52,422 bases of DNA from assembly GCA_031416315.1 (NCBI GenBank), contig JANOTL010000020.1:1-52422 (forward strand). Direction: 5' to 3'. The translations under genes and the position numbers were made by a program. The notes beneath the pieces were generated by a model. It was not told where the DNA came from and made no database searches. It was given only the letters and a program-made list of their open reading frames with translations. Below are positions 1-52,422 of this stretch, piece after piece. Source of the DNA: Pseudomonadota bacterium. GTDB taxonomy: Bacteria; Bdellovibrionota_B; Oligoflexia; Oligoflexales; CAIYRB01. Positions within the stretch are counted from its first letter, which is position 1, and each line of letters starts with the position of its first letter.

Positions 1-14
1 TACCAACAATATCA

Positions 15-44
15 ACGGCTTGGGCCTCAAACCCAGGCCGTTTT
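15..44 (+). terminator. Hairpin plus T-run (terminator-like) at left window edge
   Basis: AACGGCTTGGG-cctcaaa-CCCAGGCCGTT-TT, one G-U pair. Confidence 0.45.
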
Positions 45-128
45 CGCGTCCGATGTACGCCCGTTGTACGTTCATCAAACGAACTCGAACGAACTGTCTA
101 GCGGACGACAGTGAGACGAGGCCGCTCG

Positions 129-212
129 AAAGCCGCCTACACGTGTCTCAGCGTGAATCTCGACGGTAAAGTCGACGTGCTCGGCATTTGGCTGTCGGAA
201 AACGAGGGCGCG
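129..212 (+). mobile_element. IS256-family transposase internal fragment (remnant)
   Basis: Manual translation KAAYTCLSVNLDGKVDVLGIWLSENEGA resembles the IS256 segment KA.Y..LG...DG.K.VLG.W..E.EGA; no start, stop shortly after. Confidence 0.7.
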
Positions 213-256
213 TCACGTAGAGATCTCCTGGTTGAGTGAGGGATTCATTTCCACGC

Positions 257-296
257 TTGCCTTACATATCAGTGCGTGATGTTATGTCAATATGTT
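257..296 (+). promoter_or_regulatory. Putative promoter/operator of the ArsR operon
   Basis: TTGCCT followed by imperfect dyad ACATATCA-gtgcg-TGATGT just upstream of the ArsR gene. Confidence 0.4.
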
Positions 297-316
297 GAAC
301 TCATCGTGAGACTCTG

Positions 317-652
317 ATGAGCACCGTAGGCAAAGTCAAAAGCTCCGACCTCATGGCCAAGTTCTTCCGAGGATTTGGCGACCCGTCGCGGATCGGTATC
401 CTCGAGGCACTACTCGACGGACCATTGGCCGTCAGTGAGATCGTCGATGCAACAGGTTTGTCGCAGTCGAATGCTTCGAACCACCTAGCTTGCTTGCGAG
501 ATTGTGGCCATGTGATCGCCAAGCAAGACGGGCGTCACGTTTACTATGAGCTGAGCGACAAGCGTGTACGGCATCTCCTCCGATTAGCGGAAGAGCTTTT
601 GGCCGAGAACGCGCGTGGTGTTTATGAGTGCACGCGGATGAGTCGTACTTAG
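317..652 (+). CDS. ArsR/SmtB family metalloregulator, CmtR-like
   Basis: GFGDPSRIGIL, SQSNASNHLACLRDCG (alpha4 CxxxC) and C-terminal Cys (YECT). Confidence 0.9.
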   Translation: MSTVGKVKSSDLMAKFFRGFGDPSRIGILEALLDGPLAVSEIVDATGLSQSNASNHLACLRDCGHVIAKQDGRHVYYELSDKRVRHLLRLAEELLAENARGVYECTRMSRT

Positions 653-677
653 TCGGAGTTTGGAAAGGGGCGCCATC

Positions 678-1325
678 ATGGCGGACTGCTGTCAGAACAA
701 GGCCTGTGACCTGGAAAAAATGCCGAAGGCGCAAAGCCGCGTCCTTTGGATCGTGCTCGCGATCAACCTCGTGATGTTCTTCGTCGAGATGACGGCCGGG
801 ATCGTCGCGGACTCGGTCTCGCTTACCGGTGACTCGCTCGACATGCTGGGCGACTCACTCGCGTATGCGTCGAGCCTCTATGTGATCAACATGGGGCTGC
901 GCGCCAAAGCGCGATCGGCGATGTTCAAGAGCGCCTTGATGCTAGGATCTGCGGGCGTCGTGCTCGCGCGAGCGATTTATCGCACGGTGTACCCGGTAAC
1001 GCCGGAGGTAACCCTGATGGGGGCCATCGGCGTCCTTGCGCTCGTAGCGAACGCCACTTGTCTATATATGCTGACTCGGCACAAGAATGACGACGTCAAC
1101 ATGTCTTCGGTCTGGCTTTGCTCGCGGAATGACATCATTGCCAACGTTTCCGTCATCGCCGCAACGATTCTGGTGTTTTTCACCGGCACTTCGTGGCCTG
1201 ACCTGATCGTCGGCTTGGGAATTACGGTATTGTTTGCGAGCTCCGCCGTCAAAGTCGCGCGGGAGTCGGTCGCAAGCCTCAAGTCCGAGAGTGTCACCTC
1301 CGTCCGGACCACGCGAGTCAGCTGA
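678..1325 (+). CDS. Cation diffusion facilitator (short CDF, Cd/Zn/Co efflux)
   Basis: DSLDMLGD and WLCSRNDIIAN motifs, multiple TM helices, N-terminal CC; RBS GGAAAGGGG before ATG 678. Confidence 0.88.
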   Translation: MADCCQNKACDLEKMPKAQSRVLWIVLAINLVMFFVEMTAGIVADSVSLTGDSLDMLGDSLAYASSLYVINMGLRAKARSAMFKSALMLGSAGVVLARAIYRTVYPVTPEVTLMGAIGVLALVANATCLYMLTRHKNDDVNMSSVWLCSRNDIIANVSVIAATILVFFTGTSWPDLIVGLGITVLFASSAVKVARESVASLKSESVTSVRTTRVS

Positions 1326-1326
1326 A

Positions 1327-1593
1327 ATGAATAAGCCTGAGTTTTGTGCCTTGGTCGCGGCCGCCGTCGCGCAGCTGGTTGCGGGATGCGTGACGACGTC
1401 GCCTCCCAAAGGCAGTCCGAGCGAGATCGGCATGTGCCACGGTGCCAACACCTGTCGCGGCCAAGGTGCTTGCGGCGGAAAGGGCTCATCGTGTGCTGGC
1501 AGGAATGCGTGTAAGGGCCAGGGGTGGGTGAAATTGACGCGCTCAGAGTGTGACGCGTCGAAGGGTCGGTTCGGTACGGATTGGGAAGACTGA
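1327..1593 (+). CDS. Small Cys-rich lipoprotein, BufA2/bufferin-precursor-like
   Basis: Lipobox LVAGC; CHGANTCRGQGAC...CAGRNACKGQGW...EC repeat pattern. Confidence 0.7.
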   Translation: MNKPEFCALVAAAVAQLVAGCVTTSPPKGSPSEIGMCHGANTCRGQGACGGKGSSCAGRNACKGQGWVKLTRSECDASKGRFGTDWED

Positions 1594-2036
1594 GGGGATC
1601 GAAGGCAGACGTGCAATCTCACCTACACTATGTAGCTCTACTTTTTGCCCTAGTGGCGACTGCCGGAAGCTTGTTTTTCAGCGAAGTCATGAAGCTGCCT
1701 CCGTGCGTCCTTTGCTGGTATCAGCGCATCGCGATGTATCCCCTGGTCTTGGTCCTCGCGACCTCGATCATCCGACGTGACGGCGCGGCGCGAGCTTACG
1801 GTCTACCGCTTTCCATCGTCGGAGGCGCGATCGCCATCTATCACAACCTGCTCTATTACAAGCTAATCCCCGAGAGCATCACACCCTGCACCTCGGGAGT
1901 CTCGTGCACGAGCCGACAACTGGAATGGCTCGGCTTTGTCACGATTCCGCTGTTATCCTTGATCGCATTTGCCGGCATCTCGGCCGCACTCTGGCTGTAC
2001 CGCCCTTCCCAAGGCATTGAGAAAGCATCGTCATGA
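1581..2036 (+). CDS. dsbB: Disulfide bond formation protein B (BdbC-like)
   Basis: PCVLCWYQRIAMYP, second Cys pair PCTSGVSC, 4 TM; start uncertain. Confidence 0.92.
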   Translation: MGRLRGSKADVQSHLHYVALLFALVATAGSLFFSEVMKLPPCVLCWYQRIAMYPLVLVLATSIIRRDGAARAYGLPLSIVGGAIAIYHNLLYYKLIPESITPCTSGVSCTSRQLEWLGFVTIPLLSLIAFAGISAALWLYRPSQGIEKASS

Positions 2037-2686
2037 AACGAGAAGTCAAAGTCGTCTTGTCACTCGCAGCCGCGGTCACCGTTGCGCTGCTAGCGGCCGC
2101 GATGTTCTACAAGTCGCGCCAGCCGTCCCAAATCGCTGCGCCAGTCCGCGCGGGTCTATCGCAGGAACTCATCAGAGGCGATAGTTGGACCCTCGGGCCG
2201 GCCGACGCCCCGGTGACCGTGGTCGAGTTTCTGGACCCGGAGTGCGAGTCGTGCAAAGCCTTCTATCCCATCATGAAGGAAGTGCTGAAGAAGCATGAAG
2301 GGAAAGTGCACTTCGTCGTACGATATATGACCTTTCACCGTAGCTCTATGATGGCGGTCGCAGCGACCGAGGCGGCCGGTAAGCAACAAAAGTACTGGGA
2401 GATGCAAGAACGCCTCTTCGCGACGGCGGGTGAATGGGGACATCAACCGACGCCGATCCGCGGTTTCTTCGTCTCCTACGCGAGGGAGCTTGGCCTCGAC
2501 GTCGATCGCTTCCAACTCGATTTGGATGATCCTGCCTGGGCGACGAAGGTGCAACGCGACATGGCCGATGGCTCGACTCTCGGCGTCAGTCAAACTCCGA
2601 CGATCTTCGTGAACGGTGTCAAACTGGAAGATTTGAGCCAGGAAGCGCTCGAAACGGCCGTCGAAATCGGCCTCAGGCCGAATTGA
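2033..2686 (+). CDS. DsbA-family thiol-disulfide oxidoreductase (membrane anchored)
   Basis: VVEFLDPECESC, GVSQTPTIFVNG cis-Pro loop; ATGA overlap with dsbB. Confidence 0.9.
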   Translation: MKREVKVVLSLAAAVTVALLAAAMFYKSRQPSQIAAPVRAGLSQELIRGDSWTLGPADAPVTVVEFLDPECESCKAFYPIMKEVLKKHEGKVHFVVRYMTFHRSSMMAVAATEAAGKQQKYWEMQERLFATAGEWGHQPTPIRGFFVSYARELGLDVDRFQLDLDDPAWATKVQRDMADGSTLGVSQTPTIFVNGVKLEDLSQEALETAVEIGLRPN

Positions 2687-2722
2687 GTTCAGCAGGGACT
2701 CGGTTCCTTGGGCCCTCGCGTC

Positions 2723-3055
2723 TCAGTTTGCGCGCGGCCAGTACATAATGATCGCTGCGCCAGCTAGCGCGACGGCGGCGCCGATCATCGTCGGTAGATC
2801 CGGCCTACTCCTCTCGGCGACGGAAGCCCATTCCAAGAACCCCACGATGAAGACACCGCCATAGGCGGCGTAGACGCGACCAAAGTCGACGGGCTGATAG
2901 GTCGCTGCGAAGCCATAGCAGGCCAAGAGGACGGCACCGACGAGCCCGGTCCAAAGCGGCGCTCCGTCGCGCCACCACTTTCAAATGAGCCGGCCGCCGC
3001 CGATTTCCAGAAGGGCCGCGAGGACGAAGAGGCCAAGAGAGTTGCGAAGGCTCAT
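2723..3055 (-). pseudogene. ynfA: YnfA (UPF0060) small membrane protein with in-frame stop
   Basis: MSLRNSLGLFVLAALLEIGGGRLI*KWWRDG...FGRVYAAYGGVFI...; TGA at 2981-2983 in a Trp position. Confidence 0.8.
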
Positions 3056-3288
3056 AGGACTTTGAGGGCCTTTAGCTCTGTACGCAGAAATCCGTGTGCC
3101 CCCTCTGGCTCCGTCACGCGCGTCGAAATGCACTTCCCGCCGGGCTCGACTTGCAACTGAAAGGTCAGGAACGGGCAGCAGAGCGATTCGTCGTGCGCCC
3201 ACTGCGCGAGGTCCACGAGATCCTCCGCATTCTTTGCGATTTGAAGCTCGAAACCGGCGGATCGAACGCCTTTGGGACAGGCGCACAT
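3052..3288 (-). CDS. Small hypothetical protein with ExxCCPFLxF motif, possibly N-terminally truncated
   Basis: ESLCCPFLTFQL motif; stop overlaps ynfA start (ATGA coupling). Confidence 0.5.
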   Translation of the reverse strand: MCACPKGVRSAGFELQIAKNAEDLVDLAQWAHDESLCCPFLTFQLQVEPGGKCISTRVTEPEGAHGFLRTELKALKVL

Positions 3289-3331
3289 AATTGTGTAATA
3301 TCAAAGCATTACAGAATCGAGACCGTGGCCG

Positions 3332-3360
3332 GTCACAGGCCGGGGGCAAGCGCCTAGACT
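3332..3360 (+). promoter_or_regulatory. ECF-type promoter GTCACA-N15-CCTAGACT (copy 1, autoregulatory position)
   Basis: Identical boxes and spacing recur at 4467-4495. Confidence 0.7.
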
Positions 3361-3374
3361 CCCGAGCAATTGGA

Positions 3375-3932
3375 GTGAGTTTGGACCGCGGCAAGCGCAC
3401 AGACATGAACCGCTTGATGACCGAGCTCGCCGACGGCAATCGCGCGGCGTTTCATCCCATCTTCGTTGCGGCGTGGCCGATCGTGCGTGGGTTCTGCGCC
3501 CGCTTCATTGGGGACGTGATCGAAGCCGAGGATGCGGCGCAACTAGCGCTCGTCAAGGTGTTCGAGCGGGCGCCGACGTTTCGCGAAGGGTCTGAAGCGA
3601 TGACCTGGATCCTGACCATCGCAGCTTACGAATGCAGGACGGTCCGTCAGAAGACCCGTCGCCGGCGTGAGCTGGGAGATTCGACCATCGCACTATCCAT
3701 GGAGAAAGACGCCGCTGCGTCGCCAGAGCGGGAACTGATCGAGCGGGAAGTGCGCACCACGGCGGCAGAGCTCTTTGAGGGTTTGGCCGAGGTCGACAAG
3801 CAAGTGATCCTGACGGCCCTCGAAAAAGGCGAGCGTCCCGAAGGGGTCTCGGCGACCGCCTTCCGCAAGCGCGTGCAGCGGGCCATGGACCGGCTCCGTT
3901 TTGCGAAGGAGAAGAAGCATGGCGACGCTTGA
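3375..3932 (+). CDS. ECF RNA polymerase sigma factor
   Basis: EAEDAAQLALVKVF, WILTIA region 2; AFRKRVQRAMDRLR region 4; start GTG 3375 or ATG 3405. Confidence 0.85.
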   Translation: MSLDRGKRTDMNRLMTELADGNRAAFHPIFVAAWPIVRGFCARFIGDVIEAEDAAQLALVKVFERAPTFREGSEAMTWILTIAAYECRTVRQKTRRRRELGDSTIALSMEKDAAASPERELIEREVRTTAAELFEGLAEVDKQVILTALEKGERPEGVSATAFRKRVQRAMDRLRFAKEKKHGDA

Positions 3933-4455
3933 TTTCGCGAACTTGGAGCAGCAGTCGCGGGGAGCCTACGAGCGCACGCGCCTGAAGCGGGCTCTGCGGG
4001 TTCTTTGGGTCGTGGTTCCAGTTCTGTTGGTTTCGCTGTGTTCCTGCACGACGCCTCATTTGTCGTTGGGCATTGGAGCTCTGTTGATTGCGGCGACCGT
4101 CGGATTCCTCTGGCGTGGCGAGGCTCTGGGTCGTTCGGTGGCGCCGGGTCTGAAAGCTGGTATTGTCGCCTTTTCCGTGCCGCTCGCCATGCACATGCTC
4201 GGATATTGCTGCCGCTATGACATCGAAACCATCACCTGCGTCGTAGCCGGCGTGGCGGCGGGAGCTGGAGTCAGCTTTTTCGCTTCGCGGGTTGAACGTG
4301 ATCGCTCGAAGCTGCTGCTCGCTGGGGGCGTCATCGCCGCCTTGACCGGATCTCTCGGCTGCGTGGCGCTTGGAATCGGCGGAAGTGTGGGCGTCGTAGG
4401 GGGAGTCATGTTGGTGACGGTCCCGTTCGCGGCCTTCAGCCTCGCAAGAGCCTAA
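3919..4455 (+). CDS. Multi-TM membrane protein with Cys/His, putative anti-sigma factor
   Basis: Overlaps sigma stop, RBS AAGGAG, ~6 hydrophobic segments, CSC, HMLGYCC and LGC motifs. Confidence 0.65.
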   Translation: MATLDFANLEQQSRGAYERTRLKRALRVLWVVVPVLLVSLCSCTTPHLSLGIGALLIAATVGFLWRGEALGRSVAPGLKAGIVAFSVPLAMHMLGYCCRYDIETITCVVAGVAAGAGVSFFASRVERDRSKLLLAGGVIAALTGSLGCVALGIGGSVGVVGGVMLVTVPFAAFSLARA

Positions 4456-4466
4456 GGCAACGTCGT

Positions 4467-4495
4467 GTCACACCGGTCGATAGTGTGCCTAGACT
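4467..4495 (+). promoter_or_regulatory. ECF-type promoter GTCACA-N15-CCTAGACT (copy 2)
   Basis: Matches 3332-3360; upstream of rhodanese gene. Confidence 0.7.
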
Positions 4496-4534
4496 CTCCG
4501 ACCGTTCGATAACCGAACACGAGGAGAAATTTCG

Positions 4535-4966
4535 ATGCGTCTTCCGACTTCCAAGCGCGGTGTCGTTGCCTTTGCCGTGGCTGCCGCCGGCCTGTTTTTT
4601 CTGACGCGCGAGCCGCAGACGCAAGCCGCGGCCAACATCAAGACGGTGACCGTCGCGGAGGTAGCGAAAATCGTGGCCGATAAATCCGGCACGGTGTTCG
4701 ACGCGAACTCGCAGAAACAGTATGAGTCCGGCCACGTCCCCGGCGCGCGCCACGTGTCTTTCGACGAAATGACACGCGAGAACTTGGCCGTCGGTACCGA
4801 CAAAAAAGTCGTCTTCTACTGCTGGAACGATATGTGCGAAGCGAGTCACGAAGCCGCCAAAGCCGCGTCGAAGCTCGGCTTTTCGGATGTGTCCGTGATG
4901 CGTGCGGGCATTCAGGGCTGGAAGAAGGCGGGACAACCCGTGGAAACCGGCGCAGGCGCGTCGTGA
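4535..4966 (+). CDS. Exported rhodanese-like domain protein
   Basis: Signal peptide, YESGHVPGA, VVFYCWNDMC, GIQGWKKAGQP. Confidence 0.85.
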   Translation: MRLPTSKRGVVAFAVAAAGLFFLTREPQTQAAANIKTVTVAEVAKIVADKSGTVFDANSQKQYESGHVPGARHVSFDEMTRENLAVGTDKKVVFYCWNDMCEASHEAAKAASKLGFSDVSVMRAGIQGWKKAGQPVETGAGAS

Positions 4967-5478
4967 AGAGCGCTCTCGCTCTTTGCCTGGCAATTGCCGC
5001 ATGTTCTTCGAAGCATGAGGACCGGGAAACTCATGACCATCACGACGCGGACGCCAGCCCCGCTGCCCGCAACGTTGCGGCCTGGATCGAGGACAAATCG
5101 TATCTGACTTGGAGCTGCGAGCCAGAGCCGCATGCGGCGCGCGGAACGTCTGAGCACGGAATCAATCGCATCTGCTCCAACGACACGCTCGCCGCATCGG
5201 CCGACGGGTTCTTACCCCCGGTCGGGTCGGCTTCAGTCAAAGAACTCTATGACGAAGCGGGAACGACGATCATTGGCTACGCTGCCGCCGTTCGGACCAG
5301 CGAGGGCAACTCCGGGGACAGCTGGTATTGGTACGAGCGTGGCGAAAGGAAGCACGCGGGCGAAGAAGGGGGCGCGGAATCGGGGATGGGCCTCGGCGAG
5401 TGTGTTTCGTGCCACACGGCAGCGCCGACTCCATTCGTTTGGGCGAAAGTTGCGCGACCCGCCACGCCCGCTTTGTAG
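4963..5478 (+). CDS. Monoheme c-type cytochrome lipoprotein (cytochrome P460-like layout)
   Basis: GTG overlapping previous stop; IAAC lipobox; His-rich N-terminus; GSASVKELY, WYWYE, C-terminal CVSCH. Confidence 0.6.
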   Translation: MKSALALCLAIAACSSKHEDRETHDHHDADASPAARNVAAWIEDKSYLTWSCEPEPHAARGTSEHGINRICSNDTLAASADGFLPPVGSASVKELYDEAGTTIIGYAAAVRTSEGNSGDSWYWYERGERKHAGEEGGAESGMGLGECVSCHTAAPTPFVWAKVARPATPAL

Positions 5479-5497
5479 AGCCGACGACGCCCATGGC

Positions 5498-5529
5498 TTG
5501 ACTCTATACCTAAGTATAGACTGCAAGAT
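5498..5529 (+). promoter_or_regulatory. MerR-family promoter/operator
   Basis: -35 TTGACT, dyad TCTATAC-ctaa-GTATAGA, 20-bp spacer, -10 CAAGAT. Confidence 0.8.
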
Positions 5530-5548
5530 CCTTGAATGGAGGCGTCGA

Positions 5549-5935
5549 ATGAAGATCGGAGAGCTAGCGGAGCAAGTTGAGGTCAACGTCCAAACGATCC
5601 GCTACTACGAGCGGATGCAACTGCTGGTCCCGGCTGGTCGAACCGATGGGGGATACCGCGAATATGGCTTGGCAGCTCCGAAAGCCGTCCGCTTCATCAA
5701 GCGTGCGCAGACTCTCGGGTTCACCCTCAAGGAGATTTCAGCTCTCCTGAGTCTCCGCGCGACCTCTAGCTCGAGCTGCGCCCGCGTCTCGGATCGCACC
5801 GAAACCAAAATCAGGGAGATCGAAGCCAAGATCGCGGACCTCGGTCGGCTGAAGGACGCGCTCGTGGGCCTTAAGGCCGGCTGCGCTAGCCGCAACGGTG
5901 GCGACGGCCCGATCTTGGCGGCGCTCGACCAATGA
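5549..5935 (+). CDS. MerR-family heavy-metal regulator
   Basis: MKIGELA..VNVQTIRYYER, GYREY, FIKRAQTLGFTLKEI; RBS GGAGG. Confidence 0.92.
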   Translation: MKIGELAEQVEVNVQTIRYYERMQLLVPAGRTDGGYREYGLAAPKAVRFIKRAQTLGFTLKEISALLSLRATSSSSCARVSDRTETKIREIEAKIADLGRLKDALVGLKAGCASRNGGDGPILAALDQ

Positions 5936-6198
5936 AACCCAAGATCAGGCTCGTCTATTTCAGCGGCTGTCCGCGTGCGCCGGACGCGAAACTCGCGATC
6001 GAGGGCGCCGGAATCGTGATCTACGACGTCGTCGTCCAGGACGGGTTGCCTGCCAATCATGCAGATCGCCGGTACTCTTCACCGTCCATCCTCATCGGTG
6101 ACCTTATCGCGTATGGCGGCCTTCAAGATGGAGCCGGCGCCTGCTCTGCAGGGCGCCTGTCCTCGGACCGTATCCTCGAGCTTCTAAAGGAGAGCTAG
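5932..6198 (+). CDS. Small thioredoxin-fold protein
   Basis: IRLVYFSGCP, SPSILIG, GAC; ATGA-coupled to the MerR gene. Confidence 0.6.
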   Translation: MKPKIRLVYFSGCPRAPDAKLAIEGAGIVIYDVVVQDGLPANHADRRYSSPSILIGDLIAYGGLQDGAGACSAGRLSSDRILELLKES

Positions 6199-6200
6199 CC

Positions 6201-6326
6201 ATGAAAGAGGGGAAGTCGGTCAGCAAGAATGGCCTGATGACGGTTCTTTCCGGGGGTGGGTTCAGTCTGACAGCGGCGGCCGGAGCCTGCGGAGGAGCTT
6301 GTGCTACGGGCGCCGACGTCGTCTAG
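6201..6326 (+). pseudogene. Truncated 5' end of a Cys-bearing membrane protein gene
   Basis: RBS AAGGAG, MKEGKSVSKNGLMTVLSGGGFSLTAAAGACGGACA then runs into the acyltransferase remnant. Confidence 0.4.
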
Positions 6327-6548
6327 GTAGTTGTGCGCAAGGATATAGCCAGACAGCATGAAAAAGAAGCTTACGGCGGCGTAACCGTGGCCGATGAAAT
6401 TTTGCACGACGCTGGGAGTCGTGGAAAGCGCCTGAGTGCCGAAGTGATAGATCACAACATAAATTGCAGCGAAGAATCTGAGGGACGTAAGCACCGGGAC
6501 GTCGCTTCGTCCGACGAGGCGGTTCGGCGCTCGGATGGAGGTATTCAA
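6310..6548 (-). pseudogene. Acyltransferase-3 (OafA-like), N-terminal fragment only
   Basis: LTSLRFFAAIYVVIYH and GYAAVSFFFMLSGYIL motifs; similarity ends after ~78 aa; ORF reads on to 6195. Confidence 0.78.
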
Positions 6549-7582
6549 AATTTTTTCATCAGGTTAGGGTTCCGAGATTCTACGGCATCGATCGCTGCGC
6601 GCACGACGGTCCCCGCCCCGACCGCCGAAGTCAGGAACGTGTTGTGACTTACTCCTTCCACAACTCGTACGGATCCGGACTTCGAAAACGCAGCCCACTG
6701 CTTATGAAGCTCTTGAATCACGGCGCGATCGGATCTCGTCTCCGGGTGCTCCGGGAGCTCAGCGGATAGGACCAAAACCGGTACATCGCGTAGCAATTGC
6801 ATCGCCTTTCGAGTCTCGTTCGCGGTCTCGAGGTCTACAAATGCGCCCTCCCTTTCAACACCACGCCAGTGACGAGAGGACTGGGAAATGACCTCGTTCG
6901 CGGAAAGAGCCTCGGGCGGATTCAAAAGGTCCGTCCATAAAGATGCTCGATGCAGTCCAAACGTCGTGCGCGCAGCAATGGAGCGCGGGTATCCAATTAA
7001 AATCTTTGCATCTTCCTCACGAGCCGTTGGACTAACGCGTGACGGCTCGTCAGGGTGAAAGGGGTCGACCAATACAAGGCTGCCCACGATCGCAGGATGC
7101 CGTGCCGCCAATACGGTACAAAACTGGGCTCCCAACGAGTGGCAAACAAATGTGAAGCTCGATCGACCACTCGTGGCCTGGAGTAGCGCAAACAACTCGT
7201 CAGCGATGTGGGCGGCGTCACGCGCACCCTCGCCTGGCTCACTCATTCCGATCCCCGCCCGATCATATGATAGGTAGCCGAAAGTCCCCGGCAAGGCTTC
7301 GACGACTTGATCCCAAACCTCAAGCGACGCACCAAAGCCACTGACGAAGACGATCGTCGGCGCACCCTCGGTGGCAAGCCGTTGGCGAATGCGCAGACTG
7401 GGGCCTTGCGATCCGTCGGACCATGAAGAGTGAATCGCACGATACGACGCTAGCTCGCGGCGCTCCACAACAGCCTCAGCAACGACAAGAGCCGAGGCGA
7501 AGGTCGCTGCTCCGAGGAGGAGCAGAAGGGAAATGATCGCGGGCGTCGAAAGCCTCTTTAGCCGTAAGCGCTTTGTAGACAC
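6545..7582 (-). CDS. Alpha/beta hydrolase with N-terminal anchor
   Basis: YDRAGIGMS, CHSLG nucleophile elbow, LVLVDP, C-terminal SH. Confidence 0.85.
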   Translation of the reverse strand: MSTKRLRLKRLSTPAIISLLLLLGAATFASALVVAEAVVERRELASYRAIHSSWSDGSQGPSLRIRQRLATEGAPTIVFVSGFGASLEVWDQVVEALPGTFGYLSYDRAGIGMSEPGEGARDAAHIADELFALLQATSGRSSFTFVCHSLGAQFCTVLAARHPAIVGSLVLVDPFHPDEPSRVSPTAREEDAKILIGYPRSIAARTTFGLHRASLWTDLLNPPEALSANEVISQSSRHWRGVEREGAFVDLETANETRKAMQLLRDVPVLVLSAELPEHPETRSDRAVIQELHKQWAAFSKSGSVRVVEGVSHNTFLTSAVGAGTVVRAAIDAVESRNPNLMKKF

Positions 7583-8994
7583 TAGAAACGGTCTCGCGCG
7601 ATGAGCCGGTCAAAGGTCTCTCGTTCTCTGACGAGGCGTACCGCTCCGTCCGCGATCATGACGGATGCCGGCCGTCCAAACGAGAATGCGGTGGAATCCG
7701 GCTCGAAATACGCACCCGAATCCATGATCAACAACGGATCGCCGGCCTCCATGGCGGGCAGGGAGATGCATTGATAAATGACGTCTCCGGGCTGACAGAT
7801 CGGACCGGCGAGGCGATAGCGGTGGTCGCGGGGCACCTCGGGCTTCGAGGCATGGAAAACTTCGTGATACTCGCTCCGAAGGATGCTCGCCAAATTAATG
7901 CCGGCGTCTAGAATTGCGAACGCCGGGGCGTCCGGTACGGCTCGAACGGTCATGACCGAGCAGGCAAGCGCCTGGGCGTCCCCCGTCAACGCGCGGCCCG
8001 GTTCGATCATCAAGCGCGGCACAGGCCGCTCAGCTGCTTGAAAATGACTTTCGACCTGCTCTAACACTAGGCGCGCATAGTCAGCACGCGACAAGCTCCG
8101 CGCGGGGTCCTCACCACCGACGTCGACATGAAACGTTTGTCCCAGGCGAACGTCACGAGGCGTGTAGGGGCGGACCGTCGGGACCCCCAAGCTTCCGCCG
8201 AGATCCAGGATCTCGGGGGAGTATCCGAGCTTGCTTTTCAGGACGTCCGCGAACTGCAGCACCTCCCAGACGAAGGCCTGCAACGTCTCAGCGTCGCGAA
8301 TTTTTCCGCCGCGATGGGAATGCAGCCCGACGACCGCAAGCTCGGGCAGCGCCAGCGCGCGGCGAAAGGCTTCAAAAGCCTCGCCCGATGCGATCGGAAG
8401 TCCAAACTGCATCGCCCAGCCGCCACTAGTGCCAACGCGGATTCCGACCCTCGCCTTTCGCTTGAGGCTACGAGCGATGGCGGCAATGCTCTCGATCTCT
8501 TCGAGATGGTTGACGTTTAGGAGCAGAATGTCCCGTTCGATGGCGGTCCGAATGGATTTCTCGGATTTGCCAGGGCCGTTGTAAATGATCCGATCTGCCG
8601 GCACGCCGAGGTGAAGCGCAAGATCCAGCTCGAACTCCGAAATGACCTCCGCGCCGACACCGAGGTCATGCAGCCTACGCAACACGGCGGGAACCGGTTG
8701 CGTCTTGTAGGAAAAGAAGATGTCGAGTTTCCGGCCGGAGGCGGACGGCCCCGAGAGCTCCGCGACGTTGGCGCGTAGACGCTCGTCATCAATGATGTGA
8801 AGGGGGCTACCGAACGTCTTGAGGAGCTCCGGCACCGACCACGCTGCGTACTGGAGCGTTCCGTTCGCGGAAAGAGCCAGATTCCAATGCCGACGCGGAA
8901 TGCGGTAGGCGGCCTTCGCCAGGGCGCGCACGACGGGACGCGCGCCGCCCTTAACCAACGCTTTCGCCTTCATTACCAATGACATCCATCGCAC
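7582..8994 (-). CDS. PLP-dependent fold-III decarboxylase (LysA/diaminopimelate decarboxylase-like)
   Basis: FFSYKT, YNGPGK, GLHSH, DLGG, EPGR, GPIC, GAY motifs. Confidence 0.88.
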   Translation of the reverse strand: MRWMSLVMKAKALVKGGARPVVRALAKAAYRIPRRHWNLALSANGTLQYAAWSVPELLKTFGSPLHIIDDERLRANVAELSGPSASGRKLDIFFSYKTQPVPAVLRRLHDLGVGAEVISEFELDLALHLGVPADRIIYNGPGKSEKSIRTAIERDILLLNVNHLEEIESIAAIARSLKRKARVGIRVGTSGGWAMQFGLPIASGEAFEAFRRALALPELAVVGLHSHRGGKIRDAETLQAFVWEVLQFADVLKSKLGYSPEILDLGGSLGVPTVRPYTPRDVRLGQTFHVDVGGEDPARSLSRADYARLVLEQVESHFQAAERPVPRLMIEPGRALTGDAQALACSVMTVRAVPDAPAFAILDAGINLASILRSEYHEVFHASKPEVPRDHRYRLAGPICQPGDVIYQCISLPAMEAGDPLLIMDSGAYFEPDSTAFSFGRPASVMIADGAVRLVRERETFDRLIARDRF

Positions 8995-9096
8995 CTAATT
9001 GAATACAAAAAATTTGACTCAGGGAGATTACTATTGTAAATCACGCGCATCAAGATCTATTTCTATTGATAGTTATAAAAAGACGTCTGATTTAAA
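8995..9096. promoter_or_regulatory. AT-rich divergent promoter region
   Basis: Sharp AT enrichment, TTGACT at 9014-9019, between divergent genes. Confidence 0.5.
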
Positions 9097-9918
9097 ATGG
9101 TTAGACCCTTGAATACTAAGGATCTGTCAGTCGTCATACCTACGTTTCGCCGCGAACGGGAGGTCGTGCGCGCGATTGAGAGCGTCCTGACCCTCGACGG
9201 GCTTCAAATCGAAGTATTCGTCGAGGACGACAGCCCTGAAGGGTCCGCCGAGCCCTTTGTCCGCGCCATTATCGACCCCCGCGTCACCTACCGGCGGCGC
9301 CATGTCGCAACCGGTGGTCGTCCTGCAATCGTTCGCAACGACGCCGCGGTGCGCGCAAGTGGTCGATATCTCTACTTTCTCGACGACGACGACCAAGCGA
9401 ACGCCCGCGCGCTGACGGCGATGGTTGCTGCATTGGAGCGCACCGGCAACGGCGTTGCGATCGGGGTCGTCCGTCCTTTCGGCCCGCTGGGAAACAAGGT
9501 CGTCGACCACGAGCGACTTCGCTATCAGCTCGCCGAACGCATCATGCCGCGGGTGCGATCACGGTTCGAACTCGTGAGACGGCTGCTATTCCGAGATTCG
9601 ATCGTCGTTTGCAGCGCGTGCATGATCCGACGCTCGGTCTTTGAAGAAATCGGGGGCTTTGACCCGACCGTGCCTTTGTACGAGGACGTTGGCATGTACA
9701 TTCGCGCGATTCGTCGCGCGGGGTTCGTTTTCGTTCCTGAGGTCCTTTTGCAGCGTCGAACCGGCGAAGCTTCCCTTCTGCAAAACGAGACCGACGGACG
9801 GCGGACATCGGACAGCTATCGGATGATTCATCACGGCTACCGGAACGAGTTTGGCCGACTGGAATATCTAGCTCTCCGTATCTGGACAGCGCTCTCACGG
9901 CAAGAGGCACTAGGATGA
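9097..9918 (+). CDS. Glycosyltransferase family 2
   Basis: SVVIPTF, EDDS, RN, YFLDDDD, IGGFD, YED. Confidence 0.92.
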   Translation: MVRPLNTKDLSVVIPTFRREREVVRAIESVLTLDGLQIEVFVEDDSPEGSAEPFVRAIIDPRVTYRRRHVATGGRPAIVRNDAAVRASGRYLYFLDDDDQANARALTAMVAALERTGNGVAIGVVRPFGPLGNKVVDHERLRYQLAERIMPRVRSRFELVRRLLFRDSIVVCSACMIRRSVFEEIGGFDPTVPLYEDVGMYIRAIRRAGFVFVPEVLLQRRTGEASLLQNETDGRRTSDSYRMIHHGYRNEFGRLEYLALRIWTALSRQEALG

Positions 9919-11213
9919 CGGCGACGAGTCAGCAGGGCGCTGTTGTCCTCACGAGCGGCGGCTTCTACGGAACCCTGGCAGCAGCGCGGTCCTTCGGCCG
10001 ACGCGGGTTCACCGTCACGCTCGCCGACGGCGAGTTGAGGACGCCGACGCGCTTCTCGAGGTACGTACGTAGCTCGGTGCGCTGTCCGGATCGTCTCGAT
10101 TTTGAAGGTCTAAGGGACTGGCTCGTCGGATTCGGCAAGACGCAGAAGGGAAGCCTGCTCTATCCCTGTAGCGACGATCATGCATGGGTCGTTGCGAAGT
10201 ATCGCGACGAGCTGTCGAAGTGGTACACGCTCTATCAACCGCCGCTTGCCACGATTGAAGCGCTTCTCAACAAAGAAAAGCTCTACACGGCCTGTGCCCG
10301 GCTCGGCATTCCTACTCCGCCTACGTATTTTCCGCGGAACGACGGGGATTTGGAGCGCATAGCGACGCAGCTCTCCGGCCGGTTCCTCGTCAAACCGAAG
10401 ACTCAAGTCGGGATGCGCATCAACAAGAAGGCGGAGGCGTTCGACGCCGGCCCCGGAATGGCCTCCGCATACCACCGCTTTCGCGAGGCGTTCACCTACA
10501 ACGAGTCGATGATCGAGCATGACCCGTCGCTCGCGTGGCCTATGCTTCAGCAGTTTCGCAGCGAAGCGTCCCGCGAGACAATCAGCATCGCCGGCTTCGT
10601 CGACGAAAAAGCCGGAATTTTCTGTCTGCGCGCGTCGCAAAAGGTTCTGCAGTATCCCATCAACATCGGCGTCGGGCTTGGCTTCGCCGGCATCGAGCCC
10701 CCGCCCGCGCTGGTCGAACGCGTACGTCGCATCTGCCAGGACGTCGACTACTTCGGCGTCTTTGAGGTTGAATTCATCAAAGTCGCAGGCGCCCGAGACG
10801 GCGAGCACGAATACCTACTGATGGATTTCAATCCTAGATTCTACGGGCAGATGCAGTTCGAAATCAGTCGTGGCCTCGACTTGCCTGGATTGGTCGAGGC
10901 TTGCGCTCGAGGCGACTACTCGGCGGCATCGGGCCTCGCGGCGCGAATGGCAACGCATTCACCGAACCCCGCTCGCTTTGCGAATGGGTGGTTGCTCAAG
11001 TTCGTGACGACCACCCAGTGGATGGGAAGGCGCCTTTCCTGGAAAAGCCATCGGGAGTGGGCGCGTTGGGTCCAGGCCGAGGATCGCTCAGCCGTCGATC
11101 AGGTTCATGATCGAGACGACCTCATGCCCCTGGTGGCGGACATCGTTTTGCGCCTTGCGAGCTACGTCAAGTATCCGCGCAGCTCCTTAAGGACATTGTT
11201 CGGCGCTGCCTAG
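9915..11213 (+). CDS. ATP-grasp carboxylate-amine ligase
   Basis: LLNKEKLY, GIPTPPT, FLVKPK, GVFEVEF, LMDFNPRF. Confidence 0.85.
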   Translation: MTATSQQGAVVLTSGGFYGTLAAARSFGRRGFTVTLADGELRTPTRFSRYVRSSVRCPDRLDFEGLRDWLVGFGKTQKGSLLYPCSDDHAWVVAKYRDELSKWYTLYQPPLATIEALLNKEKLYTACARLGIPTPPTYFPRNDGDLERIATQLSGRFLVKPKTQVGMRINKKAEAFDAGPGMASAYHRFREAFTYNESMIEHDPSLAWPMLQQFRSEASRETISIAGFVDEKAGIFCLRASQKVLQYPINIGVGLGFAGIEPPPALVERVRRICQDVDYFGVFEVEFIKVAGARDGEHEYLLMDFNPRFYGQMQFEISRGLDLPGLVEACARGDYSAASGLAARMATHSPNPARFANGWLLKFVTTTQWMGRRLSWKSHREWARWVQAEDRSAVDQVHDRDDLMPLVADIVLRLASYVKYPRSSLRTLFGAA

Positions 11214-11218
11214 GACGC

Positions 11219-12751
11219 CTACTTGCGCAAACGTAGGCGAACGTACGCTGTCGCCTTCGCGAAGTCCGCGCGGGTCATTAGTCCGGTAACCAAAGTAAAC
11301 GAAGGCACCAAGATGACGTAAGCGCTGATCCGAAGTGCCAGCGGTGCGGCTGAAATTGCATCGTACTTCGCGAACAAGGCGATCAGCGGCAACGTACAAA
11401 GCGCGGTGAGCCGAAAAACGGTCCCGCGGTGAAAGGGACTAGCTCCATGTGAGCTCACAAAAATCATGGCAGTCGTCGCCAACAGTTGCGATAGGACGGT
11501 CGAGAGTGCCGCTCCCAGTCCCGCACCTCCCGGCCCCCAGTTCGCAAGACCGTGCTTGATAAGCACGTAGTTCAGGCATGCATCCATTGCGATGGACACG
11601 GCCTGTATGATCGCAATCTGCTTTCCGGACGTGACGACCGTCAGATGGCTGTAAATCAGAATACTGACATAGGTCAACGGAACGGTCGGGCTCAATACCG
11701 CGACTATGCGCGCAGATGACGCGAAGGCGTCCCCGTAAAGTAGTGCCGTGGCAATGTCGGCGAACACGATGAGTCCGGCTCCGAGCACCAAAGAACCAAG
11801 CGCCGTGACGCGGACGAAACCGTTGATAAGCGTGGCATATTTCTCGCGAGCATGAAAGTAGGTCTCTGACATGTGCGGCACGAGACCGTTGGTGATGATG
11901 GTCAGAAACAGCAGGAAGACGCCCTTCAAACGCGTGGCGGCTCCGTAGTAGCCGAGCTCGGTGTCGCCCGCGATGCCACCGACCATCGCTGCATCGACAT
12001 TCGAGTATGCATCCGAGAAAATCATCGCCGCCATGAACGGCGCGCTCGAGACGAGAATTCGGCGCAGCAACGTTGCGTCGAACCGGACGACGAGGAAACC
12101 CTCCCTTCGTGCCGCTCGAAGAAGCCAGACGAGGCCTAGTACTTCTGACAATGCAGCTGCGCCCGCCATGAGGGCCAGGTTCTTCGTATAGAATGCCGCC
12201 GCACAAACGCCGCCGACGTAGGCGACCTTGGTCATGATGTCGACGCGAGACGTCAGATCGACATAGTGCAATGCAATGAAGGCTTGCTTGATGACGTTAC
12301 GATGAATAGTTGCTGCGGCGCAGTAGACGCCCATGAGCATGATCGCGAAAGTCAACGTTTCGTCGCGCCCGCCACCACGATATGCGCCGTACAGAATGGC
12401 GGCGATGACGAGCGCGCCGACTGCTTGGAACACCAAGATCGACCAAAAGGCTTCGACCAGGTGCTCGCGCCGGCCAGGTACCGTCCTGCGTATGTAGGAT
12501 TCGATGCCGAAATTCAAGAAGGTAAAGAAGAGCGCCGGAAAAGCTTCGGCGAAGTAGAAACGACCAAGGAGATCTACGCCCAGCAAACGCGGCAAGTACA
12601 TGCGCATTGCCAGGCTCAATAACATGGTACCGAAGAGCGTCTGCGTGAGTTTCGCGACGTTTCGGGTAATCGACTTCGGGCCTAAGGATGGACCGCCCGG
12701 ACTCGAAGGAAGGTTCTGGGGGACGTCTGCGATTTCGAACACCTGCTGCAA
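11219..12751 (-). CDS. Wzx-like oligosaccharide flippase
   Basis: Many TM segments, YLPRLLG, LGYYGAA, GAALSTVLSQ. Confidence 0.85.
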   Translation of the reverse strand: MQQVFEIADVPQNLPSSPGGPSLGPKSITRNVAKLTQTLFGTMLLSLAMRMYLPRLLGVDLLGRFYFAEAFPALFFTFLNFGIESYIRRTVPGRREHLVEAFWSILVFQAVGALVIAAILYGAYRGGGRDETLTFAIMLMGVYCAAATIHRNVIKQAFIALHYVDLTSRVDIMTKVAYVGGVCAAAFYTKNLALMAGAAALSEVLGLVWLLRAARREGFLVVRFDATLLRRILVSSAPFMAAMIFSDAYSNVDAAMVGGIAGDTELGYYGAATRLKGVFLLFLTIITNGLVPHMSETYFHAREKYATLINGFVRVTALGSLVLGAGLIVFADIATALLYGDAFASSARIVAVLSPTVPLTYVSILIYSHLTVVTSGKQIAIIQAVSIAMDACLNYVLIKHGLANWGPGGAGLGAALSTVLSQLLATTAMIFVSSHGASPFHRGTVFRLTALCTLPLIALFAKYDAISAAPLALRISAYVILVPSFTLVTGLMTRADFAKATAYVRLRLRK

Positions 12752-12981
12752 ATGGTCGAGCTGGTCGGAGGGAGCGGGGCTGGCGCGTCGGGCACTTCAA
12801 TTGTAGCACTCGGGAAATGCGCGCCTACAGCCTGCTTCGTTCACACAAGATACCTCCTCCGCGGCTCCACGCTTAAGCAAGGCGCGCCGAATTGGCCTGC
12901 TAATGCGTCAGGTTAGCATGTCGCTGTGACTCGCGATCCTTGATAAGAATGCCTCAGATCTCACACCCCTTGGAGGCTGCT

Positions 12982-13476
12982 ATGAAACTTGTTCTATCGC
13001 TCTTGACTGCCCTATTCGTCGCGACGCCGGCATTTGCCGATCATGCTCTCGAGAACGCGCGCTACATCGCGCAGCTTTCTTACACCGCGGCTGATGACGC
13101 CGAATCCCTGCAACATACGGCCTACCGCGAGGCGGGTTGGATCGGACGGGATCTGGACCGTCCGGCGCCGCGTGATCATCGCGAAGACAATCTCCTTGCC
13201 CTCGCGCAAGCGGCGCGCGATCTGCACTTCGCGCTCAGCGATCTCTATCGCGTCTCTTACTACGCAATGGGTCCGGTTCCTCCGGACCATCGCGGCGACA
13301 ACATCCGCGCAGAGTTCGAAAGAGCTCGTCGCGAGAATCAGCGCCTTCGTTACGCCTACTATGAGCTGTCTGCCTACTCGCTTAGCTATCGCCTGCAACA
13401 GTTGTATACCAATGCGCAGAACTCGATGGAAAGTCTTGCTTGGTACGTGTACGGCGCCAATGAGCCGGGCACCTGA
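12982..13476 (+). CDS. Exported helical protein with DH/DHR motifs (paralog of 24867-25304)
   Basis: RBS GGAGG, signal AFA|DH, RDHRE, AARDLHF, DHRG; followed by terminator. Confidence 0.75.
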   Translation: MKLVLSLLTALFVATPAFADHALENARYIAQLSYTAADDAESLQHTAYREAGWIGRDLDRPAPRDHREDNLLALAQAARDLHFALSDLYRVSYYAMGPVPPDHRGDNIRAEFERARRENQRLRYAYYELSAYSLSYRLQQLYTNAQNSMESLAWYVYGANEPGT

Positions 13477-13500
13477 ACCGTTTCTTCAGCACATGAAGGG

Positions 13501-13528
13501 AAGCCCCGACGAATGTCGGGGCTTTTTT
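13501..13528 (+). terminator. Rho-independent terminator
   Basis: AAGCCCCGAC-gaat-GTCGGGGCTT-TTTT. Confidence 0.9.
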
Positions 13529-13570
13529 GTTGTTGCCGGCGCTATAACCAGGCGCCTCGTTCCACGCGAA

Positions 13571-13828
13571 CTAAGATTGAGTCGCCGAACGCGGACTCGG
13601 CGAGCGCCGCAATTCCTTCTTCAATACCTTGCTCTCGACGCCATGACATCGGTCGTTGTGGAGCTGTTGCGCTGACTCTGCGCGCTTCGAGGCCGTGCGC
13701 TCGATTCCCTGTCTATCGATCCGCGACTGCCCGGCTTCGGTCGCGCCGATCGCAGCAGTCGGCAAAGTCACGGTTACAGCTGCGAGAAGTGAAGAAACAA
13801 AGCTGAAAAGCGTTAGCTTGCGTCGCAT
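13571..13828 (-). CDS. Small exported hypothetical protein
   Basis: Signal-like N-terminus, RBS AAGGGGG, preceded by GTCACA-N17-GTA promoter. Confidence 0.5.
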   Translation of the reverse strand: MRRKLTLFSFVSSLLAAVTVTLPTAAIGATEAGQSRIDRQGIERTASKRAESAQQLHNDRCHGVESKVLKKELRRSPSPRSATQS

Positions 13829-13873
13829 TTAGACCCCCTTGAGGATTGAAGGAGCCGCTTTGGCTCTCGAGAG

Positions 13874-13902
13874 AAGTACCTCCGAGAGTGCGGATTTGTG
13901 AC
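13874..13902 (-). promoter_or_regulatory. ECF-type promoter GTCACA-N17-GTA
   Basis: minus strand GTCACA-aatccgcactctcggag-GTACTT. Confidence 0.65.
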
Positions 13903-13975
13903 GCGTCCGAGCTCAAGAAATTGCCTAAGGTAGCGATAAGAATGTGAACTGTTACCTCACGTTCGGAGCCACCTC

Positions 13976-14182
13976 ATGACAAAGCTCGCACGCTCGATTC
14001 CGGTGATGATTTTAGGTGCCGGCGTCACGATGCTGTTCAGCATTTCGACCGCGTGCGAATCGGGCGGGAAAGATCACGCCGATCCCGCGATGGAGGAAAG
14101 CGGCCATTCCCACGCTGAAGGCGAGGAGCACAGCCACGACAAGAAGACCAAAAAGAAGAAGAAGAAAAAGAAGAAAAGCTAG
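13976..14182 (+). CDS. Small His-rich lipoprotein with poly-Lys tail
   Basis: STAC lipobox-like, GHSHAEGEEHSHD, KKKKKKKKK. Confidence 0.6.
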   Translation: MTKLARSIPVMILGAGVTMLFSISTACESGGKDHADPAMEESGHSHAEGEEHSHDKKTKKKKKKKKKS

Positions 14183-14227
14183 AGTCCTGTAGCTGATATG
14201 CAACCGCCGCAGAACGAACGCTCTGGT

Positions 14228-14470
14228 TCACTTGGAGCTTTCGGTCCCGCTACCAGCTTCGCCTTCTGGCGTTTCCGATTCGTGCTTCGTCCACTGACCT
14301 TTTTGCTTTGCACAGTCCGCGGCCTTCGCTTTGTCGTTCTTGCCCTTCGTTGGGATCTCCTTGTTTTTCTTGATGCACACCCAGTGCTCCTCTGTCCCAT
14401 GGGCGTGCGCCACCGTGGAGACCGCCAGTGCAAGACATCCGCTAAGCAGAGCCATTTTCATCAATTTCAT
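14228..14470 (-). CDS. Small exported protein with N-terminal His and a Cys pair
   Basis: AHA|HGTEEHWVC...DC; directly downstream of the RND gene. Confidence 0.65.
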   Translation of the reverse strand: MKLMKMALLSGCLALAVSTVAHAHGTEEHWVCIKKNKEIPTKGKNDKAKAADCAKQKGQWTKHESETPEGEAGSGTESSK

Positions 14471-14489
14471 GCGCCAATTCCTTCCGCGG

Positions 14490-17400
14490 TTAGAATTCTA
14501 CGTCGCGTAGCTCTTTCTCTTCCTTGGCGTGGTCGCGCTGGATCTTCCTGAGCGCCTTCTGAGCACTCGCTTTTCCGAAAGCGAAGAACACGGCTGGCGT
14601 AACTGCCATGTCGAGCAGAGTACTGCTGATTAGGCCACCAAGAATGACGACCGCGACGGGGTGCAGAATCTCTTTGCCAGGCTCGCCTGCCGCCATCACG
14701 ATCGGCACAAGCGCTAGGGCCGCCGTCAGCGCCGTCATCAGGACGGGAACCAAGCGCTCGAGGCTGCCGCGAACGACCATCTCTGCCGTAAATCCCTCTC
14801 CCTCGTGCGCCATCAGGTGAAGATAGTGCGAAATCATCATGATGCCGTTGCGCGACGCGATGCCGCACAAGGTCACGAAGCCCACCAGCGTCGCGACGGA
14901 AAAAACACCTCCGGAAAGGTAGACGGCGACACAGCTACCGATCAACGCCAACGGAATGTTCAACATGATCTGAGCGGCGATGATCCAAGAGCCGAAGTGT
15001 GCGTAAAGCACGAGCAAAATACCGACCAAGGATATGATCGAAAGCAGGCCAATCGTCCGGGTCGCATTGACCTGGCTCTCGAATTGGCCGCCAAGCTCGA
15101 AGAAGTAGCCTTCCGGCAGCTTTACTTGCGTCTCCAAGGTCTTTTTGAGGTCGGTAACGACCGAGCCCAAGTCCTTGCCCTCCGTGTTCGCCGACACGAC
15201 GATGCGACGCTGTCCATTTTCCCGGTTCACCTGGTTCGGACCATTGCTGATTTGAACCTTGGCGAGCTCGCCGAGCGGGACCTTGGTCCCGAGAGGCGTA
15301 TCGATCAGCAAAGCCTCCATCGTCCTTGGCTCGTCCTTGTAGTCCTGGTCGACGCGCAAGACGACGTCGTACGCGCGATCGCCCTGGAATACTTGCCCGA
15401 CCTGCTTGCCGAGGAAACCGTCCTCCAACCATTCGGAGAGTGTCCCGGCACGCATACCGTAGACGGCCAGCTTCGCGGGATCGGGCAAAATTTGAATCTG
15501 CGGAATGAGCACCGTCTTTTCCACCTGGAGATCGACAAGCCCTTCCACCCCCTTCAGCTTTTCGGCGGTCTCGGCGGCGAGAGAGCGTAGAGTTCCCAAG
15601 TCCGGACCGAAGATTTTCAGGGCAATCTGGGCCCGTACGCCACTTAGAAGGTGGTCGAGGCGATGGGAGATGGGTTGACCGATGTTGGCGACGACTCCGG
15701 GGATCTCAGCCAACTGTCGGCGAAGGTCCCCTAGAATCGCCTCGCGCGAGCGATCCGACTTCTTGAGGTCGACGTCAACCTCTGACGAATGGACACCTTC
15801 AGCATGCTCGTCTTGCTCAGCACGGCCCGTTCGCCTTCCGACCGACACGGTTTCGGGCACGCGCATCAATTGCTGTTCGGCGATCGTTCCGATGCGGTTC
15901 GACTCCGCCAGACTCGTGCCTGGCGGCAGCAAGAGGCTGATCGTGACCGTGCCTTCGTTAAATGGCGGTAGAAACTCGCGACCCATGAAAGCGATGGAAG
16001 TCACCGCGCCGGCGACGCCGAGGACGCACACGATGATCACGAGGCGCGCACGCGGAAGCACGACCTCGAGAAGTCGTCGATCCAAACGCTTTAGCCACCG
16101 TACGAAAGAACCGTCATCGGCGTGTGCCGTCGCTTTGGACTTGGGCAATAGGTACGAGCACAGCACTGGTGTCACTGTCATCGACACGACCAGTGACGCG
16201 AGAATGGAGACGACATAAGCGACGCCGAGCGGAACAAACAAGCGGCCTTCGATTCCGCCCATTGAGAAGAGCGGGATGAACACGAGAATCACGATGATCG
16301 TCGCGAATACGATCGAGTTGCGAACCTCGGCAGACGCTTTGAAAATCACCTTCAGGGAGTTTTCGGGCGTCGCCTTAGCACGGTTCTCGCGAAGTCGTCG
16401 GAAGACATTTTCCACGTCGACGATCGCATCGTCGACGAGCTCGCCAATGGCGACGGCGAGACCCCCCAACGTCATCGTATTGATCGAGACTCCAAAGGCA
16501 TTCAGGACGAGCGCCGTGATGACGAACGACAACGGAATCGCCGTCAACGTAATCATCGTCGTGCGGAAATTGAGGAGAAACAGGAAAAGAATGATGATCA
16601 CGAGGATCGAGCCGTCGCGCAGCGCCTCCTCGACGTTGCCGACCGCGGCCTCAATGAAGTTGGCTTGTTTGAAGAGCTCGTAGATTTTCGCCTTGTCACC
16701 TACGGTCTTCTGCAAGTCGGCCAGCGCTGCCTCGATGTCGCGGGTCAAGGCGACCGTATTCGCGCCTGGCTGCTTTTGAATGCTGAGGATGACACCGGGT
16801 ATACCGTTGACGCTTGCGTCGCCGCGCATCGGCTGGACGCCCTCTCGGACGTCGGCGACCTGATCGAACCGAATCGGGACGCCCTTCTTGATCGCAGCGG
16901 GCGAGCGTTCAATGTCCTCGACGCTGGACATGCGGCCGATGTTCCGAATCAGGCGCTCTTGGTGGGCGTCTTCCGAGTAGCCGCCGGTCGAGTTTCGACC
17001 GAGCTCCAAAGCTGCCGCTTCGACCTCTCCCATCGACAGGCCGAACTCCTTCAGCTTGACGGGATCGAGATTGAGTTGAAACTGTTTGACGCCTCCACCG
17101 ATCGCAATGACCTGTGCGACGCCGGGGATCGACTGGAGCCTTGGCCGCACGACCCAGTCCGCCATGGTCCTGAGGTCCATGGGCTCGACCTCGCTGCTGG
17201 TCATACCGACGAGCATGATCTCGCCCATGATGCTGGTGATCGGACCGATCGCGGGATTGATCCCGGTCGGAAGCGACTCGCGTAGCGAAGTCATCTTCTC
17301 TGAAACGAGCTGACGATCGACGAGCAGCTCCGTCTTCCAGTCGAATTCGACGTAGACGATCGAGAGACCGATGCCGCTGGTCGACCTGACGCGCGTGACG

Positions 17401-17633
17401 CCGGCGAGGCCGGCCATGGCCATCTCGATGGGTCGCGTGACGAGGCTCTCGACCTCCTCCGGAGCATAGCCTTCGGCTTCCGCCATGATGGTGACTGTCG
17501 GCCGGTTGAGGTCGGGAAAGACGTCGATCGGCATCTCGATGATCGTCTTGCCGCCGAGCGCGGTCACGAGAACCGCCACCGCGAGAATCAGCAGCCGATT
17601 ATGAAGGGAGAAAGCGATGATCCGGTTGAGCAT
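14490..17633 (-). CDS. Heavy-metal RND permease (CzcA/CusA family, His-type)
   Basis: 1047 aa; PIDVFPDL, VDDAIVDVEN, FLPPFNEG, EHAEGVHSSE, ISHRLDH, ERLVPVLMTAL. Confidence 0.96.
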   Translation of the reverse strand: MLNRIIAFSLHNRLLILAVAVLVTALGGKTIIEMPIDVFPDLNRPTVTIMAEAEGYAPEEVESLVTRPIEMAMAGLAGVTRVRSTSGIGLSIVYVEFDWKTELLVDRQLVSEKMTSLRESLPTGINPAIGPITSIMGEIMLVGMTSSEVEPMDLRTMADWVVRPRLQSIPGVAQVIAIGGGVKQFQLNLDPVKLKEFGLSMGEVEAAALELGRNSTGGYSEDAHQERLIRNIGRMSSVEDIERSPAAIKKGVPIRFDQVADVREGVQPMRGDASVNGIPGVILSIQKQPGANTVALTRDIEAALADLQKTVGDKAKIYELFKQANFIEAAVGNVEEALRDGSILVIIILFLFLLNFRTTMITLTAIPLSFVITALVLNAFGVSINTMTLGGLAVAIGELVDDAIVDVENVFRRLRENRAKATPENSLKVIFKASAEVRNSIVFATIIVILVFIPLFSMGGIEGRLFVPLGVAYVVSILASLVVSMTVTPVLCSYLLPKSKATAHADDGSFVRWLKRLDRRLLEVVLPRARLVIIVCVLGVAGAVTSIAFMGREFLPPFNEGTVTISLLLPPGTSLAESNRIGTIAEQQLMRVPETVSVGRRTGRAEQDEHAEGVHSSEVDVDLKKSDRSREAILGDLRRQLAEIPGVVANIGQPISHRLDHLLSGVRAQIALKIFGPDLGTLRSLAAETAEKLKGVEGLVDLQVEKTVLIPQIQILPDPAKLAVYGMRAGTLSEWLEDGFLGKQVGQVFQGDRAYDVVLRVDQDYKDEPRTMEALLIDTPLGTKVPLGELAKVQISNGPNQVNRENGQRRIVVSANTEGKDLGSVVTDLKKTLETQVKLPEGYFFELGGQFESQVNATRTIGLLSIISLVGILLVLYAHFGSWIIAAQIMLNIPLALIGSCVAVYLSGGVFSVATLVGFVTLCGIASRNGIMMISHYLHLMAHEGEGFTAEMVVRGSLERLVPVLMTALTAALALVPIVMAAGEPGKEILHPVAVVILGGLISSTLLDMAVTPAVFFAFGKASAQKALRKIQRDHAKEEKELRDVEF

Positions 17634-17636
17634 GGC

Positions 17637-19130
17637 TTACTTCGCCTTCATCAGCAGTTGGTAGTTCCCGGTAGTGACTACCAAATCTCCTTCAGCGAGC
17701 CCGCGCGTGACGACAACGGTTCCTGGTTCCGCGGCGTCGCTCACGGTGACGGTTCTAGGCTCGAACGCCTCAGGGCCGGTCTTGACGAAAATGACGCGAT
17801 CACCGGCGCGATTCAGAACGGCGTCGGCGGGAACTGGAATGCCGTCCTCGACTGCTTTAAGGGCGAAGTTGATGCGTGCGAAGCTTCCGATGCGTAGACC
17901 AGCTGGAGTCTGCGCCAGCTCAAGCAGAATCTTGGCCGTGCGCGTCTCCTCGTTGATGGGAGTCGGCACGTTGACGATCTTGGCAGCAACGGCGTCAGCA
18001 GCTCCTTCGACGCTGACGACGATCGACTCCACGTCGGGCATCGACGAAAGCTGGCTCTGAAAGAGCTCGGCGTCGACCCATAGGACCGACGTATTCGTCA
18101 CCCTCAAGAGTTTCGCTCCGGCTTCCACCCGTGCCCCCTCGACGGCTTCGACCTCGAGAATCTGACCGTCGAGCGGCGACTCGACCGGTATGCTGTTGAC
18201 CGATTGAATCGTCAGGAGCGTCTCACCGCGTCGGACGCTGCGCCCCAAGAAGGCTGCGCGCAGACCACGGACGAACCCCGCCTGAGGGGCGGCGATGAAG
18301 GCGTCGTTCTGTGGCTTTGGGATGATGTGGCCGTACGCTTGTAACAGCCCAGGAAGCGACGCCTTTTTGGCTTCGACCGTTCTCAGTCCTAACAGCAGCT
18401 GTGACTTCTTCGACAAGGTGATTGTTGAGCCGGCAAGATCGCTGGCGCCGGTATCGCTTTCGCCTGCGTGCGAATGCTCCTCACCACCGTGGGCAAAAGC
18501 CGGTCCCTCAAAGGCCGACGTAGTGGTGACCGCAGCCAGCACCGCAATGACCGCGACCCCCCTTCCGCGCAAGCGAAGCACGAGAGTGGCTCCCGCTCCC
18601 AACAAAGCGCCTAGAAGCAGCCCCCCGAGGCCGAACCATCTTTCTCGCGTGTTTGATCGAGGCGCCGCGACGGCCGCGGCCGGCTTCGTGGCATCAGAAA
18701 CCGAGAGCGGCGCGGACAGCTCGATCGACTCCGAGGCTGCTCCAACCTGTATCGTGATGCTCTTAGGGAGCTTGGCGCCCTTTTCGAGCGTCGCCGAGTA
18801 GACGCCCTTTTGCGAGGACGCTGTGAAAGCTGCGCCGCCATCCGCCAGCGTTGCTACGGCACCCGTAACTGGGGCGTTCGTAACTCGGGTCGTCAAATAG
18901 AGGATTGCACCACCTTCGACGCTCGTTTCAATGGCCAGCTCGTACGCTTGACCACGACCGAGGTAATTTTCGGATGCGACCCCTTTCGGGAGCGGATCTT
19001 TTGCGGCGACTTCCTCGTGAACTTCGTCACCGTGACTGAATGCCGGGCCAGCATTGGCGACGAGCGCAGCTATGGTGAAGAGCCAAGCTCGAGCCAGGCG
19101 ACGAAGGTTAGACTTGTAGACCTTACCCAT
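17637..19130 (-). CDS. RND periplasmic adaptor (CzcB-like) with extra N-terminal domain
   Basis: Lipoyl-like VESPLDG, EETRT, VPADAV, GLAEGDLVVTTG; HGDEVH and HGGEEHSH; RBS GGAGG before 19130. Confidence 0.88.
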   Translation of the reverse strand: MGKVYKSNLRRLARAWLFTIAALVANAGPAFSHGDEVHEEVAAKDPLPKGVASENYLGRGQAYELAIETSVEGGAILYLTTRVTNAPVTGAVATLADGGAAFTASSQKGVYSATLEKGAKLPKSITIQVGAASESIELSAPLSVSDATKPAAAVAAPRSNTRERWFGLGGLLLGALLGAGATLVLRLRGRGVAVIAVLAAVTTTSAFEGPAFAHGGEEHSHAGESDTGASDLAGSTITLSKKSQLLLGLRTVEAKKASLPGLLQAYGHIIPKPQNDAFIAAPQAGFVRGLRAAFLGRSVRRGETLLTIQSVNSIPVESPLDGQILEVEAVEGARVEAGAKLLRVTNTSVLWVDAELFQSQLSSMPDVESIVVSVEGAADAVAAKIVNVPTPINEETRTAKILLELAQTPAGLRIGSFARINFALKAVEDGIPVPADAVLNRAGDRVIFVKTGPEAFEPRTVTVSDAAEPGTVVVTRGLAEGDLVVTTGNYQLLMKAK

Positions 19131-19180
19131 TAACCGAAGCCTCCAAGTGACGCGTGCAGCCCGACGGCCGGCACACCCCA

Positions 19181-20446
19181 CTACGTAGTGATGTCCACGA
19201 AAATGTAGCGCCGTTCGACGAGCGCCCCTTCGAATTCGGCGCGCTCACGAGCCGTCTCGACGCGTGCTTCAATGAGCTCCGAGAGAATCTCGAGAACCTC
19301 TGATACTTCAGCCTGGCCCTGGCGAAAAGCCTTCGACGTGCGTTGAAGACTCGCTTCCAAGCGGAGCGCCCTTTGCTCGGTCCGTTGTACGATCCCCAAG
19401 AGACGGGTTACATCAGCTTTCGCCTTGGCGATCTCACGCTCGAGACTTTTTCTGGCAAGCTCACGACGCGCGTCGAGAGCCGCCCTCTCTCCTGTCAGAG
19501 CAGCCGCCTCCGTGCGTGCCGCGGCGCCGGCGCCAAGCGGCAGCGCCACCTCGACTAGTAAGCTGGTTTCACCGCCCAGATCACCCCATGATCTACGAAC
19601 TCCCGCGCTCAGCTCTACTTCGCGACGGGAAAGCAGGACGTCACGCTCGACCGCAAAGGCCTCCTCTTGGAGTTTGAACGCCCGCATTCTGGCAACGCCG
19701 TCAATTTCCGTCGACGCCTCACTTCCGAATTCGTCCGCTAGGCCGGCGAAAGCGAGCGCACCGATTTTCGTCGAGAGCTCGAGCCCGGTGGCACTGCTGA
19801 GTTGCTCGACGTGAGCGCCATAGGCCAGGTGGCTCTGCTCGACATTGGTCGTTAGCTCGTCCAACAAGAGGCGCGCCTTCGTCGCAGGCAACAGCCCAAG
19901 GGTGCCTAGTTTCGCGGCTTGTGCCGCTTGGCTCGCGAGCCGCTCGACATCAGCACGCGCAGTCTCGAGAGCTTGGTGCACTGCAAGCTCCTTGCGTGCG
20001 GCAACATAGATGAGGACGACCTCGCGTTCTTGCTCGACGAGCTCGAAGGAGCGCTCTAAAACCTCAGCGTTTGCGAGCGCGGCGAAACGTCCCGAAGCGC
20101 GCGCTGGGTCGATTCCGACAGCAACGCTTTGGGCGAGACGCACGGTTGCCGAGCCGGGAAGCTGATTGTCGTCCGTCGAGCGGCGTGGGGACAGCTCCGC
20201 CTCGACCGCGATCTTCGGCGCTCCTGGAAATCGCTCGGACTGCCCGATGCTCCGGTTCGAGGCGATGGAGGACGCGGCGACCTTGTACGCAGACAGGTTG
20301 TTCTTACCTCGAAACGCCGAGACAACTCCCGCCACGTCGATTGGCTGTACAGTGTCCTGCTCATCATGGGCATTGGCGGAGGCGGCCCAACAGATTCCTA
20401 ATGCGATCGGAAGCAGGTCTTTAAACATGGACTGTCCTGGGCGCAT
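19181..20446 (-). CDS. TolC-family outer membrane factor (divergent)
   Basis: Signal peptide, long helical repeats, AFRQGQAEVSEVL; first gene of RND operon; start may be 20428. Confidence 0.75.
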   Translation of the reverse strand: MRPGQSMFKDLLPIALGICWAASANAHDEQDTVQPIDVAGVVSAFRGKNNLSAYKVAASSIASNRSIGQSERFPGAPKIAVEAELSPRRSTDDNQLPGSATVRLAQSVAVGIDPARASGRFAALANAEVLERSFELVEQEREVVLIYVAARKELAVHQALETARADVERLASQAAQAAKLGTLGLLPATKARLLLDELTTNVEQSHLAYGAHVEQLSSATGLELSTKIGALAFAGLADEFGSEASTEIDGVARMRAFKLQEEAFAVERDVLLSRREVELSAGVRRSWGDLGGETSLLVEVALPLGAGAAARTEAAALTGERAALDARRELARKSLEREIAKAKADVTRLLGIVQRTEQRALRLEASLQRTSKAFRQGQAEVSEVLEILSELIEARVETARERAEFEGALVERRYIFVDITT

Positions 20447-20493
20447 GGGTGAGCGGAGAGAATCGTCCAGTAGGACAGAAGCCGATCACCGAC

Positions 20494-20522
20494 TGATACT
20501 TGCCGTAGCCCAGCCTTGTGAC
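20494..20522 (-). promoter_or_regulatory. ECF-type promoter GTCACA-N17-GTA upstream of RND operon
   Basis: minus strand GTCACA-aggctgggctacggcaa-GTATCA. Confidence 0.65.
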
Positions 20523-20606
20523 GAGGGTCCCCCGACGGATATTTAACTAGATGAATTAACTAACAAATGTTTCGAGCTCTTTTGGCCGTCGCAACTTCCG
20601 CAACCG

Positions 20607-21803
20607 TCAACTCGCGGGGATTTTGACGTAAACGAGCCCGTTCGGCTTAGCACCGACCGGGACCGTTTTCTTCGGCGCTTTGGTCGCGACGTCGATGACG
20701 GTCAGCGTGCCTTCGCCCTGGTTGGTTACGAAAGCCGTCGCACCGTCTGCTGAGAAAACGAGCGCGTGCGCTCCTTTGCCGGCTTGAATCTCCGCCGCAA
20801 CGTCCGTCGAGCCAGCAGGATAGACAACAATCTTGCCCTCTTCGACGTTCGTCACCCATAGCTCGCCAGAGAGAGCGGTGGCCGCCATTCCGGGCGTAAA
20901 CCCAAGCGAGTAGGTTCGCACGACCAAGGCGGTTTTTGCGTCGATCGCCGAGATCGATTTGTCGGCCTCGTTGTCCACGTACATCAATCCGTCGCTGCCC
21001 TTCCAGGCACCGACCGGGGTTGAGCCGACCGCGACGGTGGCGACAGGTGCCTTCGTGGCGACGTCAAAAACGGAGACCGTCGCGTCACCACCATTCGCGA
21101 CGAACGCGCGCAAACCGTCGACACTGAAAGTCACTTCTGCGGGCATTTTCCCCACGGAGAGCGTCGATTTCGTGGCGAGTGTCGCGGCATCGAGCACGAG
21201 CACCGTTCCCGGCGTAGACATCTGCGCCGTCCAGATCTCCGTGCCATCAGGCGAAAATGCGGCGTTATGGTTTGGATGCTCGAGCTGCGCCGACACGATC
21301 GTCTTTCCCGTCGCAGCTTCGAGCACGATGACAGCGGGGCGGAGCGCGCCGGCGGCCCCATGACTCATCTCTTGCAATCCATGCCCTCCGCCATGCGGCG
21401 GAGCTGGTGGCGTCGCGACCGCAGGGGGGACACCCACCGGTGCCGGTGTAGTCGCGCCGTGGCCTCCACTGAAATCGGAACCAGGCGCAGCGATCGCGAT
21501 CGAGCGCCCTTCGAGGCTGAGCGCGACATGATGCGGGTAGGCCAGATTCTTGAGCTTGATGGTGGCCTTCGGCTCCAACGTCGCGACGTCGATCGCTGTC
21601 AAAGTCGTATCGCCGCCGTTCACGACGATCACGGCATCACCGAGCAACGGCGAAATTTCATCAGAGGACGGCAATCCCGGCGCCGCCGCCTCGTCGCCGT
21701 CGTGGTCCATTCCACCGCAGGAGAACACGGCCGTGCCGGCCGCGAGCGCCATTGCAACGACTGCAAGTGTGGTCGCCAACCAATTCCTTACGCCTGATTT
21801 CAT
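20607..21803 (-). CDS. YncE/YVTN-type beta-propeller lipoprotein, His-rich
   Basis: Repeats FSPDG/FVANGG/VG..P.G; PHH, GGHG, NHN, GAHA; RBS GAGGGGG. Confidence 0.85.
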   Translation of the reverse strand: MKSGVRNWLATTLAVVAMALAAGTAVFSCGGMDHDGDEAAAPGLPSSDEISPLLGDAVIVVNGGDTTLTAIDVATLEPKATIKLKNLAYPHHVALSLEGRSIAIAAPGSDFSGGHGATTPAPVGVPPAVATPPAPPHGGGHGLQEMSHGAAGALRPAVIVLEAATGKTIVSAQLEHPNHNAAFSPDGTEIWTAQMSTPGTVLVLDAATLATKSTLSVGKMPAEVTFSVDGLRAFVANGGDATVSVFDVATKAPVATVAVGSTPVGAWKGSDGLMYVDNEADKSISAIDAKTALVVRTYSLGFTPGMAATALSGELWVTNVEEGKIVVYPAGSTDVAAEIQAGKGAHALVFSADGATAFVTNQGEGTLTVIDVATKAPKKTVPVGAKPNGLVYVKIPAS

Positions 21804-22002
21804 CCGTAACCCCCTCTGAGGAACGTGGAAAGGCGATCCTAGGTGACAGTGCACACTAGCGCGAGACGAATGGCGATTCGTCGCATAGCGGAAGCGCTCG
21901 CCCAATTCACCGAAATCACTCCGAATCAGTTGAATTACTTAAGATTTTCCGGGTTCCGGCCGAGTCGAAGGTGTCCCGGCACGTCGGGGCGGAGGCTCGT
22001 TT

Positions 22003-24753
22003 ATGCGACTCATTGCACTCAAATCAGCACTACTCGTCTCAGTTCTAGTCGCGGGCTGCGGCAAATCCTCGAAGTCGGACGAACCGAAGGCAAAATCCAA
22101 GTCGCCCCCGGAAGTTTCGACCGATCCGTCTGCCTCTTCTCAGCCTTCTAGGGCTTTCGATCTCTACGTCGTGAATGGGGAGGACAGCTCCCTTTCTGTG
22201 GTCGACGGCAAGACCCTGGCAGTTGCCAAAACCATCTCGCTTAAGCCGTTTGCCTGGCCTCATCACATCCAAGTGAGCCCTGACCGTCGCCGCCTGGTCG
22301 TCGCCGCTCCAGGTATGGACCTCAGCGGAGGCCACGGTGGCGGGACGGACGGAATGCAAGGGAGCGTCATCGTCCTGAGCACGAATACCGGCGCCATCAT
22401 CACATCGCGGACGCTTCCTGCGATGAACCACAACGGGACGTTCTCTGCGAACGGCGAAGAGATCTGGACGAGCCTCATGACCGCGCCCGGCGCCGTACTG
22501 GCGCTCGCGGTCAGAGACTTGAGCACGGTTGGCAAAGTCTTCGTCGAGAATGGGACCGCGGAGGTCAGTTTTTCCCCCGATGGATTGACGGTCTTTGCGG
22601 CCAATGGCCTTTCCAACAGCGTGTCGGCGATCGACGCCGCGACGAAAGTCGTCAAGGCGACGATCCCCGTCGGAGAGGATCCGGTCGGCGCCTGGCGCGG
22701 AACCGACGGGCGCATGTACGTCGACAACGAGCACGGCAAGTCAGTGACCGTCATCGATCCAAACACCTTGGCAGTCGCGTTTACCTTCGACCTCGGATTC
22801 ACGCCTGGCATGGTCGCGGCGCTTCCCTCGAGCGAGATATGGGTCTCTGACGCGGACAATGGCAAAGTCGTATTCTTCGACGCGCAAGGCAAAAAAACTG
22901 GTGAGCTCGCGACCGGTGCAGGAGCTCATGCCATCGCTTTCTCGCCGGATCGAACGCTTGCCTTCGTCTCGAATCAGATGGCAGCGAGCGTGTCGGTCGT
23001 CGACGTTGCGAGCCACGCGCTTCTCAGAACGATTGCTGTAGGCAAGAAGCCTAACGGACTTGCTGTCGTCGACAAGGCCACTACCATCGCTGCCGACGAC
23101 CCCGTCGCGGCGGACGGCGCTCTCGAGCTCTTCGAAAGACTGCTCAAGCCCCTCCTCTCCGATACGACCCCGTCGAGCTGTAGCCAGTGTCATCTAGGTG
23201 GCGTCGAGTTGCGTCAGTTCGTTAAGCCGACGCAAGAAGAAACGTTTTTTTCGCTGGTCTCCGCGAAACTCATCGACGTCGCCGAGCCCGATCATTCCAA
23301 GATTCTCGAGTTCATTCTGATGGCGCCCGCAGGAGCGACCGTCGACACGAGCAATTTGCGAAAGAGGGAGCACGATGCGTTCAGCGCTTGGATCCGCGCC
23401 GCCGTCGCCGACCCGTCGCTACTCGCGACGCTCGAGCCCGCCTCCAAAGCCAAAACCTCCATCGAGCCGCCTACGTGTGTAATCCTGGCGTCGGTCAGCT
23501 CGGTGATCGCTGGCGAGAGCACGACGCTTACTCTGCAGACGACTGGAACGATCAGCGCTGCAAAAGTCGACGGCAAAGCGATTGGTAGCTTTGGATCCAC
23601 GATGACGATCTCTCCGTCCGAGTCCGCCACGATTTCGGGTGAAGTGACGGGACCTGGTGGATCCGCCAGTTGCAGCACGACGATTTCGGTGGTCGTGCCC
23701 CCGCCGGCTGCGCCAACGTGCACGCTGACCGTTTCGCCCGCGGCGATTCAGTCTGGAGAAACGGCGACCTTGACGCTATCGACCACCGGGAACGTAGCTT
23801 CTGCGGTCGTGGACGGTTCGACTCATGCCTCCATTCCCGTCGTCGTGACGGTCTCACCCGCGACATCGAAGTCCTTCGTTGCAACGGTCACTGGTCCCGG
23901 TGGTAGCAGCAGCTGTACCGCTGGACTGTCAGTCGACGGTGTTGCACCGCCCGCGCCGGTTCCTACCTGTGTTCTTTCCGCAAGTCCGAGTGCCATTGCG
24001 GCCGGTAGCTCCACGACGCTATCGGCCGTCGTCCAGGGCTCGCCCACCTCACTCGTAATCGACGGATCGGCGATCGATGTAGGGACGTCGACGAAACTGG
24101 TATCGCCTGCGAGTTCGGGAACACTTGCCGCTGCCGTAACCGGCCCCGGCGGCACCTCGGATTGTAGCGTCGCCGTCGTCGTGACGGCTCCGATGGCGGC
24201 CCCGACGTGTTCGCTGACTGCTTCGCCCTCGACGGTCACCGAAGGCAGCTCGACTTCTTTGACTCTCGTGGTTATCGGGCAGGCTTCAAATGCCTCAATT
24301 GCCGGAAGTGCCGTCTCTGTATCCGGGGGGACCAAAGACCTAACTCCGACCAGCTCCAGTCCATTCACCGGCACTGTGTCGGGGCCTGGAGGCAGCTCCA
24401 GCTGCAGCACGAATGTCACGGTGATCGCAGCCGTCGATCCGAACGCGACATTGCTCGAAAGTACCGGCGTCTGGGCTTCGCTCGAAGGTCAGTGCCAGAG
24501 TTGCCATTCCGACGGTGGCAGAAGTGTCGACCTTTGGCCTGGGGCGCCGCATTTCATCGTGCAGGGCGATCCGGCGGCGACCTTAGTTGGGATCGAAGCG
24601 CGGCCTGGCCTCATCAACGTTGGCGACCGCCTTTCGAGTACCTTGATCACCAAACCGGCCGTTCAAATTTTTCACGACGGCGGCAAAAAGTTCGACGTCA
24701 ACGATGCGACCTTCTTGAAGTACAAGGCGTTCCTAGAAGGTTACACGCCGTAA
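22003..24753 (+). CDS. Lipoprotein: beta-propeller + CxxCH domain + 4 Ig/PKD-like repeats + CxxCH domain
   Basis: LVAGC lipobox; propeller paralogous to 20607-21803; CSQCH and CQSCH; four PTC...GPGG..C repeats. Confidence 0.85.
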   Translation: MRLIALKSALLVSVLVAGCGKSSKSDEPKAKSKSPPEVSTDPSASSQPSRAFDLYVVNGEDSSLSVVDGKTLAVAKTISLKPFAWPHHIQVSPDRRRLVVAAPGMDLSGGHGGGTDGMQGSVIVLSTNTGAIITSRTLPAMNHNGTFSANGEEIWTSLMTAPGAVLALAVRDLSTVGKVFVENGTAEVSFSPDGLTVFAANGLSNSVSAIDAATKVVKATIPVGEDPVGAWRGTDGRMYVDNEHGKSVTVIDPNTLAVAFTFDLGFTPGMVAALPSSEIWVSDADNGKVVFFDAQGKKTGELATGAGAHAIAFSPDRTLAFVSNQMAASVSVVDVASHALLRTIAVGKKPNGLAVVDKATTIAADDPVAADGALELFERLLKPLLSDTTPSSCSQCHLGGVELRQFVKPTQEETFFSLVSAKLIDVAEPDHSKILEFILMAPAGATVDTSNLRKREHDAFSAWIRAAVADPSLLATLEPASKAKTSIEPPTCVILASVSSVIAGESTTLTLQTTGTISAAKVDGKAIGSFGSTMTISPSESATISGEVTGPGGSASCSTTISVVVPPPAAPTCTLTVSPAAIQSGETATLTLSTTGNVASAVVDGSTHASIPVVVTVSPATSKSFVATVTGPGGSSSCTAGLSVDGVAPPAPVPTCVLSASPSAIAAGSSTTLSAVVQGSPTSLVIDGSAIDVGTSTKLVSPASSGTLAAAVTGPGGTSDCSVAVVVTAPMAAPTCSLTASPSTVTEGSSTSLTLVVIGQASNASIAGSAVSVSGGTKDLTPTSSSPFTGTVSGPGGSSSCSTNVTVIAAVDPNATLLESTGVWASLEGQCQSCHSDGGRSVDLWPGAPHFIVQGDPAATLVGIEARPGLINVGDRLSSTLITKPAVQIFHDGGKKFDVNDATFLKYKAFLEGYTP
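23470..24426 (+). repeat. Four ~80-aa tandem Cys-bracketed beta repeats
   Basis: PTC.L..S.....GE/S..TL...V(T/S)GPGG...C consensus seen four times. Confidence 0.85.
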
Positions 24754-24866
24754 GTCGGTGGCCACACTGACCGGGCCAAAGCGGCGCATTGCGGATGGAT
24801 GGGACGAATGTCTACAACGAGCGCGTTGTTGCTCGCCTGTTGCATTCGTAACCGAAGGATCCGACG

Positions 24867-25304
24867 ATGTTGATGCGAAGTCTGTTGCTTGCCTCTGGAT
24901 TCACGTTCGCCCTATCGACGCAGGCCGTCGCGGACCACCGCGATGAAGTCCTCGAGGTCATCAGGGACGCCGATTTTCTCGCGGTAGCAAGCGAAGAGCT
25001 CGCCGAAGCGGCGACGACCCACCACACCGGCTTTTCATCCGCGGCGCTGCGCCTTCACTTCGTATCAGAAGGCTACTCGCGCCTCGTCAGCGAAACGGGC
25101 TTCACCGCCCGGGGCCGCGACACGCGCGACCATCGTGAGGAGACGGCGACATTCGAACAGGTAGAGAACGCATTCTTGGCCCTTGCGCGGCAGTGGAACG
25201 AGAATGCCGGGGACTTCTCTGCCGACGCGGCGCTGTTGGACTCCTACCTGCGCGTGAACGACGAGTATCGAGCGTTGCTCTTCAATGTTTACGACCTGGA
25301 TTGA
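24867..25304 (+). CDS. Exported helical protein with DHR motifs (paralog of 12982-13476)
   Basis: AVA|DHRDE, AALRLHF, RDHRE, C-terminal LLFNVY. Confidence 0.75.
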   Translation: MLMRSLLLASGFTFALSTQAVADHRDEVLEVIRDADFLAVASEELAEAATTHHTGFSSAALRLHFVSEGYSRLVSETGFTARGRDTRDHREETATFEQVENAFLALARQWNENAGDFSADAALLDSYLRVNDEYRALLFNVYDLD

Positions 25305-25390
25305 CGCGAGCCTCGCGCAGGATGCGCAAAAATGAGGCCCTCGTTCGAACGATCGAACGTGGGCCTCCATTCGGCCGTGATTCGAGAAGA

Positions 25391-25972
25391 TCAGTCCCCC
25401 GGCTCGTCGCTGGCGCCGTCGCCTCCGGGCTCATCGGTTCCGCCCCCGTCGTCGGTACCCGGCTCGTCCGAAACGCAAGGATCGCCCGGACCCTGCCAGA
25501 GACCTAGAATCCAGTTGCGCACGACCTCGAGCTCGTCGACCGTGAGGTGAGCCGTCGGGGCCGGCGGCATCTCGCCGTTGCTCATGATCGTGAAAAAGAA
25601 GCTCTGCTCTGGGCATCCGGGCCGCACGAGGTCCTTGCGCGCATGCCCCGTGCCACCGTCATGCGGGTGGCCGTCATCACGATGTCCGACGATCAGCTCT
25701 TCGACGTCGCGAAGATCGACGTGGCGGTTCGCGTCAGTGGCTTCGGAGTGGCAAGAGACGCATCGCTGATCGACGAGGTCGCGCTGCATGCTTTCCGTCG
25801 ATGCGGTGAGCGCAAACGGAGTGCTCGAACCAGGGTCAGGCTGCGGACTGCTCGGCTGTGGAGCCGGCTGGTGTGCATGCGGATCGGGATCCGGTGCGTC
25901 CTTTTTCCGTTCGCAACTGGTCGAGACCAAGGCGAACAGAGCCGCGGCCGATACGAGCGACACGATCTTCAC
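25391..25972 (-). CDS. Monoheme c-type cytochrome lipoprotein with His-rich insert and DEPG tail
   Basis: RBS GGAGGA + GTG; STSC lipobox; CVSCH, VRPGCPEQS, MPP, WI pattern; three DEPG repeats. Confidence 0.8.
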   Translation of the reverse strand: MKIVSLVSAAALFALVSTSCERKKDAPDPDPHAHQPAPQPSSPQPDPGSSTPFALTASTESMQRDLVDQRCVSCHSEATDANRHVDLRDVEELIVGHRDDGHPHDGGTGHARKDLVRPGCPEQSFFFTIMSNGEMPPAPTAHLTVDELEVVRNWILGLWQGPGDPCVSDEPGTDDGGGTDEPGGDGASDEPGD

Positions 25973-25990
25973 GAGATTTCCTCCGTCATG

Positions 25991-26007
25991 ATACCCGGGG
26001 GGAGTAT
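25991..26007. promoter_or_regulatory. CsoR/RcnR-type operator
   Basis: ATAC-CCGGGGGGA-GTAT just upstream of the cytochrome RBS. Confidence 0.75.
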
Positions 26008-26112
26008 ACCAAATTGTGGTCTTTCGCGAGCGGAATCGATCGCGTCGAAATTGCGCGGTAGGCATGCCCGGAACTTGCTTAGGATCGGGGGGCGACAGAA
26101 CAACAACGAGAA

Positions 26113-26232
26113 GCCTACGGTCGCGATCCGGAAATCAAGAAGATCGCTCAGGAGGTGATCGACGCTCAGCAGAAAGAGATCGCCACCTTCCGCGCCTGGT
26201 TGGCCAAAAACCCGAAGAAGCCCGCTCACTAG
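26113..26232 (+). pseudogene. DUF305/CopM-like C-terminal fragment
   Basis: Manual translation AYGRDPEIKKIAQEVIDAQQKEIATFRAWLAKNPKKPAH*; no convincing in-frame start seen. Confidence 0.7.
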
Positions 26233-26236
26233 CCGA

Positions 26237-27262
26237 TCACGGAGCCAAACCGATCAGAACGAACGCCGAAGAATCATCATAGCGATCGCGGACGCAGACA
26301 CCGGCTCTGACGTCTCGACCGCTGATTCTCCGGATGGCTTCGACGCCGCGCGCGCGGTCAGCGCTACAAGCACTGAACGAGCTGAACGTCGGCCCGCGAA
26401 CCTCGCCGAAACCCAGCCCGGAGCCTTCCCGCAAGAATGCAAAGTTCAAATGGAAGCCGCCAGAACCGCTCGCTTGCAGGCACGTCGCGATCAGTGGTTG
26501 GCCTCCGCGCATGGATGATAGCGCTTCCTGCGCAACCTGTAGCTCTTGACTACACTGCGAGACGTCGTCCACTTGTCCGTAGTAGTTCGGCGAGAACATC
26601 GAGATGCCGAGAAAGGCGCCGTAGTAGCTTATGAGCGCGTGCGGGCCCCAGGGCTCGCCTTCAATGATTGACGCGCCGTTGTCGGCGAAAACGGCGGCGA
26701 GGCGCTCCGCAGTCTCCACGTCGACCTCTCCTCGGAATTCGACGTCCTGCTGCCGGTACCGGCGGAGCGGCGTGCCGAATCCGTCGATTCGCAGCGAAAT
26801 GCCGCCGGCGGTACCCGGCTCGCAGTAGGCCGCGACGGCGTCCAAACCCGTCTCCGACTCGAAGCGCGCGACTTCTGCCGCCGCCGCCGAGAAGCACGTC
26901 GCATACTGATCGTAGCGTCCGAATAGCGCGCCGAGATCGAATATCTGCGCCGGCATGGTGTCGTCCTCGTCGGCATCCCAAAACCTGCCGCGCATCGCCG
27001 AGACTACCTGGACGGCGCGCTCGGCGATGTAGGTCAGCTCCAGCTTGCGCCCAGAAAAGCCATCTTCTGCGCAACTCGAGGCGTAGACGGAAAGCCCCGT
27101 TGCCGCCGCGAAACGCGCACCGAAAGCCGCGGCTTCCTGCTCACACGTCGCGCTCGTCGGCGGGACGACGCCCGTCGCGTAACGGAAAAATTCCTCCGCC
27201 GAAGCGCTCGACGCCATTAAGACGCCAACGAAGCAGAGTACCGAGTTTCTTACGATTGGCAT
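26237..27262 (-). CDS. Exported protein with four Cys-pair repeats
   Basis: Signal ASA|EE; C-x~23-C units with RF...TG / ISG core repeated four times. Confidence 0.75.
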   Translation of the reverse strand: MPIVRNSVLCFVGVLMASSASAEEFFRYATGVVPPTSATCEQEAAAFGARFAAATGLSVYASSCAEDGFSGRKLELTYIAERAVQVVSAMRGRFWDADEDDTMPAQIFDLGALFGRYDQYATCFSAAAAEVARFESETGLDAVAAYCEPGTAGGISLRIDGFGTPLRRYRQQDVEFRGEVDVETAERLAAVFADNGASIIEGEPWGPHALISYYGAFLGISMFSPNYYGQVDDVSQCSQELQVAQEALSSMRGGQPLIATCLQASGSGGFHLNFAFLREGSGLGFGEVRGPTFSSFSACSADRARGVEAIRRISGRDVRAGVCVRDRYDDSSAFVLIGLAP

Positions 27263-27312
27263 GGCGTCGGGCTCCTAGAGGAGTTTTCCCGAACCTACCC
27301 TGCACGGGCTCT

Positions 27313-29307
27313 TTACGGCAAGGAGCCGACGATTTGCTGCGCCAGATCGTCGTTCGGACCGGAATTCAATCCAGATTTCCCCCACGACCCCAGAGTCTTG
27401 ACGCTCTCCTGCAAGCGCGTGCGAACGTCCGCCACTGGGGTCGGGCAGACTGGGATGGGCACCTTGAGGGATTCTTGGATCGCGAATAGCGCCGCGCGGT
27501 TTACTGCGAGCGCGGCCGTCCTCGCCGGGGCATCCTTTCCTCTAGCCTCGATGGCCGGAAGCGTCGAAGTCAGCCATTGGTCGAGCGCCGGGCGTACCAT
27601 GCTCCAGCAGCCATTTGCGACAGGCACCCCGAAACCGCGCCCCGTGCCGAAGCGGGAGTCTCCCGCTTCATAAGCGCGTGTGAGTCGTAGCGCGCCGAAG
27701 TACAGCTCATGCATCGGCAGCTCGACCGCGGCTTCCTTGGCCGCATCATGCCAATGCAGCATCTGCGCGTCACCGCCTTCGGTAAATTGCAGCCCGGGAT
27801 CGATGACGAGCCCCGCCGTCAGCCACGGCAGCACCATGCGTTGAGCATCCGCGAGTAGCGCGTCCGGCTCCGGCGCCATCTTCTCGAAGAATTTCGGCGT
27901 GTAGCCCCAGCAACCAAGAACTTCTTGGGCCACGCTTGCTTCGACGCCGCACCCCCTCAACATCGTCACCGCGACCTGGCCGACTTCCCAGATCGAAAAC
28001 CGATGCAGGTCGGGAGCCGCCTTCACGTCGGGAAAGGCCGCTCGGTCATGCCGCATCATGTGTTGTACGACCAGGACGGATTTGAGTTTTTCTCGCGATA
28101 ACCGCTCGGCGACCCCGCCCGGTGAGACGCGTCGCGCGCTGAGGTGGTCCAGAAAATCGTACATGGCCCAAAGTGATTTATCGTCCGGCGTCGCGAGGTA
28201 CTGATTTTGGAGCTTGATCCAGCGCTTTTCGTCCGCGTGATCCCGCGGCTCCATCGGGAGCTCCGGGATCCATTCGGCAGACGTGCGCTCCGCGGCGCCG
28301 TGAAATCCGTCAGCGGTCCACGGATTCAGTTCCAGACCGAGGCGTATCGAACGTACGTCGAGCTCGGCAAATGCTTTGAGCAAGCCTTTCGCGGCCGCGA
28401 GATCCCGCGGCGGCTGCGTCAAATCGATGCCGCCTCTTGCAAGCTCCTTCTCGAAATTCGCATCACGCTCGACGGGCGTCGAGCCGCCCAGCGGCTGGCC
28501 ACCCGGCTGGAACGGCCGAAAGCGAGTCGGACTGCACGGCGTCGTGATTTCGTAACGAGCGCGCAAGGCGTCGATCATGTCGGCGACCAGCATTCCGCCC
28601 TCAGCACTGCGCCCTTGGGCGACGGAGCGCCGCACGATGGTTGCGCGTGAGTAGCCGATGCGTGCCAAGTCGATACCATCGGGCCCGTGGCAGGAGGAAC
28701 AAGCGCCGTCCTTGCCAGAATCTCTCCAGACTGGCAGCCCTTTCGCCATCGTCTCCGCGAAAGCGGCGTCAGAGATCGCAGCAATGGGAGCCAACGGGGC
28801 GACCGAAGTGCCCGGCTGTGGCCCTTCACTTTGCGGAGGTCTCGCTGCCAAAACCGCAAAGTCAGCTCTCAACTGCTCGTCCGTCACGAGCGCTGCGCCG
28901 AAGGCGGGCATCGCCTTCTGTCCTGACCTGACGACGGCGATAAATGCCTCGACCGTGCCGGAGCCAAGGGCTGGAAACTCGGGTCGACCCTCCCCGATCG
29001 AGCCATGGCAGTCAGCGCAGCCGTTGAGGTAGGCGTCGGAGAGCCCTGAAGTTTTCCGCAGCGCCTCGACGGCATCGCGCGTCGGCGGATCAGCGACCGT
29101 GGATCCTTTGCAGATTCCGTCGCCGGACGGAGACTCTATTTTACCGAAGGTGCTCGGCATCGGCGCGACCTGCGTCGGCTCGAAGCCCTCCGCATTGGCT
29201 CCGCTGGGCTTCCTAACATGGACCTCTTTGCCGCCCTGGCGCATAAGGTTACACCCGGCGCAGAGACCGAGCGTCACCAGCCCAACGCTCCAAAGGAGAA
29301 TCTTCAT
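27313..29307 (-). CDS. Diheme c-type cytochrome lipoprotein with large unknown C-terminal domain
   Basis: CAGC lipobox, CADCHG..GEG..FP.L..MPAF, CSSCHG; ATGA overlap with upstream gene. Confidence 0.8.
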   Translation of the reverse strand: MKILLWSVGLVTLGLCAGCNLMRQGGKEVHVRKPSGANAEGFEPTQVAPMPSTFGKIESPSGDGICKGSTVADPPTRDAVEALRKTSGLSDAYLNGCADCHGSIGEGRPEFPALGSGTVEAFIAVVRSGQKAMPAFGAALVTDEQLRADFAVLAARPPQSEGPQPGTSVAPLAPIAAISDAAFAETMAKGLPVWRDSGKDGACSSCHGPDGIDLARIGYSRATIVRRSVAQGRSAEGGMLVADMIDALRARYEITTPCSPTRFRPFQPGGQPLGGSTPVERDANFEKELARGGIDLTQPPRDLAAAKGLLKAFAELDVRSIRLGLELNPWTADGFHGAAERTSAEWIPELPMEPRDHADEKRWIKLQNQYLATPDDKSLWAMYDFLDHLSARRVSPGGVAERLSREKLKSVLVVQHMMRHDRAAFPDVKAAPDLHRFSIWEVGQVAVTMLRGCGVEASVAQEVLGCWGYTPKFFEKMAPEPDALLADAQRMVLPWLTAGLVIDPGLQFTEGGDAQMLHWHDAAKEAAVELPMHELYFGALRLTRAYEAGDSRFGTGRGFGVPVANGCWSMVRPALDQWLTSTLPAIEARGKDAPARTAALAVNRAALFAIQESLKVPIPVCPTPVADVRTRLQESVKTLGSWGKSGLNSGPNDDLAQQIVGSLP

Positions 29308-30227
29308 TCGGCGAAACGTTTGACCGCATCGGCGACGGCGCCGGCGACAGAATCCACCGAAGCATCGCACAGCTCGATGCTCGTCCCGTTTGCCGCGACG
29401 GCGATCGCCGAGAGCCGCGTGGCGACCTTGCTCGTTGCGCCGCAGCTCGTTGCCTTGGACTTATCCGTCGGCGCTACAGCGATGACGATCGACTTGCCTT
29501 TGGTTTGAGTCCGCGCGAGCTTGCTGAAGCCTGCTCCGTCGAGGAACTCCGAGTCGCCGTTTGCGACGACGACGTAGACGCGTCTGGAGTCGGCACGGAA
29601 AAATTTCTGCAATAAGCCCCTGACCGGCTCGAGCGCCCAAAGCCAGGCGTGCCCTAAATCTTCGGGAGTCGCCCCGAGGCGCGATGCGTCGAGGCCGCAG
29701 GCGATCGGCTTTTTGCCTTCCGTGTTATGGGGGTCGGGAAAGCTCGACTTGGTGACCTCGCAGCCTGCGACGAGCGCCGAGAAGAGACCGTCGACCGGCG
29801 CAACTTCGAAGTCGACGGTCTTGTAGCCGTCGGCCGGGACGCCGCTCGGGGCGGACGGCATGGGCTTGCCGCCTCGGTCCCGCTTCCCAGAGACGACCGC
29901 GAGTCGCAGTCCCTTAGCGGCGGCTCCAACCGAAACGACGAGCTTTTGCAGCAAGTCAGGCGCATCCGCCGCTAATTTGGCGCTCGGGTCGTCCAACGCT
30001 AGGGCGATGACGACGTCGACCGGAGGCGCGTCGACGCCAACGGAGCCGGGAGACCCGCTGCCGCTACCGACGACGGCGTCGCTCCCTGAGCCCGTGGTGG
30101 CAGGGTTTGGTGGGGAAGGTTCGCCAGGCGCGGCGGGGGGTTGTGCATCACGCTTGGCGGCCGCGCAGCCTGCCACCGTGAACGCAATCGCTACCATGAG
30201 ACGAAGCTTGATTTGGCGCTTTATCAT
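29304..30227 (-). CDS. Lipoprotein, possibly degenerate vWA-like fold
   Basis: VAGC lipobox, Pro/Gly linker, VDVVIALALDD and RRVYVVVANGDS strands. Confidence 0.65.
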   Translation of the reverse strand: MIKRQIKLRLMVAIAFTVAGCAAAKRDAQPPAAPGEPSPPNPATTGSGSDAVVGSGSGSPGSVGVDAPPVDVVIALALDDPSAKLAADAPDLLQKLVVSVGAAAKGLRLAVVSGKRDRGGKPMPSAPSGVPADGYKTVDFEVAPVDGLFSALVAGCEVTKSSFPDPHNTEGKKPIACGLDASRLGATPEDLGHAWLWALEPVRGLLQKFFRADSRRVYVVVANGDSEFLDGAGFSKLARTQTKGKSIVIAVAPTDKSKATSCGATSKVATRLSAIAVAANGTSIELCDASVDSVAGAVADAVKRFAE

Positions 30228-30235
30228 CGTCTCAA

Positions 30236-30264
30236 GGATACCGAAGTTCGTGAGCGTTTGTGAC
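30236..30264 (-). promoter_or_regulatory. ECF-type promoter GTCACA-N17-GTA
   Basis: minus strand GTCACA-aacgctcacgaacttcg-GTATCC. Confidence 0.65.
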
Positions 30265-30270
30265 ATGCCC

Positions 30271-30307
30271 AAAAAAAGTAGCCCGTCTGCGGACTTAGCA
30301 GACGAGC
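30271..30307 (-). terminator. Rho-independent terminator after MCO operon
   Basis: minus GCTCGTCTGC-taagtcc-GCAGACGGGC-tac-TTTTTTT. Confidence 0.75.
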
Positions 30308-30328
30308 CGACAGGTATGTCCGAACGAA

Positions 30329-30616
30329 TCACGGCTGGACGTGGCACTCCAACTCGCCGTCGTGATTGTGGCAGTTGTAATTGAACTCCATGTTCATCGC
30401 GCCGTGGGTCACGTAGATCTTCACCTTCGAGTCTTCGCCGGTCTTCCAGGACTTGTAGCCGACGAAGTGCTCAGCGTGGTCCGGGTTGGTGGCCTCGAAG
30501 TCTTCGACGGCGAGCTTGGTCACTTCGATGAGCTGCGCCGACGTGAACGCCGCGAATGCCGGCGAGCCGATGACGAGTGCCGCGACGCCGCTGACCAGTG
30601 CAAGAGCTGTCTTCAT
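30329..30616 (-). CDS. Small exported protein with CHxH...CH terminus
   Basis: RBS GAGGGGAG, signal AFA, HAEH, YNCHNHDGELECH. Confidence 0.8.
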   Translation of the reverse strand: MKTALALVSGVAALVIGSPAFAAFTSAQLIEVTKLAVEDFEATNPDHAEHFVGYKSWKTGEDSKVKIYVTHGAMNMEFNYNCHNHDGELECHVQP

Positions 30617-30637
30617 GTTCCACTCCCCTCAATGTGT

Positions 30638-31729
30638 TCAGGTCACTTCGATCCAAGTATGCATGCCGCCCATTTCGTGGGCGGCATGTCCGACCGGCTG
30701 TCCGGGAATCGGGTTGCGGTGCATGTCGTTCATGGTGTGATGCATGAAGTGACAGTGGAAGAGCCACTTGCCGGGGTTCGGGCCGGCGACGAACTCGAAC
30801 GAACGGGCCTCGGCGGAGCTGATGTTTTCCGTGTTCGCCGGCATCTGCATGGAAGGCGGCACGAAGCCGGCGCCATGCTCCGTGATCCGGAACGTATGGC
30901 CGTGGAGGTGAATTGGGTGGCTCAACATGCTGAGGTTGACCACTCGAATGCGCACCCTTTCGCCCATGCGCGCGGACATAGGCACGATGTCCGGCCCCGG
31001 TCGGCCGTTCATGGTGAAGTAATTGAAGTCGTTCATCTCGAGCGTATCTGGGATCGAGCTTCCCGGATGGATCATCCAGATCTGCAGGAAGTAGGCGAAA
31101 TCGCGCTCTACGATCATCCACGGCTCGGGATTCTTCGGATGAACGATGAAGAAGCCCGAGAGGCCCATGCCGACGTGTTTCGCGCCCATGTGATGCGGAT
31201 GGTAGAAATACGTGCCGTGTTGAACGAGCGTGAACTCGACGGTGAAAGTCTCGCCTGGCTCAATCGGCTCCTGGGAGAACCCGGTGACGCCATCCATAGG
31301 GAGCGGCAGATGCAGACCATGCCAGTGTACAGTAGTCGCTTCGGGCAAGTTGTTCGTCACATGAATACGGACGCGGTCGCCTTCGACCGCCTCGATGGTC
31401 GGTCCGATGATCGAGCCGTTGTAGCCCCAGCCGTTGATCGGGCGACGACGAATGCCGTGCGGATCGCTCATGTCTTGGAAGCGGACCGTCACCGGCTCCG
31501 CGACGAGACGGAAGACTTTGACGTTACCCTCCATTTCGAAAGGCAGCGTCGCGATGCCCGGTGTTACCACGGGCACGTAGTTCGAGCTATTCGGCGGCCG
31601 AGGCGTCGGGCTGTCCGCGCGCGCCTTCGGAGTCGCGAGCTCGACGAGTGGCAACATAGCAGCCGTGCCGGCGATACCCGTCATGATATCTCGGCGTGAG
31701 AATTGGCCGCTATTATTCGTGTCAGTCAT
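30638..31729 (-). CDS. Tat-exported small (two-domain) multicopper oxidase
   Basis: SRRDIM Tat motif; HWHG, YHPH, HPIHLHGH, HCHFMHH...M. Confidence 0.92.
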   Translation of the reverse strand: MTDTNNSGQFSRRDIMTGIAGTAAMLPLVELATPKARADSPTPRPPNSSNYVPVVTPGIATLPFEMEGNVKVFRLVAEPVTVRFQDMSDPHGIRRRPINGWGYNGSIIGPTIEAVEGDRVRIHVTNNLPEATTVHWHGLHLPLPMDGVTGFSQEPIEPGETFTVEFTLVQHGTYFYHPHHMGAKHVGMGLSGFFIVHPKNPEPWMIVERDFAYFLQIWMIHPGSSIPDTLEMNDFNYFTMNGRPGPDIVPMSARMGERVRIRVVNLSMLSHPIHLHGHTFRITEHGAGFVPPSMQMPANTENISSAEARSFEFVAGPNPGKWLFHCHFMHHTMNDMHRNPIPGQPVGHAAHEMGGMHTWIEVT

Positions 31730-31767
31730 GACTCCCCCAATGTCTTCCAGCAGTACTATTCTACGTA

Positions 31768-31796
31768 CACTACTTCCTGAAAGGCCCGTTTGTGAC
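31768..31796 (-). promoter_or_regulatory. ECF-type promoter GTCACA-N17-GTA upstream of MCO
   Basis: minus strand GTCACA-aacgggcctttcaggaa-GTAGTG. Confidence 0.65.
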
Positions 31797-31798
31797 GG

Positions 31799-33472
31799 TC
31801 AAGGCGTGCGCTGATAGTGAATGAGCCGATTTTCTGGGAGCGGTACGCCCCAAATTGGCGCACCCGGCCAAAGCAACATGAGACGTCCGTCGGCATCGAC
31901 CACTCCCGTGACCATCCGCGGCCGGTCTCGCTCTTCGGTCAGCCACGCGAGCGTTCCCGTATACGAATCATACGAACCTTGTGCGATTTTGACGCGGACG
32001 CCGAGCCCGCCTGACAAATGCATGGCGCCTTCAAAGGCCAGAGTGCTTTCCTCGCGTCCGACGGGTTGCGTCGGCAATAAGGTGTCGAAGCCCCAGCGAA
32101 CGTCTGAAGAGCTGCCCACGGCCGGTCCTTGGTACGTCCCAGTAATCGGCGCCAACACTTTCGCCGTCGGATCCAGGGGAGGCAGTGGCCCCTTGACGAG
32201 CTGAATGGTTCCCACTCGTCCAAAGGCATGCGAATACCAGACGCCGCGGATGAAGCCTTGGCGCCATTCCTCGACCTGCAGGAAGCCGTCGCTGTTCGGG
32301 CTTTCGAGGTTGAAGCCCGTACTCAGATAGAAACTGCGGCGATCGAACTGCTGAGGCCACCCTTCCGCGTGCGTGTCTCGACCAAAGTGCTGCACACCGG
32401 TCGCCGTAATGACGACCTCGTTCTCGTTATGAGGGTTGTCCGAAGACACGGTCGACATCACGTTGAGGCGAAAGGGCTGATAGCGGTCCAGCGTCTCATT
32501 GTGGAGCCAGCCGGAGAAAGTGCCTCGCAAGGCGTTGACGAGCGCCGTGCTGCGAGGCGGAAGTGGAGCCGGCAACTCAAGGCGTTGCTCAGGGGTGGTT
32601 CGGACGTTGTAATTTCGCCCCGACACGACGAAGGGTCGCGTCGATACGTCGGTCTTGCGCAAGTCGCAGCTCACCGTCTCATCCAAAAACCGGATGCGAC
32701 ACGTGAGGCGACCGGCGGCCAACGCGCATTCGCTCGTCCCCGTCGGCTCGTCGAGAATCAGCTTTCCGGAGAAGTAATTGTAGCTGCCGCCCGAAAAGTT
32801 TCGGACCACGCACCACTCTCCGTCGCAGATGGACGAGTCGCCCTCGGCAAGCCGCGCGACGACGCCATAACCGTGTAGGCCCCGGTCCGCGGCTCCCGAT
32901 ACCGCAAGCCCTTTGCCCGTCGAGATTTGCATGGCCCAGCGCTTCGCTCCGCAGAGTCCTTCGTATTGTCCCGAGAGGCTCGCCATGAACGGCACATCCG
33001 CCCCCGGATCTCCGTCGTCGTCATCGTCGTCGGGCTCGTCCGACAGGTGTTTCAGGAAGATCGTGCCGCTCACCGACGCTGAGCGTACCCACACCTGACC
33101 CGTCACCGTCGTGCTCCCGCCTGCACGGACTTCCGCGGCAATGACTAGGTCGTTGTTCGGCTCGTCGAGCGAGAGCTGGCCATTCGAGAAATCGTAGCGG
33201 ATGTCTTCGAAGATCTCGGTCACATATTCCGAGCCGCCGTAGCCGCCCAGCTGCAGGCGAAAGATCGCATTCAGCTTCGGAAACTGAGTCCGATCGTCGG
33301 GCTGGTCGATATAGGTGTCGACGGTGAGCGCGACGCGTTCACTCGCGTCGTCGAGCTTGACGTAGCCGACGTAGCGTCCGAGCTTCAATTCAGCTTGACC
33401 GAAAGCGGCCGAGCAAGGGAGCCAAATGGTTGCCAGCAGGACAAAGAGGCCACGGAGCAAGTTCGAGCGCAT
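31799..33472 (-). CDS. Large exported beta-rich protein of unknown function (paralog A)
   Basis: 557 aa, signal peptide, colinear similarity to 36712-38451. Confidence 0.85.
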   Translation of the reverse strand: MRSNLLRGLFVLLATIWLPCSAAFGQAELKLGRYVGYVKLDDASERVALTVDTYIDQPDDRTQFPKLNAIFRLQLGGYGGSEYVTEIFEDIRYDFSNGQLSLDEPNNDLVIAAEVRAGGSTTVTGQVWVRSASVSGTIFLKHLSDEPDDDDDDGDPGADVPFMASLSGQYEGLCGAKRWAMQISTGKGLAVSGAADRGLHGYGVVARLAEGDSSICDGEWCVVRNFSGGSYNYFSGKLILDEPTGTSECALAAGRLTCRIRFLDETVSCDLRKTDVSTRPFVVSGRNYNVRTTPEQRLELPAPLPPRSTALVNALRGTFSGWLHNETLDRYQPFRLNVMSTVSSDNPHNENEVVITATGVQHFGRDTHAEGWPQQFDRRSFYLSTGFNLESPNSDGFLQVEEWRQGFIRGVWYSHAFGRVGTIQLVKGPLPPLDPTAKVLAPITGTYQGPAVGSSSDVRWGFDTLLPTQPVGREESTLAFEGAMHLSGGLGVRVKIAQGSYDSYTGTLAWLTEERDRPRMVTGVVDADGRLMLLWPGAPIWGVPLPENRLIHYQRTP

Positions 33473-33489
33473 GAGAGCCTCACTGGTTT

Positions 33490-33506
33490 ATACCCCCCTG
33501 GGGTAT
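33490..33506. promoter_or_regulatory. CsoR/RcnR-type operator between paralog A and csoR
   Basis: ATAC-CCCCCTGGG-GTAT. Confidence 0.85.
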
Positions 33507-33603
33507 CTAATCTCGCAGGCTAACGCCAGCAAATTTAAATTTAAGTCGCCACGTCAGAGTGGCTTCACTTGACCGCGCGGCGGTAGCGGGATAGCAGCTT
33601 GGC

Positions 33604-33915
33604 ATGAAAAAAAAAGCCGTCGCGAAAAAAGCGACCGTCGCCAAGCACCATCCTGACCACGCCCAAGAGCTTCGGCGCCTCAATCGCATCGTCGGCCAGC
33701 TCGAAGGCGTTGGACGCATGATCGAAGAACGACGCTATTGCTGTGACATTCTGCAGCAGACGCGTGCCGTCACTTCGGCGATCCGCGGTCTGGAGGCCGC
33801 GATCCTTTCCACGCATTTACGCCACTGTTTCACCGCCGCGATCGAAACGAAGAGCGAAGAGGCTCGGGCGAAGGTCATCGAGGAATTCGTCGACTTGTAC
33901 GAGCAGCGGCGCTGA
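33604..33915 (+). CDS. csoR: CsoR/RcnR family metal-sensing repressor (Cys-His-Cys)
   Basis: RLNRIVGQLEGVGRMIEERRYCCDIL...THLRHC. Confidence 0.9.
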   Translation: MKKKAVAKKATVAKHHPDHAQELRRLNRIVGQLEGVGRMIEERRYCCDILQQTRAVTSAIRGLEAAILSTHLRHCFTAAIETKSEEARAKVIEEFVDLYEQRR

Positions 33916-33988
33916 GCGTGGTCTGCCTGAATCATGCCTACCGACATTGCAGTGATTTCAGGACCGTAGCCGACCCGCACAGGCCTCT

Positions 33989-34017
33989 GTCACAAAGCGC
34001 TGCCCTGCCCAGTATCT
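33989..34017 (+). promoter_or_regulatory. ECF-type promoter GTCACA-N17-GTA
   Basis: GTCACA-aagcgctgccctgccca-GTATCT upstream of the 34036 / anti-sigma / sigma genes. Confidence 0.7.
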
Positions 34018-34035
34018 ACGGGTGGGAGGTGCGAT

Positions 34036-34446
34036 ATGCGAATTTTCAGCTCGAGTGCTTTGATGTTCCTCACGGCGCTCGGCAGCTCGAAGGCGTTCGC
34101 TCACGGGGAAGACAAACTCGGTCCCAATGGCGGTTTCATCCGTATGCCAGGAGCGTTTCACACCGAGGTCGTACCGACCGCGGACCGCGAGTTCTCCGTT
34201 TTCTTACTCGACCTGAGCAACGGCAATCCGGTGACGGATGGCTCGACGGTCTCGGTCAGTCTCAGGAAGGGCGGCGCCTCGGTCGACGTGACCTGCACCC
34301 CGGCAGCGGCGAGCTTCAAGTGCGTGCTGCCTGCGGACGCAAGCCTGAAATCCGGTCAGCTGCTCGTCCGTGCCTCGCGGCTCGGACTGCCTTCCAGCCC
34401 CGCGTTGTACCCTCTGCCATTGAAGCTGGAGCAGGGTGCGCATTGA
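34036..34446 (+). CDS. Exported protein with N-terminal His, putative metal-binding
   Basis: RBS GGAGGT; AFA|HGEDKLGPNGG...FHTE; Cys pair. Confidence 0.78.
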   Translation: MRIFSSSALMFLTALGSSKAFAHGEDKLGPNGGFIRMPGAFHTEVVPTADREFSVFLLDLSNGNPVTDGSTVSVSLRKGGASVDVTCTPAAASFKCVLPADASLKSGQLLVRASRLGLPSSPALYPLPLKLEQGAH

Positions 34447-34477
34447 TTTGCTGCGCCCGATTCGGGAGAATGCGTCG

Positions 34478-34993
34478 ATGAGCATCAAACGTCTTCAAGA
34501 GCCTCCGCAACGACTCGACCTGGCGATCGAGCGCGCCGTATTGCGCGACCTGGAGCCGGCGATCGCGGTCGTACACCTGAAGACGGCCGCGGCCGCGATC
34601 GTGGGCAGTCTGCTGTCGCTCGCGATCTGTGGGCAGTTTGGAATGGGGTTCACGTCGCTAGCCGACTCCTTCAGCCACGCGCTCCATGCGAACATGGGTC
34701 CGATAGCATGCGCGCTGATCTGCGGCGGGCTTTACGCGATCTTCCCGATCGCGATCCTTCGCTTCGTCCTTTGTAACGTCATGCAGTTTAGAGCCATTTT
34801 TCGTCGAAGCTTCTTTATCATGGCCGCTTGGTTCGCCTGCGTCGGAGCCGTCATGGCTTGGCAAGGCCACCACGGCGATCAAGCTCTCCAGTTCGGTGCT
34901 TGGATCTTCGCAGCTCTGGTCGCGGCGATCGTCCTAGGACGCTTGGCCGGGGCGATCGTCATGCCAATCTTTGACGCACCGGAACGCGTCTAG
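34478..34993 (+). CDS. 4-TM protein with Cys/His, putative anti-sigma factor
   Basis: AICGQFG, HALH, ACALICG, GHHG; adjacent to ECF sigma. Confidence 0.65.
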   Translation: MSIKRLQEPPQRLDLAIERAVLRDLEPAIAVVHLKTAAAAIVGSLLSLAICGQFGMGFTSLADSFSHALHANMGPIACALICGGLYAIFPIAILRFVLCNVMQFRAIFRRSFFIMAAWFACVGAVMAWQGHHGDQALQFGAWIFAALVAAIVLGRLAGAIVMPIFDAPERV

Positions 34994-35022
34994 ACCGTTT
35001 CGTCTCGGCAGAATGGACGCCA

Positions 35023-35038
35023 ATACCCCTGGGGGTAT
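35023..35038. promoter_or_regulatory. CsoR/RcnR-type operator upstream of ECF sigma
   Basis: ATAC-CCCTGGGG-GTAT (8-bp core). Confidence 0.75.
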
Positions 35039-35067
35039 ACTCTTCCTCACCAGTTGAAGTGGGCCCC

Positions 35068-35610
35068 ATGCAGTCGATCGCGGACGAGGAATCGCTCGAA
35101 TCTCTTCTAAGTAGGTATCGCGGGGGAGACGCGGGCGCGTTCCGCGAGGTCTACCGGCGTACGAAGCGGCTGGTTTATGCGTATCTTCGTCGACGTCTCA
35201 GACAGACTTCGGACGTCGAAGACGTCTTCCAAGAGACGTATTTTCGGGTTCACAAGTATATCGCGACCTACGACCCGACTCGAGGCGGTACCACTTGGAT
35301 CCTATCGATCGCGCGGCATGCGATGCTGACCCGCGCCGCCGAGCTCAAGAAGAGCGCTGCGACGGCGGGTCCGCATCTGACGGACGACCTTGCTGGAACG
35401 GAATCGACCGCCGAAGGCGTCGAGATCAAGGGACTGTTGACTGACCTCTGTCGCGATTTATCGCCAGACGAGATCGACCTGCTCTATCAACGGGTCTTTT
35501 TGGACGTCGGGTTCGACGTGCTCGCCGCTCGGCACCAGACGAGCGAGGCGAATACGCGACAGCGCCTTTCGCGATTGATGCGGAAGCTTCGATCGAACTG
35601 GGGCAGCTGA
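35068..35610 (+). CDS. ECF RNA polymerase sigma factor
   Basis: GDAGAFREVY, DVEDVFQETY, WILSIARH, RQRLSRLMRKLR; start 35059 or 35068. Confidence 0.9.
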   Translation: MQSIADEESLESLLSRYRGGDAGAFREVYRRTKRLVYAYLRRRLRQTSDVEDVFQETYFRVHKYIATYDPTRGGTTWILSIARHAMLTRAAELKKSAATAGPHLTDDLAGTESTAEGVEIKGLLTDLCRDLSPDEIDLLYQRVFLDVGFDVLAARHQTSEANTRQRLSRLMRKLRSNWGS

Positions 35611-35636
35611 CGTCGCTTGCCCCCTATGGCAAATGC

Positions 35637-36317
35637 CTATCGAGGCGTGGGTCCAGGTCCCGGGCCGGGTGCCGGACCAGGGTCGGGAGCGGGCCCTGGC
35701 CCTGGACCCGGACCGGGGCCCGGACCTGGTTCGGGACCTGGCTCGGGACCGCCAGGATCTGGATCCGGTCCCGGCCCTGGATCGGGAATCGGTGTCGGAT
35801 CAGGCGCAGGCTCGGGAGCGGGAACCGGGTCGGGCAAATCCGGGACGTCGGGAATCTGAATCGAGGTTCCTGACGGCTGATTCGGCAGCTCTGGATAGAC
35901 GAATGGTGCCGGTTTCGGACGGTCGAGCAGCGCCGATACGGAATCCTCGTCATTTTGCGGCTTCCGCTTGCACAGGGGCACTTTGCGACCCGTTCGCCCG
36001 AACGACTCGGCGAGCTGGAGCGCAATGTCCGCCTGCTTCGCCTTCGACTCGCCGATCTCGAGATCGAGCTCCGCGAGCTTGGACGCGGTTCGTAGGATCT
36101 CGTACTCCTCGCGAGAGATCGCGTCCCGCTCGAGGAGCTGCTCCGCGCGCGCGTATGCCTGGCGCGCGCGTGAAAGTCGAGCTTTCTGGCGCGCGAGCGA
36201 ACCGTAGGCACGTTCCTTTGCGGACGCGAAGAGATAGAGATGCGTCGACTCCGCCATGACCGGCGTCGCGACGAAGAAAAATCCCACTAGGAGCCAAGCG
36301 CAGCGCGCCATGTTCAT
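35637..36317 (-). CDS. Exported alpha-hairpin protein with Pro/Asp/Gly tail
   Basis: Signal peptide; RAEQLLERDAISREEYE; KVPLC; PD/PE/PG tail; ATGA coupling. Confidence 0.75.
   Translation of the reverse strand: MNMARCAWLLVGFFFVATPVMAESTHLYLFASAKERAYGSLARQKARLSRARQAYARAEQLLERDAISREEYEILRTASKLAELDLEIGESKAKQADIALQLAESFGRTGRKVPLCKRKPQNDEDSVSALLDRPKPAPFVYPELPNQPSGTSIQIPDVPDLPDPVPAPEPAPDPTPIPDPGPGPDPDPGGPEPGPEPGPGPGPGPGPGPAPDPGPAPGPGPGPTPR
35646..35856 (-). repeat. Low-complexity hexanucleotide-like repeat encoding (P-x)n tail
   Basis: PDPGPGPDPDPGGPEPGPEPGPGPGPG. Confidence 0.8.
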
Positions 36318-36715
36318 TCCATCTCGTAAGTGCAGAGCGGAATCGAGACGCCGCGATTGACGAGGCCGGTGATGATCTTGAGGTAGGCTTTCGACTCGTC
36401 GACTTTCTGGTTCGCCAGGTCGATGTCCGCCTTCGACACGGCGTCGTCGGAGACCAGGGTCTCGTATTCTTCGAGGGACATGGCCCGACTCGCAATCAGC
36501 CGGCGCCCACGCTCGAGCTTCGAGGCGGCGAGCTCCGCGAGCGCCGCTTTACGTCGGCTGTTCGCCTCCGCCTGCGCGACCCGCAAACGGTAGAGCTCGA
36601 TGTACGGGTTGTCGTCGCCAGCGGTCTCATCCGCGTAGGCGTAATACCCGAGCGTAGCGCCCAATCCGAGCGCCAGCGTCGTCGCCGCGATCCAGATCTT
36701 GATCCTTGCCTTCAT
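36314..36715 (-). CDS. Exported alpha-hairpin protein (paralog of 35637-36317 core)
   Basis: AYA signal; RGRRLIASRAMSLEEYE; SIPLC; ATGA coupling on both sides. Confidence 0.78.
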   Translation of the reverse strand: MKARIKIWIAATTLALGLGATLGYYAYADETAGDDNPYIELYRLRVAQAEANSRRKAALAELAASKLERGRRLIASRAMSLEEYETLVSDDAVSKADIDLANQKVDESKAYLKIITGLVNRGVSIPLCTYEME

Positions 36716-38451
36716 GGTTCCACCCCCATACGAGAATAAGTGCCAAACTCTCGATCAAAAACGCTGACGGCCCAGGCGCGCTCGTTCGGCCAGAAAAGTT
36801 TCAGGTCGCCGCGATCACCCACCCGCCCCGTAACGAGGCGGGTCTCGCCATCATTCGCGGCGTCGACGACCCAGGCTAGGGAGCCCGAGTAAAAGTCGTA
36901 GGCGCCTTCCGTGATGCGAATGGAGGGCCAAGACACGCCACCGGCGGTTAGGCGCGAGTTTCCTTGGAACACGAGCAGGCTCTTGTCTGAGGTCCTAGGC
37001 TGGGTCGGCACGAGAAGCTTCGCATCCCAGAATTCACGGCCGTCGGCACTGCGCTCCGACGGACCATGGAAGTCGCCGATGACGGTGGGAACCATGCGTG
37101 CGCGGGCGTCGAGCGTCGGGAAGCGGTCCGATTTCACGACCTGAAAGGTTCCGACTCGACCGAACTCGCGTGAATACCAGACCCCGGTGACCAGTCCGCG
37201 TTGCCATGTCGAGACTTGGAGGAAGCCGTCGGTTCCCTCGCTCGAAAGAATGAAGCCCGGGACGACGTACAAGGACCTCCGATCATACTGCTGCGCAAGT
37301 AGGTCGGGGCTTTGACCTCGGCCGAAATAAAGCACCGAAGTCACGGAGACGTGGACCACGTTTTCATTGTGCGGGTTGATCGAGGAGTTCGTCGCGACCA
37401 CGTTCAGACGAAGCGGCTCATAGAGACCAGTCGTCTCATTGTGCAGATAGCCGAAGAAGGACCCGCGAGCAGCGGTAATGAGCTCGGCATTTGCCGGCGG
37501 CAATGGATCGGGAAGCGCACGCCGTTGATCCGGCGTGCTGGCGACGTTGTAGAAGCGGGACTTGGGCTCGTACTCGGTGATCTCACTGCCGACCCGATGG
37601 AAGCGGCAGTCCTTTTCGAGGAGGCCGTCGCCGTTTCTGGGAATGATGTGCATGCGGCAGGAGAAAGACGCGCCGTCGCGTTGGCACTCGTTGGTCTCAA
37701 GCGTCCCGGACAAGAAGAGCTTGCCCTGATAGTAATCATACTGCCCCGAAGAAAAGGCGTGGTCGACGCACCAGACCGGGCGACCGGAGGCATTGACGGC
37801 CGAGCACAGACCGTTGCCGATGCCGAGGGCTCCGGTAATCTTGTAATCGTGAAATCCGCTCGTCGGCTCGGAGCCCGCGTCCGAGAGGCCGCGAGCCGTC
37901 TCGATCTGAAGAACCGCGGACTCTTCGCCGCACGCGCCCTCGTACTGCCCGGAAAGGGTCGGCGCCAGGGGAGGCAACGGCCCGGTTCCGCCGCCACCCG
38001 GCTCGTCGCTCTGGAAATAGAGGACCAGTCGGCCCATCTGCCCGGTCGAGCGGAAGACGACTTCACCCTCCATCTGCGTAGGGTTCGAGTAGACGACGGC
38101 GGTCACGATCATCTCGTTCTCGGCTTCGTCGAGGGCCAGCACTCCTAGATCGTAGCTATAATTGACCGCGATGAAACGCTGCGTCTCATACTCGCTCGAA
38201 ACGAAGCCGCCGAGGCTCACCCGAAAAAGGAGCTCCAAGCGCTGAAAGGCGTCAATGCCATCGGGCTTGAACAGGTAGCTGTCCATGGTGAGCGCCAGAG
38301 CATCAGATTGACCCTCCGGCTGCACGTACCCGACCCACTTGCCGAGCATGAGCTCGCCCCCAGGCTCGCGGGCATCTGCGACGGAATGTGTGCTCACGGC
38401 CAGCGTCGACATCAGCAACGTGCTTACGAGTCGGAAGATGGTTCTCATCAT
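36712..38451 (-). CDS. Large exported beta-rich protein of unknown function (paralog B)
   Basis: 579 aa, signal peptide, colinear similarity to 31799-33472. Confidence 0.85.
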   Translation of the reverse strand: MMRTIFRLVSTLLMSTLAVSTHSVADAREPGGELMLGKWVGYVQPEGQSDALALTMDSYLFKPDGIDAFQRLELLFRVSLGGFVSSEYETQRFIAVNYSYDLGVLALDEAENEMIVTAVVYSNPTQMEGEVVFRSTGQMGRLVLYFQSDEPGGGGTGPLPPLAPTLSGQYEGACGEESAVLQIETARGLSDAGSEPTSGFHDYKITGALGIGNGLCSAVNASGRPVWCVDHAFSSGQYDYYQGKLFLSGTLETNECQRDGASFSCRMHIIPRNGDGLLEKDCRFHRVGSEITEYEPKSRFYNVASTPDQRRALPDPLPPANAELITAARGSFFGYLHNETTGLYEPLRLNVVATNSSINPHNENVVHVSVTSVLYFGRGQSPDLLAQQYDRRSLYVVPGFILSSEGTDGFLQVSTWQRGLVTGVWYSREFGRVGTFQVVKSDRFPTLDARARMVPTVIGDFHGPSERSADGREFWDAKLLVPTQPRTSDKSLLVFQGNSRLTAGGVSWPSIRITEGAYDFYSGSLAWVVDAANDGETRLVTGRVGDRGDLKLFWPNERAWAVSVFDREFGTYSRMGVEP

Positions 38452-38485
38452 GTTTGCGAACTGCCCCCTTTGGTTCTTGCGGGCA

Positions 38486-38514
38486 CTCTACTCGCGCTCG
38501 GAGAGATTTGTGAC
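38486..38514 (-). promoter_or_regulatory. ECF-type promoter GTCACA-N17-GTA
   Basis: minus strand GTCACA-aatctctccgagcgcga-GTAGAG. Confidence 0.7.
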
Positions 38515-38531
38515 ATTCAGAAAGGATCGGG

Positions 38532-38548
38532 ATACTCCTCGGGGGTAT
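38532..38548. promoter_or_regulatory. CsoR/RcnR-type operator upstream of paralog B
   Basis: ATAC-TCCTCGGGG-GTAT. Confidence 0.75.
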
Positions 38549-38592
38549 AGTCCACGGGACATTCCTGCGCAAGAGGGCACGGCCCTCGTGCG

Positions 38593-38817
38593 TCAAGTGA
38601 GCGCAGTCCCTTTATATCCGGCGTCCGTCAGCGCATCGATCAGAAGAGCCACTGGGGCCTTTTCCGGATCGTGATCGACCACGACTTTTCCGTCGCTCAG
38701 AGTGACTTTGACGTCCCCAACCCCAGGGAGAGCCGTCAGCGCGTGGCTCACATGTCGCACGCAAGATTGGCAGGTCATGCCGTCCACCTTCAAGGCCGTA
38801 TGTCTTTCGGTCGTCAT
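38593..38817 (-). CDS. copZ: Copper chaperone (HMA domain)
   Basis: VDGMTCQSC...AGY; RBS AAAGGAG. Confidence 0.92.
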   Translation of the reverse strand: MTTERHTALKVDGMTCQSCVRHVSHALTALPGVGDVKVTLSDGKVVVDHDPEKAPVALLIDALTDAGYKGTALT

Positions 38818-38847
38818 GCTGTCTCCTTTCGTTTCCTCGCTCTTAAA

Positions 38848-38873
38848 GACGAGAACGCGCGCCGAACCTTACA
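38848..38873 (-). promoter_or_regulatory. ECF-type promoter TGTAAG-N16-CGTC for copZ
   Basis: minus TGTAAG-gttcggcgcgcgttct-CGTC; mirrors 38949-38974. Confidence 0.72.
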
Positions 38874-38948
38874 CGACGAGCGCGATCTTCAGGACCGAGA
38901 TCAATTTATCATTTTAGATCAATATGTTACGTAGCGGAAGGGTTTTTC

Positions 38949-38974
38949 TGTAAGTTTCGGCGTCACAGCTCGTC
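38949..38974 (+). promoter_or_regulatory. ECF-type promoter TGTAAG-N16-CGTC for copA-sigma operon
   Basis: TGTAAG-tttcggcgtcacagct-CGTC. Confidence 0.72.
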
Positions 38975-39016
38975 TCTTACCTCGAGTCCGAGTTACGAAC
39001 TAGACGAAGAGGGAAT

Positions 39017-41245
39017 ATGCGCACCGCCGACCTGCCAGCACCACGTTCGATCGCAAAAACAGAGACGAAGGAAGAGACGCAATCATTTGCCATCGAAGGC
39101 ATGACCTGCGCCTCGTGCGTGCGCCACGTCGAGAAGGCATTGCTGTCCGTCGACGGCGTAACCAAGGCAACCGTGAACCTGGCGACCGAGAAGGCCTTGG
39201 TCGAAATGCGCGCCGAAGTCGACCCGCAAAGTCTCGTGAATGCCGTCGCCAAGGCCGGCTACGACGCCACGCCTATCGTAAAGGGCGACACGCGGAAGAC
39301 GGTCACGACGCCCTCGAGTGGGTCGGAGCTGTGGCGTGTCATTCTCGCAGCGCTCTTATCCATGCCGCTGGTGATGCCGATGCTCGCCGAGCCATTCGGC
39401 GTGCACTGGATGCTACCTGGATGGGTCCAACTCCTTTTTGCGGCCCCAGTTCAGTTTTGGCTCGGCGCAAGGTTCTACCGCGCCGGTTGGAAGGCGCTGC
39501 GAGCCGGCAGCGGCAACATGGATCTCCTGATCGCGATCGGGACGTCGGCGGCCTTCGCGCTGAGCTTGGCGCATTTTTCGACCGGTCCGCTCTACTTCGA
39601 GAGCTCAGCGGTCATCATCACGCTCGTCCTCTTAGGGAAATGGCTCGAGAGTCGGGCCAAGCGGCAGACGACCGAAGCCATTCGCGCCTTGAGCGCCCTC
39701 CAGCCAGAGCGAGCAATCGTGCGCCGCGGCGGGCGTGACGAGGATGTTGCGATCGACGCGCTTCGCGTCGGCGATGTTTTGGTCGTGCGACCGGGCGAGC
39801 GTGTTCCGACCGACGGCGTCGTCACCGAAGGAGCAAGTCACGTCGACGAGTCGTTGATCACGGGAGAAAGCGTTCCCGTGGCGAAGAAAATCGACGACAC
39901 CGTCACTGGCGGCGCCATAAATGGGGAAGGGCTCCTGCTCGTCCGCGCGTCCGCCGTCGGCGCCGAGACCACGCTGGCGCGAATCGCGCGCATGGTAGAA
40001 AGCGCTCAAGAAGGCAAAGCGCCCATTCAGCGCATAGCCGACAAGGTCAGCGCGGTTTTCGTGCCGATCGTCCTGGCGATCGCCGCCTTGACGTTTGCCG
40101 GCTGGTGGCTCGTGAGCGGTGATGTGGCTGCCGCTGCACTCAACGCCGTCGCCGTGCTCGTAATCGCTTGTCCTTGCGCACTAGGGTTGGCCACGCCGAC
40201 GTCGATCATGGTCGGGACGGGAATGGCGGCCCGTCACGGGATCTTGATCAAAGATGCCGAGGCGCTCGAGATCGCGCATTCGATTAAGACGATCGCCTTC
40301 GACAAGACGGGGACGCTAACTGAAGGGCGCCCGGAATTGGTCCGCATCGTCGCGGCGAACGGCACGGACGCCGAGCTTCTCCAGATCGCGGCCTCGATCC
40401 AGCGTGGAAGCGAGCACCCCTTGGCGCGGGCCGTGACCTCCCGCGCCGCAGAGACTTCGCAATCCCTACCGTCCGCCACGAACACGAAGGCTTTGCCCGG
40501 TCGCGGCGTCGAGGCCGAGGTCGACGGCAAGAAGTACCTCCTCGGCAGCGCGCGGCTCATGCACGAGTCGGCCGTACCGCTCGGCGAGCTCCTCGGGGTC
40601 GCCACCTCCCTCGAAGCCGAAGGCCACACGGTTTCCTGGCTCGCCGCGCCGGGGACGGGACAAGCGCTCGTCGGACTTCTCGCCTTCCGTGATGCCGTAA
40701 AGCCGACGGCCAAGGCCGCCGTGCAGCGCCTGCACGATCAAGGCATTCGGACGGTCATGGTCTCCGGCGACAACCAGCGTGCTGCACAGCGCGTCGCGAC
40801 CGAGCTGGGAATCAGCGAGGTCGTCGCCGAGGTGCTTCCTGCCGACAAAGCCGGGGTCATCGACCGGCTGCGGAGCGCTGGTGGCGTCGTCGCCATGGTT
40901 GGAGACGGGGTCAACGACGCACCGGCTTTGGCGCGCGCCGACGTCGGAATCGCCATGGGTACCGGAACCGACGTCGCCATGCATGCCGCAGGCGTCACCT
41001 TGATGCGAGGCGACCCACGCCTCATCTCTGACGCCGTCGATATCTCACGGCGTACCTACCGCAAGATCAAGCAGAACCTATTTTGGGCGTTCGCTTACAA
41101 CATCATCGGGATTCCGCTGGCCGCGCTCGGTATGCTGAGTCCGATCCTCGCCGGCGCCGCCATGGCCTTCAGCAGCGTGAGCGTCGTAGCCAATGCGCTT
41201 CTGCTGCGCCGCTGGCATTCGAGCGCCAGCACGGGTAAATCATGA
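39017..41245 (+). CDS. copA: Cu(I)-translocating P1B-type ATPase
   Basis: GMTCASC, TGES, CPC, DKTGT, SEHP, GDGVND, YN and MAFSS. Confidence 0.97.
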
Positions 41246-41799
41246 GCAAGAACGCGAAAGTCTCCGAGGACGTCGTCAAAGCCCTGGTCGAAATCCACCG
41301 GGGCTTCCTTCGTTACCTGACGCCCAAGGTCGAGAGTCCGGCGATTGCCGAAGAAATATTGCAGAATGCGTTCGTCAAGACCTTGGAGAAGGGTTCGGAA
41401 TTGCGCGACGGAGAATCCGCCGTCGCCTGGTTCTACCGGCTGTTGAGGAACTCGTTGATCGACCACTACCGGCATCGGGACGTCGAGCGGCGCGGCCTGT
41501 CGAAGGAGGCGCGGGAATCGGCGCCGCTCGCAGAGGCGCTCGACGATCTGGCGAAAGCAACGATCTGTGGCTGCTTGCGCCTCATCCTTCCCGATCTCAA
41601 GCCGGAGTATGCCCAGGCGCTGAACGTCGTCGACCTCGACGAGCGCAGCATCACCGAGTACGCGGCTGAGGCTGGAATTACCGTCAACAACGCCAACGTC
41701 CGACTGCACCGGGCCCGAGTGGCGTTGAAAAGTCGGCTCGAGGTGAGCTGCGGCACTTGTGCGACGCATGGTTGCTTGGACTGCTCCTGCCATAGATGA
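41242..41799 (+). CDS. CorE-like ECF sigma factor with Cys-rich C-terminal domain
   Basis: CGC between regions 2 and 4; tail [14 protein letters not shown]; coupled to copA; no adjacent anti-sigma. Confidence 0.88.
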
Positions 41800-41814
41800 G
41801 GAGCCGTCCCGCGC

Positions 41815-43413
41815 TCAAATCCGTCCCTGCTTCAGTTCGTCCGCCAAATGACCTGATGCCCTACCTGCGATCGCCATCATCGCAAATGTTGGGTTCTGCC
41901 AGGCTCCGGTGGGCCAAGCGGCACCGTCCATGACGAAAACATTTGGGGCGTCCCAGCATTGCGCGTAGCCATTTAGAACCGAGCGGCGAGCGTCGGTTCC
42001 CATGCGGGCCGTCCCCATCTCGTGCACGAACGCTCCCGGATCCATGAGCGTGGGTGCGCCGTTGATGCGTCCGCCTGTCGCCTCGACCATTTCGCGCACC
42101 TCTTCGAGCATGTGCTTGCGCATGGCGTGCTCGTTGTCCGAGAACTCGCAGTCGATCTCGAGCAGCGGGATACCCCACGCATCAGCGCGTTCCTTATGGA
42201 GCGTCACGCGATTCTCGAAGCGCGGCAACATCTCGCCATATCCGACGAGCATGAATGGCACCTCGTTCGCGTCGCAGGTCTTTCTTAAGTCTTGTCCTCT
42301 CCCGTGTCGGCCGAATCCGCCGAAGAATCCGTAGCCCCGGAGGAACGAGCCGCCAGCGCGATTTTCGAGGTTATGATACCGCGGAATGAGCACGTTCTTC
42401 GGCCCACCATATCCGCCGGTCCACGCGACGTCCCGCTGCCCAGGAACGAAGCCGCTGACGATCAAGCCGGGATGATCCATCAGGTAGCGCCCCAGCACGC
42501 CGGATGAATTGCCAAGACCCTCCGGGTGATGCCGAGATTTCGAGTTCAGTAGGATGCGGGTCGACTCGAGCGTGGAGGCGCAGACCGCGACGGTGCGGCA
42601 GGCGACTTCGTAAGCGCGCTTCGTGTTCCGATCGACGAAAGCGACGCCGCGGGCGCGGCCGTCGTCCCCGACGAGGATGTGACTGACGACCGCGTCCGCG
42701 CGCAGGCTGACGCCCGGCATGCCGAGCGCCGCGCGCGTCGGTGACGGCACCGGTGGCTCGCCGTTCAATCGTGAGGAAGGCCTCGCCAGAACGCCGCGCG
42801 ATGCAACGACCGCGCGACCGAAACGTTTGCCGACGGTCGATTGAAAGGTGCGCTCGGCGTTGGTGAGCGCACAGGTGCCGCGATACTTGCCGTCCGGAAG
42901 CTGCGGCAGGCCGTCGTGTGCACCGTACACGGGCAAGAAGTCGTCGATCCGGTCGAAGTGCGGGCGAAGCGCCTCATAGTCGAACGGCCAGCGATCGCCG
43001 AAGCCGTCTTGCTCCGGCGCGCGCAGCTCGTGGTCCGAGAGGCGTACGCCGATACCGCCCCAGGTCAAGAGGCGGCCGTTGACGCCGCGGCTGCGGATCC
43101 ACTGAAACGGCTTGCTCGGAGGCGTCTCGTACGGCAGCTCGTTGTCGCGCACGAAGTAGTCCGGGTCGAGCTCCCCGTAGGCGGGGCATTTGGACTGAAC
43201 CGTGCGGCAGCTCACGATCCGATCGGCGGCGCGCTTGATGCGTAAGATCCAGGGCCGGCCGCCCCTCGCTGCATCGGGGCCGTCGGCGCCGGCTTCCAGG
43301 ACCATCACGGAAAGCCCGCGTGACGCCAGCTCGCGCGCGGCCCAGCCGCCTGTCGCGCCGGAGCCGATCACGACCACGTCCCACACGCGCGATTCGACTG
43401 AGGTGCCCTTCAT
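41815..43413 (-). CDS. GMC-family FAD oxidoreductase
   Basis: DVVVIGSGATGG, ESTRILLNS, GRYLMDH, HEMGTARMG, QNPT. Confidence 0.93.
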   Translation of the reverse strand: MKGTSVESRVWDVVVIGSGATGGWAARELASRGLSVMVLEAGADGPDAARGGRPWILRIKRAADRIVSCRTVQSKCPAYGELDPDYFVRDNELPYETPPSKPFQWIRSRGVNGRLLTWGGIGVRLSDHELRAPEQDGFGDRWPFDYEALRPHFDRIDDFLPVYGAHDGLPQLPDGKYRGTCALTNAERTFQSTVGKRFGRAVVASRGVLARPSSRLNGEPPVPSPTRAALGMPGVSLRADAVVSHILVGDDGRARGVAFVDRNTKRAYEVACRTVAVCASTLESTRILLNSKSRHHPEGLGNSSGVLGRYLMDHPGLIVSGFVPGQRDVAWTGGYGGPKNVLIPRYHNLENRAGGSFLRGYGFFGGFGRHGRGQDLRKTCDANEVPFMLVGYGEMLPRFENRVTLHKERADAWGIPLLEIDCEFSDNEHAMRKHMLEEVREMVEATGGRINGAPTLMDPGAFVHEMGTARMGTDARRSVLNGYAQCWDAPNVFVMDGAAWPTGAWQNPTFAMMAIAGRASGHLADELKQGRI

Positions 43414-44345
43414 CGCCCACTCCCTTCAAGGAACTGGAGCTCTTCGGCCGAAAGTCGCAGGCTAGCCGACTTGAGGAGCGCGCGCAGTCGCTCTGGCGAG
43501 CTCGAGCTGACGATGGGATGGACGGTAAAAGTTTGAGCGCGAGCATATGCTAGAGCGATCGATGCGACGGGCACGCCGTGCTCGTCGGCCAGCTTCCTCG
43601 CCCGTTCCTGGCGGTCGCGATTGCTCGCGGAGTTGTAAGCGCGGCGCTGCGCATCATCGGGCAGGTCTCGACCGGCCAGCAGGCCGCCAGCGAGGGGCGA
43701 CCACGCGAGCACTGGCAAGCGCTGCGCGGTATACCATCGACGCGCTTCCGCCGCGTGGTCGCCGGTAATGCTCAGACACCCTGGCCAAGGCGGCTCATTC
43801 ATCTCGGCCAAGCTGAAATGCGGGCTGCTCGCTGAGAACGGTGTGAGTCCGTGGGCGTGGGCGTAGCGATTGGCCTCTTCGATGCGCTGGTGCGACCAGT
43901 TCGAAGCTCCGACGGCGCGCACCTTGCCTTGCCGGACGAATCCATGCAGCGTTTCCATGATCGGACCGACCGGCATCGCAGGATCATCTCGATGCAGGAG
44001 GTAGAGATCGATCGCATCGATGCGAAGCGCCTTCCGCGATCCATCCAGGTCGGACTCCAAACATTGCGAGGCAAGGCGGCTCCTCCAGGCTCCATCCGGG
44101 TGGCCGCCCTTGCCGATGACGAGGACTTTGCCCTCGAGACGGCGCGTGCGAATCCAGCCTCCGAGGATCCGATCGACCATTCCCCCGCCGTACGCACTCG
44201 CCGTGTCAAAGGCCGTGCTGCCGCCTTCCAGCGCCGCATCGAGAAGCGCGAAAGCGCGGGCGTTCCGACGTAACGGCCACCGGGCTTGTAGGTGGTGGAG
44301 CGTCCCGCAGCCCGTGACGATCGAAGGAAGTCGACTCGCTAGCAT
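43410..44345 (-). CDS. Aldo/keto reductase
   Basis: FDTASAYG, KGGHP, IDLYLLHRDDP, GKVRAVGASNW, AWSPLAGG. Confidence 0.92.
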   Translation of the reverse strand: MLASRLPSIVTGCGTLHHLQARWPLRRNARAFALLDAALEGGSTAFDTASAYGGGMVDRILGGWIRTRRLEGKVLVIGKGGHPDGAWRSRLASQCLESDLDGSRKALRIDAIDLYLLHRDDPAMPVGPIMETLHGFVRQGKVRAVGASNWSHQRIEEANRYAHAHGLTPFSASSPHFSLAEMNEPPWPGCLSITGDHAAEARRWYTAQRLPVLAWSPLAGGLLAGRDLPDDAQRRAYNSASNRDRQERARKLADEHGVPVASIALAYARAQTFTVHPIVSSSSPERLRALLKSASLRLSAEELQFLEGSGR

Positions 44346-44424
44346 CAGGATTCCAATAAGCTATAGTTAGACAGCCCGGAAAGACCGATTTTGAACGCTG
44401 GCCCGAGAGTACGCGGCTACGCGT

Positions 44425-44892
44425 CTAGTACTTTGCGGCGAAGCGATGGCAAAACAGTCCGCCGAGTGAGAAGCAAATCGGGACGACGGGGCCGGTAATG
44501 GCGAGCGAATCGAGTAGCACCAGCATTTCGTCTGCTGCGCCATCTGCTGACGGTGGTGCTCGATCAGGATCGCTGAAACCGATGCCAGAGCGGTCAAGGG
44601 AAAGACCCGTTGCTCCTTGGGTAGAGCTGCGGCGAGCGCAGTCCAAGTTTCGAGCGTCGCAGCCATACCACCGACTAGAAGAATAGAGGGCCGACCTCCC
44701 CCCGATCTCGGATTCGCAGCCGTCGACCATCTGGGAGGATCGCATAGGTTGCAGCCGAAGCGAACGATCACGGTCACGACGCTGGAAATACGCCTCGCCT
44801 TGCCACGCAAGGACGGGTGCCCCAGCGACGAGCGCAAGACCGAGGGCTCCAAAGATTCGAAAAGGGCTCAGCGAAGGCATCATACCCGGCAA
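44425..44892 (-). pseudogene. Frameshifted, truncated alpha/beta hydrolase
   Basis: RPSILLVGGMAATLETW in one frame, DRSGIGFS...ICFSLGG...AAKY* in another; resembles 6545-7582. Confidence 0.7.
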
Positions 44893-45049
44893 ACGTCATA
44901 GAAAACATTAGAATTATATCACAGTTTTTGAAATTGGCACGTAATTTGTATAAATGAGGCGCAATTCTTAATCTAAGTTCGACAACGAGGTTTCGGTCGA
45001 TTCGAGACAGACTTCTGGTTTCAACGCGGGAACGGGAGGATGTTCTGAA

Positions 45050-45319
45050 TTGGACAGCAATGCGTTTGGAGCTCTAGTCGCCGGAATGATCTCCAGCCTG
45101 ATCGGAGTCGCGACGACAGGATGCGAAAAGAAAGTCAGCCCGGCAAATTCAGCATCATCGCCAGACGAGAGCTCCGCCTTCGTCAACTGCTACTCCCGAT
45201 CCTGTGCCGGAAAGTTCGAGTACAAAGGCCAAATGAACAAATCCGGCGGCATGATGTACGCGATGTCGGTTCCGGAGAGTGTCTGCAATCCGAACAAGGG
45301 TTTGAAGACGATCGAGTGA
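45050..45319 (+). CDS. Small Cys/Met-containing lipoprotein
   Basis: RBS GGAGGA + TTG; TTGC lipobox-like; CYSRSCAG...MMYAM...VC. Confidence 0.6.
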   Translation: MDSNAFGALVAGMISSLIGVATTGCEKKVSPANSASSPDESSAFVNCYSRSCAGKFEYKGQMNKSGGMMYAMSVPESVCNPNKGLKTIE

Positions 45320-45476
45320 TTTTGGGTTCCGGCGCGTCCGTTACGCCCATCCGCGCCTTGCGGCTTAGAAAAACCTTCAGAATTTTCAGTGGCTTATGGC
45401 GAATCAACGCCAAACCGGTCACGGACCGGCGCTGATCCGGCTAAAGAACATGGGGACTACTCGTGAAAGGATCCTC

Positions 45477-46943
45477 ATGTCGCGATGGGTCGTCGCGCTC
45501 ATTCTCTCTCTGCCCGCCCAAGCCCGTAGCGCTGGCGCGGCGCCCGCCGTTTCGTACGAAAGCTTCCTAGCGGCCGTCGCTTCGGGCCATCCGGAACGGT
45601 TGATCGATGAAACGCGTCGCGCCGAAGCTCATTCCATCGGCGAGCGATCCGGGCTGCTCGCGGACCCCGTCCTGACGATTGGTCGCGACGAGGCGCCTTT
45701 GCCGAACGCGCTGCAAGCGATGCCTGCGGATCCTATGGGTCTCGACGCCGCGCAATGGCAAGTATCGCTGTCACAGTCGATTCCGTGGCCAGGCACTTTG
45801 GCAGCCGAGCGCGACGCCGCTTCCGCGCGCGTCACCTCCGTCGACCGGCAGAGCGCTGCAACCGCAGCGATCCGAAGATTTGAGGCGGCAGAGCTTTTCC
45901 TTCGTCTCGTCAGAACGGCGAAGCTCATCGAGATCCAGCGCGCGTCCCTCGACGTCGTGCACGGCATCCGAAATTTCGCGAACGAGAAATTTAAGCAGGG
46001 TCTCGGCTCACATTTCGAGTTCCTCAAGAGTCATAGCGAAGCAGGAGTTCTACGCGCGAACATTGGTGCGCTCGAAACGGATCTAGAGAATCTGAAGAGG
46101 CACGCTCTCCTTCTGATGAACGATCCGAAGACGGACGATCCGGGCATGGTCGAATTCACGCTGGAGTGGCCGAAGAATTCGCTTTCGACAGGATCGCCGC
46201 AGCCGCCTTCCGATCAGGCCGACGTCTCGCGAAAGTGGCTGGAGGAACAGCGTCGTGTAACCCTCGCTCAGAAGGAGGCGGACTACTTGCGTTCCTTACC
46301 GACATTCTCGGCATCCGGCATGCTCATGCAGGAAGACGGCGGGATGCGCATGTACGGCATGGCGATCGGCGCATCCGTCCCGATCTTTTCCGGCGTTCGT
46401 CGCGAATCACTCGCTTCTGAGAAAGCGCTCGTCGATGCGCGGACAGGCGGAGAGCTCGCCTGGTACGACAAGCGTCGCAAGCTCGCCTTGGCTCAAGTCG
46501 AGGGCCGCATCGACCGGATCCTCGGCAACCTGCGAATCTTGGAGCGCGAAATCATTCCTCCCGTTCGAGAGCACCTGGACTCGGCAATGGTCCGTTTCGG
46601 CCAGGGCAAGGAAGATATCGCGCACATCATCGGAGGGCGGCAGACTTTGCTGGGCCTCGAGACCGACACCGTTCTGATGTCGGAGGCCCTGGCTCGCGCG
46701 CGCCTGGCATACGAAAAAGTCGCTGCCGGATTGGTCGACGCCGAGCTCGACATGCCTCTTCCACAGCTATCGGGCGCGGCGTCCGGCGGCATGGGGATGA
46801 GCCCATCGAGCGGCGCATCCATGCCGGGCATGGCGCCGCCGCGAAGTTCGTCGCCTGCCAAAGAACCGGGTCGGTCGCCGACCGATGCGTCGCCCGAAGA
46901 AAATGCGCCGCCCGCTGGCGGCATGTCCGGGATGGGAATGTGA
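45477..46943 (+). CDS. TolC-family outer membrane factor with Met-rich tail (CusC-like)
   Basis: LSQSIPWPG, helical repeats, FGQGK, C-terminal GGMSGMGM; start uncertain. Confidence 0.88.
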   Translation: MSRWVVALILSLPAQARSAGAAPAVSYESFLAAVASGHPERLIDETRRAEAHSIGERSGLLADPVLTIGRDEAPLPNALQAMPADPMGLDAAQWQVSLSQSIPWPGTLAAERDAASARVTSVDRQSAATAAIRRFEAAELFLRLVRTAKLIEIQRASLDVVHGIRNFANEKFKQGLGSHFEFLKSHSEAGVLRANIGALETDLENLKRHALLLMNDPKTDDPGMVEFTLEWPKNSLSTGSPQPPSDQADVSRKWLEEQRRVTLAQKEADYLRSLPTFSASGMLMQEDGGMRMYGMAIGASVPIFSGVRRESLASEKALVDARTGGELAWYDKRRKLALAQVEGRIDRILGNLRILEREIIPPVREHLDSAMVRFGQGKEDIAHIIGGRQTLLGLETDTVLMSEALARARLAYEKVAAGLVDAELDMPLPQLSGAASGGMGMSPSSGASMPGMAPPRSSSPAKEPGRSPTDASPEENAPPAGGMSGMGM

Positions 46944-48355
46944 TGCGTATTTTCCGGTTATTGATTCTTCTGATGGCCGCGGTCCCGGAGCAGGCCTTCG
47001 CCGCGATCAAGGCCGAGCTCATGCCAAAACCGAATCCGCCCCAGTCGGGCGACAACACGCTCGAAATCAAGCTCCAGTCCGAAGACGGCAAGCCGCTGGA
47101 CGGTGCAAAGCTCGATCTTCTCGTTTTCATGCCCGCGATGGGGACGATGCCGCGCATGGAAGAGAAGAGCACGGTCGAGCCGAAGGGTAATGGAACGTAC
47201 CTTGCTCATTTCGAGCTCTCGATGGACGGCTCGTGGGAAATGGCACTTCAAGTTACTGGCGGCAGCGAGACGGCGACGCTTCATTACAGTGTGACGACGG
47301 GAATTCCGGGGGTCGAGAGCAAAGGAACTGCCAGCACGAAAAGCGACGGTGCCACGACTCCCACCCAACTCATGGACTTAGGTCCTGAGCGTCTGCAGAA
47401 AATCGGAGTTCGCTTCGCGGAGGCGAAGATTCAGCCCCTGACGAAAGTCGTCGAATCCGTCGGCATCGTCGAGCAAGACCAAACGCATCGTGAAGAAGTC
47501 ACGGTGCGCTATAACGGCTATGTCGTCAAACAATTCGTCGGCCGCGTCGGCGACTCCGTGAAGGCTGGCGACGCCCTGTTTAGCGTCTACAGCCCCGATC
47601 TCGTATCGGCACAAAGCGAGCTACTACTCGCGGATTCCCTTTCAGCAAGCGGCAGCGGTCATTCCCTTCCCGCGGCCGCAGCAGAGAAGGTCAAAAACAT
47701 GGGGCTAACGGACCGCGACCTCGCGCAGATCCGAAAGACCAAGAAGCCCTTGCGAGACTTCATCATCCGCGCCAAGGTCTCGGGAACCGTTTTAGACGTT
47801 GCCCTGCGGGAAGGTGCGTCCATCGCCGCGGGTCAGGTCGCTTACCTGATCGGCGACCTGAGCAAGACCTACATCGTCGCACGGGTCTTTCAGCAGGATC
47901 TCGGCGAGCTGCGCGTCGGACAGCGCGTCGAAGTGCTCGTTCCAGGCGGGCCGACCAAGCCGTTGGCGGGCAAAATCAATCTGATCTACCCGCAAGTCGA
48001 ACAAGGCGCCGGGACCGGTAACGTCCGCGTCGAGGTCGCGGAGGCATCAGCGGCGATCCGGCCGGGAATCTATGCGGAGCTGCGCTTCCTCCTCGAGCTC
48101 GGTAACGTTCTCGCGCTGCCATCCGAAGCCATCCTTTACTCGGGCCGACACCGATACGTCTTCGTCGATCACGGCAACGGTAGCTTGGAGCCTCGCGAGG
48201 TTTCGGTCGGCCGCGTCTCGAGCGGCTTTAGTGAGATCCGTGACGGGCTGAAGGCCGGAGACCGAGTCGCCGCGAGTGGTACTTTCCTCTTGGGCTCGGA
48301 GGCTCAACTGCGGTCAGCCCTGCCGAAGTGGACTTCGGCCGAGGTCGCTCCGTGA
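46943..48355 (+). CDS. cusB: CusB-like periplasmic adaptor with N-terminal YtkA/FixH-like domain
   Basis: FMPAMGTMP..GTY..SMDGSW domain; YSPDLVSAQSE, IYPQV, GLKAGDRV. Confidence 0.88.
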   Translation: MRIFRLLILLMAAVPEQAFAAIKAELMPKPNPPQSGDNTLEIKLQSEDGKPLDGAKLDLLVFMPAMGTMPRMEEKSTVEPKGNGTYLAHFELSMDGSWEMALQVTGGSETATLHYSVTTGIPGVESKGTASTKSDGATTPTQLMDLGPERLQKIGVRFAEAKIQPLTKVVESVGIVEQDQTHREEVTVRYNGYVVKQFVGRVGDSVKAGDALFSVYSPDLVSAQSELLLADSLSASGSGHSLPAAAAEKVKNMGLTDRDLAQIRKTKKPLRDFIIRAKVSGTVLDVALREGASIAAGQVAYLIGDLSKTYIVARVFQQDLGELRVGQRVEVLVPGGPTKPLAGKINLIYPQVEQGAGTGNVRVEVAEASAAIRPGIYAELRFLLELGNVLALPSEAILYSGRHRYVFVDHGNGSLEPREVSVGRVSSGFSEIRDGLKAGDRVAASGTFLLGSEAQLRSALPKWTSAEVAP

Positions 48356-51300
48356 TTGCACGGATCATCCGAGCTTGTGCGGCGAACCCAATCATGACGG
48401 TCGTACTGACCGCCGTGATCGTCGTGCTCACCATCTTTTCCATGCGAAAGCTTCCGCTCGACGCGCTGCCGGACCTTTCCGACACCCAGGTCATCGTTTA
48501 CGCCGATTGGCCTGGCCGCTCTCCGGACCTCGTCGAGGATCAGGTCACCTATCCCCTGGCCTCGACTCTGCTGGCGTCGCCTCGGGTCAAGTACGTCCGC
48601 GGCCTATCGATGCTCGGCGGGACGCAGATTCTCATCGTTTTCGAGGACGGGACCGATCTCTACTGGGCGCGCTCCCGCATTGCAGAGAAGCTAGCGTCCG
48701 TCGCGCAGCTTCCTCAAGGCGTGACCCCGATGCTCGGTCCGGAAGCTACGGGCCTTGGCTGGGTCTTCCAGTATGCCTTGGTCGACCGGTCTGGGAAAAA
48801 CGATCTCGCACAGCTTCGCTCCCTGCAGGACTGGCACTTGCGTCTAGCGCTGCAGTCGGTTCACGGCGTCGCCGAAGTCGCGGCGATCGGCGGGCACGTC
48901 AAACAATACGAGGTGAGTCTCGACCCGCGACGCTTGAGCGCGCTCAAAGTCTCGCCGCTGCAAGTAGCGCGGGCAATTCGCGCAGGGAACCAAGAGATCG
49001 GTGCCAACGTCATCGAGCTTGGTGGGGCTGAGCTGGCGATCCGCGGCCGCGGCTACATCAAGGGTATGGATGAGATTCGGTCCATCCCCGTGGCCATGCT
49101 CGACAAAGGCCGGGTCGTCACGGTCGGCGACGTCGGAGTGGTCCAGGCCGTGCCGGCGACGCGGGTCGGAGTCAGCGAGCTGGACGGGGAAGGGGAAGCG
49201 GTCGGCGGGATCGTCGTCATGCGCATCGGCGAGAATGCGCTGACCGTGATCGAGCGGGTCAAAGAGCGCCTCGCGGAACTGACGCAATCCCTGCCCGAAG
49301 GCGTCGAAATCGTTCCAGTCTACGATCGGTCGGGCCTCATCTATCGCGCGATCTCGACCTTGCGGCGCGTCTTGGTCGAGGAGATTTTGGTCGTCGGCTT
49401 ACTCGTCGCCTTGTTCCTCTGGCACGCTCGAGCGAGCTGGGTCGCGATCTTGCCGCTTCCCGTAGCAGTGTTGCTTTCCTTTCTTCCGATGGCCGCGAGC
49501 GGTCTTACCGTGAACCTGATGTCTTTGGGAGGCATCGCGCTGGCGATCGGCGCGATGGTGGATGCCGGCATCATCCTGGTCGAGAATGCGCATAAACAAC
49601 TCGAGGGACGACATACGAAGGACATCCCCGAGGACGAGAGACGACGGATCATCACCGAAGCCATGGTCGAAATGGGGCGACCCTTGTTCTTCTCGCTCCT
49701 CGTCATTACGGTCTCCTTCATCCCGATTTTCGCGCTAGAAGGACGAGAGGGCCGGCTCTTCGGTCCGCTCGCTTTCACGAAGACGGTCTCGATGGCGTGG
49801 GCCGCTTTGCTCGCGATCACGTTGACACCGGCTCTGGCGATCCTGCTTCTTCGCGGAAACTTTGTCGGCGAAGACAAGCACCCGATCAGCCGCGTTTTGC
49901 ATCGGCTCTACGAGCCCGTCGTCGATTTCGTCGTGCGCTGGAAAAAGTCCGTCGTTACGGGCGCTTTGGTTCTCGTCGCGCTGACGATTCCGATCGTCTT
50001 CAAAATTCCGTCCGAGTTCATGCCGCCGCTGAATGAGGGCTCGATCCTTTACATGCCGACGGCCGTGCCGGGGATGAGCATCGACACCGCCGTGCAAACC
50101 CTACAAACGCAAGACGCGATCATCAAGGCGATGCCCGAGGTCGAGCACGTCTTCGGGAAGGCCGGCCGTGCGGCGACGGCGACCGACCCTGCACCGGTCA
50201 ACATGTTCGAGACGGTGATCACGCTGAAGCCCGAAAGCGCTTGGCGAGAGGGCATGACGTACGAAAAGATCGTGGCTGAGCTGAATTCGAAACTCACGTT
50301 TCCCGGAATGCCGAACATCTGGTGGATGCCGATTCAGACGCGGATCGAGATGCTGTCAACCGGCGTCCGAACGCCCATCGGGATCAAGGTTCTTGGCGCC
50401 GATCTGGCGTCGATCGAGAAAGCTGCGATTGACATCGAGTCGGTGCTTAGGGAACTGCCAGAGACCAAGTCGGCATTTGCCGAGCGAATCGGCTCGGGCG
50501 CATACGTGGACATTTCGATAAAGCGAAACGTAGCGGCTCTTTATGGCCTCAATATTGCCGATGTCCACAATCTGGTCGAGATGGCGGTCGGCGGCAGTCC
50601 GGTCTCGACCGCCATCGAAGGGCGCGAGCGCTACGCTATAACCGTTCGATATGCGCGAGATTTCCGTAGTGACCTGGAAGCCCTCGGCAAGCTCGTGATT
50701 CCCACTCCGACGGGGCAAGAAGTCTCGTTGGCGCAGATTGCCGAGCTTTCCGTCAATTCAGGCGCGCCGATGATCGCGAGCGAGAACGGCAAAGTGCTCG
50801 GCTTCGTATTCGTCGACGTCGGTCGCGACGTCGGCATGAGCGAATACGTGGCGCAGGCGAGAAAGCTCGTCGCGAAGAAGGTAAAGCTACCTTCAGGCGT
50901 GACACTGGAGTGGTCGGGGCAATTCGAAGCGTTGGAAAGCGCGCGGAAGACCTTGCTCTTGGTCGTTCCCGCGGTACTCGTGCTGATCATTTTCATTCTG
51001 TTTCTGAACACGGGATCGATCGTCGAGGTCGCGATTATCCTATTGGCCGTCCCGTTTTCACTGATTGGGGCGTTCTGGCTGCTCTGGGCTCTCGAGTACA
51101 AGCTGTCGGTGGCGACATGGGTGGGAATTCTGGCGCTTGCCGGGTTGGACGCCGAGACCGGCGTCGTGATGTTGCTTTACCTAACGAAGGCTCATGCTGA
51201 GCGCGTGAAGGCTGCGGGTGTGTCGTCCGCAAAAGTTCTGGCCGAAGCAATTCACGAAGGCGCTGTTCAACGCGTACGACCCAAATTGATGACGGTTGCG

Positions 51301-51471
51301 GCCGCTTTGCTCGGGCTTTTACCGGTCATGTGGGCTACCGGGACGGGATCTGAAGTCATGAAGCGCATTGCCGCTCCGATGGTCGGTGGCATCGTGACGT
51401 CCGGGTTGCTCGAGCTGCTCGTCTATCCGGCGATCTTCGCGATTTGGAAGGGGCGATCAGTTAAAATATAG
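48352..51471 (+). CDS. cusA: Cu(I)/Ag(I) RND permease
   Basis: PLDALPDLSDTQVI, VEDQVTYP, Met triad (LYMP, NMFET, IEMLSTG), RVRPKLMT. Confidence 0.96.
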   Translation: MIARIIRACAANPIMTVVLTAVIVVLTIFSMRKLPLDALPDLSDTQVIVYADWPGRSPDLVEDQVTYPLASTLLASPRVKYVRGLSMLGGTQILIVFEDGTDLYWARSRIAEKLASVAQLPQGVTPMLGPEATGLGWVFQYALVDRSGKNDLAQLRSLQDWHLRLALQSVHGVAEVAAIGGHVKQYEVSLDPRRLSALKVSPLQVARAIRAGNQEIGANVIELGGAELAIRGRGYIKGMDEIRSIPVAMLDKGRVVTVGDVGVVQAVPATRVGVSELDGEGEAVGGIVVMRIGENALTVIERVKERLAELTQSLPEGVEIVPVYDRSGLIYRAISTLRRVLVEEILVVGLLVALFLWHARASWVAILPLPVAVLLSFLPMAASGLTVNLMSLGGIALAIGAMVDAGIILVENAHKQLEGRHTKDIPEDERRRIITEAMVEMGRPLFFSLLVITVSFIPIFALEGREGRLFGPLAFTKTVSMAWAALLAITLTPALAILLLRGNFVGEDKHPISRVLHRLYEPVVDFVVRWKKSVVTGALVLVALTIPIVFKIPSEFMPPLNEGSILYMPTAVPGMSIDTAVQTLQTQDAIIKAMPEVEHVFGKAGRAATATDPAPVNMFETVITLKPESAWREGMTYEKIVAELNSKLTFPGMPNIWWMPIQTRIEMLSTGVRTPIGIKVLGADLASIEKAAIDIESVLRELPETKSAFAERIGSGAYVDISIKRNVAALYGLNIADVHNLVEMAVGGSPVSTAIEGRERYAITVRYARDFRSDLEALGKLVIPTPTGQEVSLAQIAELSVNSGAPMIASENGKVLGFVFVDVGRDVGMSEYVAQARKLVAKKVKLPSGVTLEWSGQFEALESARKTLLLVVPAVLVLIIFILFLNTGSIVEVAIILLAVPFSLIGAFWLLWALEYKLSVATWVGILALAGLDAETGVVMLLYLTKAHAERVKAAGVSSAKVLAEAIHEGAVQRVRPKLMTVAAALLGLLPVMWATGTGSEVMKRIAAPMVGGIVTSGLLELLVYPAIFAIWKGRSVKI

Positions 51472-51508
51472 CTGAGTCATTCTCTCTCGGTAGCACAAAA
51501 ACATTAGT

Positions 51509-51538
51509 TAGACCCTGGCGCGAAAGCGCCAGGGTCTA
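51509..51538. terminator. Perfect 13-bp hairpin with GAAA loop after cusA
   Basis: TAGACCCTGGCGC-GAAA-GCGCCAGGGTCTA; no T-run on + strand. Confidence 0.6.
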
Positions 51539-52273
51539 TCCCGAGCGGAGCGAGGGATCTCGGCGATTACACCTGCGCCGCCGCTTCCCGGCACCATCAT
51601 GACAGCACCCGTCGATCAGGATTGGCGGCGCTGATGAGTAGCCTACCCGTCGCGATTCAGCCGAATCCTGCGTTGCCCTACTTTGACCACAATTTTGGAC
51701 CCCAGGTGGACCCCAGAGTTTTGCGCCCGGTTGCGGTCCAAGAGCGAAATCCGCGGTCCAAGCGGTGGATCCGCGCGCGAACACCTGATGACCGGGCGCC
51801 GGTATGGTCGCGAACTTGCACCAACGTCAGGTAGCCGCATTTTGACTAAGTTGGAGGAACGTCATGACTAAGAAAACACTCGTGCCTGCGCTTTGGTCCT
51901 TCGCCGCTTTGCTTTTCAGCACCGCCGAAGATGAGGTCACGACCTGCGGCTTCCAAGCGTAGCCAAGAGGGCAAAGACCGAGCCCGCTCTGAAGATTGCC
52001 CTAGTCGGCGGCAAGGAACTCGAGCCTGGCGGGTTGCGCCAGGGCCTCGTGCGCGCCAGCTATTAGAACTGCTGCAACGCCACAATAGATGCGGAGGCGC
52101 AGTTCAAGGAACTCGCAATCTGACCCAGTTGGCAGTCCCGGCCGACCCTCGCCTCGTTCGAGCGCTGGAAAACCTTCCGCCGTGACAGAGGTCGCTAAGT
52201 GGCGAGCGCGCGGAGGTCAGGATTCGAGCACAGGGCCGGCCGACTCGCACGGCCGACAGGTCTACGAACTTTT

Positions 52274-52422
52274 TCAGCCCCAACGATGAGGCTGTTTCTC
52301 CTTCACGCCGAATGCGGATGACATAACGTCCGTCCCCAGGCGTTTCTCGGGGTCTCGGGTCGGAGCCCTCAATCTGCGTGTTTCTACCTCCCAAATCCAT
52401 CCACTTACAACCACGTCCTTCG
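52274..52422 (-). CDS. 3' end of a beta-carbonic anhydrase-family gene (partial, runs off window)
   Basis: Manual translation KDVVVSGWIWEVETRRLRAP...HRWG* resembles the beta-CA terminal strand G..(Y/W)(D/E)V.T.RL. Confidence 0.55.
   Translation of the reverse strand, partial: KDVVVSGWIWEVETRRLRAPTRDPEKRLGTDVMSSAFGVKEKQPHRWG

Follow-up and report, generated by a model that had tools for sequence, protein, structure and literature searches.

The window, that is the whole stretch of 52,422 nucleotides that was analysed, contains a copper-type csoR gene followed by genes for a secreted beta-sandwich protein (34036), a membrane protein (34478) and an ECF sigma factor (35068; genes are named by their first coordinate). 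On either side are operons for efflux pumps, a multicopper oxidase, cytochromes and secreted proteins (Table 1).

Table 1. Promoter motifs, operators and genes of the island, with coordinates in the window.
Feature	Coordinates	Strand	Remarks
85-aa ORF, signal-peptide-like start	13828-13571	-	preceded by site 13877..13902
ECF-type promoter motif	13877..13902	-	exact; 48 nt before 85-aa ORF
Target operon: outer-membrane efflux protein (OEP), His-rich adaptor (MFP), heavy-metal RND pump, small secreted protein	14228..20446	-	Pfam, NCBIfam
ECF-type promoter motif	20497..20522	-	exact; 50 nt before OEP-MFP-RND operon
Target operon: lipoprotein, c-type cytochrome with two CxxCH motifs, secreted protein	26237..30227	-	
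ECF-type promoter motif	30239..30264	-	exact; 11 nt before lipoprotein ATG at 30227
Target operon: 363-aa multicopper oxidase (two-domain-laccase-like), small secreted protein	30329..31729	-	
ECF-type promoter motif	31771..31796	-	exact; 41 nt before multicopper oxidase
CsoR-type operator	33490..33505		between paralogue A (33472, minus strand) and csoR; matches PMC5057107 boxes
CsoR with Cys46-His71-Cys75 copper fingerprint	33604..33915	+	Pfam PF02583; spacing 25/29 as in PMC5057107
ECF-type promoter motif	33989..34014	+	exact; 21 nt before CrdA-like gene and anti-sigma candidate
Secreted beta-sandwich protein, CrdA-like predicted fold	34036..34446	+	model pLDDT 79
Predicted anti-sigma: cytoplasmic N-terminal helix, four membrane helices	34478..34993	+	171 aa
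Sigma70-like promoter TGGACG-16-TATACT	35014..35041	+	upstream of sigma 35068
CsoR-type operator	35023-35038		covers spacer and -10 box of the sigma70-like promoter
ECF sigma factor, no C-terminal extension	35068..35610	+	180 aa; TIGR02937, 63.2 bits (cut-off 42.9)
Target operon: 579-aa secreted protein, family unknown (paralogue B), two small proteins	35637..38451	-	
ECF-type promoter motif	38489..38514	-	exact; 37 nt before paralogue B operon
One-mismatch site ATCACA-N17-GTA	44918..44943	+	106 nt before small lipoprotein and cusCBA operon
Likely target: small lipoprotein, CusC-type OEP, adaptor, true CusA with all three methionines	45050..51471	+	

Six exact copies of GTCACA-N17-GTA, first pointed out in an earlier note, were recovered at their positions, albeit the spans given there included three surplus bases; in 100 dinucleotide shuffles the mean was 0.04 and the largest number 1. 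According to a hand-curated gene list all six are, as claimed, wholly intergenic with a co-oriented start 11-50 nt downstream, a location shared by 1.6% of the window positions. Common to the six are an A directly after GTCACA and a purine directly before GTA. The one-mismatch copy at 44918 exists as well, and one-mismatch matches as a class are weakly enriched (10 versus a shuffle mean of 4.0, with 10 reached by one of 100 shuffles). Genome-wide (6.36 Mb) there are 13 exact sites, six of them in the window, and since spacers of 12-16 and 18-23 nt yield 1-6 sites each, the seven outside are close to background. Ranking by a matrix trained on relatives only placed the six sites and 44918 as the top seven of 307 candidate rows (some being shifted duplicates), with 33989-34014 as the best score in the genome; the matrix was built from AT-richer genomes and favours the AT-rich 44918 site. 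Neither pattern nor matrix scan of the 6.36-Mb genome gave convincing sites beyond the island. A mobile or dispersed repeat as source of the motif was rejected, because its copies have different spacers and none of the listed repeat families includes them.

The downstream genes agree in part with those proposed earlier. The RND operon is reached from 20522 only, and 13902 precedes the previously unlisted 85-aa ORF, which is uncertain as a gene because a homologue was found neither in the genome nor in the 35 loci searched. In an alignment to CusA the RND pump of this operon lacks the CusA methionine triad. Exact sites also precede the orthologous operon and a multicopper oxidase of 61% identity in locus L002, and the lipoprotein-diheme pair of L060. 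In the window the motif of the latter operon is directly preceded by a terminator-like hairpin (30308-30280), a near-leaderless message is likely given the 11-nt gap to the ATG, and the operon may extend to a cytochrome-like lipoprotein ending at 25391. The three paralogue B operon genes are syntenic in L001; the two small proteins are weakly similar to the efflux-adaptor hairpin, and an atlas search with paralogue B returned nothing useful. Genes resembling dsbB and dsbA are also present in the island.

At N16 or N17 the motif was found in the sigma/partner loci (homologues of 35068 and 34478) of 41 of 46 related genomes, a raw count of genomes that are not independent. In the other five the locus lacks an exact site, although that of G030 carries a one-mismatch copy and two of the loci are shorter than 2.5 kb. 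Across 566 kb of such loci the spacing counts were 65 at N17, 17 at N16 and 1-5 at others, and an unbiased 6-mer/spacer/3-mer count upstream of 25 partner homologues ranked GTCACA-17-GTA first (20 of 25). In the relatives a T directly precedes GTCACA in 46 of 57 sites, and the conserved -10 is nGTA(t). Twenty further loci, chosen by sigma similarity alone, held 14 + 9 sites versus 0-2 at other spacings, while three sigma-only matches without a partner gene (L086, L092, L093) had none. The motif stays with the sigma/partner pair in every gene order seen. An exact site precedes the cusC orthologue in 11 of 12 relatives having the sigma family, compared with neither of two genomes without it (G006 and G098, 91-92% complete; the control is these two genomes), and by this orthology the 44918 site is probably functional. 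Counted over the whole of 131 genomes, the 9-base pattern is about as frequent as a reversed-pattern control; only local enrichment is informative.

Motif targets in the relatives are outer-membrane efflux proteins, CusCBA with CusA-type pumps, multicopper oxidases, a P1B ATPase (CopA) and a CrdA-fold protein. For the 34036 model the best match was the copper-resistance protein CrdA of H. pylori (9ll2; Z 10.4, rmsd 2.4, 93 aligned), followed by DUF4426 (Z 8.8), metal-binding HftA (8.4) and Tp34 (8.1); Foldseek alone gave nothing at E<=0.001. With such targets copper or silver is likely to be the main signal, albeit the metal may be broader than copper, because the pump behind an exact site lacks the CusA methionines and the true CusA has only a one-mismatch site. 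Protein 34478 carries Cys51, Cys78 and Cys82 on its predicted periplasmic side, where the loops are rich in His and Met, and the three cysteines are conserved in 42 of 42 family members and in 136 of 145 distant representatives. We regard it as evenly balanced whether they directly bind metal. In an alternative that we consider unlikely, they would act as a thiol-disulfide switch, a scheme proposed for NrsF/OsrA, and answer to oxidative or disulfide stress, with metals acting indirectly or more broadly (Zn, Cd, Ag), and with sigma, promoter and anti-sigma unchanged. The anti-sigmas of ECF16, with two periplasmic cysteines, do respond to heavy-metal or oxidative stress, and the non-CusA pump, the cytochromes among the targets and the dsbB/dsbA-like genes would suit a redox signal. 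However, the conserved cysteines are three, not two, and share their side of the membrane with His/Met-rich loops; CusCBA and multicopper oxidases are the targets that recur most constantly, and no peroxidase or reductase was present among 29 downstream proteins scanned.

No Pfam or PDB match was obtained for 34478, nor any DUF1109 match in 42 + 68 members of its family. Foldseek returned none at E<=0.001 and the best VIA match (Z 7.0) was a designed bundle, which does not imply a novel fold. Against the other anti-sigma candidate of the window (3919-4455) the family gave a profile probability of 0.1%. It comprises at least 638 clusters at 50% identity. The atlas search gave unnamed clusters only, Bdellovibrionota being commonest, and the clusters looked up carry either 'hypothetical protein' or no name. 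The predicted complex of sigma 35068 with 34478 scored 0.75 versus 0.01 for the best control, passing a mark that 116 of 157 solved pairs and 2 of 215 mismatched ones attained; the runs had at least 93% of contacts in common and the partner pLDDT was at least 81. The pass may partly reflect likeness to solved structures, because ECF/anti-sigma complexes are among them. The predicted contact segments of 34478 (3-26, 101-109 and 161-166) are Lys/Arg-rich and predicted to be cytoplasmic, and the model places residues 3-26, a possible class II (CnrY-like) anti-sigma domain for which no structural homologue was found, on sigma region 2. Protein 34478 is quite probably an anti-sigma factor. It might instead be merely a regulated membrane protein, such as a metal transporter or chaperone, with the sigma controlled by synthesis alone via CsoR or a constitutive promoter, in line with its frequent transcription separately from the sigma, its being itself a motif target and its lack of similarity to catalogued anti-sigmas. 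This is improbable, given its linkage to the sigma in every gene order, the specific N-terminal helix in the passing complex and a distant clade where the partner overlaps the sigma stop at position +1, as is usual for the gene of an anti-sigma.

Sigma 35068 consists of sigma2 and sigma4 only, in line with the ECF (group 4) definition of about 180 aa, and a bipartite -35/-10 target is conserved beside its locus. Its best PDB profile matches are ECF structures, both domains align to SigK, RpoE and SigW, and among the NCBIfam matches listed it reaches the cut-off of no named equivalog or subfamily. All 30 aligned sigmas of the family end just past region 4. The family occurs in 62 of 131 genomes and the partner in 52. 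The earlier proposal that sigma 35068 reads the sites gains support from motif conservation beside the sigma/partner pair, and we consider it very probably their reader. That sigma 3408, the CorE-like sigma 41242 or both read them is very improbable, even though 3408 has a motif with the identical -35 at equal distance, and CorE of M. xanthus controls a multicopper oxidase and an ATPase. Where the motif is common both sigmas hardly occur (2 and 4 of 131 genomes, respectively), and each has a conserved motif of its own: GTCACA-N15-CCTA(G/T)AC for 3408 (window 3332 and 4467; L044; CCTAGAC being the form given for the equal distance) and TGTAA(G/C)-N16-CGTC for 41242 (window 38949 and 38873; L046, L048). 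The CorE -35 is moreover defined around AAC. Some cross-talk with sigma 3408 is possible because the -35 GTCACA and the distance are common to both. Autoregulation, on which the earlier assignment relied, was only partly right: the most constant target is the partner gene (20 of 25 upstream regions), not the sigma, which in close relatives is often convergent or divergent without a site of its own.

The six sites are almost certainly ECF-type promoters (-35 tGTCACA, -10 nGTA). TCACA is a CRP half-site, GTA ends CsoR operators and CsoR is present in the window, but it is scarcely credible that they instead form the operator of a DNA-binding regulator (a CRP/FNR half-site, an OmpR-type box or the GTA end of a CsoR operator). 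The sites are oriented as well as asymmetric and rigidly spaced at 16-17 in the geometry of ECF41, and neither a CRP left half nor a further half-site, direct or inverted, accompanies them. The true CsoR-type palindromes are elsewhere in the window and CsoR is absent from most motif-bearing genomes; CRP/FNR and direct-repeat operators were accordingly rejected.

The earlier note mentioned neither the partner 34478 nor a CsoR link nor the copper theme. The CsoR of the window has the copper-sensing features described in PMC5057107, i.e. C46-H71-C75 and TACCC..GGGTA operators at 33491 and 35024. The sigma70-like promoter before sigma 35068 is the only such match in 24000-39200, where shuffles average 2.5. 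In G020 the sigma makes up one unit with csoR and a CsoR-type operator, and CsoR lies within 2-8 kb in G030, G121 and G056; beyond these and the window the link does not extend. CsoR is present in only 24 of 131 genomes. A general CsoR operator before all homologous sigmas was rejected, since among the loci compared it stands directly before the sigma only in this window.

The whole explanation, which we hold to be reasonably probable, is that the six promoters are read by sigma 35068, held at the membrane by 34478 and released on copper binding to the three cysteines. In the held state the N-terminal helix (3-26) would cover sigma region 2. The released sigma would transcribe the efflux pumps, the multicopper oxidase, the CrdA-like periplasmic protein and the secreted proteins, as well as its own inhibitor, giving negative feedback. 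As a sensor of cytoplasmic Cu(I), CsoR may also gate sigma synthesis in this and a few other genomes, and the output would therefore need copper on both sides of the membrane.

CusCBA and CrdA are known to be under two-component control by CusRS and CrdRS, with output genes identical to those here and a copper signal presumed to be periplasmic; there a kinase and a response regulator are used, here a sigma/anti-sigma pair. Like CnrH-CnrY-CnrX of Cupriavidus metallidurans (ECF291, formerly ECF20), the present ECF would drive a CBA metal pump and its own regulators, the partner has a short cytoplasmic N-terminal helix predicted to bind the sigma, and a periplasmic protein is co-transcribed in several loci. 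CnrY, however, is single-pass and needs CnrX as sensor for Ni/Co, whereas 34478 has four helices and three cysteines of its own, the periplasmic neighbour is the CrdA-like beta-sandwich 34036 and copper is the presumed metal, which sets the system apart from ECF291. The ECF16 systems SigF-NrsF and EcfF-OsrA (DUF1109) also have multi-pass anti-sigmas with periplasmic cysteines and respond to metal or oxidative stress, and the ECF re-classification text searched gives the SigF -10 as CGTA; six helices, two cysteines and a -35 of GTAACC, together with the lack of a DUF1109 match, separate them from the four helices and three cysteines here. CorE and CorE2 of Myxococcus xanthus (ECF238, formerly ECF44) likewise control copper detoxification genes, but sense metal by their own Cys-rich tail without an anti-sigma; this description fits sigma 41242, with its CxC linker and Cys-rich C-terminal domain, both absent from the family of 35068.

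ECF41 (PMC3426412) recognises TGTCACA-n16-CGTC (spacer 16+/-1), with an identical -35 TGTCACA and equal -35/-10 distance. Its -10 ends in GTC rather than GTA, and its sigmas have a C-terminal SnoaL extension, no anti-sigma and one neighbouring oxidoreductase gene, whereas sigma 35068 has no extension, a conserved membrane partner and a multi-operon metal regulon; membership was rejected on the -10, the extension and the partner. SigAb-AabA-AabB of Acinetobacter baumannii (PMC12153292) is a copper-induced ECF with an anti-sigma and a similar -35 (GTCAAC), but has a CGTT -10, three direct targets with metal genes affected indirectly, and RseA/RseB-like partners. ECF103, ECF250 and ECF288 share a predicted -35 TGTCAC(A) (PMC7826278 supplement), but differ in the -10 (TCT, GTTATATA and TGTCTAAT, respectively) and in having a single-pass anti-sigma (ECF103, ECF250) or a Cys-rich tail without anti-sigma (ECF288), and were rejected accordingly. 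No group described in the searched re-classification text fits sigma 35068 when compared by written description. Text searches of the literature listed no paper on the motif or family, though the ECF logos and figure S3 on the CorE motif could bear on novelty; no plasmid match was found. On evidence that is computed throughout, the system appears to be an undescribed ECF/anti-sigma type.

More tentatively, 34478 could be the founding member of a novel class of copper sensors in the membrane. It would be an anti-sigma of four helices with a three-sulphur Cu(I) site (Cys51/Cys78/Cys82) at the periplasmic face, and would release an ECF sigma in direct control of CusCBA, multicopper oxidase and CrdA-like genes, a role that CusRS has elsewhere, throughout Oligoflexia-like bacteria. 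The sigma would in many genomes drive its inhibitor but not itself, CsoR gating would here make a two-compartment copper AND gate, and the three ECFs of the island would have three promoter codes, two with one -35. If true, copper export would be switched on by a novel route. Among the metal-responsive ECFs in the literature consulted, CorE senses by its own tail, CarQ makes carotenoids, SigAb acts indirectly and CnrH needs a separate sensor; a pair directly running copper export via conserved cysteines of the anti-sigma itself would add another design. It would also propose a function for the unnamed partner family and several anonymous secreted proteins. Being small (one sigma, one 171-aa partner and a 26-nt promoter), the system would be cheap to rebuild in E. 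coli, possibly as an orthogonal copper-responsive switch, and the GTC, GTA and TAG variants behind one -35 form a natural test set for -10 reading by ECF region 2.

The analysis gives good support for a real ECF regulon, likely devoted to copper export and run by a sigma/anti-sigma pair of an apparently undescribed type. The six exact GTCACA-N17-GTA sites (GTA motif) claimed in the earlier note were all recovered from the window (mean in shuffled sequence 0.04). As also claimed, every one is intergenic and co-oriented with the downstream gene, whose start lies 11-50 nt away; by our own gene list 1.6% of window positions qualify for such a placement. The whole genome (6.36 Mb) contains 13 exact sites, 6 of them on the 52-kb contig studied here; patterns with a different spacer gave 1-6 matches each genome-wide. 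When a matrix built from relatives' sites only was run against the genome, the six sites and the one-mismatch site at 44918 were the top seven candidates, and the regulon thus appears confined to the island. This metal-resistance island encodes ArsR, a CDF transporter, MerR, CsoR, CopA, two heavy-metal RND systems, a multicopper oxidase and three ECF sigmas, and its GC content of 0.609 is the second lowest of 112 contigs above 20 kb (median 0.652).

Features of the window and of related loci (strand in brackets)
Feature	Position	Observation
GTCACA-N17-GTA sites	13877-13902(-), 20497-20522(-), 30239-30264(-), 31771-31796(-), 33989-34014(+), 38489-38514(-)	exact
Sigma 35068	35068-35610(+)	ECF sigma
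Partner	34478-34993(+)	predicted anti-sigma
34036 protein	34036-34446(+)	CrdA-like fold
First RND pump	14228-20446(-)	operon
Second pump, cusCBA	45050-51471(+)	operon
GTCACA-N15-CCTAGAC	3332-3359(+)	before sigma 3408 itself
GTCACA-N15-CCTAGAC	4467-4494(+)	before secreted rhodanese gene
Cys-rich membrane protein	3919-4455	follows sigma 3408; no Pfam match
GTCACA-N15-CCTATAC	L044:2011(-)	upstream of the only relative of sigma 3408
GTCACA-N15-CCTA(G/T)AC	G000 C95:59639(-)	third copy, same genome
TGTAAG-N16-CGTC	38949-38974(+)	upstream of copA
TGTAAG-N16-CGTC	38848-38873(-)	upstream of divergent copZ
copZ and copA-corE divergon	38593-41799	TGTAAG-N16-CGTC on each side
Island interruption	6195-12751	PLP decarboxylase, hydrolase, glycosyltransferase, ATP-grasp-like and polysaccharide flippase genes
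Lipoprotein-like ORF	13976-14182(+)	68 aa, His-rich, poly-Lys end; divergent from 13902 promoter; no Pfam match
Secreted helical proteins	12982-13476(+), 24867-25304(+)	similar 'ADH..DH' motifs by eye; no Pfam match
Divergent YVTN beta-propeller lipoproteins	20607-24753	42% identical, with inserts rich in His; repeated Ig-like units and CxxCH motifs in the longer one; pair not preceded by an ECF site
Secreted proteins, family unknown	31799-33472(-), 36712-38451(-)	37% identical
Overlapping divergent promoter copies	L003:9480-9529	two copies; -10 boxes share a GTAC palindrome
TATACC..GGTATA palindromes	G000 C70:1400-1560	four, near-identical, closely spaced

The proposal that sigma 35068 reads these sites is supported by conservation of the motif in sigma/partner loci of relatives. 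Of 131 genomes surveyed in the phylum, 52 have homologues of the partner, whose gene lies before that of sigma 35068, and 62 have members of the sigma family. One homologue bears the label Silvanigrellaceae and Bdellovibrionota dominate the Atlas clusters, so the host is probably Oligoflexia-like. Among all 6-mer/spacer/3-mer words in the approximately 700 nt upstream of close partner homologues, GTCACA-17-GTA ranked first, in 20 of 25 regions. A site at spacing 16 or 17 was found in the partner-containing loci of 41/46 genomes (a subset of the 52-62 with family members, window excluded), and these loci (566 kb) held 65 sites at spacing 17 and 17 at spacing 16, versus 1-5 for every other spacer length. 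In 20 loci picked on sigma similarity alone the corresponding numbers were 14 and 9, versus 0-2 at other spacings; three of these loci had no partner gene, and also no site. Whole-genome counts across the 131 genomes stood at the level of a reversed-pattern control, and the signal is therefore local. Sites from relatives (n = 57) give the consensus tGTCACAww-N14-GTAtw. In the distant clade the partner gene overlaps the sigma stop at +1 and the motif precedes sigma, and in the close clade the two genes come in any order, with the motif mostly before the partner. No exact site was present within 260 nt upstream of the close-clade sigmas of one upstream-region set; several close-clade sigmas sit further down a motif-led operon. 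Both the GTA-motif promoter and sigma 35068 as its reader are strongly supported. The system is multiplied in one close relative, G036, where at least four sigma copies and several partner copies (loci L001, L002 and L004) each have sites.

The other two sigmas of the window are rare (sigma 3408 in 2/131 and sigma 41242 in 4/131 genomes at E<=1e-20). The motif of sigma 3408, GTCACA-N15-CCTA(G/T)AC, has the same -35 as the GTA motif. Sigma 41242 carries a CxC linker and a Cys-rich tail as in CorE, and TGTAAG-N16-CGTC, which also precedes CorE-like genes in two relatives' loci (L046 and L048), is a candidate CorE-type promoter, although it is not rare genome-wide, with 16 matches and 3-16 at other spacers, and ECF238 motifs are described as not conserved. 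Since each of these sigmas has a distinct motif, there are three motifs for three sigmas, and the GTA motif falls to sigma 35068.

The partner was modeled with confidence (pLDDT 93) as an N-terminal helix and four membrane helices, with Lys/Arg-rich inside segments and His/Met-rich outside loops. Cys51, Gln53, Cys78, Cys82 and Trp142 are invariant in 42/42 sequences, and 136 of 145 distant representatives retain all three cysteines, which the topology would place where helices 1 and 2 reach the periplasm. The family, 638 clusters at 50% identity, gave no consistent Pfam match, and the partner no clear fold match. The predicted sigma/partner complex scored 0.75 against 0.01 for the best control, although part of this score may come from likeness to solved ECF complexes; a score at this mark was seen for 116 of 157 solved pairs but for just 2 of 215 mismatched ones, figures that carry over only roughly to this case. 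The runs share at least 93% of contacts, with partner pLDDT at least 81. Partner residues 3-26 are placed on sigma region 2, and a short CnrY helix covers CnrH likewise (PMC6851896). The partner is accordingly predicted to be an anti-sigma, and the system would work like that of CnrH.

Set against published descriptions, sigma 35068 fits the definition of no ECF group tested; ECF16, ECF238 and ECF291 each differ from it in a defining feature. ECF41 has the -35 and spacing in common with the GTA motif but differs by its CGTC and SnoaL tail (PMC3426412). In the consulted part of the PMC7826278 supplement, GTCAC is named for ECF41, 103, 250 and 288 only, none with a GTA -10 or four-pass partner, and its three "four transmembrane" mentions concern other groups. 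SigAb is copper-induced, but its metal genes are only indirectly controlled (PMC12153292). No description of the sigma 35068/partner system was found in the literature searched, which included parts of PMC6180224, PMC3107203, PMC5057107, PMC3902906, PMC10141476, PMC6851896 and PMC3464611.

Behind the sites in relatives lie genes for outer-membrane efflux proteins, RND pumps for heavy metals, multicopper oxidases, a P1B ATPase and the partner. Orthologues of the cusC that belongs to the window's second pump are preceded by an exact site, either immediately or with the partner gene in between, in 11 of 12 relatives that have the family and in 0/2 without it, which supports the one-mismatch site (ATCACA-N17-GTA) that the earlier note had placed at 44918(+). 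The 34036 gene is co-transcribed with the partner in the window and five other loci. Its beta-sandwich model matched H. pylori CrdA best of 48,161 chains (Z 10.4, rmsd 2.4, 93 residues), ahead of HftA, Tp34 and P19, a fold likeness rather than functional proof. All three CusA methionines are present in the window's second pump, a true CusA, but they are missing from the first, which speaks against a copper-only reading. Copper as the metal signal is what we infer from these data. At rest the partner would likely hold sigma 35068; periplasmic copper on its cysteines would release the sigma, which would then switch on the genes for the pumps, the oxidase, the CrdA-like and other secreted proteins, and more of the partner that inhibits it. 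Transcription from 33989 may read through into sigma 35068, as no terminator-like site was called between them.

A second input in this genome would be cytoplasmic Cu(I), freeing the sigma's promoter of CsoR. The window CsoR carries the copper fingerprint, and of the six TACCC..GGGTA palindromes in the genome two are in the window, one at 33491 in the csoR divergon and the other at 35024 over a sigma70-like promoter directly before sigma 35068, the only such promoter in 24000-39200. In G020, operator of CsoR type, csoR and sigma form one unit. CsoR occurs in just 24/131 genomes, and this layer is therefore optional. Of the two 37%-identical secreted proteins, one lies behind a CsoR-type operator and the other is preceded by the ECF motif. 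Contig C111 has two further paralogues in the neighbourhood of RND pumps and an oxidase, and the paralogue/operator/csoR divergon recurs in L047. The TATACC..GGTATA palindromes may be iteron-like or an operator array.

Follow-up and report, generated by a model that had tools for sequence, protein, structure and literature searches.

Our analysis of a 52,422-nucleotide stretch of an Oligoflexia genome (contig JANOTL010000020.1, hereafter the window) identifies a variant of the periplasmic copper-oxidase operons, in which a two-domain multicopper oxidase is accompanied by an uncharacterised partner family. The two partner genes lie behind CsoR-type operator boxes and their relatives stand beside, or are fused to, the oxidase, so that their products are likely a hitherto undescribed accessory component of an enzyme that detoxifies copper. 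On balance we favour a reading in which its two members in the window, A and B, are accessory subunits of the oxidase that detoxify Cu(I) outside the cytoplasm under CsoR control.

In the cluster (positions 25391–38548), A (31799–33472, minus strand; 557 residues with a signal peptide and four predicted avidin-like barrels) and B (36712–38451, minus strand; 579 residues, same clade, member of its hairpin-linked subclade) are colinear, with 38% identity across 582 columns. Behind A, after a gap of 70 bp, comes a type B two-domain multicopper oxidase with a twin-arginine signal (30638–31729, minus strand) and then a small exported protein of 95 residues with a predicted cystatin/PepSY-like fold (30329–30616, minus strand), in the order given by the preliminary description. 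A terminator-like hairpin of 11 pairs with a T run closes this group (30308–30280, minus strand; the overall yield of such scans is not above shuffle level). The translational coupling of B to two α-hairpin proteins, also proposed there, is seen as successive overlaps: B overlaps at ATGA the gene of a 133-residue exported protein with a conserved C-terminal PLC motif (36314–36715, minus strand; RND-adaptor hairpin match with E 5e-5, below cutoff), which in turn overlaps that of a paralogous 226-residue protein with a Pro/Gly tail (35637–36317, minus strand; E 5e-6, below cutoff). Divergently from A, the plus strand encodes a CsoR-family repressor (33604–33915), a 136-residue exported protein of no family with homologs beside the oxidase in loci L164 and L258 (34036–34446), a membrane protein that is likely an anti-sigma factor, its homologs adjoining homologous ECF genes (34436–34993), and an ECF sigma factor (35059–35610). 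A mono-heme c lipoprotein (25391–25972, minus strand) has a CxxCH motif, a conserved MPP and an acidic DEPG tail. A conventional CopZ-type chaperone (38593–38817, minus strand) and a conventional copper-translocating P1B ATPase (39017–41245, plus strand; TIGR01511 above cutoff) are the immediate neighbours of the cluster; 10 kb off, a pump of the CusA type is encoded. One contig of sequencing run X1, a run that is possibly the source itself and is not independent, spans 24500–40219 with even depth and zero differences and gives no sign of a chimeric join there.

Four CsoR-type boxes, TAC-x-GTA near-palindromes with C/G tracts and AT-rich inverted flanks, are located in the divergent A/csoR region 17 nt upstream of A (33490–33506), about 80 nt upstream of B (38532–38548), over the −10 hexamer of a σ70-like promoter (35014–35041) before the ECF gene (35023–35038), and 18 nt upstream of the probable start of the heme lipoprotein (25991–26007). 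Operators had been described as lying directly upstream of all four genes; the boxes are there, but that of B stands at some distance and that at 25991 falls within the longest open reading frame of the heme lipoprotein, for which the GTG at 25972, preceded by GGAGG, is the probable true start. The box pattern was defined post hoc, from the sites themselves, so that beyond its matches in strict form (five in the 6,364,778-bp genome, four of them inside one 12.5 kb, and none in 3 Mb of order-3 Markov sequence) and in looser form (nine in the genome, four in the cluster, one in 3 Mb of Markov sequence) the independent test is the count in related loci: a box is present in 9 of 11 loci with csoR and in none of 19 without, which bears out CsoR-type control. 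The boxes are similar to the Bradyrhizobium CsoR box as given in the available part of PMC5057107. The fifth strict match in the genome (C70:1441) precedes unrelated genes.

The repressor matches PF02583 with 86 bits (cutoff 22.8) and has the Cys-His-Cys ligand set previously ascribed to it: Cys47, His72 and Cys76 align with the solved copper CsoRs 4adz, 4m1p and 2hh7, its best three solved-structure matches, and are retained in all five aligned homologs. InrS/RcnR/CstR-like repressors have the same fold and similar boxes, the N-terminal His of an HPDH segment aligns near the position of InrS His21, and the score against the RicR model falls short (69 bits, threshold 175), all of which would suit a repressor that senses nickel, cobalt or persulfide, with a regulon that is not a copper response. 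Given those ligand alignments and the copper oxidase, CopZ and Cu-ATPase in regulon and flanks, we regard this as very unlikely and a copper-released CsoR regulon in this genome as highly probable. The CsoR regulons of Mycobacterium, Streptomyces and Bradyrhizobium (csoR-cueA) have repressor ligands and box in common with the cluster, whereas here the boxes stand before genes for envelope proteins and an ECF sigma factor, and our pattern scan found none before the neighbouring Cu-ATPase.

The window oxidase (363 residues; Cu-oxidase_3 at 99–200, Cu-oxidase_2 at 228–337) contains 12 of 12 copper ligands, with the T1 site (His271, Cys326, His331 and Met336) in domain 2 only and eight T2/T3 histidines; all 12 are also present in 20 of 20 main-clade oxidases. 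Type B enzymes are defined by two cupredoxin domains, a T1 site only in the C-terminal one and eight T2/T3 histidines, and their physiological role is described as poorly understood, in the available part of PMC13151041. CjMCO and SLAC have this domain layout and these sites in common with the window oxidase, but that part of the paper mentions no partner protein for them, whereas here there are the barrels. The oxidase is 45–50% identical, over 87–95% of its length, to Ralstonia/Jannaschia-type proteobacterial copper oxidases, and the nearest annotated ones lie in TolC-oxidase-cupredoxin-copper-binding operons (2 of 2 loci opened), with no barrel gene in either. For the Sinorhizobium meliloti CCNWSX0020 ‘MCO operon’, likened here by operon description only, the available part of a review (PMC6266702) reports induction by copper and gives a proposed role in the oxidation of periplasmic Cu(I); that of PMC6769254 says nothing on the TolC-oxidase-cupredoxin operon.

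Because the oxidase belongs to this known group, the system, which had been placed outside the Cop/Cus/Pco/Cue sets, is not wholly outside known ones. In the TolC-oxidase-cupredoxin-chaperone operons, too, the oxidase gene has a gene for a large exported protein directly before it and genes for small exported proteins behind it, but in the cluster the four-barrel protein, the cystatin-fold protein and the heme-c lipoprotein fill those slots, and CsoR boxes and natural fusions are added. No OEP match, and no Pfam match to cupredoxin or CusF, was obtained among the cluster genes scanned, and a TolC-like gene is a neighbour at 1 of the 26 loci of the clade and at 1 of the 4 sister loci. The oxidases of the Mnx complex (MnxE3F3G) and of Rhodobacter CutFOG also depend on accessory proteins from adjacent genes, and the oxidases with a known need for such partners are few (PMC5622069 and PMC8456105, available parts). 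We take these two oxidases not to be of the two-domain type, and their accessory proteins are small; in the present case the presumed partner is a four-barrel protein of 60 kDa and the pairing is lineage-wide.

A and B could not be assigned to a family before, and this holds: we found no Pfam match at E 0.01 and no NCBIfam or PDB sequence family, and a 135-sequence profile of the family, which comprises at least 368 clusters, returned nothing below E 0.97 from the PDB (one glycosyltransferase fragment match at E 0.01 was disregarded). An AlphaFold model of A (pLDDT 94) predicts four eight-stranded, avidin-like barrels (residues 32–142, 168–273, 317–427 and 445–556), which represent a duplicated two-barrel unit (hhalign 99% for D1/D3 and 97% for D2/D4); barrel 2 has six conserved Cys. 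Residues 438–557 match the avidin fold with Z 9.1–10.5, and avidin-like and calycin matches reach Z 9–10.5 (rmsd is about 3 Å over about 100 residues). The predicted soluble eight-stranded barrel is common to A and B and to avidin/streptavidin-like and calycin barrels (avidins, the quinohemoprotein amine dehydrogenase barrel, BFA1, TbpB/HphA), from which they differ by an identity of at most 20%, the missing Pfam and PDB sequence matches and four barrels per chain. Foldseek with whole A gave weak matches only (BFA1, TM 0.16), and the ESM Atlas gave nothing at 0.9, with DUF6006 (0.83) and an Avidin-bearing cluster (0.80) as leads only. OmpW is among the fold matches of A (Z 9.5). We rejected an outer-membrane-spanning barrel of the OmpW or PcoB type (mean strand length is 7.8 residues, 6 of 33 strands reach 10, and 8 of 98 members end in F/Y/W) and a His/Met copper sponge (clade His 1.65% and Met 1.68%, not above the other family groups). 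An NPHNxN loop is specific to the A/B clade, 97% of which has His348, compared with 0% of the other two groups.

Comparison of gene neighbourhoods along the family tree (FastTree, local supports) revealed an oxidase gene within 6 kb of 24 of the 29 genes in the A/B clade, as against 4 of 72 outside it, these four all from neighbouring lineages; for each of the five clade genes without a nearby oxidase, the contig stops no more than 1 kb away. The distance is at most 100 bp in 18 of the 29, and the set persists while gene order and orientation vary between loci. Counted reciprocally, 26 oxidase matches in 401 genomes comprise 17 near a barrel gene, four fused, three at a contig end and two without; in our own-phylum sample (131 genomes), 9 of 11 oxidase genes are near a barrel gene. 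Oxidase and barrel sequences co-vary (Spearman ρ 0.86, 27 pairs, 0 of 2000 permutations), a value that shared descent alone could yield. The small protein is found near 19 and the heme lipoprotein near 11 of the 29, and Cu-ATPase or Cus-type genes are recurrent neighbours. Linkage of the paralogs to oxidase, small protein and heme lipoprotein is tight across two phylum-level samples and backed by fusions, and barrels and oxidase are very probably functionally coupled. The expected co-occurrence with csoR and the hairpin genes emerged in part: only 10 of the 26 loci of the clade have csoR nearby (five have two-component genes), and hairpin genes belong mainly to the B subclade (6 of 7, vs 3 of 22 in the rest of the clade). 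Three loci (L042, L046 and L044) carry an oxidase gene with a frameshift or a break.

Six natural fusions join oxidase and barrels (P0134, P0067, L206, L250, L251 and L257; mutual identity 29–72%), and P0163 fuses a heme-c domain to four barrels. A second search for fused forms gave three matches and no new ones, the further fusions having come from genome searches. Four full-length fusions that we checked, which probably go back to a single fusion event, have all lost the NPHN histidine, one trinuclear-site His and the twin-arginine signal, and one T3 His and the Tat signal are missing from 7 of 7 fused and sister oxidases. Given these losses, the chemistry of the fused oxidases may be different.

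The barrel family is older than its copper link, and the wider family is not copper-specific, because a second clade of 39 rows has no oxidase and 16 of the 17 rows in a third group stand beside sucA/ggt/M48 with no metal link. This third group is vertically inherited with mostly lipobox-like N-termini, and 20 of the 39 stand beside Czc/Cus-type pumps; together with the lack of His/Met enrichment, this would fit general envelope proteins (ligand-binding or repair lipoproteins) that sit in metal islands and are co-induced with the oxidase while touching neither copper nor enzyme. The six oxidase fusions and the heme-domain fusion, the close adjacency despite shuffled order and the clade-specific His loop make this unlikely. 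Avidin- and calycin-like barrels bind small molecules, and the fold matches of A, with a heme-c partner suited to electron transfer and an oxidase whose subfamily presumably includes MoxA, would also allow barrels whose ligand is organic (a phenolic, metal chelator or quinone) or a different metal, for instance Mn(II), and is passed on to a laccase-like oxidase, copper control merely timing the making of a copper enzyme. In the available parts of PMC13151041 and PMC8218464, a type B enzyme from Cellvibrio is a slow laccase, and oxidation of Mn is reported, with doubts, for the oxidase MoxA. CsoR-type repression, however, responds to an excess of copper, and with the recurrent Cu-ATPase and Cus-type neighbours and the reported Cu-induction of the Sinorhizobium operon (PMC6266702, available part) we think this distinctly improbable.

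A direct physical partnership of barrels and oxidase in Cu(I) detoxification is, in our view, somewhat probable. Cytoplasmic Cu(I) would release CsoR from the four boxes; the oxidase, exported by Tat and trimerising as type B enzymes do (PMC13151041, available part), would oxidise toxic periplasmic Cu(I). A would be exported by Sec, form disulfides and dock on the oxidase, to which its NPHN His loop and the His/Met cystatin-fold protein may pass copper or another substrate, while the heme-c lipoprotein may tether the unit to the membrane or exchange electrons, and B with the two hairpin proteins may form a second version of the accessory unit. More speculative, and rather unlikely, is a four-barrel family that acts as an adaptor confined to this lineage and hands on metal in the Bdellovibrionota/Oligoflexia envelope, with one clade as an obligatory subunit of the trimeric oxidase in place of a TolC-type channel and another serving Czc-type pumps. 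If so, metal handling would employ an avidin-fold module, and the fused enzymes, deficient in His and exported by Sec, would represent one more type of oxidase, whose copper chemistry is altered. Throughout a whole lineage, a two-domain oxidase is accompanied by a four-barrel protein, a heme lipoprotein and a small His/Met protein, and the natural fusions, expressible as single chains, offer a direct test of enzyme role and supply. Our full-text literature searches, judged by their result lists, showed no paper on this system in the group whose copper handling is described here, although supplementary files could mention its genes.

The 95-residue protein is predicted to form a helix and four strands. 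Met76, Cys82 and Cys91 are invariant, and Trp57 and His71 nearly so. The preliminary description had noted a small CHxH..CH protein after the oxidase; it is present, but its two Cys, invariant and placed on adjacent strands of the predicted fold, are more likely a disulfide pair than metal ligands. Foldseek found no match for it at E 0.001, and the ESM Atlas nothing at 0.9 (YebF at 0.85 is a lead only). The 133-residue protein resembles only the α-hairpin of RND adaptors, and we rejected an RND periplasmic adaptor for the hairpin proteins (about 70 residues match with 20–26 bits, below cutoffs, in proteins of just 133 and 226 residues). A 685-residue cytochrome (27313–29370) and a 347-residue lipoprotein (29304–30347) were rejected as core parts, with homologs near 0 of 26 clade loci each. 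A 341-residue exported protein with invariant Cys pairs (26237–27262, minus strand) belongs to a family with no Pfam or PDB match, and its homologs adjoin barrel genes in 7 of 29 cases in the oxidase-linked clade and 11 of 39 in the pump-linked clade.

We found that A (31799-33472, minus strand) and B (36712-38451, minus strand), the two exported paralogs of the cluster, are 38% identical and have no match among Pfam, NCBIfam or PDB sequence families, as the preliminary description had implied in leaving them unassigned. A word-based search recovered 18 relatives; a full profile search, run at E 0.001, reached 368 clusters. Applied to 61 relatives, the profile had hits in 33, and in a second phylum sample it had hits in 36/401 genomes; A alone matched 38 of 131 genomes of its own phylum. 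From the fetched flanks we collected 145 family rows, 101 of which entered a FastTree phylogeny (44 rows below 480 aa, fragments and two-barrel forms, were omitted). A and B fall into one 29-row clade (support 99), which mixes genomes from both samples and varies in gene order and orientation. A gene for the two-domain copper oxidase (30638-31729, minus strand) lies within 6 kb of 24 of these rows and within 100 bp of 18, the rows being kin and hence not independent counts; the proposed linkage of the paralogs to copper genes is borne out. Each of the five rows without oxidase has a contig end within 1 kb, and outside the clade the oxidase accompanies 4/72 rows, all from neighbouring lineages. 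Other clade neighbours are the 95-aa small protein (30329-30616, minus strand; 19/29), csoR (12/29), the heme lipoprotein (25391-25972, minus strand; 11/29), the hairpin proteins (133 and 226 aa, behind B; 9/29, including 6/7 in B's subclade), the 341-aa protein (7/29) and a Cu-ATPase (5/29), in counts that include A and B and many loci cut short.

Using the oxidase as query, we matched 26 places in 20/401 genomes. In 17 of these a barrel gene lies nearby, 4 are fused to one, 3 stand at contig ends and 2 have none. In the window's own phylum a barrel gene lies near 9/11 oxidase genes (exceptions, L258 and L260). The module is real and conserved, and apparently undescribed: we located no account of a barrel-oxidase module in literature search listings. 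The oxidase fits the type B two-domain definition given in PMC13151041. Main-clade oxidases carry a twin-arginine signal (20/20) and 12/12 ligands in each; both the signal and the trinuclear-site His179 are absent in 7/7 others checked, four fusions (L206:7985-10687, L250:7921-10557, L251:9177-11846 and P0134) and three sister enzymes (L176, L177 and L178), which by their sequences are possibly a distinct enzyme subtype. The nearest annotated relatives (45-50% identity) belong, in both records opened, to operons of a TolC-family gene, a copper oxidase, a cupredoxin and a copper-binding protein. Such a Sinorhizobium operon is described as Cu-induced in the review PMC6266702, which suggests oxidation of Cu(I) in the periplasm together with export. 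The barrel gene here occupies the position of the TolC gene, yet its product is not predicted to be a channel. By analogy the module would act like these operons, although three of their four genes have no counterpart in it. The idea that it lies outside the Cop/Cus/Pco/Cue sets is overstated, since the oxidase is akin to the TolC operons' enzyme. In one relative (L042:785-2861), genes for an MbnB/TglH/ChrH-family protein and a small Cys-containing exported peptide adjoin the small protein and oxidase; peptides of this type have been linked to copper. A ceramidase-family membrane gene adjoins the module in two relatives (L005:8921-9658 and L007:13205-13870).

Four near-palindromic CsoR-type boxes (25991, 33490, 35023 and 38532) lie in the window. 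A strict box pattern has five matches genome-wide, four of them in the cluster; simulated sequence amounting to 3 Mb contains no match. Because the pattern was defined post hoc, after the sites had been seen, we tested it on related loci: it occurs in 9/11 loci carrying csoR versus 0/19 without, and in 4/62 loci of other clades, which upholds the CsoR-type operators first proposed. At L041 a box lies 16 nt 5' of the A homolog, in the same layout as in the window. The boxes resemble the CsoR box printed in PMC5057107. The three best solved-structure relatives of the repressor (33604-33915, plus strand) are copper CsoRs, and Cys47, His72 and Cys76 align with theirs, confirming the Cys-His-Cys set.

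The AlphaFold model of A (135 input sequences; pLDDT 94, pTM 0.91) comprises four all-β domains. Among 48,161 chains avidins are the best fold matches (Z 9.1-10.5, r.m.s.d. about 3 Å, 10-20% identity), closely followed by OmpW, designed barrels and the amine-dehydrogenase barrel (barrel 3 alone is barely covered). By hhalign, barrels 1 and 3 (99%) and 2 and 4 (97%) are homologous. Two-barrel members exist, and RND pumps lie near 18/18 complete-looking ones. Since the modeled strands are short and the C-terminus is not aromatic, the model argues for a soluble exported protein. His324 and Glu326 are conserved across the family; an NPHNxN loop in barrel 3 is restricted to A's clade (His348, 97% versus 0% in the other two groups), and its histidine is absent from the four fusions. 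Acidic DEPG repeats occur in the heme lipoprotein tail (25391-25470) and in the linker after barrel 1 (A residues 144-156; P0041).

We favor, with slightly better than even confidence in the whole, a mechanism in which copper would release CsoR, and oxidase and barrel protein would come together in the periplasm; the barrels would either scaffold the oxidase or, jointly with the small protein, hand copper to it, the heme lipoprotein would serve as anchor or in electron exchange, and CopZ and the ATPase would send Cu(I) outward. Mnx and CutFOG are precedents for oxidases requiring accessory proteins. An inducer other than copper seems very improbable given the aligned ligands, but one N-terminal His of the repressor aligns close to that of InrS, which leaves some doubt over metal choice. 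The barrels might instead supply an organic or Mn substrate to the oxidase, which we consider quite unlikely; the avidin-like match of the model by itself says nothing on function.

That the barrel protein is a general envelope protein, merely co-induced, is unlikely too. A 39-row clade has no oxidase and 20 rows beside Czc/Cus-type pumps, and a 17-row group lies mostly beside sucA, ggt and a gene for an M48 peptidase (gene names assigned by sequence similarity); these neighborhoods speak against a copper role for the whole family. Six proteins carry oxidase and barrels in a single frame (P0134, P0067, L206, L250, L251 and the truncated L257; 29-72% mutual identity), L250 being followed by heme-protein and small-protein homologs, and P0163 fuses a heme domain to barrels; P0134, P0067 and P0163 are each single-member clusters. 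Oxidase and barrel pairwise identities correlate over 27 loci (rho 0.86), which at the sequence level shows co-inheritance and is not proof of binding. In several families of the order, a single-copy lipoprotein-like clade (L052, L061, L065 and L056) keeps a fixed place beside sucA/lpd, ggt and the M48 peptidase.

The 95-aa protein (11 database relatives) is predicted to form a helix and a four-stranded sheet; the top match is a designed protein of cystatin fold (Z 9.6), and natural cystatins reach Z 5-6. Since its Cys pair lies on neighboring strands of the model, a disulfide is likely. Its conserved His71, Met76 and Trp57 are reminiscent of the CusF ligand set. The hairpin proteins match RND adaptors, below cutoff, in the coiled part only. 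The 341-aa exported family (26237-27262, minus strand; L001:8987-10060) is marked by repeats that hold ten Cys, all of them invariant or nearly so. It has no match in Pfam or PDB and further copies on contigs C35 and C138, and its genes often overlap barrel genes. Between it and the heme lipoprotein, a start-less remnant (26083-26232, plus strand) matches DUF305 (E 2e-6) and is the trace of a lost gene; DUF305 proteins include the copper protein CopM. After a terminator-like hairpin, 27313-30347 (minus strand) encodes two lipoproteins, a multi-heme cytochrome and one without family assignment, with homologs at 0/26 clade loci.

The contig is a metal island (CopZ, Cu-ATPase, a cation-efflux gene and two CusA/CzcA-type pumps) in a 6.36-Mb, 93% complete genome. 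Between pumps and cluster, 20607-24753 encodes two divergent YVTN β-propeller lipoproteins whose loops contain His; one of them also has heme motifs. Elsewhere on the contig, two small helical exported proteins without family (12940-13476 and 24867-25304) contain DHR repeats. The first kilobase (213-1201), with a cation-efflux gene, is 92% identical to C111:35721-36710, and 51500-51640 is a repeat on dozens of contigs, often at their ends. Contig C111 of the same genome carries pump-linked family members in a second metal island (L001/L002, G000:C111 17000-33200): two members with four barrels, one with two and a longer one, accompanied by two Czc-type pumps, a 260-aa β protein and a gene of the 341-aa family, in a gene order found again in many relatives.

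Follow-up and report, generated by a model that had tools for sequence, protein, structure and literature searches.

Sequence analysis of a putative CsoR-controlled ECF sigma factor and its predicted membrane anti-sigma factor within the metal-resistance island of an Oligoflexia bacterium known from an uncultured source

In the Has system of Serratia marcescens, Fur controls the gene of the sigma factor HasI and not that of the anti-sigma factor HasS, and in the Fec system Fur binds the promoter of the sigma gene fecI, which is a sigma-70 promoter, as well as a sigma-dependent target promoter (available part of PMC9249621). In the locus described here, as in Has, a cytoplasmic metal repressor would act on the sigma gene only, the sigma factor would transcribe the gene of its own anti-sigma factor, and an envelope cue would inactivate the latter. 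As in Fec, candidate repressor sites lie at a sigma-70-type promoter of the sigma gene and at a sigma-dependent target promoter, which is a feed-forward arrangement. Fur-HasI/HasS is the nearest described logic; therefore, the architecture is of a known kind. However, Has responds to iron starvation through Fur, a TonB-dependent receptor, and an anti-sigma factor resembling FecR, whereas the present locus would couple CsoR and metal excess to detoxification outputs, its anti-sigma factor is predicted to have four transmembrane helices with cysteines and histidines, and autoregulation by read-through would be possible. Fec differs from the locus in that fecI and fecR are co-transcribed and serve iron uptake, and in its unrelated anti-sigma factor. 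No FecR was among the matches listed for members of the anti-sigma family and the repressor belongs to the CsoR family, so the likeness to Fur-type cell-surface signalling is one of working only.

The ECF16 pair SigF-NrsF/OsrA resembles the locus in its multi-transmembrane anti-sigma factor with periplasmic cysteines and its response to heavy metals or oxidative stress; however, NrsF has six transmembrane helices, a DUF1109 domain, and the promoter GTAACC-CGTA, and the available part of PMC7826278 describes no CsoR layer for it. The anti-sigma factor studied here has about four predicted transmembrane helices, and the promoter is GTCACA-N17-GTA. NrsF gave no match to 26 members of the anti-sigma family at an E-value of 5 and was not among the matches listed for 55 members (25 of 31 families), and a PF06532 profile search of the bacterium's own genome gave no match. 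In ECF291 (CnrH-CnrY-CnrX), an ECF sigma factor likewise drives RND efflux, with neighbouring multicopper oxidases and an envelope metal cue, but the group has a single-transmembrane anti-sigma factor and a separate periplasmic sensor encoded upstream, in place of which the locus encodes one multi-transmembrane protein (PMC7826278). The C-terminal extension, rich in cysteines, that ECF238 (CorE) carries is missing from the sigma factor encoded at 35068–35610, and an anti-sigma-like partner adjoins it. Groups ECF41, ECF103, ECF250, and ECF288 share the −35 element TGTCAC; however, they have a SnoaL or cysteine-rich extension or a single-transmembrane anti-sigma factor, together with −10 elements of their own, whereas the sigma factor at 35068 has no extension, a multi-transmembrane partner, and the −10 element GTA.

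The repressor and its candidate sites resemble the Cu(I) CsoR regulons of S. lividans, B. subtilis, and M. tuberculosis, in which a C-H-C repressor is combined with TAC-G/C-GTA operators positioned over the −10 element (PMC3902906 and PMC11672702, available parts). The targets named there for those regulons are genes of the copZA type, whereas copZA has no such site here, and the genes that CsoR may control encode a sigma factor, a cytochrome lipoprotein, and beta-proteins with no assigned function. An ECF sigma gene located upstream of copZA has been described, as has a csoR mutant in which the sigma factor did not change (available parts of PMC7730460 and PMC4801387). The searched literature on CsoR with ECF or anti-sigma factors, mostly abstracts with few subscription papers, yielded no CsoR-controlled ECF sigma factor and no anti-sigma family of this kind. 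To our knowledge, the envelope copper sensing described so far is performed by two-component kinases. The copper ECF sigma factor of the review PMC10141476, CorE, is presented in its available part as having no anti-sigma factor, and a term search of the text and part of the supplement of the ECF reclassification (PMC7826278) returned neither a CsoR input nor this anti-sigma family. The literature searched contained neither the CsoR input nor the anti-sigma family nor a cue of copper excess, and these parts appear new, the ECF groups having been compared by their descriptions only.

The window, which is the whole stretch of DNA that was analysed, is one contig of 52,422 nucleotides from a 6.36-Mb genome with a completeness of 93%. 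Its GC content is 60.9%, compared with 64.9% for the genome. The contig encodes two RND systems, a multicopper oxidase, CopA, CopZ, CsoR, and three ECF sigma factors, and, judged by its genes, the region is an island of metal resistance; the bacterium is uncultured. The multicopper oxidase (30638–31729, minus strand; Cu-oxidase Pfams) is preceded by paralog A (31799–33472, minus strand), a 557-residue exported protein with no assigned function. Paralog A is 38% identical to paralog B (36712–38451, minus strand), a 579-residue exported protein, also with no assigned function, which has an all-beta AF2 model (pLDDT 86.6), and a fold search with paralog B returned no clear or usable match. A lipoprotein with a CxxCH haem motif and weak matches to cytochrome c is encoded at 25391–25972 on the minus strand and starts with GTG. 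A small exported protein with a signal peptide followed by HGEDK (34036–34446, plus strand) was recognised from its sequence; it has no match in a Pfam scan and precedes the anti-sigma gene in several relatives also. Genes resembling dsbA and dsbB, labelled by sequence inspection, lie within the island.

The CsoR-family repressor (33604–33915, plus strand; 103 residues) matches PF02583 with an E-value of 1.8e-24, and its closest solved relatives are the CsoRs of S. lividans, Geobacillus type (4m1p), and 2hh7, followed by InrS. Its residues C46, H72, and C76 align with the Cys-His-Cys X-Y-Z ligands of 4adz, 4m1p, and 2hh7, and it contains Y45 and E93/E94. Tyrosine and glutamate have a second-shell role in Cu(I) CsoRs. 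The x-C-H-C signature defines Cu(I) CsoRs (PMC11672702, available part), and the repressor is predicted to be a Cu(I)-type sensor, which supports at the level of sequence the copper-sensing CsoR proposed in the first-pass annotation. The N-terminal residues H15 and H16 are close to the W position of the nickel sensor InrS; H15 aligns across a gap with H21 of InrS, and the copper sensor of S. lividans has a histidine in that stretch too. Some cross-response to nickel may occur through H15/H16. The genome encodes a second CsoR-family protein (contig C134) with an H-C-H-C pattern, and its gene has a C/G-tract site of its own without TAC/GTA arms; it is unlikely to be the owner of the four sites in the window since its ligand pattern and site type are different.

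The first-pass annotation listed four ATAC/GTAT sites, all of which are present and are the only matches to ATAC-N6–10-GTAT in the window, against 0.48 expected; one of 100 shuffled windows reached four matches. The strict form of the operator, defined by a core of 8–9 base pairs with at least 75% GC and a CCC or GGG run, occurs six times in the genome, four of them on the window's contig, and is absent from the reversed control. The sites, which were located by pattern scan and carry no strand, are at 25991–26007 (ATACCCGGGGGGAGTAT), 18 base pairs before the GTG start of the cytochrome lipoprotein gene; at 33490–33506 (ATACCCCCCTGGGGTAT), between the divergent paralog A and csoR genes and 17 base pairs from a start codon; at 35023–35038 (ATACCCCTGGGGGTAT), 29 base pairs before the sigma gene; and at 38532–38548 (ATACTCCTCGGGGGTAT), between the copZ stop codon and the −35 element of the ECF promoter of paralog B. 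Copper CsoR operators have the form TAC-X9-GTA with a G/C tract (PMC3902906, available part), which fits three of the four sites, whereas the core between TAC and GTA is eight base pairs long at the sigma site. The right arms overlap −10-like hexamers at 25991 (TATCAT), 33490 (TATAAA), and 35023 (TATACT); that at 38532 yields only TATCCC, which is not a good sigma-70 −10 element. Arrangements like that of the 33490 operator occur in the relatives G009 (L139) and G024 (L144), and the homolog of the cytochrome lipoprotein in G011 (L110/L152) is likewise preceded by an operator. The csoR-linked sites of relatives (19 loci checked) mostly have nine-base-pair cores, with two of ten and one of eight. 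For the majority of the order's genomes, the looser pattern TACYCC-N1–4-GGGGTA does not exceed its control; therefore, only gene-linked matches were counted.

The ECF sigma factor (35068–35610, plus strand; 180 residues; Sigma70_r2) scores 63 bits against TIGR02937, for which the cut-off is 42.9, over residues 24–176, and was assigned to no named subfamily; it contains sigma2 and sigma4 only and is shorter than 200 residues. Site 35023 lies, as had been claimed, between the anti-sigma and sigma genes, in the 74-base-pair gap from the stop codon at 34993 to the ATG at 35068. It fills the spacer of a sigma-70-type promoter, TGGACG-16-TATACT (35014–35041, plus strand), found by a consensus scan, and overlaps its −10 element. 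This is the sole sigma-70 call in the 14.5 kb from 25000 to 39500, where shuffles give 2.5; therefore, the promoter counts only for its position, and its −35 element TGGACG and 16-base-pair spacer are mediocre. The operator has a C4-T-G5 core in a perfect ATAC/GTAT repeat and is 1.1 kb from csoR. The position supports an operator inside a sigma-70-type promoter that would serve the sigma gene alone. The reading that we favour, with somewhat more confidence than doubt, is a two-level copper switch in which CsoR represses this promoter and the sigma factor is held by the membrane anti-sigma factor.

Read-through from the sigma factor's own ECF promoter at 33989 could transcribe the sigma gene as well, so control by CsoR would not be the sole input. 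CsoR at 35023 might be mainly a roadblock on this read-through, producing copper-conditional positive feedback with no meaningful sigma-only promoter, an explanation that we consider unlikely. It agrees with the terminator scan, which called none between the anti-sigma and sigma genes, with loci L021 and L038, in which the promoter, the anti-sigma gene, and the sigma gene are in tandem with no operator, and with the distal position of ten of the 24 sigma genes of the window's clade (clade II) relative to a same-strand ECF promoter; the 38532 operator, located between the genes for copZ and paralog B, likewise has no good −10 element. However, the right arm of the sigma operator coincides with TATACT, with a −35 element at 16 base pairs and a geometry as in L057 and at other sites, and a roadblock alone provides no start for the loop. 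The proposal that copper derepresses the sigma gene apart from the anti-sigma gene is partly supported by the placement of the operator in a sigma-only promoter and tempered by the second input through read-through and by the off-consensus N8 core.

The N8 core would also fit an arrangement in which the ECF/anti-sigma pair is the functional sensor and the N8 site is weak or non-functional, with CsoR acting on the three N9 sites only and no cascade. The operator is missing in the nearest relatives, and in G053 (L123) an N8 look-alike falls within coding sequence. This explanation is improbable in view of the perfect ATAC/GTAT repeat in a 74-base-pair gap near csoR, the rarity of the strict motif with six copies in 6.36 Mb, and the recurrence of the same wiring in L057. 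In that locus, from G053, an N9 operator lies in the promoter TTGACC-18-TATATT, which is followed by overlapping csoR and sigma genes, while the anti-sigma gene is divergent and under an ECF promoter; the gene after csoR and sigma presumably encodes an azurin-like protein. In the metagenome locus L029, an H-C-H-H repressor of the RcnR type with a site, a transporter, and the sigma factor are encoded in one run, the gene between the repressor and the sigma factor being, as we assume, cation-transporter-like. Approximately unbiased (AU) tests reject clades that join the sigma factors of L057 or L029 to that of the window (p = 8e-5 and 4e-5), as calculated on a quick tree of 29 rows with groups named after viewing the first tree.

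Of the order's 95 genomes, only 14 yielded CsoR-family genes, while 37 yielded relatives of the anti-sigma gene. Five genomes have both CsoR and a visible region upstream of a clade-II sigma gene and could be evaluated for the sigma operator, G011 and G062 not being among them. Two of the five, G000 and G053, have the operator; it is absent from the four sigma copies of G001, which is from the same genus, from G024, and from the 148 base pairs visible in G009. The conservation of the operator in homologous loci, suggested as a check in the first-pass annotation, does not hold in the closest relatives. The link between CsoR and the sigma factor is recurrent rather than conserved, and the CsoR/RcnR-sigma links of L057, L029, and the window lie on separate branches; losses elsewhere may have contributed to this pattern.

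The predicted anti-sigma factor (34478–34993, plus strand; 171 residues) is identified by adjacency, complex prediction, and topology. Its AF2 model (pLDDT 92.5) consists of a cytoplasmic N-terminal helix and about four transmembrane helices. The protein has no Pfam or NCBIfam family, and scans with 26 and 55 members gave scattered sub-threshold matches. A Foldseek search with the model gave no match at an E-value of 0.001, the best hit of a VIA search was a designed helical bundle (Z 7.6), which is uninformative, an Atlas search returned only unnamed clusters of Bdellovibrionota, and no relatives were found in plasmids or viral contigs. Relatives occur in 60 of the 131 genomes of the phylum and, annotated as hypothetical proteins, in Bacteriovoracaceae and Bdellovibrionales, and the family comprises 687 clusters at 50% identity. 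In a non-redundant set of 69 genes from 66 loci, drawn from most of the matches, this ECF sigma gene is within 700 base pairs of 61 anti-sigma genes, farther away from four, and not in the stretch for four, and the sigma and anti-sigma trees have the same groupings. The predicted sigma/anti-sigma complex scores 0.68, against 0.01 for the best control; the mark applied is reached by 116 of 157 solved pairs and two of 215 mismatched pairs. At least 84% of the contacts are shared between runs, and the partner pLDDT is no lower than 78. In the predicted complex, anti-sigma residues 5–26 and 101–109 contact region 2 of the sigma factor, including F25, Q55, and H62, three residues that do not vary among 42 sigma factors. 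Resemblance to solved sigma/anti-sigma pairs might account for the score. The conserved adjacent membrane protein is predicted to bind the sigma factor through its cytoplasmic domain.

The predicted topology agrees with the positive-inside rule, with a K+R value of 4.2 in loop 95–113 versus 0.7 and 0.3 in the loops with cysteines and histidines. Residues C51, H70, C78, C82, H131, and H132 are on the predicted periplasmic side. All but one of the 36 clade-II rows contain the three cysteines, as do 18–19 of 19 other rows, whereas H131 and H132 are less conserved (19 and 25 of 36 clade-II rows, respectively). Of the envelope metal sensing attributed to this protein in the first-pass annotation, the placement of the cysteines and histidines on the outer face is supported by the prediction; metal sensing itself is what we infer from these residues, and cysteine-based redox sensing fits equally well. 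The same wiring might respond to other cues, with the anti-sigma factor, in the manner of NrsF/OsrA, sensing disulfide stress or the oxidation of thiols in the periplasm, the repressor answering to nickel or cobalt, or both. We give this variant a small share of the probability. The near-invariant cysteines next to the more variable histidines speak for it, as do the use of periplasmic cysteines by ECF16 anti-sigma factors for metal or oxidative stress (PMC7826278), the RcnR-type ligands of the L029 repressor, and the dsbA/dsbB-like genes of the island. However, the regulon and the neighbourhoods are rich in copper-related genes (multicopper oxidase, CusA-like pump, CopA), and CsoR keeps the tyrosine and glutamate of Cu(I) sensors.

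The spacer in GTCAC(A/G)-N-GTA is 17 base pairs long in 114 of 154 matches at the loci of relatives. A position weight matrix (PWM) was built from 58 sites of relatives, with the window excluded; the four top-ranking genome matches, and six of the top seven, are on the window's contig. The exact sequence GTCACA-N17-GTA occurs 13 times in the genome, six of them in the window, whereas none of the five genomic occurrences of the reversed control is in the window. The highest-ranking match in the genome (33989–34014, plus strand; PWM 26.5) precedes the genes for the HGED protein, the anti-sigma factor, and, possibly by read-through, the sigma factor. The second (30239–30264; PWM 22.7) precedes lipoprotein and cytochrome c genes at 30.2–27.3 kb, the third (38489–38514; PWM 22.4) paralog B, and the fourth (31771–31796; PWM 18.9), directly after the stop codon of paralog A, the multicopper oxidase operon. 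The sixth (20497–20522; PWM 18.1) precedes an OEP-MFP-RND efflux operon (20446–14490; OEP Pfam), and the seventh (13877–13902; PWM 17.9) a small exported ORF; all but the first are on the minus strand. Because loci with nothing in common but the sigma factor at 35068 repeatedly have the motif, we infer that it belongs to this protein and not to the other two sigma factors of the contig. A homolog of copper or metal efflux or oxidase genes is present in the examined stretch of only 34 of the 66 anti-sigma loci.

The operator of paralog B is separated by 16 nucleotides from TGTCACA and by 17 from GTCACA, in agreement with the 17-base-pair distance between the CsoR site and the ECF promoter noted earlier. 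Both elements of the feed-forward wiring proposed there are present; however, the operator is upstream of the ECF −35 element, covering roughly −67 to −51 relative to the predicted ECF start, and its −10 is only TATCCC, so this arm would be the weakest part of the circuit. Its role might be to dampen the ECF promoter or to stop transcripts that run on from copZ; it might also be left over from the arrangement at paralog A. The multicopper oxidase seems a better case of dual control, since it follows the putatively CsoR-controlled paralog A and has an ECF promoter of its own. In relatives, the oxidase gene follows a CsoR site (L025, L063, L144, L145) or an ECF promoter (L022, L042, L047). CsoR control of copA and copZ was considered and rejected: the two genes face away from each other and have a TGTAAG-N16-CGTC pair instead of a CsoR site. 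This pair appears to be driven by a second, CorE-like sigma factor (41242–41799) whose C-terminal extension is rich in cysteines; the available part of PMC3107203 gives no CorE promoter consensus for comparison.

In a tree of 64 sigma factors, clade II (support 100/99) has 24 members, including that of the window. An ECF promoter is present within 200 base pairs upstream of none of the 24 sigma genes, versus 31 of the 40 outside the clade, one of which is a long-branch row that is probably unrelated; in clade II, the ECF promoter drives the anti-sigma gene. The order with the anti-sigma gene before the sigma gene is, as stated in the first-pass annotation, the reverse of the usual: it occurs in four of the 69 cases, compared with 44 of sigma-then-anti, ten convergent, three divergent, four distant, and four with no sigma gene seen. 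The reversed order is not special in itself. The closest relative, L021, has the same order without the operator; therefore, the order is inherited, and the operator-promoter was added in the lineage of the window or lost in its kin.

In the two-level switch, CsoR bound at 35023 would block the internal promoter at low copper, and possibly read-through from 33989 too. A rise in cytoplasmic Cu(I) would yield a sigma-only transcript, the sigma factor would exceed the anti-sigma factor, and the GTCACA-N17-GTA promoters of the anti-sigma operon, the multicopper oxidase, paralog B, the lipoprotein and cytochrome genes, and the RND pump would fire. The sigma factor would likely transcribe its own anti-sigma gene, and new anti-sigma factor would recapture it unless the Cys3/His site that faces the periplasm has bound metal or been oxidised; because of this recapture, the response to cytoplasmic copper alone would be a pulse, and it would be sustained only with both cues. 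Cytoplasmic copper and an envelope cue, likely metal or redox, are thus predicted to jointly switch on detoxification genes. A more far-reaching reading, which is tentative and which we doubt more than we believe, is that the sigma factors form a new ECF group, widespread in Oligoflexia and other Bdellovibrionota, in which the four-helix anti-sigma factor is a direct periplasmic copper receptor (Cys3) with no separate sensor, and that in one clade the sigma factor ceased to autoregulate directly and came under CsoR or RcnR several times independently. The outcome would be an equivalent of Fur-HasIS for copper excess, in which metal in the cytoplasm is compared with metal in the periplasm.

If the two-level switch is correct, it adds a membrane anti-sigma family of 687 clusters, absent from Pfam, with a defined promoter, and regulons would therefore be predictable across many uncultured genomes. 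A CsoR-family repressor would gain a sigma factor as a target, and the same wiring would have arisen on separate branches. The circuit is compact, with four parts, and could be rebuilt in E. coli.

Paralogs A (31799–33472) and B (36712–38451), both on the reverse strand, are all-beta exported proteins of a family that has no name; its members share conserved Cys pairs and the motif NPHN. Multicopper oxidase genes adjoin genes of this family, and contig C111 of the same genome carries two additional copies. The relative G001 has seven matches to the anti-sigma protein and four copies of the sigma factor (contigs C44, C314, C647, C733, and C375; loci L021, L022, L024, L158, and L159), with some of the anti-sigma genes located in separate ECF-driven units. 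The ORF at 35637–36317, convergent on the ECF sigma gene, has a long Pro-Gly/Asp repeat tail, and its neighbor at 36314–36715 has a weak similarity to RND-adaptor hairpins.

The second RND operon of the window (44918–51471) is CusCBA-like and preceded by a degenerate ECF promoter, ATCACA-N17-GTA (score 16.3); in many relatives the promoter of the CusCBA-like operon is exact. A further ECF sigma factor with a Cys-rich multi-TM partner is encoded at 3291–4455. Next comes a rhodanese-like gene, and TGTCACAC lies upstream of that gene, at 4466. The metal island is interrupted by glycosyltransferase, decarboxylase-like, and flippase-like genes (6545–12751), and by GMC oxidoreductase and aldo-keto reductase genes (41815–44345).

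A second CsoR-family gene of the same genome, with the H-C-H-C ligand pattern (contig C134, about 17930–18210), has its own C/G-tract site and an RND gene nearby. In locus L139 (G009:C473, 1723–5346), a putative CsoR-family operator is followed by a short stub of the paralog A/B type, then by the gene for a CorE-like sigma factor and by copA, and a repressor gene with the H-C-H-C pattern is oriented divergently from them; this arrangement is possibly a second kind of CsoR-to-ECF cascade.

Divergently oriented copZ and copA (38593–41799) both have TGTAAG-N16-CGTC. The copA gene overlaps a SigZ/CorE-like ECF gene, and the sigma tail reads CxxCxxHxCxxCxC. Together with this sigma factor, copZ/copA appear to add a third level of copper sensing to the island that holds the CsoR/ECF pair.
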